From Candidatus Saccharimonadota bacterium (GTDB lineage: Archaea > Nanohalarchaeota > Nanosalinia > Nanosalinales > Nanosalinaceae): a stretch of DNA of 32,000 bases. This document shows positions 1-32,000 of this stretch, one piece after another. The notes beneath the pieces are model-generated. The model had not been told where the DNA came from. It did no database searches and was given only the letters and a program-made list of their open reading frames with translations. The stretch is taken from the NCBI RefSeq assembly GCF_029232205.1, contig NZ_CP107255.1, positions 750,001 through 782,000 on the forward strand. Direction: 5' to 3'. The translations under genes were made by a program, and so were the position numbers. Position 1 is the first letter of the stretch, and every line of letters begins with the position of its first letter.

Positions 1-12
1 GAGTCAGTTCAC

Positions 13-429
13 TTGATTACTTCGAAGAAGTCAGCGTCACGTGTGAAGACTGTGCTGGATTCTTTTCTGCCGCTTGTACTGATTCTGCTTTCGTTTGTAA
101 TACTTTTCCAGTTCTTTAATTTCGGGCCTGCAGCGGATACGTATATCAGTTATCTTAACTATGTGGTTATTCTTTTCTTTGCTGCCAGGCTGGGTATAGG
201 CCTGCGGCTTGCGCAGTCGAATACGAAGTTTGTTGAGGATCACTGGCTTGACATGTTGATGGTGATTCCTGCTCTCAGTATCTTGGAGGAGCTTGAGGTA
301 GGTGCAATCTTCGAGCAGCAGATGGTGGGAGAGAAGGCTACGGCAGGAATAGCGATGGCCCGTAATCTAGGCCTGTCTGCCAAGATGACCAAGATAATCA
401 GACTGGTTAAGAGAACTGTTACTTTCTGA
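13..429 (+). CDS. 4-TM membrane protein resembling an isolated voltage-sensor (S1-S4) domain of ion-transport channels; no pore domain follows
   Basis: ORF 13..429 starts at a TTG at 13. The frame is open back to nt 1, so the N-terminus may lie outside the window. It has three hydrophobic helices and an S3-like FVEDHWLDMLMVIPA. AKMTKIIRLVKR, with K/R at every third residue (S4-like), sits just before the stop at 427-429. Confidence 0.45.
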   Translation: MITSKKSASRVKTVLDSFLPLVLILLSFVILFQFFNFGPAADTYISYLNYVVILFFAARLGIGLRLAQSNTKFVEDHWLDMLMVIPALSILEELEVGAIFEQQMVGEKATAGIAMARNLGLSAKMTKIIRLVKRTVTF

Positions 430-501
430 ATAAGGGCCTTTTGGAACAGGTAAACTGTGGCTGAAGAGTTTGCTGTGTTAGAATAATTTTTTGAGAGGTT
501 A

Positions 502-575
502 TGGGCTCGACGGGATTTGAACCCGCGACTACCGGCTTAAAAGGCCGGTGCTCTGCCAGACTGAGCTACGAGCCC
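502..575 (-). tRNA. tRNA-Lys (anticodon UUU), 74 nt, CCA not encoded
   Basis: The reverse complement folds as GGGCTCG-TA-GCTC-AGTCTGGCA-GAGC-A-CCGGC-CTTTTAA-GCCGG-TAGTC-GCGGG-TTCAAAT-CCCGT-CGAGCCC-A. This is a complete cloverleaf with a 7-bp acceptor stem, a GTTCAAAT T-loop and the anticodon loop CT-TTT-AA. Confidence 0.93.
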
Positions 576-622
576 CTCCTTGTAGAAAATAAATGAGAGG
601 ATATGTTTTAAGTAAAAATCCC

Positions 623-841
623 TTATACGGTTTCCTGCTCAAAGTTGCCGTACTGGATGTTCTGTAGAGAGCTGTAGGGTACGAAGATTTCTCGGGCCTC
701 GATTCTGTGGGCCTTTTCGTCTTCGGTGATTACGTGAGGCTTTTCGGCCTCTACACCTTTTGCTTCTCTTTTCAGGTGTTCTTCGGATTCCAGTAGGAAG
801 TCTCCGGATTCCGTTAGTAGGATTACTTCGTATTCTGCCAT
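623..841 (-). CDS. hypothetical small acidic protein (72 aa), distal gene of the Sm-L37e operon
   Basis: ORF. Its ATG (841-839) directly abuts the TAA (844-842) that closes the zinc-ribbon frame of the L37e gene (TAAATG), which suggests translational coupling. No family recognised. Confidence 0.5.
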   Translation of the reverse strand: MAEYEVILLTESGDFLLESEEHLKREAKGVEAEKPHVITEDEKAHRIEAREIFVPYSSLQNIQYGNFEQETV

Positions 842-1002
842 TTACTCTTTCCTTGGCTTTGCTTTGTTGAAGTCGTTTCTTTTGGATGTGTTTCCGAAGC
901 CACATGCTGCGCATTCCTTCTTTCTGAGGTGGAATGCTTTCTTGCCGCATCTACGGCATTTGCCGTGGCTTTTCTTGTTTCGTTTTCCTTTGTTAAGTCC
1001 CA
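842..1002 (-). pseudogene. rpl37e: ribosomal protein eL37 (L37e) gene with the reading frame broken by an apparent 1-nt deletion (or an assembly error)
   Basis: Manual translation. The ATG at 1002 is preceded by CAGGTGACACATA (SD) and gives [15 protein letters not shown] different frame, running from 958 to the TAA at 844-842, gives [38 protein letters not shown], the L37e C4 zinc ribbon. The two parts would join in frame only if GGCAATGCC (963-955) were GGCAAATGCC. The usual Sm-L37e gene order supports the identification. Confidence 0.75.
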
Positions 1003-1029
1003 TTATGTGTCACCTGTGAAAAGTCGTTT

Positions 1030-1269
1030 TTATTCCGGGCTGACAAAGAGTACGTTGTCGCCTCTTACGAAGAGCTTACCGTAGTCTGTCTGTCCGTCTT
1101 CTGTCTTTACGGAAGCATTTTCAAGCCAGATGTTGAGGTGCTTGTCGAATGCCTGTAGTTCTCCTGAAACTGTAGGTTCCTGATCTCTTCCGTATGCTTT
1201 TAGTTTTACTAGTACGTTTCCTTCTTTGGCCCCATCTAGAACGTCAAAAGGCCTTTTGTTATCTGCCAT
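1030..1269 (-). CDS. archaeal Sm-like protein (SmAP/LSm)
   Basis: 79 aa. The Sm1 motif is VLVKLK...GELQAFDKHLNIWLENA and the Sm2 motif is YGKLFVRGDNVLFVSP. An AGGTG SD lies upstream of the ATG at 1269, and the gene sits upstream of rpl37e as in many archaea. Confidence 0.9.
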   Translation of the reverse strand: MADNKRPFDVLDGAKEGNVLVKLKAYGRDQEPTVSGELQAFDKHLNIWLENASVKTEDGQTDYGKLFVRGDNVLFVSPE

Positions 1270-1355
1270 TGTTTAGAACACCTGTAAACATACAGAACCC
1301 TGACAACTTATATAAACCTGACTGGAGTAGAAAAATAGAGATATGATCTTGGTTA

Positions 1356-1931
1356 TTACTCAAGCAGATTTCCTAGATCTTTGAGGCCTTCGATAGCCTC
1401 TTGTGTTCTTTCAAGTTCATTTTCAGCATTGCTTTCGAAAGGTTCTGAATACGTTATGCGCATTTCACCATCTTGGATTTCTTCGTCATCGCTATCATAA
1501 GACGTATCAAACTCCAACATTACGCCAATCACACCGTCTGTATAGTTTACCCCAGCATTAATTTCTCCATCTATTGATGTTTTAATTGGATTTGGAAGTT
1601 GTGTGTTTTCTGATTCAGGAAGTGAGTCGTCAAACATTGCATCTTTATTTTTTCTCCAGTAATTGGATTCTTCTTGTCTCCCTGAAGCCTGAGCACTTGA
1701 TTCGCTCGCGCCTGCAACGTTTAGTAAGTACTTGGCAGCTTCATCTCTCTGAAGTTTTTCGGTTGTTGCACCTCTGTCTCCCCACTGGTATGTCATAGAA
1801 ACTTCTTCGGAAGGGTCTGAGATTGCCGTCTTAACCATTTGAGATGCTCCCGATGGCGTTGTCTTACCTGTTATTTTGATATCTGCTTCTGCGTCCATGT
1901 TGTTTTCGTAGTCTGAATCGACTGCTCTCAT
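1356..1931 (-). CDS. hypothetical, very acidic protein (191 aa)
   Basis: ORF with an ATG at 1931. A TATA-like CCTTTTTATTTG lies about 30 nt upstream on the minus strand (leaderless layout). No family recognised. Confidence 0.5.
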   Translation of the reverse strand: MRAVDSDYENNMDAEADIKITGKTTPSGASQMVKTAISDPSEEVSMTYQWGDRGATTEKLQRDEAAKYLLNVAGASESSAQASGRQEESNYWRKNKDAMFDDSLPESENTQLPNPIKTSIDGEINAGVNYTDGVIGVMLEFDTSYDSDDEEIQDGEMRITYSEPFESNAENELERTQEAIEGLKDLGNLLE

Positions 1932-1994
1932 ATGTTGTTATTATGTAGTGACAAATAAAAAGGTTGTGGTGTTTGAAAGCAGGAATCAAGATTC

Positions 1995-2003
1995 TTTATA
2001 AAA
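1995..2003 (+). promoter_or_regulatory. TATA box (TTTATAAAA) for a leaderless rps8e transcript
   Basis: It is centred about 26 nt upstream of the ATG at 2025, and no SD lies in between. Confidence 0.5.
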
Positions 2004-2024
2004 TTTTACGCATGAAGGGTTGTT

Positions 2025-2402
2025 ATGGCTGTTTGGCACAAAAGATCAATGACTAAGAAAACGGGCGGTAAAACCCGTAGGTACAGGAAATCTAGAAAAT
2101 ACGATCTCGGATCCGAGTTCTCCGAACCAGAAGTAGGAGATCAGAGGATTAGAGTAATTAGAACTCGCGGTGGAAATAATAAGAGCCGTGTTAAGAGATC
2201 TGAGACTGTAAACCTTGCTGTTGACGGCGAGGTTAAGAAGGCTGAGATTGAGCAGGTTCTTGAGAACCCGGCTAATCCGAACTTCGTTAGAAGATCTCTA
2301 CTTACAAAGGGAACTATCGTTGATACATCCGAAGGAAAGGCCAAGATTACTTCCAGGCCTGGACAGAACGGAGTTGTTAACGCAGTTCCTGTAGAGGAGT
2401 AA
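2025..2402 (+). CDS. rps8e: ribosomal protein eS8 (S8e)
   Basis: 125 aa. The N-terminus WHKRSMTKKTGGK..RRYRKSRKYDLG and the stretch IRVIRTRGGNNKSRV are typical of archaeal S8e. Confidence 0.92.
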   Translation: MAVWHKRSMTKKTGGKTRRYRKSRKYDLGSEFSEPEVGDQRIRVIRTRGGNNKSRVKRSETVNLAVDGEVKKAEIEQVLENPANPNFVRRSLLTKGTIVDTSEGKAKITSRPGQNGVVNAVPVEE

Positions 2403-2494
2403 ATTTTTCCTCTTCTCTCAATTTCATTTCCTAATTTCTGAGATTTTAGACAATAAGGAGTAAATTTATTAGAAAAGATTGGCAAGTGGAGACT

Positions 2495-2590
2495 ATGTCT
2501 GACGAAGATGAGTCAGAAGTAAACTGGATAGGACAAGAAAGTAAGTCGCAAATGGTCGCTGCGCCTGAAGAGGATCCAGATGAGGATTAA
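2495..2590 (+). CDS. possible tiny acidic ORF (31 aa: MSDEDESEVNWIGQESKSQMVAAPEEDPDED)
   Basis: Found by hand; it is below the cutoff of the ORF track. GTGGAG lies 3 nt upstream of the ATG, and the ORF ends 5 nt before the next gene. No homology recognised. Confidence 0.2.
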   Translation: MSDEDESEVNWIGQESKSQMVAAPEEDPDED

Positions 2591-2595
2591 ACCTT

Positions 2596-3204
2596 ATGAC
2601 AATTCCCGGGCTAATTTTGGCCTTTCTTTTTTTGACTCCAGGATTTCTAGCAATAAAACTAGCTAGGAAGTTTGGTCATCTTGACCCCTTAAGCGATAGA
2701 TTTGACAAGACTGCGTTCTCATTACTTCTCAGCGGTTTTTCAGCAGCATTCGTCCTTATGACGATAAATCTTCTTGGAATAGCTCCTGAGTTTGTTATTG
2801 AAGATTTTAATTTTAGTATCGAAAATCTAGGTTTTCTAAGCAAGCTATATGTAGGTCATTTAGTATCAGGATCAATTTTGGGGTATATTCTAGGCATTAT
2901 ACTGAAGGAAGATGGCTCAAGAAAAGAGACCCCCTTCAACCTCACTTTTAGGTATATGGAAGAGGGAGAACAGGGAAGCAAAATTAAAGCCAAAATGAAA
3001 GATGGAAGACTTATATCTGGCTATTTGAGAGCTTGGGACGACCGGGATGCAGATGAAGATTTGCTCATAAAGTTTCCTCGAATACTAGAAAGCTCTAATG
3101 GTCCAAAGTGGGAGAGCGGTAGAAAACTAGGCAAATACATGTATATTAACGGAGAGAATATCTCAGAAGTCTTTTTTGAAGCAGATATCAAGTTCCCCGA
3201 ATGA
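2596..3204 (+). CDS. membrane protein with three N-terminal TM helices and a C-terminal Sm/LSm-like beta-barrel signature
   Basis: 202 aa. The TM helices are at about aa 4-25, 40-64 and 78-103. The C-terminal IKAKMKDGRLISGYLRAWDD...DLLIKFP and LGKYMYINGENISEVFF parallel the Sm1 and Sm2 motifs of the canonical Sm protein at 1030..1269. The gene has lower GC and is less acidic than its neighbours. Confidence 0.55.
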   Translation: MTIPGLILAFLFLTPGFLAIKLARKFGHLDPLSDRFDKTAFSLLLSGFSAAFVLMTINLLGIAPEFVIEDFNFSIENLGFLSKLYVGHLVSGSILGYILGIILKEDGSRKETPFNLTFRYMEEGEQGSKIKAKMKDGRLISGYLRAWDDRDADEDLLIKFPRILESSNGPKWESGRKLGKYMYINGENISEVFFEADIKFPE

Positions 3205-3243
3205 GCAGGAAAAATAAATAGAGAGGTTAAAGGGCCTGAAATT

Positions 3244-3354
3244 TTATGCTAGTAGGCCTTTAACTTTGGAGAAAATCTTAACATGGATTCCTTTGGCTTT
3301 GAACTCTACCGGGATCTGTCTGCCGGTTTCGTCCATGAAATCGGTCTCCATCAT
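3244..3354 (-). CDS. possible leaderless small ORF (36 aa: MMETDFMDETGRQIPVEFKAKGIHVKIFSKVKGLLA)
   Basis: Found by hand in a 244-bp convergent spacer. A TTATAAA box (3379-3385) is centred about 28 nt upstream of the ATG at 3354. No homology recognised. Confidence 0.2.
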   Translation of the reverse strand: MMETDFMDETGRQIPVEFKAKGIHVKIFSKVKGLLA

Positions 3355-3448
3355 CAAGTGAATAAGCCGAGTTAAACCTTATAAACCATTCGCTGTTTTA
3401 AGCGTTCTAATCGTTTCTTAGAGAATAAGGCCTTCTCTTAGCTGTTTT

Positions 3449-4534
3449 TTACACGTGTCTGAGGTTGAGTTCGAGGATGTCTTCATCCATTAGCTCGTGT
3501 TCTTCTCCGACTTTCTGGTTAGGGAACTTTGAGCTTTCTCCTGTTACACGTGCGTGTTTGAAACGGTCTTTCATGTCTCCTGGAAGATGATCAAGCGCGT
3601 CTCCAACCGTATCGCCTTCTCTGAGAATTAGTGGATCTTCTTTGTCCGGGTCCTCGCCTTTTTCTTTCATGTATATCCTGATAAGGCCTATGCTTTCGAA
3701 GATGAGGTCCTGCAGTTCTTCAAGGTTTTTACCTTCCTGTGCAGAGATTAATAAATCGTATTTTTCCTTGTAGTCCTTGGTTTCCTGGTCTGAGAGAAGA
3801 TCCATTTTGTTGACTGCTGTGATTCCGGGCACGTACTTCCGGTTTCTCATGAGGCCGTCGATAAATCGGTCTAGATCGAGTTTTTCACGAATTATGACTT
3901 CTGCGTTGGTGAAGCCTTTCTGATGCATCAGTTGTTTGATGGTGTCGTCTTCAATGTCCAGGTCTACGGTTGTGGCAATGTTGATTCCGCCCCGGCCTTT
4001 CTTCTCTACTTTCATGTCTGGAGGTGACTGGTTGACTCTGATTCCTGCGTCGTATAGTTCGCCAGTTATTTCGTCGTATCTCATCTCCTCTGGATCAAGC
4101 AGTACAAGCACGAGATCAGCGTTGCGGACTACCGAAAGTACCTGTGTGCCTCCGCCGCGGCCCTCTGCTGCGCCGCCGATCAGTCCTGGCACGTCAAGTA
4201 TCTGTATGTTGGCCCCTTTGTGTTTCATCATGCCAGGTTCTACATCAAGCGTTGTGAACTCGTATTCGCCGGTTTCCGAGTCAGCATTTGTTAATCGGTT
4301 TAGAAGCGTGGATTTTCCTACAGAAGGAAACCCTACAAGAGCAACAGTTGCGTCGCCCTGTTTCTTGACCGCGTAACCCGAGGTCTCACCAGTGCCTTTA
4401 GCCTTCTGCTGTTTCTCCTCCTTGAGTTCGGCGATACGGGCCTTCAGTCGGCCTCTTTCCTTTTCAGTTGCCTTGTTTACCGGTGTCTCTTCAAGTTTAT
4501 CTTCTACTCGCTGAATCTCGTCTTCAAGGCCCAT
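3449..4534 (-). CDS. DRG/Obg-family GTP-binding protein with a C-terminal TGS domain
   Basis: The GTPase motifs are G1 GFPSVGKST, G3 DVPGLIGGA and G4 NKMD, and the C-terminus is TGS-like. The track ORF starts at a TTG at 4561. The ATG at 4534 (MGLEDEIQ) matches the usual family N-terminus. Confidence 0.88.
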   Translation of the reverse strand: MGLEDEIQRVEDKLEETPVNKATEKERGRLKARIAELKEEKQQKAKGTGETSGYAVKKQGDATVALVGFPSVGKSTLLNRLTNADSETGEYEFTTLDVEPGMMKHKGANIQILDVPGLIGGAAEGRGGGTQVLSVVRNADLVLVLLDPEEMRYDEITGELYDAGIRVNQSPPDMKVEKKGRGGINIATTVDLDIEDDTIKQLMHQKGFTNAEVIIREKLDLDRFIDGLMRNRKYVPGITAVNKMDLLSDQETKDYKEKYDLLISAQEGKNLEELQDLIFESIGLIRIYMKEKGEDPDKEDPLILREGDTVGDALDHLPGDMKDRFKHARVTGESSKFPNQKVGEEHELMDEDILELNLRHV

Positions 4535-4603
4535 ACCTGAACTGTGAAGGTTGAGTTTCAAAAAGTCTTTACTTCCTGTTGAGAATGAGATGTAAAATGT
4601 GTA

Positions 4604-5377
4604 TTAGAGGCCTTGTTTTCGGGCCTTTCTGTAGTCGTCTTCGATGCTGTCCATTAGGTTGTTGAATCCCTGGATTGATCTGTCTTTTTGTCTTACTGTG
4701 TTCATTAGTTCTCTTCTGAGGTCTCTGCGGTCTTCTTCTGGAGTGTCTTTGGGGAAAGAGTTTCCCGGTACAGCGTTTTCGTAGGTGTTATCCAGAAAAT
4801 CATCTCTGAATTCTTCTGCGACGTCTTCTCCATGCATGTCGGCCATCATTTCTATGCCCTTCAGTATTCTGGAGTGGTATGTCTCCTGTCTGCCTCTAGA
4901 TGTGAAGTAGTCAGATCTATCGTCTACGCTTTCTGTGAATATTGTCACACTAGTATCTAGATCCACTCCATCGACGTATGGCTGTATGACATCCGGATCT
5001 ACTTCCTCAACCCCATACCCTTCAGAGGAGGCTATAGCATCGTACTGTTCATCATCAAGACCTCTGATAACCACACCATTAATGACGTCCTCGTCATCGC
5101 CGGTATGTTCGGCTTCCAGCATAGTTCCTCCATATTTTTCCAAAGTATAGTTTCTTCTGAAGCCAGGGATCTTTACAGGTACGAATTCTAAGCCTTCTTC
5201 TCTATCTTTCTCCTCTTCCCATGCTTCAACGGCCTCCTCTCTCAGAAGGCCTTCGTCACCAAGTTCTTTTCCTTCATCATAAATAGGTTTAGCTGGACCT
5301 ATATCATCGTCGAATCTTGCCAGTACCGAAGTTGGTAGTATCAGGCTTCCATATCCGAAAGTTGAGTTTTGGCCCAT
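4604..5377 (-). CDS. hypothetical protein with a ChaC/gamma-glutamylcyclotransferase-like N-terminal motif and a long acidic tail
   Basis: FGYGSLI near the N-terminus and PGFRRNY further on resemble GGCT/ChaC-family motifs, but only weakly. The ATG at 5377 is preferred over the TTG at 5407. Confidence 0.35.
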   Translation of the reverse strand: MGQNSTFGYGSLILPTSVLARFDDDIGPAKPIYDEGKELGDEGLLREEAVEAWEEEKDREEGLEFVPVKIPGFRRNYTLEKYGGTMLEAEHTGDDEDVINGVVIRGLDDEQYDAIASSEGYGVEEVDPDVIQPYVDGVDLDTSVTIFTESVDDRSDYFTSRGRQETYHSRILKGIEMMADMHGEDVAEEFRDDFLDNTYENAVPGNSFPKDTPEEDRRDLRRELMNTVRQKDRSIQGFNNLMDSIEDDYRKARKQGL

Positions 5378-5489
5378 CGGAATCACAGTATTACTAGGCA
5401 ATAACAAAAATTATAAGCATTTCCGTATCGAAGAGCTTGTAGCTCATTCAGTAGAATTTAAACACAAATAAGAAGTTGGTAAAGGAGTT

Positions 5490-5558
5490 TCAGCCCATTA
5501 GATATGTGAAGGCCTGTTTTCCGAAGTCTATGAGTGCGAGTAGGATGATGAATTTCAT
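5490..5558 (-). CDS. possible leaderless micro-ORF (22 aa: MKFIILLALIDFGKQAFTYLMG), hydrophobic
   Basis: Found by hand. TATATTAA (minus strand, 5580-5587) is centred about 26 nt upstream of the ATG at 5558. Highly speculative. Confidence 0.15.
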   Translation of the reverse strand: MKFIILLALIDFGKQAFTYLMG

Positions 5559-5630
5559 TTCTGGAATCGTTTCTTTTTGTTAATATAGAAATAGGAGGGG
5601 TAGATGTGTTTTTGGTCGAGTAGGTCTAGA

Positions 5631-5924
5631 TTATACCTGCTCGATGTTGCCGTCTCTTCCGATGTTGAGTTGGAGGTCGTCAGCCCATTCGCGGACGTAT
5701 CCGCCGTTGATCTGAACTTCTGCGCCTTCCTCAATTGCATCGATTTCTTCTTCCCAGAGCGTCAGGTCGATTTCTCCTGTCTCATCTTCGAAGACTACTG
5801 TCGTAATCCTCTTCTGGCCGTACTGTGTAGATACTGCTCTAGGTGTTGGAAGTTTTTTGATCGTTCCTGTGATTTCAACGTCATCTGAATCCGCTTTTAG
5901 TTCCTCAACAGTCATTTCGGGCAT
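5631..5924 (-). CDS. single OB-fold ssDNA-binding protein (RPA/SSB-like)
   Basis: The pattern ...RITTVVFEDETGEIDLTLWEEEID.IEEGAEVQINGGYVREW... is the typical RPA-type OB-fold signature. The start is uncertain: ATG at 5924 or 5915, or the TTG at 5945 used in the track. Confidence 0.6.
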   Translation of the reverse strand: MPEMTVEELKADSDDVEITGTIKKLPTPRAVSTQYGQKRITTVVFEDETGEIDLTLWEEEIDAIEEGAEVQINGGYVREWADDLQLNIGRDGNIEQV

Positions 5925-6031
5925 TATTTTACCACTAATAGACAATACTCCAGACGAAATTTAAAAGGGTTTTTGTTTTCCTCCAGTAGAAACACCAAAA
6001 TACTGTAAACCTGCATACAGAAATTGGTGTT

Positions 6032-6916
6032 ATGTGGCCCTTCAGCTCAGGAAAAGACAAGGATAAAGAAATTGAAAGACTGGAAGAAAAAGTCGAAAAA
6101 CTTCAGGAGGACGAGGATAGATGGAGAAAAAGATTCGAGGCCGAGAAAGAACGCAGAAGCAAGCTTTCAAAAGAAAAACAGGAAGCTGAAGAGCGTGCTA
6201 ATAGATTAAAGGATAAAATTGAGGGCCTGAAATCAGATACTGAGAAAGATGATTCTTCGGAGAGCTCTGATTCCAAGGGTAGAAGAGATCTTGATTTTGA
6301 GGAGGCCCGCAGAGTTATCAGTAAAATTTCTTCAGTAGCATCTTCAGAAGATGATCTCGTAACTGTTTATTCTGAAGGCGATAGAGAGAATATTGATGAT
6401 GTTAGAGGCCTTAAGAACTCTATTTCCGGTGAGCAGTTCAAGAGTATTGATGAGTCCGGGCTCTATTTTTTTGATGAGGATGAGGTCTTTGATCTTTTCC
6501 TGGATGTAAGGCCTTTCTTTGATTCTAAGTGGTTCTCCGGTGAGAGTTTCTCGGTTGGAGAGCTTGAGGATTTTGTTGGTAAGGAGAAGATCTGGGTGAA
6601 GGTTTCGGCCGGTAACTCGAAGGTTTTCCGTGAGTCAGATGGCGAGCTTGAGTTGCTAGAGCATGTTAAGGATCGTGTTGATCGCCAGCATTCTAGCGGT
6701 GGTTTTTCCCAGAGCCGTTTTGAGAGGAAGCGTGATGAGCAGATTCAGGGCCACGTGAAGAATGTTGATATTGCGATTCCTGATGAAGGAGAGGTCTTCC
6801 TTGTGGGTGAGAAAGACTTGTGCAGAGACTTGCCCGGCCAGTATCTTGGCGGTTTTGATCCTAACAAGTCTGATCTTGAGGCCCTTTACGGTTTTGGCGT
6901 TATGAGAAATCTCTAG
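6032..6916 (+). CDS. eRF1/Pelota central-domain paralogue with an N-terminal coiled coil (Vms1-like release factor, VLRF1 type)
   Basis: 294 aa. Residues 10-70 are an E/K/R-rich coiled coil. Residues 186-262, IWVKVSAG...RQHSSGGFSQSRFERKRDEQIQGHVKNV...VFLVGE, parallel the eRF1 segment [28 protein letters not shown], with GGFSQS (nt 6698-6715) in place of GGQS. Confidence 0.55.
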   Translation: MWPFSSGKDKDKEIERLEEKVEKLQEDEDRWRKRFEAEKERRSKLSKEKQEAEERANRLKDKIEGLKSDTEKDDSSESSDSKGRRDLDFEEARRVISKISSVASSEDDLVTVYSEGDRENIDDVRGLKNSISGEQFKSIDESGLYFFDEDEVFDLFLDVRPFFDSKWFSGESFSVGELEDFVGKEKIWVKVSAGNSKVFRESDGELELLEHVKDRVDRQHSSGGFSQSRFERKRDEQIQGHVKNVDIAIPDEGEVFLVGEKDLCRDLPGQYLGGFDPNKSDLEALYGFGVMRNL

Positions 6917-6955
6917 CAGCCTGATATAAATGATTTTAGAGGTAAATGCTTTGGC

Positions 6956-7465
6956 GTGAAACTTCACCTTGTTGAGGGCGATGAGGCTTATGATACAGCA
7001 TTTGAGTATGTTAGAGATGAGGATCTGGAGGGTGTTCTGGGAGTTCATTATCGTGATGGAGGCCTCTACGATCCTGAGAGTGCTGCTTTTGCAGGGATCG
7101 AGTTGAGGCATCCGGATCAGAGACATGGTGATCCTGTTGAGTTAGAGGCAGGTAGTGTAGAGGCCGTTGATTACAATGATTTGACCGGTGTTGGCGTTCT
7201 TGCAAACAAGTTTTTCGAGAATACTGACGGAGTTCTTACCTATTTCAATAATTTCGATAGTCATGCGGAGGAAGTGAGAGGTTCTGAGGAAGCTGAGCAG
7301 AGGCTATTTCAGTTTATTCATACATTGGAGGGCGCAGCAGAAAGGAATGGAGAGCTTGTTCTGCAGGTTGATGAGAGTTCAGAGTTTTACGATACCCAGT
7401 TCTACCACACCATATTGACTCTTGTAGATGAAGAAGAACCACTGCTTGAGGGCTCCTTTGAGTAA
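6956..7465 (+). CDS. hypothetical acidic protein (169 aa)
   Basis: ORF with a GTG start at 6956, 39 nt downstream of the preceding gene on the same strand. No family recognised. Confidence 0.45.
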   Translation: MKLHLVEGDEAYDTAFEYVRDEDLEGVLGVHYRDGGLYDPESAAFAGIELRHPDQRHGDPVELEAGSVEAVDYNDLTGVGVLANKFFENTDGVLTYFNNFDSHAEEVRGSEEAEQRLFQFIHTLEGAAERNGELVLQVDESSEFYDTQFYHTILTLVDEEEPLLEGSFE

Positions 7466-7493
7466 TAAAAGTCTGTACTGCTGTGTCTGAGTT

Positions 7494-8183
7494 ATGGATG
7501 AGGAAGAGAAGATTCGGGAGTTGAACAGAAGGTTGAAAGAGCGTTACGGCGAGCCACCTGAGCCTCCCGAGTTGAGCGCTGTTGACTATCTTATTGAGAC
7601 AATTCTTTCTCAGAACACTAACGATATTAACCGTGACAAGGCCTACAAGAACCTGACAGAGAAATACGATACCTACGAGGAGATTGAGAACGGCGATTAC
7701 GAGGAACTTGTTGATACTATCAGGATTGCCGGGCTTGGACCTACCAAGGCCGAGAGAATTCAGGAATCCTTGAGAATTGTACGCGAAGATCAGGGCGAGT
7801 ACAGCCTTGAGTTCCTTAGAGATATGAGTGTTGACGATGCGAAGGACTGGCTGACTCAGATTCCTGGTGTCGGGCCTAAGACCGCTGCAATCATTCTGTG
7901 TTTCTATTTCAGGATGCCGGTTTTCCCTGTTGACACTCACGTTCACAGGATTTCGAAGAGGCTAGGCCTTATTCCTCGGAATGCTGGTAGAAAGAAGGCT
8001 CACAACATTTTGGAGAAGAAGGTGCCTGATGATATCAAGTATGAGCTTCATCGTTTGATGATTGAGTACGGCCGCGATACTGCTTCTGCCAGGAATCCTG
8101 ACTGCGAGAACTGTATATGGCCTGAGGAGTGCGATTACTATCAGGAGGTTTACAAGGGCAGCATGGATCCTGAAGAATTCTGA
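7494..8183 (+). CDS. nth: endonuclease III-like HhH-GPD DNA glycosylase/lyase
   Basis: The HhH-GPD motif IPGVGPKTAAIIL carries the catalytic Lys, and VDTHVHRI carries the Asp. The C-terminal cluster region is CENCIWPEEC (C-x2-C-x5-C). Confidence 0.85.
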   Translation: MDEEEKIRELNRRLKERYGEPPEPPELSAVDYLIETILSQNTNDINRDKAYKNLTEKYDTYEEIENGDYEELVDTIRIAGLGPTKAERIQESLRIVREDQGEYSLEFLRDMSVDDAKDWLTQIPGVGPKTAAIILCFYFRMPVFPVDTHVHRISKRLGLIPRNAGRKKAHNILEKKVPDDIKYELHRLMIEYGRDTASARNPDCENCIWPEECDYYQEVYKGSMDPEEF

Positions 8184-8231
8184 AGTAAAAGGAAAAATAT
8201 GAGAAAAATTACGTGGTAGATGATATTTTTT

Positions 8232-8262
8232 GAAGAGGCCTAGGAAATTATTCTAGGTCTTC
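8232..8262. terminator. imperfect hairpin between convergent genes
   Basis: GAAGA(GG)CCTAG - 9-nt loop - CTAGGTCTTC. The right arm overlaps the last codons of the gene at 8248..8451. Confidence 0.25.
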
Positions 8263-8451
8263 CTGCTGAGCAGCTTGCTGTTCTTCCAGATTCTCAACGA
8301 TTTCCTGTGCCTTTTCGTTGATTCTTTCCTGGTCAATCATTTCATCTTCGTCTAGAACACTCATTAGTGCGTGAAGTGTTAGCTGAAGATCGTTAAGTCG
8401 CTGCTGAATCATCTGCATTGCTTGTTCTGGTGAAGCTTCTTGTCCTTCCAT
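8248..8451 (-). CDS. hypothetical small acidic coiled-coil protein (67 aa)
   Basis: ORF preceded by TAGGTGTAAAAATT-ATG, the same SD context seen at tfb and trmB. No family recognised. Confidence 0.5.
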   Translation of the reverse strand: MEGQEASPEQAMQMIQQRLNDLQLTLHALMSVLDEDEMIDQERINEKAQEIVENLEEQQAAQQEDLE

Positions 8452-8534
8452 AATTTTTACACCTATAACTACCCGTTAAAACCCAAGCTTTAAAGAAGTA
8501 CAAATAATTAAGGAGGGAAGAAAAAGAAAAATTC

Positions 8535-8933
8535 CTACTCTACAACTGTTCGAGCGCCACAGGCCTGACACTTCATGATCTCAACGCCTTTCTCCTTTGT
8601 AAGCCTGGTATCCGGCCTGTTACACTCCGGACAGATCACATAATCATTAGCGTAGTCCTCAACCTTGGACTGTACGTGGCCTCTGCGGAACTCTCCATTA
8701 AGTACAAGCTCCTTGCCATCGATATGGCCTGAAGTTCCTAGCTCACTCTGAATATGCTTTGAAAGATGTTTCTCCTCTCTTCCAAGCTTGTCAGCTATTT
8801 CAGAAAAGTTTTCAATCGCTGTATTCGATCCTTTCTTCCTGCTTTTAACCTCAGGCATCTCAAATCTTTCGCCCGAGCCCTGCTCCTCATCAACCTGACT
8901 CTGGCCCTTCTCAAGTAAATCATCATAATCCAT
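8535..8933 (-). CDS. translation initiation factor aIF2 beta subunit
   Basis: 132 aa. The central domain and the C-terminal zinc ribbon CPECNRPDT...CQACGA are typical of aIF2-beta. Confidence 0.9.
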   Translation of the reverse strand: MDYDDLLEKGQSQVDEEQGSGERFEMPEVKSRKKGSNTAIENFSEIADKLGREEKHLSKHIQSELGTSGHIDGKELVLNGEFRRGHVQSKVEDYANDYVICPECNRPDTRLTKEKGVEIMKCQACGARTVVE

Positions 8934-8975
8934 TTTTAATCGCCTCTTATTGATTAGGTTGAACTGTTATTCTTT

Positions 8976-9722
8976 TTACAGCTTCTTGATTTTGCCTGGT
9001 TTTGGTTCGTAGCAGGTTCCGTCGCTGAGTAGGCCGTTGATTGTGTCTTCTAGTTTGTCTTCCGGTTCGTCGATTTCGTCGACAATGTCTGCGTAGTCGG
9101 CGCCTTCTCCTTCGTCCAGATTTTCTACTGCATCCAGTACGTCTTTCTCCAGGTTTTCGATGTCTTCCTGAGTTTCTGATACTGAGAAGCTTTCGCCGAA
9201 GCTCTGTAGTAGAGAGTCTACTTCGTCTTCGTCCAGTTTGCCAGCCATTTCTTTCTCGATGTCTTCCTGATCCTTGCCGGATTCTTTGAGCTGCTTAACT
9301 GTGTCTCTGATCTGGCTCCATTCTTCCATTGTTTTGCGGTATCGGAGCTGGTGTAGTAGTTCTTTTTCTACAGCTACGTCTTTGAGTACTTCTGCGTCCA
9401 TGTAGATCTGGCCCTGGTATTCTCTGACTTTTCCGATTGCCTCAACGATGTCTCCTTCTTCGAATTCGGATACGTCGTCAATGTCGTTGAAGAATTTGAC
9501 CTGTGTAGTATCTAGGCCGTCGTCTAGTGTGATTGATCCGTAGGTTTCGTCTTCGTTTGTGAAAGTATCGACTACAGTTGCCACTAGCCGGGCTCTTGAA
9601 AGTCTACGGCCCTGCGGTGTTAGAAGGTAGTTCGGTGTGAATCCTTCTTTCTGAAAGTATTTGCCTGAATTCAGTTCTTCCGTGTTGGTTAGTTTTGCTG
9701 TCTGTCTTTTCTGTTGAGGCAT
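8976..9722 (-). CDS. RPA32/Stn1-like OB-fold protein with an acidic linker and a C-terminal winged-helix tail
   Basis: The OB signature is ARLVATVVDTF...YGSITLDDGLDTTQVKFF...GDIVEAIGKVREYQG. The C-terminus is INGLLSDGTCYEPKPGKIKKL. The gene lies immediately downstream of mcm on the same strand. Confidence 0.55.
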   Translation of the reverse strand: MPQQKRQTAKLTNTEELNSGKYFQKEGFTPNYLLTPQGRRLSRARLVATVVDTFTNEDETYGSITLDDGLDTTQVKFFNDIDDVSEFEEGDIVEAIGKVREYQGQIYMDAEVLKDVAVEKELLHQLRYRKTMEEWSQIRDTVKQLKESGKDQEDIEKEMAGKLDEDEVDSLLQSFGESFSVSETQEDIENLEKDVLDAVENLDEGEGADYADIVDEIDEPEDKLEDTINGLLSDGTCYEPKPGKIKKL

Positions 9723-9765
9723 AGTATCACAGTTTTAGTTTATTCTTTTGAATGTTTCACAGATC

Positions 9766-11757
9766 CTAAATCTTCTGGACCTGGCCCTGTTTCGGCTCGA
9801 AAAGCTCGCCGTCACGCTTCAGATTTTCAATCACTTCTTCAGCTTTATCTCGACCAATTCCCTCTTCCTCGGCCTCGTCAAGTACATCCTCTATAGCTGC
9901 CGAATCATCAGATCCTGAGACCTTGTCAATTATGTGCTTGATTGTCTGCACCCTGTTTCTCTGGCTGCTGGAAACCCCGGATTCGATTCTGTCAATATCA
10001 AACTCTCCAGTTTCCGGATCGACTCCGATCTGTTCCAGTGAGTACTTGAGGATGTCAATCGCTCTCTGTGCATCGCTGACCTCCACTTTATCCTTTAGTT
10101 CTGCTCTTGCTGAGGCCTCTGCTACTCTAACCAAGGCCTCTAGTTGTCTTGCGGTGATTGGTACGCTGCTGTTGTCTTCTCCACTGCCTGTTGAACGCAT
10201 GCTTACGTAGAAGTCCTGTATTTCATCTGCTGCCTCCTGTGTTAGCTGAGGCCTTTTCTTTTTGGCGTGTGCGACGTATCTTCTGAGCAAGTCCTGTGGA
10301 ATTTCTGCATCTGTTTCCTCTGGGTCCAGGTGGTTTTGCAGTACCTGCCTAGATAACTTGGTGTCTTTTTCTTCGTCCGGTTCGTCTTTGACCGGGAAGA
10401 TGAAGTCGAATCTTGAGAGAAGTGTGTCTCCGATGTTAATCTGCTGTGGAATTGGTTCGTATGGGTCGAATCTTCCCATCTTCGGGTTTCCTGCTGCGAG
10501 GATAGATGTTTCTGCGTTAAGTGTGGCCTGGATATTTGCCTTGGATACCGAGATCTGTTGTTGTTCCATTGCTTCGTGCAGCGAGGAACGGTCTTCTGCG
10601 GCCATCTTGTCGATTTCGTCGATTGCGGCCATACCTTTATTCGCTAGGACTACTGCTCCTGCTTCTAGGCTGAATTCTCCTGTAGATTCTTCTTTTACTA
10701 CGGACGCTGTAAGGCCTGCGCCTGTAGAGCTTTTTCCTACTACGTAGCGGCCTTTTGGACTTAGTTCTCCTGTGAATTTCAGTAACTGAGACTTACCTGT
10801 TCCTGGTTCTCCTATTAGTAGTACGTGGATGTCTCCTCTGCTTTTTACTCCGTCGTCTCTTGATTTTTTGACTCCTCCGAATAGCTGGAGTGCGATGGCC
10901 TTTTTGATCTGGTGGTGGCCGAAGATTGACGGTGCGATGCTTCTTGCTATTTTTTCGAATATTTCGTCTTCGTTTGAGAGTTCTTCTATTTCCTCTATTT
11001 CCTCCCTTGAAAGTTCCAGTTCTTCGAATTCCTGTTCTGTTGGGTCGAGGTAGTTGGCCTCCATGTAGATGTCGAACTTTTTCGAGTTCTTTTTGACAGG
11101 CCTTTCTCGCATTATTCCCGTTATTTCTACGACGTTACCTGGTACTACTCTTTTCTGGAAGTCTGGGTCTACTAGATCCCCTTCGAGTCTGACCTGTAGT
11201 GAGGATGGTTGTTCTGACCCTTCTCTGGATTCAGGGTTTTCCTCTACAGTGATTATCTGTGTGTCGGTCATGACTTTTTCTTCGACTTCGAACTTTCTTG
11301 ATCCGCAGTCACATTTGTATGGGCTTTTGAGTTGTGAGGAGTCCTGTTCTTTTTCGTATCGGTCTCCGCACTGTGTGCATTCGAAGATTGCGGATACAAC
11401 TTCCGGTTTTACCTGTGAGGCCCTTTTGATCATGCCTTCTACAGGTATGAATTTTCCGATGTGTTTGGATCGGAGGTTTCTCAGGAATACGTAGTCTTCT
11501 TCCGGCATGTTGACGAATCTGACGTTGAGGCTGTCTTCGGATACCTGGTCGTGGCCTTCGAGGCCTTCTTCTGCTGCGTCTATTGCTGATACCGGGTTTT
11601 CTCTCAGGTAGTCGCTTAGTTCGAAGTTGAATATGTCCATGTCTTCGAAGTCGACTACTATAGAATCTTTTCCGTCTTGTACGGCTGTAGCGACCTTCTT
11701 GTAGTATTTCTCAGAGAAAAATTCCTCGAACTCGTTGACCGCCTCCCCGTACTCCAT
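9766..11757 (-). CDS. mcm: MCM replicative helicase
   Basis: 663 aa. It has the zinc motif CTQCG...CDCGS, Walker A GEPGTGKSQ, Walker B AAIDEIDKM, the arginine-finger motif SRFD, and a C-terminal winged helix. No intein. Confidence 0.97.
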   Translation of the reverse strand: MEYGEAVNEFEEFFSEKYYKKVATAVQDGKDSIVVDFEDMDIFNFELSDYLRENPVSAIDAAEEGLEGHDQVSEDSLNVRFVNMPEEDYVFLRNLRSKHIGKFIPVEGMIKRASQVKPEVVSAIFECTQCGDRYEKEQDSSQLKSPYKCDCGSRKFEVEEKVMTDTQIITVEENPESREGSEQPSSLQVRLEGDLVDPDFQKRVVPGNVVEITGIMRERPVKKNSKKFDIYMEANYLDPTEQEFEELELSREEIEEIEELSNEDEIFEKIARSIAPSIFGHHQIKKAIALQLFGGVKKSRDDGVKSRGDIHVLLIGEPGTGKSQLLKFTGELSPKGRYVVGKSSTGAGLTASVVKEESTGEFSLEAGAVVLANKGMAAIDEIDKMAAEDRSSLHEAMEQQQISVSKANIQATLNAETSILAAGNPKMGRFDPYEPIPQQINIGDTLLSRFDFIFPVKDEPDEEKDTKLSRQVLQNHLDPEETDAEIPQDLLRRYVAHAKKKRPQLTQEAADEIQDFYVSMRSTGSGEDNSSVPITARQLEALVRVAEASARAELKDKVEVSDAQRAIDILKYSLEQIGVDPETGEFDIDRIESGVSSSQRNRVQTIKHIIDKVSGSDDSAAIEDVLDEAEEEGIGRDKAEEVIENLKRDGELFEPKQGQVQKI

Positions 11758-11889
11758 ACTGAATTATTAGTAGGAAAAAGTGATAAAATGCAATCGATCA
11801 TGTGAAGTAATTCTTTTCCTGGCCGAAGAATTTTTTCCTCGGGGCCTTCCTCGGTTAAAGTGAAAAGTTTGGAGAGGCCTTGTTTTTGT

Positions 11890-12189
11890 ATGTCTGATAA
11901 ACTTGATGATTCCGAGATTAATGAAAGGCTTGAAGATCTCCAGATCTGGGGTATTGAGGCCGAGAAGCTTGTTTGCCGTGTAGAGTTTGATGGTTATCGT
12001 GATGCTGTTTTCTTTGCGAACAGTGTTTTCTCGCTTGCTGAGGAAGAGTTCCATCATCCGTCTGTAAAAGTTGAGTACGGCGCCGTGGAGATTGATCTGT
12101 GGAGTCACGATGTTGAGGGCCTTACTGAGAGAGATTTCCAGCTTGCTAAGAGAATTGAGGGGAAAGTAGGGAATATTGACTGGGATTAG
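11890..12189 (+). CDS. pterin-4a-carbinolamine dehydratase (PCD/DCoH family)
   Basis: The EEFHHPSVKVEYGAVEIDLWSHD motif identifies the family. The ATG at 11890 is preferred over the GTG at 11860 used in the track. Confidence 0.8.
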   Translation: MSDKLDDSEINERLEDLQIWGIEAEKLVCRVEFDGYRDAVFFANSVFSLAEEEFHHPSVKVEYGAVEIDLWSHDVEGLTERDFQLAKRIEGKVGNIDWD

Positions 12190-12638
12190 CGGTATTCGCT
12201 TAGATCTGCGCCTGCTTCTCCTGCGCCAAAGCTTTCTGGAATCATTTCGCTTATTTTTTCTATCTTTGTTTCACCGTTCTGGCCTCTCATAATTATGGTT
12301 ATATCGTGTTCGGCTACTTCGGAGAATTCTGCAAGTATCTGTCTGCATGCCCCACAGGGCGTTATAGGTTTCTCCTGCTCTCCTACTACGGCAACGGCCT
12401 GGAATGAGTAATCTGCGTTTGATACGGCATTTCCTACGGCATTTCTCTCAGCGCAGGTGCCGAGGCCCTGAATAACACTTTCATAGTAGCAGCCAGTATA
12501 GATATTTCCTGAATCTGTTAGAATAGCTGCGCCTACGGAGCTGTCTGTGAAGGTGGAGAAAGTATTTTTCCTGACTTCTTCGGCCTCTTCGATAAGTCTC
12601 TCTACTTGTTGTTCTGATAGTTGTTCCGGCAGATCCAT
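12186..12638 (-). CDS. cdd: cytidine deaminase
   Basis: The zinc motifs CAERNA and PCGACRQ are both present. Confidence 0.9.
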   Translation of the reverse strand: MDLPEQLSEQQVERLIEEAEEVRKNTFSTFTDSSVGAAILTDSGNIYTGCYYESVIQGLGTCAERNAVGNAVSNADYSFQAVAVVGEQEKPITPCGACRQILAEFSEVAEHDITIIMRGQNGETKIEKISEMIPESFGAGEAGADLSEYR

Positions 12639-12671
12639 AGATAAAGTCAGTACATTTGAGATTTAATATTT

Positions 12672-13115
12672 TTACCTGGTATCTGTTATTCTGTTCTGTG
12701 AGAATCCGCGGCCTTCTAGGTAGTCTTCTAGCATTTTTCTTCTGTTTTCTTTTCCGAGGTTGAGGTCCTGTATCTGATGTGGTGAGAAGAACTGTGCGTC
12801 GAGTATTTCTCCATCGTTGAGGCCGCTGTGTCTTCTTTCTGTTATCTGTGCTTCGTAGAGGAATACTGCTACTGTGTTTCCTGTTCTTACGCTTTCTTCG
12901 AGGTATACTCCTATTACTGGGCCTGTTTCGATGCTGTATCCTGTTTCTTCTAGAAATTCTCTTTCTGCTGTTTCTCTTAGTTGTTCTCTGTCTTCGAAGC
13001 TGCCGCCTGGGAATGTCCATGTTCCTTTTGCCTGGCCTTTTCCTTCCTGTACCATGAGGATTTCTCCTTCTTGGTTGGTTGCGATTGCTGCGGCAGCTAG
13101 GTGAGAATTGTTCAT
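12672..13115 (-). CDS. NUDIX hydrolase
   Basis: The Nudix box is GGSFEDREQLRETAEREFLEETG. Confidence 0.85.
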   Translation of the reverse strand: MNNSHLAAAAIATNQEGEILMVQEGKGQAKGTWTFPGGSFEDREQLRETAEREFLEETGYSIETGPVIGVYLEESVRTGNTVAVFLYEAQITERRHSGLNDGEILDAQFFSPHQIQDLNLGKENRRKMLEDYLEGRGFSQNRITDTR

Positions 13116-13166
13116 TTGTGAGTTCCTCGAGTTGAGAATAAGGAAGAGAATAGGTGAGATGGAGCT

Positions 13167-13715
13167 TTAAAGTGCTCCGATCTCTTTGAGGTTCTCTTCG
13201 AGTGTGGCGATTCCTTCTTTGACGTCTTCGTAAGTCCTTCCGCCTGTGCATACTAGGTTTCCGGATGAGAAGAGTAGGAATACTACTTTTGGTTCTTCAA
13301 GCCTGTATACTAGGCCTGGGAACTGTTCTGGTTCGTATTCTGTTCCTACTAGTTCGAAGGCAATTCTGTTGAGGTTGAGTGTAGCTCCTAGTTCTGAGGA
13401 TGCTACGATGTTCTGTACTGTGATCTCTGGCTTGTTGCCGATTTCGACGTCTGCTTCACGCAGTTCGTCGATGATCTTGTGTGTAGCTTCTTTGGCCTGT
13501 TCTGGACTCTGTGTTCCTGTACAGACGATTTTTCCTGAGCCGAAAAGTAGTGCTGCGGCCTTTGGCTCTTCAAGTCGGTATACTAGGCCTGGGAACTGCT
13601 CCGGCTCGTATTCTGTGTTTTCTAGATAAATTGCGATTCTGTCTAGAGGCAGTCGTTGGTCGAATGTTGCGGAAGCAACAACGTTTTGGATCTTAATGTC
13701 TTCGTCTTCTACCAT
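13167..13715 (-). CDS. tbp: TATA-box-binding protein
   Basis: 182 aa with the two TBP repeats, each containing TEYEPEQFPGLVYRLEEPK. An AGGTG SD lies at 13726-13730. Confidence 0.97.
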   Translation of the reverse strand: MVEDEDIKIQNVVASATFDQRLPLDRIAIYLENTEYEPEQFPGLVYRLEEPKAAALLFGSGKIVCTGTQSPEQAKEATHKIIDELREADVEIGNKPEITVQNIVASSELGATLNLNRIAFELVGTEYEPEQFPGLVYRLEEPKVVFLLFSSGNLVCTGGRTYEDVKEGIATLEENLKEIGAL

Positions 13716-13769
13716 TTGTGGATTTCACCTGGAATTGGCAAACGTGGCCTCATTCAAAACTTAAGACCA

Positions 13770-13814
13770 GTTTATATAGTTTATATACGGTTTATAAGTG
13801 AAACCTTTTAAATA
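13770..13814 (-). promoter_or_regulatory. array of four TATA-like boxes upstream of tbp
   Basis: GTTTATATA (13770-13778), GTTTATATA (13779-13787), GGTTTATAA (13789-13797) and TTTTAAATA (13806-13814). The first two are a perfect 9-bp tandem repeat. Confidence 0.5.
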
Positions 13815-13863
13815 GACCGCTTAAAAGAGTTTCACAAAGTATATATTTCCGAAGAAAAAAAAT

Positions 13864-14202
13864 CTATTCTTCCAGGCCTTCAAGAGATTTTACAGTTCCT
13901 GCAACCTGTTCAACTGTTACAAAGGCCTCTTCGCCAACTATCTCATCTATAAATATCAGGGCTGCTCTGACATCTGTTTCTGTTTCTCGGTTTATTCTTA
14001 TTGCGCCCTGTTGTTTTTGTTCATCAAAGAGATTCTTTATTATCCATGGGTTGGCCTTGCTTGCCTGTTTTTCTCCAAGGTATCCAAGAACTGCATCCCA
14101 GATTGAGTCTACTACTTCAGGGAATTCGTGTGCTGTCTCTGAGTGTATCTTGTATCGGATGTATCTGTTGTCTTCTCTCAGTGTTGGCGGGAGGTGTTTC
14201 AT
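13864..14202 (-). CDS. RNase P protein component 2 (Pop5/Rnp2)
   Basis: The N-terminus KHLPPTLREDNRYIRYKI is typical of archaeal Pop5. Its ATG overlaps the upstream gene's stop (ATGA). Confidence 0.78.
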   Translation of the reverse strand: MKHLPPTLREDNRYIRYKIHSETAHEFPEVVDSIWDAVLGYLGEKQASKANPWIIKNLFDEQKQQGAIRINRETETDVRAALIFIDEIVGEEAFVTVEQVAGTVKSLEGLEE

Positions 14203-14810
14203 TTCTTTTCAACTCCGGGCCTGATGCACTCATCTTTCTCTGATTTTTCTGCGTTGCGGATTATTTTTCCGGGCGTTTCTGCGACTGCCTTCTTTCCCGA
14301 GTAGCCTATTGAGTCAATTAGGGCCTTTAGTTCTCTTGGTGCTCGGAGCTGGTGTTTTTTCTCTGCGGCCGTTGTTATTAGGTATGGTGTGTTGTATTTT
14401 TCGCACAGTTTGAGTATTTTTCTCCAGTGTGAGAGGATGTGTGTTCTTTTCTTTCCATTCTGGTTTAGCTGTGTGAGGTCGAGGCCTATTGCTGTGTTGT
14501 TTTGTGCTGCTTCTTCTGCCATGATGTGGTTTATTCCCGGGTCTTTCCTGCCTTTTTCCGGGTGTAGAAGTATGTCAAGTTTGTTGTTTTGGCAGGCCTT
14601 TCTGTTGAGTTCTTCGTTGCCACCTTTGAATACCAGTACATCTGCTTCTTTTCTGTGAGAGTTGATTTTTTTCTTGAGTTCTCCCCAGTTTTCTGCTTCG
14701 AGGAATACAGTGTTGAGGCTGCAGTTTGTGGTGTTCCAGCCTATTTCCTGTGCTTTCTGGCATACCTCGCTAGAAGTGTTTTTGAGGCAGATGTCGTGGT
14801 ATTTTGGCAT
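14199..14810 (-). CDS. RNase P protein component 3 (Rpp30/Rnp3)
   Basis: 203 aa with a TIM-barrel-like pattern (DVLVFKGG, LDILLHPE, GINHIMA, IGLDL). It is translationally coupled to pop5 and adjacent to rpl15e, as in the conserved archaeal superoperon. Confidence 0.72.
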   Translation of the reverse strand: MPKYHDICLKNTSSEVCQKAQEIGWNTTNCSLNTVFLEAENWGELKKKINSHRKEADVLVFKGGNEELNRKACQNNKLDILLHPEKGRKDPGINHIMAEEAAQNNTAIGLDLTQLNQNGKKRTHILSHWRKILKLCEKYNTPYLITTAAEKKHQLRAPRELKALIDSIGYSGKKAVAETPGKIIRNAEKSEKDECIRPGVEKK

Positions 14811-14858
14811 TGTGTAGAATTAAAGGTAGGAAGGGAAATGTAAAAAGAAATGTGTTTT

Positions 14859-15434
14859 TTACTTCCCTTTGCCGTCGTTGGCTGACTGGGAAGGTCTTAC
14901 TTTTTCTGCGCCTTTTCCACGGTTTTTCTGTCCGCGGGATTTCTTGGCTGCAGGTGTAAGGCCTCTTTCTGCTCTGTCTCTTTTGTCGCAACTCCAGTTG
15001 ATGTCGTCGTCTGACTTGATCTCTGGATGTTCTGGGTCTACCATGATGACTTCGTACCATTTGCGGTTTCCGTCTTCTGCTACCCAGTAGCTGTTGAGAA
15101 CTTCAAGGTTCGGATGTTTCTTTGAGGCTCTCTGCTCTGCTATTACTCTCTTTGATTTCTTTGAGGAGTATCTGTTCTGACCGTAGTTTTTCGGCTTTCT
15201 TCCTCCGCTTGGTCTTTTTCTTTTTGATCCTCCTTTGTCTACTCTGACTCTTACAGGCGTGAACCCGTTCTTTGCTTTGTATCCTAGCTGTCGGGCTTTT
15301 GGAATTCTTGTTGGGTTGTCAAGTTTTACTATTGCGTCCTGTTGTCTCCATTCGACAAGTCTCTGTTGCCAGAGTTCGTCCAGGTTCTCTTTAGGCTGTT
15401 CGTATTGTTCCTGGGCGTATTTGTAGTAACTCAT
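14859..15434 (-). CDS. rpl15e: ribosomal protein eL15 (L15e)
   Basis: MSYYKYAQEQY...LGYKAKNGF..VRVRVDKGG..RKRP is characteristic of L15e. The ATG at 15434, with a GAGG SD, is preferred over the GTG at 15452. Confidence 0.92.
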   Translation of the reverse strand: MSYYKYAQEQYEQPKENLDELWQQRLVEWRQQDAIVKLDNPTRIPKARQLGYKAKNGFTPVRVRVDKGGSKRKRPSGGRKPKNYGQNRYSSKKSKRVIAEQRASKKHPNLEVLNSYWVAEDGNRKWYEVIMVDPEHPEIKSDDDINWSCDKRDRAERGLTPAAKKSRGQKNRGKGAEKVRPSQSANDGKGK

Positions 15435-15553
15435 TTTGGATGCCTCGTACACGAATTTTAGACCGGAAAATATTATAAACCCTGTCGGGTTTCTTTTGAT
15501 TGCTCAACGATAACAAATAAAAGACCAAGCTGTTATCATTCAGGTGTGATACC

Positions 15554-15925
15554 ATGCACCCAGCTGTTAAGATACTAATTGGAGCATTAATGGTTGTAGT
15601 TGGAGTATACTCCACAGCCACCCAGCTTGATAAACTTCTATACCTTGTAAAAGGAAGTATTGGACCTCTTCTGGTTCTCATCGGTGCTTTCATCATCTGG
15701 CTTGAAAGCGATGAATGGAAGATGATGAGAGATAGTTCCAGAGGAGACAGTGTTCAGCAGCAGTTCCAGCCTGCTAACCAGGGAAGCGTCCAGGAAGAAG
15801 TTAAAGAACAGGTAGAGAAAACTGAAGAAGAAGTTGAAGAAGAGAAACACGCCTGTCCAGAATGTGGCAAAGAGTTTGATACCGAGAGAGGAATGAAAAT
15901 CCACTACTCCCAGAAGCACGAATAA
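15554..15925 (+). CDS. two-TM membrane protein with a C-terminal C2H2 zinc finger
   Basis: It has two hydrophobic helices, an acidic linker, and then CPECGKEFDTERGMKIHYSQKH (C-x2-C-x12-H-x4-H). An AGGTG SD lies 7 nt upstream of the ATG. Confidence 0.6.
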   Translation: MHPAVKILIGALMVVVGVYSTATQLDKLLYLVKGSIGPLLVLIGAFIIWLESDEWKMMRDSSRGDSVQQQFQPANQGSVQEEVKEQVEKTEEEVEEEKHACPECGKEFDTERGMKIHYSQKHE

Positions 15926-15997
15926 CAACTCCAAACGCAGAGATTGATATGCGTTAAGCCATAAGTAATGGCTTTCACCATTTCCTAATTTTCTTTT

Positions 15998-17671
15998 CTA
16001 TTTCTGATCTTCGTAAAGGCCTTTAACCTTCTCGAGAGAATCAGCCTCATCCTTATCTTCACGGAACTGCTTCATACGCGGAAACCTGAGTGCGTAACCA
16101 GAGGTGTACTCCGGGCTTTTCTGTATTTCCTCGTATTCGGCCTCTACGATTACTTCAGGCCTTACCTCTACCTTTCTTCCTTCTTCCTTGGTGATGAGTG
16201 GCTTGAGTTTTTCGGTGATTTCCTGGAACTGTTTGTCGGTGAGGCCTGTTGCCATTCGGCCTACCTCAAGGTATTCGTCGTTTTCTTCATCGTAGCATCC
16301 GAGGTAGAGTCGGCCCAGCCATCCGCTTCTTCGGCCTTCACTCCATTTGGCTCCTATTATCGCCAGGTCAAGTGTTTCCATAACGGGTTTCAGTTTTACC
16401 ATGTATCCTACACGGGATCCTGGCTTGTATTCAGCGTCGAGCGATTTCATCATGATTCCTTCGTGGCCGTCGCTGAGGCTTTTCTGCTGCATTTCCTGTA
16501 CTTTTTCCTCTTCAGAAGTTTCTTCGTGGTCGACAGACCTGAGGATTTTCTCCTCTTCCTCTATACTATTGTTGAGTTTCTCCCATCTCTCGCGGTAAGG
16601 CTGGTTGAGAAGAGATTCTTCGTCGTATATCAGGTCGAAAGGCCTTACTTCTACAGGTATTTCTTTTTTCAGTTTCTGGATATCGTACTTTCTCTTGATT
16701 CTCTTTGAGAGCCTCTGGAAAGGTATTGTAGATCCGTCTTCCGGGTTGTATCCCACTATTTCAGAGTCTATTATGCAGTTTTCTGACTTTACGTTTTCCT
16801 CTACGGCCTTGACTACGTCCGGGAACTGTTTTGTGACATCCTCCAGTCTCCGGGTGAATACTTTGACGTCTCCATCTTTGACGTGGATCTGGGCCCTCAT
16901 GCCGTCGTATTTGTAGTCGATTGCGGCTGGTTTTCCGACTGTGTCGAATCCTTCTTCTATAGTATCTACTTTTTTGGCCAGCATGGATTTTATTGGGCGG
17001 AAGAGCTCGATGTCAAGCGAGTTTACTTCTTCAAGGCCTTCTTGACAGGCCTTTGCTACTCTGGAGAAGTCGTTTGTGAAGTCGTATGCTCTCTGTATGT
17101 CTTCTGAGTGTTCTCCGTTGAAGAATGCTTCGTCTAGTGCGTCTCTTACTGTTCCCTCTCCTATTCCTAGTCTGAGGTGGTTGAGTACTGTTCTTGTTAT
17201 GTAGCGGGCCTCTACTGGTTCTGCGTTGGAGATCAGGTCTGCGATTTCTTTCTTCTTTTTGTCCTGGTTTACTGACTGGCTGAGGCCTTCTTTGTCCATT
17301 TCTGCTACTTTTCTGAGTCTGTCGACGACCATTTCTACTGTGAGGGTTTTGGACATGAGTTTTTGCTGTGTCTTGTTTTTGACCATTTCTTCGGCTGCGA
17401 ATCCTAGGTCTCCTTTTTCTTTCCAGACTTCTTCTATTTCGTCTTTTCCTCTTCCTGTGGCCTGGTGTATTACGTCTATCATTGTCTGGCTTGATACTCC
17501 TATTTCTGGTTCCATCCATTCTGGGTAGATTCTTCCTAGGGCGAGTAGGACTACGTGTTCTAGGTCTTCGTCGGATTCTTTGAATAGTTCTGCTAGTATG
17601 TCTGTTTTTTCTAGGGTGGCCTGTGTCTGGTCCAGTTGCTGGTATGTTTCGACGAGTTTGGAGTATTTCAC
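15998..17671 (-). CDS. lig: ATP-dependent DNA ligase
   Basis: The adenylation motif is DYKYDGMRAQIH, and further ligase motifs include the EGIMMK motif. The GTG start at 17671 gives (M)KYSKLVETYQQLDQT...TDILAELF, matching the archaeal Lig N-terminus. The TTG at 17767 used in the track adds a non-acidic 32-aa extension. Confidence 0.93.
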   Translation of the reverse strand: MKYSKLVETYQQLDQTQATLEKTDILAELFKESDEDLEHVVLLALGRIYPEWMEPEIGVSSQTMIDVIHQATGRGKDEIEEVWKEKGDLGFAAEEMVKNKTQQKLMSKTLTVEMVVDRLRKVAEMDKEGLSQSVNQDKKKKEIADLISNAEPVEARYITRTVLNHLRLGIGEGTVRDALDEAFFNGEHSEDIQRAYDFTNDFSRVAKACQEGLEEVNSLDIELFRPIKSMLAKKVDTIEEGFDTVGKPAAIDYKYDGMRAQIHVKDGDVKVFTRRLEDVTKQFPDVVKAVEENVKSENCIIDSEIVGYNPEDGSTIPFQRLSKRIKRKYDIQKLKKEIPVEVRPFDLIYDEESLLNQPYRERWEKLNNSIEEEEKILRSVDHEETSEEEKVQEMQQKSLSDGHEGIMMKSLDAEYKPGSRVGYMVKLKPVMETLDLAIIGAKWSEGRRSGWLGRLYLGCYDEENDEYLEVGRMATGLTDKQFQEITEKLKPLITKEEGRKVEVRPEVIVEAEYEEIQKSPEYTSGYALRFPRMKQFREDKDEADSLEKVKGLYEDQK

Positions 17672-17693
17672 AGATAGTTTTTTGCCACCTGAA

Positions 17694-17703
17694 GGTTTAA
17701 ACC
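17694..17703. promoter_or_regulatory. palindromic TATA element GGTTTAAACC shared by divergent lig and nitroreductase genes
   Basis: It is a perfect 10-bp palindrome. Its centre (17698.5) lies 27.5 nt from the lig GTG (17671) and 25.5 nt from the nitroreductase ATG (17724). Confidence 0.45.
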
Positions 17704-17723
17704 GTATGCTTCCGCAGTTTGTT

Positions 17724-18371
17724 ATGATGTCTAGCTTTGAGTCAGCCCTGAATCTGAATACTTTCAAAGAGTGCAGAGATGAAACAATTGCCAGAAAAGT
17801 TGTAGGTAAGATTCTGGAGGCTGGCCGTTACGCGCCTTCGCCCGGCAATGTTCAGTGCCTAGAGTTTATTGTTATTGAGAGCGATGATGCTCTACACAAG
17901 CTTGAAGAGTCAACAGGCAACCACAGAATCTCGGAGGCCCCTACCACTATTCTTGTTATCGGTGATCTTCCGCGTATGAGGAAGAGAGTTGGCAGTTCTG
18001 AGGCTAGGAAGGCTTGCATGGCTGAGGCAGCTTTTTCTGTGCAGAACATGAGGCTTGTGGCCTATGAGAATGATTTAGCGTCTATTTTGGTCTCTGGCTT
18101 TGATGAGAACATGGTGGCGCAGAAGTTTGGTGTTCCTGAGGGCAAGGTTCCTTTGATGGCGATTTCTATTGGTTATACTGATAATCCGCAGACTAGCGAG
18201 CATAAGTTCAGGCTTCAGCAGAGATGTTACTACGATAGTTATGGTAGGCAGATTACCTCTGTTTTTGAGGGTCTGGAGTGGAAAGGCCTGAAGGAGGAGA
18301 AGAGGATCTACGGAAAGAAGGCTAAAGGCCTTAGAGACAAGTTACGGCGAAAGTTGAGAAAGGTTTTATAA
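17724..18371 (+). CDS. nitroreductase-family oxidoreductase
   Basis: ILEAGRYAPSPGNVQCLEFIVI and the rest of the nitroreductase fold pattern are present. The ATG at 17724 is preferred, because the track start at 17580 lies antisense within lig. Confidence 0.8.
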   Translation: MMSSFESALNLNTFKECRDETIARKVVGKILEAGRYAPSPGNVQCLEFIVIESDDALHKLEESTGNHRISEAPTTILVIGDLPRMRKRVGSSEARKACMAEAAFSVQNMRLVAYENDLASILVSGFDENMVAQKFGVPEGKVPLMAISIGYTDNPQTSEHKFRLQQRCYYDSYGRQITSVFEGLEWKGLKEEKRIYGKKAKGLRDKLRRKLRKVL

Positions 18372-18454
18372 ACTTTCATTTCTCATTGATTACTAGAGGA
18401 TAATAAAACCTGGCAGGTTTCTGTCTTTGTTGCGCAGAAATCGTGCCGAAAAGG

Positions 18455-18461
18455 TTTATAA
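18455..18461 (+). promoter_or_regulatory. TATA box (TTTATAA, with an A-rich BRE-like CGAAAAGG upstream) for the trmB-like gene
   Basis: It lies about 41 nt upstream of the ATG at 18499. An AGGTG SD sits at 18485-18489. Confidence 0.45.
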
Positions 18462-18498
18462 CTGCCTTCAAGCAACCGTTACTTAGGTGTAAATACAA

Positions 18499-19347
18499 AT
18501 GGTCGCAAGTCAAGAAACACTGGATGCCCTAGAGGATATAGGGCTGAACATGTACGAGCGAAAGATCTACTCTGCTCTATTGGGCAGAGGAGTTTCTACG
18601 GCCGGTGAACTTTCCGAGATGACTAATGTTCCACGTTCACGTGCTTATGATGTTTTAGAGTCTCTGGCCGAGAAAGGTTTCGCCGTCATAAAGTCAAGCA
18701 AACCCATGGAATACGTTGCCATACCACCGAACCAGGCAATTGAGAATATTAAGAAACAGCACAGACAGGAACTGGAGGAGAAACTTGGTCAGCTGGATGG
18801 TTTCAAAGAATCTAAGGCCATTGAAGAGCTTGAAGAGCTTTATGATCAAGGTCTTGATCTTGTAGAGCCTGCTGAAATGTCTGGATCACTTAAAGGCAAG
18901 CATCAGATTGAGCAGCATGTTGGAACAATGTTCCAGGAAGCTCAAAACAGCATTAAGATTCTAACTTCTGAAGAAGGACTGAAGGATCTAAGAGATAACC
19001 ACTACAATCTTCTCAAGGATGCACGCGAGAACGGAGTTAATGTGAAAGTTCTCGGGCCTATCACCGAAGAGAACGCAGATGTAGTTAACGACCTCAAAGA
19101 ATTTGCCGAGGTCAGACATCTTCAGGACAAGGACGAGTTCGATATTCCAAACGGAAGGTTTGCAGTTGTCGACGACGACGCACTTACAATGTCGATGACT
19201 CACGACAAAGTCCACAACACTCAGGAAACAGCTTTCTGGTCAAAGAGTGACCACATGGCTCAGGAAACTCTAAGCCCGATGTTCGACGTTCTATGGCATC
19301 ACTCAGAGGAACCTGAAGGACCGAAAGGCCCTAAGAGACCTGAATAA
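18499..19347 (+). CDS. TrmB-family transcriptional regulator
   Basis: The N-terminal wHTH is LGLNMYERKIYSALLGRGVSTAGELSEMTNVPRSRAYDVLESLAEKGF, followed by a coiled coil and a TrmB-type C-terminal domain. Confidence 0.82.
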   Translation: MVASQETLDALEDIGLNMYERKIYSALLGRGVSTAGELSEMTNVPRSRAYDVLESLAEKGFAVIKSSKPMEYVAIPPNQAIENIKKQHRQELEEKLGQLDGFKESKAIEELEELYDQGLDLVEPAEMSGSLKGKHQIEQHVGTMFQEAQNSIKILTSEEGLKDLRDNHYNLLKDARENGVNVKVLGPITEENADVVNDLKEFAEVRHLQDKDEFDIPNGRFAVVDDDALTMSMTHDKVHNTQETAFWSKSDHMAQETLSPMFDVLWHHSEEPEGPKGPKRPE

Positions 19348-19380
19348 AAAAATCAACACATTTTCTCTTTACTTTTACTT

Positions 19381-20244
19381 TCAGCCAATTTCTGACTTGA
19401 ATGCACTGCTTTCAGAACCAAGTACTGTTTCTGCGATACTTGCCCCCATTAACTGGAAGAAGTTGAATCCTGAAGGTGCTTCAACCTTTCTGAAGTTCAA
19501 CTCCATCCCTGCAAGTTCTTCAGCAGTATCGTATGCTGTCTGACGACCTCCAATTTCATCTACGAGGCCTAGTTCCTCTGCACGAGAACCTAGGAATGGC
19601 TCTCCTGTCTTTACTTCCTGTAGCTGTTCTTCTGAAAGATTTCTTTCCTCTTCAACTTTGCTGTAGAACTCTTCGTGGATCTTATCGGCCTTTGCCTGAA
19701 GCATCTCTTTCTGAGTTTCCGAAATATTCTGGTATGGAGATCCAAGCTCCTTGTACTCTCCTGAAGAAATATTGACGTACTTGAGGCCGAGTTTGTCCAT
19801 AAGGCCTGTGTACTGGAGATATGAGCTTCTAACCCCTATGCTGCCTGTTAGAGAGGCCGAATCTGCTACTATTCTGTCACATCCCAGTGCTGCCATGTAG
19901 GCTCCTGAGGCTCCTACGTCTCTGAATCGGCACACTGTTGGTACGTCTACGGATTCGATTTCGCGCATGAGTTCTTTGGAGGCCACTACTGATCCTCCGC
20001 CGGAGTTGATTTCGTATACTATTGCGTCGACGTTCTGTTGTTGTGCTCTCTGGTTTAGATCCCGTACTTTTTCCGGTGTTATCCCCGAGCTGAAGCCTGA
20101 TGATGTTGGCGTGATACTTCCTGATAACTGGATTACTGCGGCTGTACCTGTTGTCTGGAATAGAGAGTCTAGCGAGAATGCTGCGGCCATTCCTGTTGAA
20201 ATCAGAATAAGTGCTGTCAAAAGCACGGGTATTTTCTTGTTCAT
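19381..20244 (-). CDS. sppA: signal peptide peptidase SppA (S49 family)
   Basis: It has an N-terminal signal/TM helix, then INSGGGSV and the catalytic-Ser region GASGAYMAA. Confidence 0.82.
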   Translation of the reverse strand: MNKKIPVLLTALILISTGMAAAFSLDSLFQTTGTAAVIQLSGSITPTSSGFSSGITPEKVRDLNQRAQQQNVDAIVYEINSGGGSVVASKELMREIESVDVPTVCRFRDVGASGAYMAALGCDRIVADSASLTGSIGVRSSYLQYTGLMDKLGLKYVNISSGEYKELGSPYQNISETQKEMLQAKADKIHEEFYSKVEEERNLSEEQLQEVKTGEPFLGSRAEELGLVDEIGGRQTAYDTAEELAGMELNFRKVEAPSGFNFFQLMGASIAETVLGSESSAFKSEIG

Positions 20245-20311
20245 ACCACAAGTATTGGCCAGCGATTTACTTTAACTTTTCTTTTTAACATTTCAACCTG
20301 TATACCTGATT

Positions 20312-21922
20312 ATGTCTGACTTAAAACAGCTCTCAAGAAAGATAATCGAAGAGATAGAGGCCGGCGAAATACAGGATAAAGACGATGTAGAGACCCGGAA
20401 GAAACAGCTCTGCTCGGAAATGAGTTTCCCAGGCCTTCCGAAGAACTCCGACATTCTCGAGTTCGTTGAGGAGGATGAGAAAAAGGCCCAGAAAGTTCTT
20501 TTGACAAAGCCAACCCGAACACTTTCCGGTATCGCGAATGTTGCGATCATGGCAAGGCCTGCTCCCTGTGGTGGTGGCTGCATCTACTGTCCTAAAGGAA
20601 AGGATGCTCCTCAGAGCTACACCGGCAAGGAGCCAGCAACTCGTAGAGCTATCAGAAACCAGTACGACCCCTTCAAACAGACACACGACAGACTGGGCCA
20701 GTACGAGAAAAATGGCCACAGCATCGACAAATCCAAATTAATCATAATGGGGGGAACCTTCCCGTTCCAGGACCCAGAATACCAGAAAGAGTTTATCAAG
20801 AGGGCGTTCGACGGGCTGAACACGTACAAAGATAAAGATGAGATCGACGATCCTGATGAGTTTGAGGGCGCAGACTCTCTAGAAGAGGCCAAGGACATAA
20901 ACGAGACCGCTGACGTCAGAAATGTAGGAGTGACTTTCGAGACAAGGCCTGATATCGCGGAGACCAAGCATATCGACAGAATACTTGAGATGGGAGGCAC
21001 CCGTGTAGAGATGGGTGTACAGACAGTTTTCGATGAGACTCACGAAATTACTAACAGAGGTCACGGCATGGAGCCTGTAGTCGAGGCCACTAAGAGACTG
21101 AAGAACGCGGGTTTCAAGGTTGCATACCACCTGATGCTAGGGCTTCCGGGAGAAGGCTATGAAGAAGATATCGAGAAGTTCAAAGAGACATTCTCCAACG
21201 CCGACTACCAGCCGGACGAAGTCAAGATCTATCCCTGCGAAGTTATCCAGGGCACCGAACTCTACAGACAGTACGAGGAAGGCGAGTTCGAGCCTATCGA
21301 CGACGACGAGGCCAAAGATAGATTGAAAGAAATACTTAGAGACCATATCCCGCCACATGTCCGTGTAAAGAGAGTTATGAGAGATATTCCATCAACCGAA
21401 GTGGATGCAGGCCCTCAGTTGACAAACATGAGACAGATGGCACTGCAGGAGCTATGGGAGAACGGTGAAAGATCCAGAAATATCCGTGCCAGAGAAGTTG
21501 GCCACGTGAAGAGAAACCACGATCTCGAGCCACAGGAAGAGAATATCGAGCTAGTTGAGCGAGATTATGAGGCCTCTGGAGGACACGAATACTTTGCAAG
21601 CTTCGAGGATACCGAGAACGATATTATTCTTGGTTTCTCAAGGTTGAGAACTACTCCTGAAAGCTTCAGGCCCGAGATCGGCGATGATACTTTGATTGTC
21701 CGTCAGTTGAAGGTTATGGGCAGCGCTACAGATATCGGTGCCGAAGGTGACGACACTCAGCATAAAGGTTACGGAAGCAAGTTGATGGAGAACGCCGAGG
21801 AAAAGGCCCGAGAGCTTGGAAAGGATAAAGTGGTCGTTATCTCAGCTGTCGGTACTCGAGAATACTACAGGAATATGGGATATGAGAAGGAAGGGCCTTA
21901 CATGGTCAAGTATCTGGATTAA
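20312..21922 (+). CDS. elp3: Elp3 radical-SAM/GNAT tRNA U34 modification enzyme
   Basis: 536 aa. The radical-SAM motif is CGGGCIYC, and the C-terminal GNAT motif is QHKGYGSKLMENAE. Confidence 0.92.
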   Translation: MSDLKQLSRKIIEEIEAGEIQDKDDVETRKKQLCSEMSFPGLPKNSDILEFVEEDEKKAQKVLLTKPTRTLSGIANVAIMARPAPCGGGCIYCPKGKDAPQSYTGKEPATRRAIRNQYDPFKQTHDRLGQYEKNGHSIDKSKLIIMGGTFPFQDPEYQKEFIKRAFDGLNTYKDKDEIDDPDEFEGADSLEEAKDINETADVRNVGVTFETRPDIAETKHIDRILEMGGTRVEMGVQTVFDETHEITNRGHGMEPVVEATKRLKNAGFKVAYHLMLGLPGEGYEEDIEKFKETFSNADYQPDEVKIYPCEVIQGTELYRQYEEGEFEPIDDDEAKDRLKEILRDHIPPHVRVKRVMRDIPSTEVDAGPQLTNMRQMALQELWENGERSRNIRAREVGHVKRNHDLEPQEENIELVERDYEASGGHEYFASFEDTENDIILGFSRLRTTPESFRPEIGDDTLIVRQLKVMGSATDIGAEGDDTQHKGYGSKLMENAEEKARELGKDKVVVISAVGTREYYRNMGYEKEGPYMVKYLD

Positions 21923-22303
21923 TTACTCTATTATTTTCTTCTCAAATTCTATATTTTCTTTCTGGCAGGCTTTTTTCACTAGTTTGAAGTAAGGTATTCT
22001 CTGATTCTCTATTTCTTTTGTGAAGTATACTACTTTGGAGGCCTGAAGTTCCTGTAGCTGGTCTCTTACCTTTGGAATCATTTTTCCAACTTCGTCCTGC
22101 ATGAGAAGTTTGTCATAGTATGGAATTTCTTTTTCAGGCTCTATTAAACCGTATTTTCCAGATAAAATTGCAAAATGATGGCCTTTGGTGTTCGACTTTT
22201 CGAATATCTTCTGGATTCTGCTGGAACTGTAACGGCAGATGGCAGGAATCTCTTTTTCTTCGCTGGACTTTTCTTTCGAACAGTAAGTAACGTAGAGCGC
22301 CAT
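21923..22303 (-). CDS. small basic alpha/beta protein, uncharacterised (YCSKEK ... ILSGKYGLI motifs)
   Basis: 126 aa with 23 K+R against 18 D+E, in an otherwise acidic proteome. Two sampled 60-nt lines give about 36% GC. It may belong to a DUF-type family with C-S-x-x-K and ILSxKYGL motifs, but I cannot confirm that. Confidence 0.5.
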   Translation of the reverse strand: MALYVTYCSKEKSSEEKEIPAICRYSSSRIQKIFEKSNTKGHHFAILSGKYGLIEPEKEIPYYDKLLMQDEVGKMIPKVRDQLQELQASKVVYFTKEIENQRIPYFKLVKKACQKENIEFEKKIIE

Positions 22304-22378
22304 AGATGTATCCTCAACGCGGGAAAAATAAAAAGACGGGTAGCCCCCTCCCCATAGAGAGCTACTGCCGATGAACGT

Positions 22379-22660
22379 CTAGTTGGAGTGTGTATTCTTG
22401 AGTTCTTGCCATCTTTCGGAGAACTCATCTTTCATCTGTTCAAGAGCTACTCGCTCTTCATCAGTTAGTTCGTTGGATTCCACTATTTCACGGTAAATCT
22501 TGTACGGATGAGTCGGTACCTCGTCATCCATGTTTTCTTGGAACTGATCCTCAAACTTGTGACGGTGCTCGTTAACTTTATCTTCAAGTACTCCGTCATC
22601 TTCCCATTCATCGGCAAGCTTCTCTTTAGAACTCTTTCCTAAATCCCAGAGGCTTGCCAT
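22379..22660 (-). CDS. hypothetical acidic protein (93 aa)
   Basis: ORF. GGTTAATAATAG (minus strand) is centred about 26 nt upstream of the ATG at 22660, a leaderless layout. Confidence 0.5.
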   Translation of the reverse strand: MASLWDLGKSSKEKLADEWEDDGVLEDKVNEHRHKFEDQFQENMDDEVPTHPYKIYREIVESNELTDEERVALEQMKDEFSERWQELKNTHSN

Positions 22661-22839
22661 ATTGGCAGTAGGGGTTGTAACTATTATTAACCTTTTCCTG
22701 CCGTTTTAGTGCATTCGAGGCCCTCACAGCAAAGATTCGTTGTCACGAGGTAATGAAAACACTTCTTTTTTCTTCATGTTGATTAATAATCTATTCCAGA
22801 AAAATAACTTGTGAAAGATCAGAAAAGGCCGGATAACAG

Positions 22840-23523
22840 ATGAAATTGACCAATATTTTGAAGGAGAGCTTTCAGGAGCTGAAGGATAGGCCAGTCTACT
22901 TCGTACCAAGACTGGCATCAACTTCAATAAGCACGGCCTGGTTTGTATACATTCTTTCGTCAATGGATATTGGTTTCTACCTTGCAAGCGCACCCTTCAT
23001 CATTTTTCTGGGGCTTTTCGTACCAGTAATGGTAGCCTACATGGTCGAAAATAATGCAGGCCTTCTCGAGGGATTCAGAGGAACTTCAAAGAGAATTGGA
23101 GATATCCTGCTAGCAAGCCTGGCCTTTATCGCGCTGGGAGCTATTTCAGCTCTTCCTGCAGTAGCTGGTTCTGCTCTTCTCTACATTAATGGCAATCTTA
23201 TCGCTCCAGTAGTAGGCCTTTCTCTATCAGTAGTATTAATGCTGGCTATAGGTTTTTCAACATACTTTCTGCCGATAACTTTGCTGAGAGAAGGTTTTAC
23301 AGGAGGATTTAGAAAATCTGCAGAGTTTTCAGCCAGCAATCAGAGAGAAGTAACTGCTTTGATCGTCTTCTCATTCCTGCTTTTCGGTGTATCCGCAGCT
23401 TCCAGCGGCGCACTTCAGACAGCTGGCCTTATTGGTTTTGTGATCGGAAGATTGACTTCCGCAGTTGTAGCTACTTATCTGATAGTTGTCAGTCCTAAAT
23501 ACTATCTGGAGAAAGAGAAGTGA
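22840..23523 (+). CDS. polytopic membrane protein, uncharacterised
   Basis: 227 aa with about 6 hydrophobic helices. No family recognised. Confidence 0.55.
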   Translation: MKLTNILKESFQELKDRPVYFVPRLASTSISTAWFVYILSSMDIGFYLASAPFIIFLGLFVPVMVAYMVENNAGLLEGFRGTSKRIGDILLASLAFIALGAISALPAVAGSALLYINGNLIAPVVGLSLSVVLMLAIGFSTYFLPITLLREGFTGGFRKSAEFSASNQREVTALIVFSFLLFGVSAASSGALQTAGLIGFVIGRLTSAVVATYLIVVSPKYYLEKEK

Positions 23524-23530
23524 AAAATGT

Positions 23531-23546
23531 AGGCCTTTTTAGGCCT
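23531..23546. terminator. AGGCCT-TTTT-AGGCCT hairpin between convergent genes
   Basis: Two copies of the self-complementary hexamer can form a 6-bp stem with a 4-nt loop. The second copy overlaps the adkA stop codon (23539-23541), and T-runs follow on both strands. Confidence 0.4.
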
Positions 23547-24108
23547 TTAGAGTGTCGATAAGTTCTCTTGCTGCTTCCTGGGCCTTGCCTTTCTTGTTTT
23601 CGATGATCTTGAGGTATGCTCCTGTGAGTACGCATCCTGCTGAGGCCATTTCTCTTGCGATCTGCCGGTATTCTTCAATGTCGTCTGGTGAGTCGTGTTC
23701 TCTGTTGCGGCCGCTATCGCTGGTGCTTCTTCTGTAGAGTTCTTTTGCTGAGGCATCTAGTACAATGATTTTGCCTGGGTCCAGGTTTTCTACTGTCCAT
23801 TTTGGCAGGCCTGGGATGTATCCGTATGGTGTTTTGATTGCTGCGTGAGTGTCTACAATTACGTTTCCGTCTTCTGCGTCTTCTACTATTGATTCTGCTG
23901 CGTCTTTCTGTATTTCTTTGTATTTTTCTACTCCGATGTCTTTCATGTCGTCTCTTGAGTCGGCGAGGCCTTGTTCTTTTGCTGTTTCGTACATTCTGTC
24001 GCCGTAGTTGATTACTTCGTATTCTTCGTCGGCTAGAAGCATTGCTTCTTCAAGTACTGTGGATTTTCCTACTCCTGAAAGTCCTACTACGATGTTTACG
24101 TTGCTCAT
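23539..24108 (-). CDS. adkA: archaeal-type adenylate kinase
   Basis: The P-loop is GLSGVGKST, followed by VDTHAAIKTPYGYIPGLP, both typical of AdkA. Its ATG overlaps the cca stop (ATGA). Confidence 0.88.
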   Translation of the reverse strand: MSNVNIVVGLSGVGKSTVLEEAMLLADEEYEVINYGDRMYETAKEQGLADSRDDMKDIGVEKYKEIQKDAAESIVEDAEDGNVIVDTHAAIKTPYGYIPGLPKWTVENLDPGKIIVLDASAKELYRRSTSDSGRNREHDSPDDIEEYRQIAREMASAGCVLTGAYLKIIENKKGKAQEAARELIDTLKA

Positions 24109-25463
24109 TTATGGATCACGTGTAGTTTTTCGGCCAAGTAATTTAACCATTTATCGTCTTCGAGGACTGGCTCGGTGAATACTGCCTCCTCCATTTTCTC
24201 AGCTACGTAGTTTGGAACTCCTTCCTCTTTCAGTTTTTCTCTGTCTCTTGATACGAATTCTTTGAGAAGTGTTCTTGCATCGGTGTATTCTCTCTCGGTT
24301 TTTGCGATAAGCCTGTCTCCCTGCACGAACGTGTTTTCGTATTTCGATGTGAACTGCTCCATGTGGTCTTTTCCGTGGAATACTCGTGGGCCTTTGAGTT
24401 CTTCGATTGCTGGGAGGTGCTGGCTGAGCTCGAAGAATATTCTTGTATTCTCCTCTCCAACGTGGAAACCTGATTCAAACAGTCTGAAGTCATTCTTTGT
24501 CAGTACTGACTCCATTCTGGAGAGCGTCTTCCTCATCTGAGGATAGACCACATCGTCCACTTCGTCAGGACTATCGAACTCTATGACCAGAAAGTCTCCT
24601 CTATCCTTTATCTCTTTTTCAAGCTCGAATCTCTCATACTCAGGATCTTCTTCCCGGAAAAAGTCAATTCCAGGTTTCTTGTTGAATCTCCAGGCCTGAT
24701 GAATAAATTCTGCGTAGTTCTGAGTAGAGAGTACTGAGGCCACATTTCTCTCAGGATCCACTGGATCAATTACTACAAGGTTATCGTTCGAGAACTTGTT
24801 CTTTAATTCCTGTGGAAGGCCTTCTTCGTGATAGTTTTCTAGATCGAGGACTTTTTCCTGAGTCCAGTCCTCCACATCCTCTATAAGTTCTCTGAAGCTG
24901 CCGTATTCTGCTACAAGTATTTCACAGAGGTAGCCTGAGAAACCTCTGTTTTTCAGTGATGATCCGTAAAGGCCTCTTTTCTTGAGGAATTTTTTGAGTA
25001 GTACAGCGTCTTTTTTCTGTTCTTCGTCAAGATTTTCTCGGGCCCATCTGGAGTGGTGTGGTGTTCTGTCGACTGCGCTTCTGATGTCTTCCGGGCTTGT
25101 GTCGAAGCATGGAACTATTTCTACCTCTACTCCCTCTATATGGCCTTTGCTGTATGGGTGTTCGGCGTATTCGACGTGGTAGTCGGCGTTGAAGTTCTGG
25201 AATGTTTTCTTTCCTATTTCCAGGCCTTTATTCTCAAGTTCTATTCTTTCAGTGGTTTCAGGGAAAAGCACGAAGAGATCGATGTCTTTGTCTCCGGCCA
25301 TGCAGGTTTTTCTTCCTGCTGACCCTGCGAAATGTGTTTCAAGGCCGTATTCTTCCTCTATGTATTCGGAGATTTTATCGTAGAGGCCCTGTATTTTCTC
25401 GAATTCTTCTTCTGTCGGATATATTTCTTCCAGTACTTTTTCTCTTAGCCTTTCCCAGTTCAT
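24105..25463 (-). CDS. cca: CCA-adding enzyme (class I tRNA nucleotidyltransferase)
   Basis: 452 aa. GSAGRKTCMAGDKDIDLFVLF is the catalytic motif. Its presence is consistent with the tRNA-Lys gene lacking an encoded CCA. Confidence 0.92.
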   Translation of the reverse strand: MNWERLREKVLEEIYPTEEEFEKIQGLYDKISEYIEEEYGLETHFAGSAGRKTCMAGDKDIDLFVLFPETTERIELENKGLEIGKKTFQNFNADYHVEYAEHPYSKGHIEGVEVEIVPCFDTSPEDIRSAVDRTPHHSRWARENLDEEQKKDAVLLKKFLKKRGLYGSSLKNRGFSGYLCEILVAEYGSFRELIEDVEDWTQEKVLDLENYHEEGLPQELKNKFSNDNLVVIDPVDPERNVASVLSTQNYAEFIHQAWRFNKKPGIDFFREEDPEYERFELEKEIKDRGDFLVIEFDSPDEVDDVVYPQMRKTLSRMESVLTKNDFRLFESGFHVGEENTRIFFELSQHLPAIEELKGPRVFHGKDHMEQFTSKYENTFVQGDRLIAKTEREYTDARTLLKEFVSRDREKLKEEGVPNYVAEKMEEAVFTEPVLEDDKWLNYLAEKLHVIHK

Positions 25464-25518
25464 ATTTAGTGTTTGAGTGGTGGAGAAGTTTTAATCTTTC
25501 CAGCGGCCAGTTACAGTT

Positions 25519-25869
25519 ATGCAGCTGAATTTCGTGAATATCTCAGTTCAGGACATGGATAGAGCTGTCAAGTTTTACACCAAGTTGTTTCAGAAGGATC
25601 CTGTTACTGAGTCTGAGAGGCTTGTAGAGTTTGAGTTTGATGGTGTAAAGATTGGGCTTCACAGTGCTGAGGCCGATGTTACTGACAGAGAAGTTTCTTA
25701 TGGCGATAACTGTTTTCCTGGCTTTCGTGTTGAGGACCTTGATGAGGAAAAAGATAGGGTTTCAGAGTTTGCTGAAATAGTTTCTGAGAACAGTGTTGGA
25801 GGCCATAGATGGATTACGGTGAGGGATTCTGAAGGTAATACTCTGGAGTTGTATGATGGCCATCTATAG
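25519..25869 (+). CDS. glyoxalase/bleomycin-resistance (VOC) family protein
   Basis: 116 aa. FVNISVQDMDRAVKFYTKLF ... VRDSEGNTLELY is the VOC pattern. Confidence 0.7.
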   Translation: MQLNFVNISVQDMDRAVKFYTKLFQKDPVTESERLVEFEFDGVKIGLHSAEADVTDREVSYGDNCFPGFRVEDLDEEKDRVSEFAEIVSENSVGGHRWITVRDSEGNTLELYDGHL

Positions 25870-25925
25870 TTTTTGTATGAAAGAATTCTGTGTTGATATG
25901 TAAAATGAGAGAGAAGTGTGGAGGT

Positions 25926-26309
25926 CTAGTTTGCTAGACCTTTTACGAGTTTGCGGTCTGCGATGACCCAGAACTCGATTTCGTCTCCTTCTCCTGCGTC
26001 GAGGTCTTCTGGAAGTTCCATTTCCTCTGTCTCGTAGGTGTCCATGTCCATTACCTGGGCAATGGTTCCTTCCTGTGAGACGATCTGACCGACTTTCTTG
26101 TCGACGTCAGGACTCATTAGCATTGCGTCTCCTGGCTTGGTGACGTGTCTGTCTTTTCCGTCGAATACTCCACGGGCCTTGATCTTACATTTTGCGGATC
26201 CGTGTTTTCCTGGGCTGGATTTGCTCATGCTTCTTACTTCGCATGGCTCGTCGTCCAGCATGATGTATGTTCCGCTGTTTACTTTGGATGCTTCAACTTG
26301 TCGCGGCAT
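25926..26309 (-). CDS. translation initiation factor 5A (aIF5A)
   Basis: The hypusine loop SKSSPGKHGSAK is present, with a C-terminal OB domain. Confidence 0.93.
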   Translation of the reverse strand: MPRQVEASKVNSGTYIMLDDEPCEVRSMSKSSPGKHGSAKCKIKARGVFDGKDRHVTKPGDAMLMSPDVDKKVGQIVSQEGTIAQVMDMDTYETEEMELPEDLDAGEGDEIEFWVIADRKLVKGLAN

Positions 26310-26314
26310 TTAGA

Positions 26315-26512
26315 TCACTTTGTAGCCAGTTCAATGTCTTCTTTCTTGATGGTGTTTCTTCCTGCGTGGTCTGCTACTTCTGTAGCGTCGGATGCAATTT
26401 CTGATCCTAGTTCTTCAAGAGCACTTCGTAGTTCTTCGACTGCGTCTTCTGAAACTCTTTCTGCTCCTGCCTTTCTGATTATTCGTTCAACTGGTGCATT
26501 TGGTAGACTCAT
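26315..26512 (-). CDS. archaeal histone (HMf family)
   Basis: 65 aa. [22 protein letters not shown] ... [15 protein letters not shown] is the histone fold. Confidence 0.92.
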
Positions 26513-26576
26513 TGTTAATCACACGTAAGTCATGTCAAAATATTTTTTAATAAGGATAGGTCTTTCAGACTTTTCT

Positions 26577-27023
26577 ATGGTAGTAGTGGACGCCAATGTA
26601 ATCATCCATGGCCGTGCAGATCAAAGGTTCAGTCAGGCCTTTACAGTACCGGAAGTGCTTGAAGAGATGAAGAGCAGTGAGGCCAGTATGAAGGCAGATC
26701 TGCTTGATTTGCAGGTTCAGCGGCCTGACAGCGAGATATTTGAGCAGGTTCAGTCGAAGTCTGAGGAGATTGGTGCTGCTACTTCGGAAACCGATGAGAA
26801 ACTTCTGGCCCTGGCGTTAACCAGAAAAGATTCTCTAGTGACTGATGACAAGGATTTGCAGAATCTGGGCCTTCATCTAGAAGCCGAGGTTGAAGGTTTT
26901 CTTGAGGACCGTATTGAGAAGAAGCTTCAGTGGATTTCTGTATGCAGTAACTGCGGCCGGGAAGTATCTACTCCTCCATGTCCACGTTGTGGATCCCAGC
27001 AGGTTCGTCGGAAACTAGATTAG
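26577..27023 (+). CDS. nob1: Nob1-like endonuclease (PIN domain plus zinc ribbon)
   Basis: VVVDANVIIHG and LVTDDKDLQN are PIN acidic motifs, and CSNCG...CPRCG is the zinc ribbon. The ATG at 26577 is preferred over the one at 26532. Confidence 0.75.
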   Translation: MVVVDANVIIHGRADQRFSQAFTVPEVLEEMKSSEASMKADLLDLQVQRPDSEIFEQVQSKSEEIGAATSETDEKLLALALTRKDSLVTDDKDLQNLGLHLEAEVEGFLEDRIEKKLQWISVCSNCGREVSTPPCPRCGSQQVRRKLD

Positions 27024-28032
27024 CGTAGTCCATAACGAATTCTTTTGTAAGAATCAGTAGTAGAGGACCGATAATCAATCCTTTGAGGCCGAGTACGAGT
27101 GGTCCTGCGAGGAATCCGAGGAATACTACCAGTGGGTGTTCTTCCATCTGTTTTGATCCGATGTATGGCCTTAGGAAGATTTCTGTCATTACATTGAGCG
27201 CTATTATTCCGAATACAATTATCAGGGATCCTTTGAATGGCTGGCCTATCATTATGTAGTATCCTCCTAGAGGTACGTAGAACATGAATGCTGCGACCAG
27301 AGGAAGTAGTGCTGCTACTGCCACCAGGAAGGCCCATAGCGGGATTAGCGGTATTGGGGATGTTATGAGTGCGATGAGGTAGAGGCCTATTGCTGTTGAG
27401 ATTCCGAGAATGACTGCTACGATTATCTGTGTCATGAAAACTCCTCGGAAGATTTTATCGACTGAGTGAATCAGCGATCGGAGAATCTTTTCCTCAGGTC
27501 TTGGCATCTCGTCTAGAAGGCCTTTGATCTGGCTGCTTAGTTTGGCTCTGTCTCTGTATAGGAATAGTGCTGTTACGAAGAATATACCTAGATCGATTAG
27601 AAGTGAGGGTGCTGATACGAACATTTGGATGAGCTGGTTGGTTACTTCGCTTGACATCTGGTCGATGAACTGTTGCAGGTTCTGCTGGAAAGATGGCGAT
27701 AAGTTCAGGAACATCACCAGGTTGGATACAAGGTCGCTTAACTGGCCTGAGAACTCCTCAACTTCCGAGAGTATGGTGAAGAAGTTGTTGAGGAAGAGAT
27801 AAAGGCTCATTGATATTATTGATATGACAGCTGAGATCACAGTAACTGAGGATAGAATATCATTCTTCAGATAGCTGTTTACCCAGTCGTGTGCGAATTT
27901 CAACAGGTATGATACAACTACAGCCATCAGTATCGAGTCAAGAAACGGGTACAGGATAAAGAAGCTGCCTAAGACAAGGAGGCCGGCAACTACAAGTGTT
28001 TCTCTCTGGGTTCTCAGCTTTTCCTCATCCAT
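26968..28032 (-). CDS. AI-2E family (PerM/UPF0118) transporter
   Basis: 354 aa with about 8 TM helices. The conserved C-terminal region is LRPYIGSKQMEEHPLVVFLGFLAGPLVLGLKGLIIGPLLL. Confidence 0.75.
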   Translation of the reverse strand: MDEEKLRTQRETLVVAGLLVLGSFFILYPFLDSILMAVVVSYLLKFAHDWVNSYLKNDILSSVTVISAVISIISMSLYLFLNNFFTILSEVEEFSGQLSDLVSNLVMFLNLSPSFQQNLQQFIDQMSSEVTNQLIQMFVSAPSLLIDLGIFFVTALFLYRDRAKLSSQIKGLLDEMPRPEEKILRSLIHSVDKIFRGVFMTQIIVAVILGISTAIGLYLIALITSPIPLIPLWAFLVAVAALLPLVAAFMFYVPLGGYYIMIGQPFKGSLIIVFGIIALNVMTEIFLRPYIGSKQMEEHPLVVFLGFLAGPLVLGLKGLIIGPLLLILTKEFVMDYANLVSDEPAGIHNVDMEE

Positions 28033-28173
28033 GTTAAGGGTATGACAGAAAGACCGTTAAATTATCTATCCCTCAAAGAAACAACTCTGTTACTACTGAA
28101 GCATAAAACATAAGAGGCTAAGATATTTAAAATTTGGCCTTCCTTTAGGCCTTGTTTAGGTGTAAAATAAAAA

Positions 28174-29244
28174 ATGACTGAAGATGGTAACATTCCGCGA
28201 AGACAGTTTGATAATTATGAAGTCCCAGAAGAATGGGAGGAAGATGAAGAAACAGAAGAACAGGAAGGAGAAGAAGCCCCTGATGAAGACGCAGAGGGAT
28301 ATGAAGTCGTCCAGGAAGAAGCAGAGGAAGGCGAAACAGTACTTACATGTCCAGAATGTGATTCTCAGAGATTCGAGGAAGACTCCTCAAAAGGAGAGCT
28401 TATCTGTATCGAATGTGGTTTCGTAATCGACGAAGACCGTATCGACGAATCCGCAGAATGGAGAGCATTCAACGCAGAAGAAAAAGAGAAAAAGGCCCGA
28501 GCAGGCCAGCCACTAACGTACACAAAGCACGACATGGGAGTATCCACAGAAATTGGAAAAGGAAGTGGAGAACTCTACAAAGTCTCAGGCAACAAAAGAG
28601 CACAGTACTACAGACTCAGAAAATGGCACAAGAGACTGACCAAGTCAAAGGACCGCAACCTCGGATTTGCACTATCCGAACTGAACTCGATGATCTCCAA
28701 CTTGAACCTGCCTGAATCAGTCCACGAAGAGACAGCCAGACTATACGAGAAAGCTGTCGACCAGGGACTGGTCAGAGGACGTTCCATGGAGTCCATCATC
28801 TCTGCAATCATCTACATTGTAGCAAGAAAGCAGGGAACTCCAAGAACTCTTGACGAGATCTCAGATGCCTCCGGAATCGAGAAAAGAGAGATCGGACGCG
28901 CATACAGATACGTCGCAAGAGAACTAGGCCTCAGAATCCTGCCAGCAAAGCCTCAGGACTACGTACCAAGATTCGCCGGTAAACTCCAGCTATCAGGAGA
29001 AGTCCAGGCCCGAGCACGTAACATCCTGAAAGAAGCAAGAGAAAGAGACCTCCTCTCAGGAAAAGGCCCTACAGGCCTCGCCGCTGCAGCACTTTACATC
29101 GCAGCAGTACTTGAAGGAGAGAAGAGAACACAGAGAGAAGTAGCAGACGTAGTAGGAGTAACAGAAGTCACAATCAGGAACCGCTACAAAGAACTAGCAG
29201 AGAAACTAGGCCTCGAGGAAGAGCTCGAAGAGAAATCCAACTAA
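28174..29244 (+). CDS. tfb: transcription initiation factor IIB (TFB) with an approximately 55-aa acidic N-terminal extension
   Basis: The zinc ribbon is CPECDS...CIECG, followed by a B-finger/linker and two cyclin repeats. TATA ATATTTAAAA lies at about 28122-28131, and a TAGGTG SD lies upstream of the ATG. Confidence 0.96.
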   Translation: MTEDGNIPRRQFDNYEVPEEWEEDEETEEQEGEEAPDEDAEGYEVVQEEAEEGETVLTCPECDSQRFEEDSSKGELICIECGFVIDEDRIDESAEWRAFNAEEKEKKARAGQPLTYTKHDMGVSTEIGKGSGELYKVSGNKRAQYYRLRKWHKRLTKSKDRNLGFALSELNSMISNLNLPESVHEETARLYEKAVDQGLVRGRSMESIISAIIYIVARKQGTPRTLDEISDASGIEKREIGRAYRYVARELGLRILPAKPQDYVPRFAGKLQLSGEVQARARNILKEARERDLLSGKGPTGLAAAALYIAAVLEGEKRTQREVADVVGVTEVTIRNRYKELAEKLGLEEELEEKSN

Positions 29245-29289
29245 AGGCCTTTCTCTCACCACATTTTTCTTTTTCTCATATTAGCTATC

Positions 29290-29727
29290 TTAGTCCATCG
29301 TTGCTGGTTCTGTAACATCTGCATCAGCTGAAACATCAAGAGAATCATCTTCAACTGATTCTGTTTCCATGTAAGCTGGTAGGCTGAAAACGTCATAAGC
29401 TGGTTTCCAGACATCTGTAGCAAGATATCTTTGATCTTCAGCACCATCCACGCCTATCTCAACCATTACCTGTCTAGCGAGGACATCATCATTGTGCATA
29501 GTGGCTTTCCAGTAGTCCTGAGCATAACCATGATCAAGCTGAACTTGCATCGAAACCTCCGCCGTCTCTGCGCCGTTGAGAACTTCCTGAGCAGTTGCAT
29601 CTACTCCTAATTCTGAAAAAAGCTCATTAATTTGCTCTCTGTCCGCTCCCGCTACTTCATCACCGCCCTCTACTATTTCTGGCGGCGTAGATCGATTAGA
29701 GCCGTAACTACTATTTCTGTACTTCAT
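29290..29727 (-). CDS. hypothetical acidic protein (145 aa)
   Basis: ORF only. No family recognised. Confidence 0.45.
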   Translation of the reverse strand: MKYRNSSYGSNRSTPPEIVEGGDEVAGADREQINELFSELGVDATAQEVLNGAETAEVSMQVQLDHGYAQDYWKATMHNDDVLARQVMVEIGVDGAEDQRYLATDVWKPAYDVFSLPAYMETESVEDDSLDVSADADVTEPATMD

Positions 29728-29807
29728 TTACATTAAAACCTGCGGCCAGCCGATTTAAAAAACTTTGGGGACAACAAGTAAGCCGGCCTTAAATGCAAAG
29801 ATCATTC

Positions 29808-30890
29808 TTAATCTTTCATTGCAGAAATAACATCTTCTAAAGGCGCATCAGTTCTTATACCTGTAGGAGTGAAGTGCGTTCGGGATACAGGATATCCTTT
29901 CTCCCTCAAATTTTCTATGACATCCTCTCTTTTCGGCGCCATTAATCCAGTTGAGGAGGCCATTTTGTGAAGATCATAGAAAGGAGTCAGTATCTCGGCC
30001 TCAGAATCAAGCAACTCTACTATCTCCCGCGATTCCCAATCCTCTGGCATTTCTTCCAGCACTTCTGAGGTAAATCTCTGATCGGAAATTTTTCCAGTCC
30101 ATAGAGGGCCTGCAACCTTGACTTCTGCACCACAGTGGCCGCATTTATCGACTCTTTCCAGTTTTCTCCATCTACACTGCGGACAGAAGCTCATGTAGCC
30201 TATATTCTCCAGAGTTCTGTTTGCTCGGCTCTTTGACTCCGTAACTCTTCCCATCACTCTAGTATAGTGTCTTTCATGCCAGCAAATCTTTGGATCGAAG
30301 CATTTGTCGTAGCGAGCGAAGTTCTGGAAGGCCTCCTTAATGTAAATCCTGAGTCCTGTCTCATGCATCAACGCGTTCTTCATCGGAGTAGATCCGTATC
30401 TCCTCATGCAGGTCTTCTTGTAGCTTCCAGCAGGAACCGCGTTATCAGTTGCTGTCAGGCCTACAAAGCTCTGGTAGTTAGCTGCTCTGGCCGTGGAATC
30501 AAGGTAAGGTGTGAAAGGTCCGAAAGGATCTACATCTATAAGGTGGAAGAAGTTCCTGTTCTCTGAAAGAAAAACGTTGGCGTCGCTTTCAGAAACTTCG
30601 GCCTCAATGTCGTTTTCCTCGAGGCCTTTCTCTATACTTTCAATCGCTCTTGGATTAGTATCGTTTAGATGGATGTTGCCCTGGCCTGAGTACCTGAATC
30701 CTCGGATGCCCGAGGCTGCTAGCGCGTCGGCAATATTGAACTCTGGCACCTCTACTTTCTCTCTGAAAACCTTCAGTGCGGCCCACGAGATATCCCTGTT
30801 GTTCTTCATGTCTTTATTGTAGAACACACTGGAGTCTTTCCCCGGCTCTTCCTCTTCCGGCACGAAGATTTTCAGGCCTCTTTCTTCCAT
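29808..30890 (-). CDS. trm1: tRNA (guanine26-N2)-dimethyltransferase Trm1
   Basis: FYNKDMKNNRD, ALAASGIRGFRY, IDVDPFG and the zinc motif CPQC...CGHCG are all present. Confidence 0.92.
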   Translation of the reverse strand: MEERGLKIFVPEEEEPGKDSSVFYNKDMKNNRDISWAALKVFREKVEVPEFNIADALAASGIRGFRYSGQGNIHLNDTNPRAIESIEKGLEENDIEAEVSESDANVFLSENRNFFHLIDVDPFGPFTPYLDSTARAANYQSFVGLTATDNAVPAGSYKKTCMRRYGSTPMKNALMHETGLRIYIKEAFQNFARYDKCFDPKICWHERHYTRVMGRVTESKSRANRTLENIGYMSFCPQCRWRKLERVDKCGHCGAEVKVAGPLWTGKISDQRFTSEVLEEMPEDWESREIVELLDSEAEILTPFYDLHKMASSTGLMAPKREDVIENLREKGYPVSRTHFTPTGIRTDAPLEDVISAMKD

Positions 30891-31010
30891 GAAGAATAAT
30901 ATTCCAGAAACTATTTTTAAACCGCAAACCGCAGAGGCCCAACTCTTTTAAATAGAGGTCGGAGAAAAGCTCCTCGTTCCTTTTATAAACCTTTCAATGC
31001 TCATGTCTAC

Positions 31011-31343
31011 TTGCGGTGGTTTTTGTTGAGTAATGTAGTACAAGAAGTCAAAAAGGCAGAGAAAGACGCCAAATCCATAATCGAAGACGCGGAAGAAAGC
31101 CGCGAAGAAATTCTCTCCGATGCTAGAGAAGAAGCAGAGGACATAGTCGAAAGTAAGAAAGAGAACATGCAGGAGAGAAAGGAGAAGGAACTCAAGAAGT
31201 TCAGAAAAGAAATTGAAGAACAGAAAGACGATATTGTTGAGGAAGGAGAGACAGAAGCCACCGAGATCAAGAATCAGGCCAGCGAAAACACTGAGGAAGC
31301 AAAAGAATTCCTAGAACAGAAATTTGAAGAAGACTTCCTCTAG
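31011..31343 (+). CDS. atpH: A-type ATP synthase subunit H
   Basis: It is a charged helical protein (VVQEVKKAEKDAKSIIEDAEESREEILSDAREEAE) immediately upstream of atpI. The start is uncertain, TTG at 31011 or 31026. TATA TTTTATAAA lies at 30983-30991. Confidence 0.75.
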   Translation: MRWFLLSNVVQEVKKAEKDAKSIIEDAEESREEILSDAREEAEDIVESKKENMQERKEKELKKFRKEIEEQKDDIVEEGETEATEIKNQASENTEEAKEFLEQKFEEDFL

Positions 31344-32000
31344 GTGGTTAAAATAAAACCAACAGAAATGACCAAAATCTCCGTAACAGGGCCGAAGAAA
31401 TACCTGAAAGATGTTATAGATGAACTTCATTCTCTAAAAATTCTTGACATAGAGTCCTACGACGGAGATCTTGAGACCGGAGAACCTTTCGAAGAGGCCG
31501 AAGACCTTTCACAACTTCTAGTAGACATCAGATCACTTGAATCCAAACTACCTGAACTCGAAGAAGTTGAGGAAGAAGAACTGGATCTGGAGGAAATAGA
31601 GGAAAATATTCCGGAAATCTCATCCAAGATCGACAGACTAACCAGCAAAAAGGAAAGACTGAAGAGAAAAATCTCAGGCCTTAACGACGAAAAAAAGTTC
31701 TTCAAAAGAATAACAGGAACAGGCCTGACCTACGACGATCTTCAGGGATCAGAAAGACTTGAAGTATTCATCGGAGACCTGGACGCAGAAGCGCTAAAAG
31801 AAAAATCTTCCGGGAACTACGAACTACTGGAAGGCCGAAGCACAAACGTTGTAATATATGAGAAAGACTCTGGAATGAAACAAGTCCTGATGGATGTCCA
31901 AGAAAGAAGCTATGAACTTCCGGAAGGAGACTTCTCAGGCACACCTGAAGACATTGTAAACAATACTGAGGCCCGAAAAGAAGAATTCAAAAACGAGATA
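31344..32000 (+). CDS. atpI: A-type ATP synthase subunit I, N-terminal part (runs off the window)
   Basis: It is not in the ORF track because there is no stop before the window end. Manual translation from the GTG at 31344 (or the ATG at 31368) gives VKIKPTEMTKISVTGPKKYLKDVIDELHSLKILDIE..., the typical subunit I N-terminus. The frame stays open for 219 codons. Confidence 0.85.
   Translation, partial: MVKIKPTEMTKISVTGPKKYLKDVIDELHSLKILDIESYDGDLETGEPFEEAEDLSQLLVDIRSLESKLPELEEVEEEELDLEEIEENIPEISSKIDRLTSKKERLKRKISGLNDEKKFFKRITGTGLTYDDLQGSERLEVFIGDLDAEALKEKSSGNYELLEGRSTNVVIYEKDSGMKQVLMDVQERSYELPEGDFSGTPEDIVNNTEARKEEFKNEI

Follow-up and report, generated by a model that had tools for sequence, protein, structure and literature searches.

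To our knowledge, the 'highly iterated palindromes' of cyanobacteria are still without an explanation. Every cyanobacterial palindrome of this kind is accompanied by a methyltransferase for that palindrome (PMC4390886), and methylation of one of them, HIP1, raises transformation more than 100-fold (bioRxiv 10.1101/2024.09.10.611283). Here we describe the hexamer AGGCCT in a 32,000-nt stretch of DNA, all of which was analysed and is called the window below. The window comes from a nanohaloarchaeon (DPANN) whose MCM protein shares 96% identity with its counterpart in strain M3_22, and no earlier report of a nanohaloarchaeal AGGCCT excess was found in the literature searched.

An exact count gives 72 copies of AGGCCT, the figure that a preliminary description of this DNA had also reached by an approximate tally; 33 of the 35 coordinates listed there are exact, and the other two were typographical errors (11571 for 11561 and 30621 for 30622). 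The copies are spread as follows:

1..32000, unstranded: dispersed AGGCCT copies, n = 72, 2.25 per kb, mean spacing 444 nt, CV 0.86

The zero-order expectation is 6.0-6.1 copies, and dinucleotide-preserving shuffles (n = 100) yielded 7.1±2.5 with a maximum of 15, in agreement with the 5-7 copies anticipated earlier. The excess in the window is real and about twelve-fold, with AGGCCT ranking first among the 4096 hexamers at Markov orders 0 and 1. The copies inside genes (AGGCCT in each case, unstranded) are:

198..203, ion-transport-like gene (1-429, plus strand), phase 2, x-Gly-Leu
369..374, same gene (1-429, plus strand), phase 2, x-Gly-Leu
1249..1254, LSm gene (1030-1269, minus strand), phase 0, Arg-Pro
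1384..1389, hypothetical gene (1356-1931, minus strand), phase 2
2355..2360, ribosomal protein S8e gene, phase 0, Arg-Pro
3684..3689, DRG-type GTPase gene, phase 2
4608..4613, hypothetical gene (4604-5407, minus strand), phase 2
5247..5252, same gene (4604-5407, minus strand), phase 2
6406..6411, VLRF1-like gene, phase 2
6509..6514, VLRF1-like gene, phase 0, Arg-Pro
7060..7065, hypothetical gene (6956-7465, plus strand), phase 2
7639..7644, endonuclease III gene, phase 1, Lys-Ala-Tyr
7964..7969, endonuclease III gene, phase 2, Leu-Gly-Leu
8561..8566, aIF2-beta gene, phase 1
10113..10118, MCM gene, phase 1; alignment column 1786, occupied in 13/35 aligned MCM genes
10134..10139, MCM gene, phase 1; window-lineage gain by parsimony
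10249..10254, MCM gene, phase 0; window-lineage gain by parsimony
10712..10717, MCM gene, phase 2
11098..11103, MCM gene, phase 0
11561..11566, MCM gene, phase 2
11875..11880, pterin dehydratase gene, phase 0
13312..13317, TBP gene, phase 2
13585..13590, TBP gene, phase 2
13874..13879, RNase P Rpp14 gene, phase 2
13923..13928, RNase P Rpp14 gene, phase 1
14482..14487, RNase P Rpp30 gene, phase 2
14594..14599, RNase P Rpp30 gene, phase 1
14959..14964, ribosomal protein L15e gene, phase 2
16017..16022, DNA ligase gene, phase 2
16157..16162, DNA ligase gene, phase 0
16242..16247, DNA ligase gene, phase 2
16640..16645, DNA ligase gene, phase 0
17034..17039, DNA ligase gene, phase 2
17047..17052, DNA ligase gene, phase 1
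17283..17288, DNA ligase gene, phase 2
18284..18289, nitroreductase gene, phase 2
18326..18331, nitroreductase gene, phase 2
19565..19570, S49 peptidase gene, phase 2
19802..19807, S49 peptidase gene, phase 2
20431..20436, Elp3 gene, phase 2
20555..20560, Elp3 gene, phase 0
20945..20950, Elp3 gene, phase 0
21570..21575, Elp3 gene, phase 1
22039..22044, DUF6884 gene, phase 1
23058..23063, hypothetical membrane protein gene, phase 2
23214..23219, hypothetical membrane protein gene, phase 2
23807..23812, AAA_17 kinase gene, phase 2
23966..23971, AAA_17 kinase gene, phase 2
24692..24697, CCA-adding enzyme gene, phase 1
24817..24822, CCA-adding enzyme gene, phase 2
24970..24975, CCA-adding enzyme gene, phase 2
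25222..25227, CCA-adding enzyme gene, phase 2
26635..26640, PIN RNase gene, phase 1
27383..27388, AI-2E transporter gene, phase 2
27518..27523, AI-2E transporter gene, phase 2
28926..28931, TFB gene, phase 2
29073..29078, TFB gene, phase 2
29208..29213, TFB gene, phase 2
30329..30334, Trm1 gene, phase 1
30457..30462, Trm1 gene, phase 2
30622..30627, Trm1 gene, phase 2
30874..30879, Trm1 gene, phase 2
31676..31681, V-ATPase subunit gene (partial), phase 2
31721..31726, V-ATPase subunit gene (partial), phase 2

As had been proposed with correct examples from the S8e and Nth genes, all three codon phases are used (10 AGG-CCT, 13 xAG-GCC-Txx and 42 xxA-GGC-CTx). Codon usage as the cause of the excess is excluded by codon-preserving shuffles, for synonymous shuffling within genes gave 15.6±3.5 copies (maximum 28 in 1000) against the 65 observed in genes, while shuffling across genes gave 13.9±3.4 and whole-codon permutation 9.7±3.1 (z = 14-18). 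AGGCCT occupies 64 of the 123 positions that would synonymously permit it (52%; 13.9 expected from codon usage), including 10 of 21 permissive Arg-Pro positions (1.0 expected). The excess is thus a DNA-level signal and not a codon or dipeptide effect, as the preliminary description had read it, a reading upheld by the exact count, Markov nulls, codon-preserving shuffles, spacer density and comparisons across genomes; neither a low count, nor shuffles that reproduced the sites, nor enrichment confined to the window was found. Gly-Leu and Arg-Pro dipeptides are commoner in enriched lineages, and the pressure for AGGCCT suffices to raise their frequencies.

Spacers are even more enriched, and rRNA and tRNA genes are almost without sites. 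The relevant features (unstranded unless indicated) are:

502..575, minus strand, tRNA-Lys gene; no AGGCCT, fitting the near-absence from structural RNA genes in enriched genomes
3254..3259, AGGCCT in spacer downstream of 2596-3204; conserved in M3_22 (L002)
3428..3433, AGGCCT in spacer, 21 nt downstream of GTPase gene; conserved in M3_22
5510..5515, AGGCCT in spacer 5408-5630
8236..8241, AGGCCT in spacer of convergent genes; conserved in M3_22
23531..23536, AGGCCT, first of pair AGGCCTTTTTAGGCCT, in 15-nt spacer of convergent genes
23541..23546, AGGCCT, second of pair AGGCCTTTTTAGGCCT, overlapping AAA_17 kinase stop codon region, phase 1
28147..28152, AGGCCT in divergent-promoter spacer upstream of TFB
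29245..29250, AGGCCT directly after TFB stop codon, in spacer of convergent genes

The 3,328 nt of spacer (36.7% GC) hold 7 copies where 0.36 are expected, a 19-fold excess (Poisson P = 1e-7); the count of about 8 spacer copies given earlier becomes 7. All three alignable spacer sites (3/3) are conserved in M3_22. In VS9-1, the rRNA and tRNA genes contain 4 AGGCCT, against 22 expected from flanking density.

The architecture of the site is a GGCC core with an A/T flank on either side. GGCC itself occurs 239 times in the window (80 expected) and the flank variants NGGCCT/AGGCCN lie 3.2-4.1x above expectation, matching the earlier estimate of about 3-4x and the view that the A and T flanks add to a GGCC excess; single-base variants of AGGCCT are elevated solely at the outer positions. 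In the window lineage, abundance rises about 3.3-fold per flank, the flanks act independently, and the frequency of AGGCCT equals that expected from two AGGCC half-sites that share a GGCC core and occur independently (odds ratio ~1). Markov expectations for orders 0/1/2/3/4 are 6.1/7.7/23.6/46.2/72.9, so that at maximal order the 72 copies show no excess over the half-site product, and the pentamers AGGCC and GGCCT, once given, account fully for the count. This refines the earlier reading: in the window lineage, the hexamer is no commoner than its half-sites predict. True hexamer synergy is seen only in nanohaloarchaeal clades other than that of the window. In clades 1 and 3, GGCC outside AGGCCT is depleted to 0.3-0.7x, and AGGCCT stands at 16-21x. 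A dimeric binding protein recognising AGGCCT, as put forward in the preliminary description, is still a live candidate.

The AGGCCT load of the window is one part of a genome-wide property. Two unlinked loci were compared in each of four genomes, and their AGGCCT abundances agree within each genome:

VS9-1, two loci about 617 kb apart: locus 1, 21.2; locus 2, 18.2
NHA25, two unlinked loci: locus 1, 0.6; locus 2, 0.6
JBDGSL01 (assembly of L035 and L254), unlinked loci: locus 1, 2.0; locus 2, 3.0
JBDGRK01 (assembly of L074 and L255), unlinked loci: locus 1, 2.2; locus 2, 1.2

AGGCCT abundance characterises entire genomes and particular lineages. The AGGCCT-enriched loci (10-25x) group into three clades when placed on the MCM tree, and the genomes of these clades are saturated with AGGCCT, like that of the window. 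The remaining nanohaloarchaeal lineages on that tree show neutral or reduced levels, the lowest being 0-0.6x, and pooling of eight other loci gives 11 copies where 32 would be expected (P = 1.4e-5). The earlier reading is refined here as well, in that enrichment is restricted to some nanohaloarchaeal lineages.

Existing sites are maintained, being lost about three times less often than ordinary hexamers. Against M3_22, 29 of 44 AGGCCT sites are conserved (66%, versus 31.7% of all hexamers; P = 4e-6), and synonymous third positions are conserved at 78% inside sites versus 62% outside (P = 0.005). Using our own expectations, estimated from M3_22 divergence and counts of neighbour hexamers, there were 5 losses per terminal lineage versus ~15 expected, ~3-fold fewer, and 3-4 gains versus ~3 expected, roughly the mutation rate alone. 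No rise of gains over the neutral rate was detectable, and hence the build-up of the excess is not directly seen, a point against the explanation proposed below. Methylation coupled to biased repair, another mechanism suggested earlier, is also still in contention, with its T:G-repair version disfavoured.

The pattern resembles that of a restriction-modification target: the 6 bp of AGGCCT form an uninterrupted palindrome, which is recognised by StuI, HaeIII recognises GGCC, and clades 1 and 3 are poor in GGCC outside AGGCCT. Pfam scans of the final gene map, covering all mapped window genes except a 156-aa ORF at 6656-7126, found no DNA methyltransferase or restriction gene, as the preliminary description had stated, and Trm1 (29808-30890) is a tRNA methyltransferase. 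The closest relative, M3_22, has exactly one restriction-modification gene in a REBASE survey, which encodes an orphan Type II methyltransferase whose predicted product is m4C (PMC10609329, Tables 1-2). Several observations count against a methyltransferase. None tied to AGGCCT was found, no GGCC or AGGCCT specificity is known for any nanohaloarchaeon, and none of the genes around MCM varies with enrichment. For Ca. Nanohalovita BNXNv, probably of the same genus as the window, a type III Mod/Res is the sole restriction-modification system named in the describing paper. The odds ratio of ~1 in the window clade is not what a strictly hexamer-specific enzyme would obviously produce. In Ca. Nanohalococcus SVXNc, which may or may not be AGGCCT-enriched, SMRT analysis of the methylome shows GDGcHC only, with the caveat that m5C escapes SMRT.

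Our best explanation for the HIP-like, genome-saturating AGGCCT, offered tentatively and at somewhat less than an even chance, is that the site is read by a lineage-specific protein and favoured as a 'self' tag; the self or uptake tag proposed earlier is likewise a live candidate. A lineage-specific, sequence-specific protein would read the site, most probably an orphan Type II DNA methyltransferase with GGCC or AGGCCT as its target, and DNA with the modified site would be better retained, repaired, recombined or taken as 'self'. Sites created by ordinary mutation would then be protected, giving a ratchet, and in lineages lacking the protein the sequence would be neutral or a restriction target and be lost. 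Cyanobacterial HIP1 is the nearest known analogue: AGGCCT in enriched nanohaloarchaea behaves as a 'highly iterated palindrome', and the single-base variants of HIP1, like those of AGGCCT, are raised at outer positions only (Elhai, PMC4390886).

An exact search of the window (32,000 nt, 44.7% GC) returned 72 copies of AGGCCT, the number reached in the preliminary description. The start positions listed there are exact for 33 of 35 copies, and the other two are slips (11571 should read 11561, and 30621 should read 30622). A zero-order model predicts 6.0 copies, and dinucleotide-preserving shuffles of the window gave 7.1±2.5 (maximum 15 in 100 shuffles). The over-representation is 11.8-fold, the order of magnitude by which highly iterated palindromes (HIPs) are recognized, and AGGCCT ranks first among the 4096 hexamers at Markov orders 0 and 1. 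Markov expectations climb from 6.1 (order 0) and 7.7 (order 1) to 23.6 (order 2), 46.2 (order 3) and 72.9 (order 4), so that the excess is gone at maximal order. The core tetramer GGCC occurs 239 times against 80 expected, and the 5' A (AGGCC) and the 3' T (GGCCT) each accompany about 55% of its occurrences. The product of these flank preferences is 72.9, and the signal in the window is therefore that of a GGCC core with independent preferences for A on its 5' side and T on its 3' side. Elsewhere in the composition of the window, the tetramer furthest below its maximal-order expectation is GTAC (0.66), and CGCG and GCGC stand at 0.39 and 0.48 times their zero-order expectations. The + strand is strongly asymmetric (T 31.6%, A 23.7%), the majority of genes lie on the - strand, and the coding strands are purine-rich (0.57-0.65).

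A gene map of the window was built from ORFs together with Pfam matches.

Features of the window referred to in the text
502-575: tRNA gene, the sole one in the window, with zero AGGCCT copies
7494-8183 and 12186-13115: coordinates noted for DNA-metabolism genes
9766-11757: MCM protein
15998-17767, - strand: DNA ligase ORF
17580-18371, + strand: nitroreductase ORF
23531-23546: pair of AGGCCT copies, AGGCCTTTTTAGGCCT, between convergent genes

With their first start codons, the ligase and nitroreductase ORFs overlap by 188 nt, and the true start of one or both probably lies further in. Genes hold 65 of the AGGCCT copies, distributed over the phases AGG-CCT (10), xAG-GCC-Txx (13) and xxA-GGC-CTx (42), and the seven spacer copies fall in 3,328 nt (36.7% GC) where 0.36 would be expected, a 19-fold excess (P = 1e-7). 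Synonymous codon shuffles yielded 15.6±3.5 genic copies when confined within genes (maximum 28 of 1000) and 13.9±3.4 when carried out across genes, and permutation of whole codons yielded 9.7±3.1; over these three shuffle types the observed 65 lies at z = 14-18. Of the 123 positions at which synonymous choice would permit the hexamer, 64 (52%) are filled, against 13.9 expected from codon usage. Before CTN codons, glycine is encoded by GGC in 57/75 cases, compared with 172/577 elsewhere.

Occupancy of synonymously permissive positions by coding context
Arg-Pro: 10/21, 48% (1.0 expected)
[Lys/Glu/Gln]-Ala-[T..]: 12/30, 40%
x-Gly-Leu: 42/72, 58%

The case for an artefact, whether of codon usage, of amino-acid composition or of a dispersed repeat family, would draw on the predominance of the Gly-Leu phase (42/65 genic sites) and on the precedent of Acidilobaceae loci, where AGGCCT reaches about 5-fold alongside other AGG/GAG-rich hexamers as a codon effect. 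A codon or dipeptide artefact is nevertheless ruled out by the three kinds of codon-preserving shuffle, by the spacer density and by the occupancy, which is alike in the three phases. A dispersed repeat element is ruled out by the flanks, where conservation is limited to a weak preference at -1/+1, and the orthologous genes of other lineages do without the sites. We regard this explanation as refuted, with next to no chance of being right: the AGGCCT excess is a DNA-level signal. The Acidilobaceae MAG loci themselves (L075, L076 and L079; 60% GC) carry AGGCCT at about 5.5-fold, GAGCTC at about 5-fold and GAGGAG at 11-14-fold with no GGCC excess, which looks like an AGG/GAG codon effect and a phenomenon different from the nanohaloarchaeal one.

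The MCM protein of the window shows 96% identity to its counterpart in 'Candidatus Nanohaloarchaea archaeon M3_22' (CP046106) and 74-92% identity to many other Nanohaloarchaeota MCMs; at the nucleotide level, window and M3_22 share 80.5% identity over 19.8 kb. M3_22 has been assigned to the genus Ca. Nanohalovita, the type strain of which, BNXNv, has 45.0% GC (Reva et al., PMC10266531); by this placement the window probably belongs to Ca. Nanohalovita as well. When AGGCCT was surveyed in MCM loci of about 20 kb from about 40 nanohaloarchaeal species, its abundance proved bimodal. Eleven loci show 10-21-fold enrichment (the window, L001, M3_22 or L002, Nanosalina VS9-1 or L005, L006, L015, SG9 or L020, L021, L024, L028 and L068), and the remainder lie at 0-3.3-fold, save one at 5.8-fold. 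Over all loci, enrichment of 10-25-fold was found in 14, at a density of 2-5 copies per kb. Some lineages show the reverse: eight non-enriched loci pooled contain 11 copies against 32 expected (P = 1.4e-5), and GGCC stands at 0.75-fold pooled over 27 non-enriched nanohaloarchaeal loci. Substitute palindromes of the "alternate HIP" kind were sought in the non-enriched nanohaloarchaea, and none rose above about 4-fold there. On a neighbour-joining tree of MCM the enriched taxa fall into three clades whose sisters are non-enriched; as the tree rests on a single gene, this number of transitions is merely indicative. Two further MCM-bearing contigs, L026 (JBLGBK010000006.1, 'Colwellia polaris') and L057 (JAUYPF010000059.1, 'bacterium'), encode archaeal MCMs, that of L026 being 77% identical to the window protein, and are probably mislabelled or mis-binned MAG contigs.

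For four genomes with a known MCM locus, a second, unlinked locus was reached via the glutamate dehydrogenase gene of a metagenome contig.

AGGCCT over-representation at two unlinked loci of the same genome
Nanosalina VS9-1: MCM locus 21.2-fold, second locus 18.2-fold, about 617 kb apart on a 1.05-Mb chromosome
NHA25: MCM locus 0.6-fold, second locus 0.6-fold
JBDGSL01 (L035 and L254): MCM locus 2.0-fold, second locus 3.0-fold
JBDGRK01 (L074 and L255): MCM locus 2.2-fold, second locus 1.2-fold

The unlinked loci agree within each genome, and enrichment is therefore a whole-genome property. Supposed TFB paralogues, tried as distant second loci, turned out to be orthologues of the same neighbourhood. 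Among metagenome contigs with a 16S/glutamate dehydrogenase locus, L252 carries 45 sites in 11.5 kb (25-fold), and L210, whose 16S rRNA is 88-92% identical to that of other nanohaloarchaeal contigs, has 27 sites (about 30-fold) in 5.07 kb of sequence other than its 16S gene, and none within that gene. Likewise, the rRNA and tRNA genes of VS9-1 contain 4 sites in 4.7 kb, compared with 22 predicted from the flanking density (P = 3e-6). Enrichment is realized wherever the sequence can vary freely. The glutamate dehydrogenase gene adjoins the 16S rRNA gene in several nanohaloarchaea (L249, L250 and L210). In the VS9-1 contig (L249; CP180230.1, 126,630-147,850), the 16S-23S gap of about 2.5 kb holds a class I SAM-methyltransferase gene (13789-14427), one more gene and a tRNA.

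The anatomy of the motif differs among enriched clades. In the window, GGCC with zero, one and two correct flanks occurs at 1.1, 3.8 and 11.8 times the zero-order expectation; the flank effects multiply (odds ratio about 1), and the window clade as a whole has neutral unflanked GGCC and half-sites that act independently. Clades 1 and 3 behave differently: GGCC falls to 0.3-0.7-fold where it is not part of AGGCCT, and the hexamer is synergistic (odds ratios of about 3-7 in clade 1). Across the enriched clades unflanked GGCC thus lies at 0.3-1.1-fold, and the core is not in excess outside the motif. Variants at the outer positions (NGGCCT) are raised to 3.2-4.1-fold in the window and to 1.9-2.4-fold in enriched loci, versus 0.26-0.92-fold in others; inner-position variants are not raised (0.3-1.7-fold in the window, similar to other lineages). 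Outside the hexamer A is weakly preferred at -1 and T at +1, T at -1 is disfavoured, lineages have "dialects" at this flank, and past these positions the flanks are nearly free of information.

The depletion of unflanked GGCC in clades 1 and 3, together with the pooled GGCC deficit of the non-enriched nanohaloarchaea, would suit a scheme in which an AGGCCT-specific methyltransferase merely shields GGCC from a GGCC-cutting enzyme of the host or community and the site has no positive role. Two haloarchaeon-like contigs without GGCC point the same way (L067 and L078, MAG contigs labelled Halobacteriales and Euryarchaeota, about 7 kb, 61-62% GC; 0 GGCC against 64-65 expected). Avoidance this extreme suggests that enzymes restricting DNA at GGCC are common in the hypersaline community in which nanohaloarchaea live. 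Shielding, however, lifts a penalty but cannot drive a site 10-25-fold above expectation, fill half of the permissive positions or alter dipeptide use, and we consider it very improbable as a full account.

Copies are spaced nearly at random and slightly more evenly than that, with coefficients of variation of 0.86 in the window and 0.88 pooled over nine enriched loci (KS P = 0.001), and pairs less than 30 nt apart are about 3-fold too rare in enriched genomes. Such spacing, the conservation of spacer sites and the multiplicative half-sites, which are what additive binding energy of a homodimer predicts, could reflect an array of binding sites, maintained by selection, for an abundant homodimeric protein of the nucleoid, of chromatin or of segregation that only some lineages possess; Xu et al. 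reached a similar reading for HIP1 (PMC5861425). Against this, no candidate protein is known, no trait-linked gene was present in the loci examined, and active depletion of the motif in other lineages is not predicted. Contiguous 6-bp palindromes are also seen more typically with restriction-modification enzymes than with nucleoid proteins, and we judge the array unlikely.

A spectral peak at about 40 nt (21 times the mean power) appears in the pair distances pooled over enriched loci; orthologous loci have sites in common, so the pairs are non-independent and the peak may be an artefact. Five of the seven spacer copies in the window lie downstream of genes. The copies of the pair at 23531-23546 lie 10 nt from each other, with a run of T after each (AGGCCTTTTTAGGCCTTT), in and beside the 15-nt spacer of two convergent genes, which may be a terminator context.

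Sites are preserved between genomes well above background. Compared with M3_22, 29/44 alignable sites (66%) are kept, against 31.7% of all hexamers (P = 4e-6), including the 3/3 alignable spacer sites; compared with L001, 19/35 are kept, against 28% of hexamers. Synonymous third positions tell the same story, with 78% conserved inside sites and 62% outside them relative to M3_22 (P = 0.005), and 76% and 61% relative to L001. Three-way parsimony among the window, M3_22 and L001 places 14 sites in all three and assigns 5 losses and 3-4 gains to each terminal branch, small numbers to be set beside the roughly 15 losses and 3 gains per branch estimated from average divergence. Losses fall below expectation and gains lie near it, so the steady state seems to be held mainly by slower loss, and turnover seems, on these small counts, to be near balance. 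Among enriched lineages, also across clades, 42-58% of site positions are held in common, against a background of 15-21%, and non-enriched relatives retain 4-14%. Since occupancy is about 50%, independent filling of the permissive positions would give such an overlap too, and common ancestry of the sites is therefore unproven.

These observations bear on the idea that m5C methylation combined with T:G repair of the very-short-patch type converts AGGTCT or AGGCTT into AGGCCT. The principle is established by Dcm/Vsr and CCWGG in E. coli, the single-base differences between enriched lineages are mostly of the C-to-T type, and SVXNc, a Ca. Nanohalococcus strain, expresses an m5C methyltransferase without an assigned motif. 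The deamination products, however, are not depleted. AGGTCT/AGACCT stands at 1.45-fold in enriched and 1.80-fold in other lineages, a drop of about 20% like that of the other variants at this position, and AGGCTT/AAGCCT at 1.73-fold and 1.56-fold; GGT is not the most depleted glycine codon before CTN, being less depleted than GGA. Gains near the neutral rate also argue against this mechanism, as does an effect size in E. coli far below 10-20-fold. M3_22, moreover, is listed in a REBASE survey without a Vsr gene and with an m4C rather than an m5C enzyme (PMC10609329). We therefore disfavour repair-driven conversion and hold it to be improbable.

The motif also leaves its mark on proteins. Gly-Leu occurs at 7.7 per 1000 in enriched and 5.0 per 1000 in non-enriched lineages (up 53%, P = 4e-9) and Arg-Pro at 3.2 and 2.5 per 1000 (up 27%, P = 0.03), with no difference for the reversed pairs Leu-Gly and Pro-Arg. 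A proteome skew of this kind would be expected of an uptake or recombination signal acting independently of methylation, in which conspecific DNA with AGGCCT would be preferentially taken up or recombined and AGGCCT alleles would replace site-less alleles by molecular drive, in the manner of the USS of Pasteurellaceae and the DUS of Neisseriaceae. The filling of about half of the permissive positions in all three frames and in spacers, the tolerance of single-base variants at certain positions only, the flank dialects and the position of most spacer copies downstream of genes agree with such a drive. HIP1 is now itself proposed as an uptake sequence, and the giant surface proteins of nanohaloarchaea include a VirB4/TraG-like ATPase domain (PMC10266531). 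Known uptake sequences, however, are asymmetric and 9-12 nt long, and a 6-bp palindrome offers little specificity. There is no evidence of competence for nanohaloarchaea, and the depletion of GGCC outside the motif, and of the motif itself in other lineages, is left unexplained, so that we see this drive as a minority possibility.

AGGCCT, a palindrome of Type II-like form and the recognition site of StuI (GGCC being that of HaeIII), is thus under a genome-wide, lineage-specific and site-preserving pressure, with the opposite sign in some relatives. A contiguous 6-bp palindrome that is accumulated in some genomes and avoided in others points to a sequence-specific reader, as does the different handling of the GGCC core in other contexts. 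Such a reader would most probably be a DNA methyltransferase, and AGGCCT would then be a HIP-like, methylation-linked "self" tag, protected once formed. Two published tables (PMC10609329, Tables 1-2) list for M3_22 exactly one restriction-modification gene, an orphan Type II methyltransferase predicted to be of the m4C type, with no nuclease and no m5C enzyme. In cyanobacteria every HIP co-occurs with its own methyltransferase (PMC4390886), conservation of HIP1 sites looks selected (PMC5861425), methylation of HIP1 raises transformation more than 100-fold (bioRxiv 10.1101/2024.09.10.611283), and HIP1 abundance correlates with type IV secretion genes. Given the features of the palindrome, the M3_22 listing and the HIP literature, we tentatively favour the methylation-linked tag.

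Some observations count against it. No nanohaloarchaeal methyltransferase is known to be specific for GGCC or AGGCCT. The paper describing BNXNv names solely a type III system for restriction-modification, and the SMRT methylome of SVXNc yielded GDGcHC alone, with the caveat that SMRT is blind to m5C. In the nanohaloarchaeal loci examined, phmmer searches with M.HhaI or M.HaeIII and motif patterns found no methyltransferase. A database search with M.HaeIII returned close bacterial relatives only, a PDB search confirmed the query and nothing more, and no gene tracking the trait was found in the MCM-neighbourhood loci. Half-site independence and the BNXNv type III system together raised the idea of a type III Mod protein reading the asymmetric half-site AGGCC; this is disfavoured because M3_22 has an identical pattern yet is listed without type III genes. 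DNA-metabolism genes are abundant in the window (MCM, ATP-dependent ligase, endonuclease III, dCMP/cytidine deaminase, NUDIX and two OB-fold proteins), and since they are present in non-enriched relatives also, none explains the trait.

A bolder form of the tag hypothesis, which we think doubtful but worth stating, is that AGGCCT is the first archaeal "self-tag", a modified palindrome that would mark nanohaloarchaeal DNA and steer exchange or recombination between symbionts, or discrimination of self from host DNA across cytoplasmic bridges, and that would have been gained or lost several times. If so, genomes flip between avoidance and 20-fold accumulation of a single word, and nanohaloarchaea offer an independent counterpart to HIP1 that is open to experiment, in a genome of 1 Mb where candidate genes are very few.

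Full-text literature searching turned up no paper in which AGGCCT, or a hyper-abundant palindrome of any kind, is connected with nanohaloarchaea or other archaea. Why genomes fill with one short palindrome has been an open question for HIP1 for three decades, and AGGCCT is an independent case from another domain of life. Closely related lineages at 10-25-fold, neutral or depleted levels form a natural on/off contrast suited to phylogenetic profiling, and genomes of about 1 Mb, with a single DNA methyltransferase reported in the closest relative, make for a very short list of candidate reader genes. We regard the system as of high interest because it brings a small genome and a natural on/off contrast to an old open question, and because BNXNv, SVXNc and LC1Nh grow in co-culture, methylome and digestion work is feasible. 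In addition, AGGCCT shifts codon choice and dipeptide content and so affects composition-based binning and models of selection, and its density offers a simple way of assigning contigs from hypersaline metagenomes to enriched lineages.

Hyper-abundant words were also encountered elsewhere. A 12.4-kb locus of Ca. Altarchaeum sp. CG2_30_32 (L069, 32% GC) has 17 GCGCGC against 0.2 expected and 67 GCGC against 7.9, and may hold a further hyper-abundant GC palindrome in an AT-rich archaeal genome; GCGC and CGCG are at about 3-fold in two Nanoarchaeota loci (L039 and L054). A scan of viral contigs for AGGCCT clusters found chance clusters and tandem repeats, and of the loci with the most dispersed enrichment, none of the eight checked was halophile-like. 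Five non-halophile IMG/VR contigs (L163, L082, L165, L109 and L188) show a dispersed AGGCCT excess of 5-30-fold, and L188 encodes an m5C-methyltransferase-like ORF (4971-6710); AGGCCT may also be enriched in unrelated virus-host systems.

Among known systems, Chi and KOPS resemble AGGCCT as short oligomers that are dense genome-wide for a DNA-transaction function, but they are asymmetric, strand-skewed octamers with a far smaller excess. Restriction-site avoidance, as generally understood, concerns the same class of Type II-like palindromes of 4-6 bp, and GGCC and AGGCCT are indeed avoided in other nanohaloarchaea and in haloarchaeon-like contigs; in the window genome the sign is opposite, with over- rather than under-representation. 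The Dcm/Vsr system of E. coli (CCWGG, CTAG) is an example of a methyltransferase target made more frequent by target-biased repair, but its effect is modest there. It predicts a depletion of T variants that is absent for AGGCCT, and M3_22 is reported to lack Vsr and to have an enzyme of the m4C type. The USS and DUS share with AGGCCT a density on the order of one or more per kb, accumulation where coding permits, skewed peptides (here Gly-Leu and Arg-Pro), lineage dialects and frequent placement downstream of genes. They differ in being asymmetric sequences of 9-12 nt read by known competence machinery, whereas AGGCCT is a 6-bp palindrome and no competence is known in nanohaloarchaea.

The closest likeness is to the cyanobacterial HIPs, that is, HIP1 (GCGATCGC) and alternates such as GGCGCC, rCCGGy and GCsGC (Elhai 2015, PMC4390886; Xu et al. 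2018, PMC5861425). HIP1 proper is ruled out by both motif and host. AGGCCT differs from it in domain (a DPANN archaeon with a genome of about 1 Mb), in its distinct motif, in patchiness (three clades of the MCM tree, against nearly phylum-wide presence) and in the existence of sister lineages in which the motif is depleted. Moreover, HIPs have a cognate methyltransferase, whereas that of AGGCCT is one that we infer, and half-sites are independent in the window clade. HIPs are quasi-periodic at a scale of 10-90 kb; the slightly regular spacing described above for AGGCCT concerns the short range within a 32-kb window. The likenesses are nonetheless extensive. Each is a short GC-rich palindrome in large excess (15-300-fold for HIP1, about 15-fold for GGCGCC, and 10-25-fold at 2-5 per kb for AGGCCT), present in every reading frame and in spacers and conserved between genomes above background. 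In each, an excess of the core is confined to the full motif and single-base variants fall mainly at the outer positions; some related genomes have the motif and others do not, and the function has yet to be settled. In every sequence-level respect tested, AGGCCT has the properties of the HIP class.
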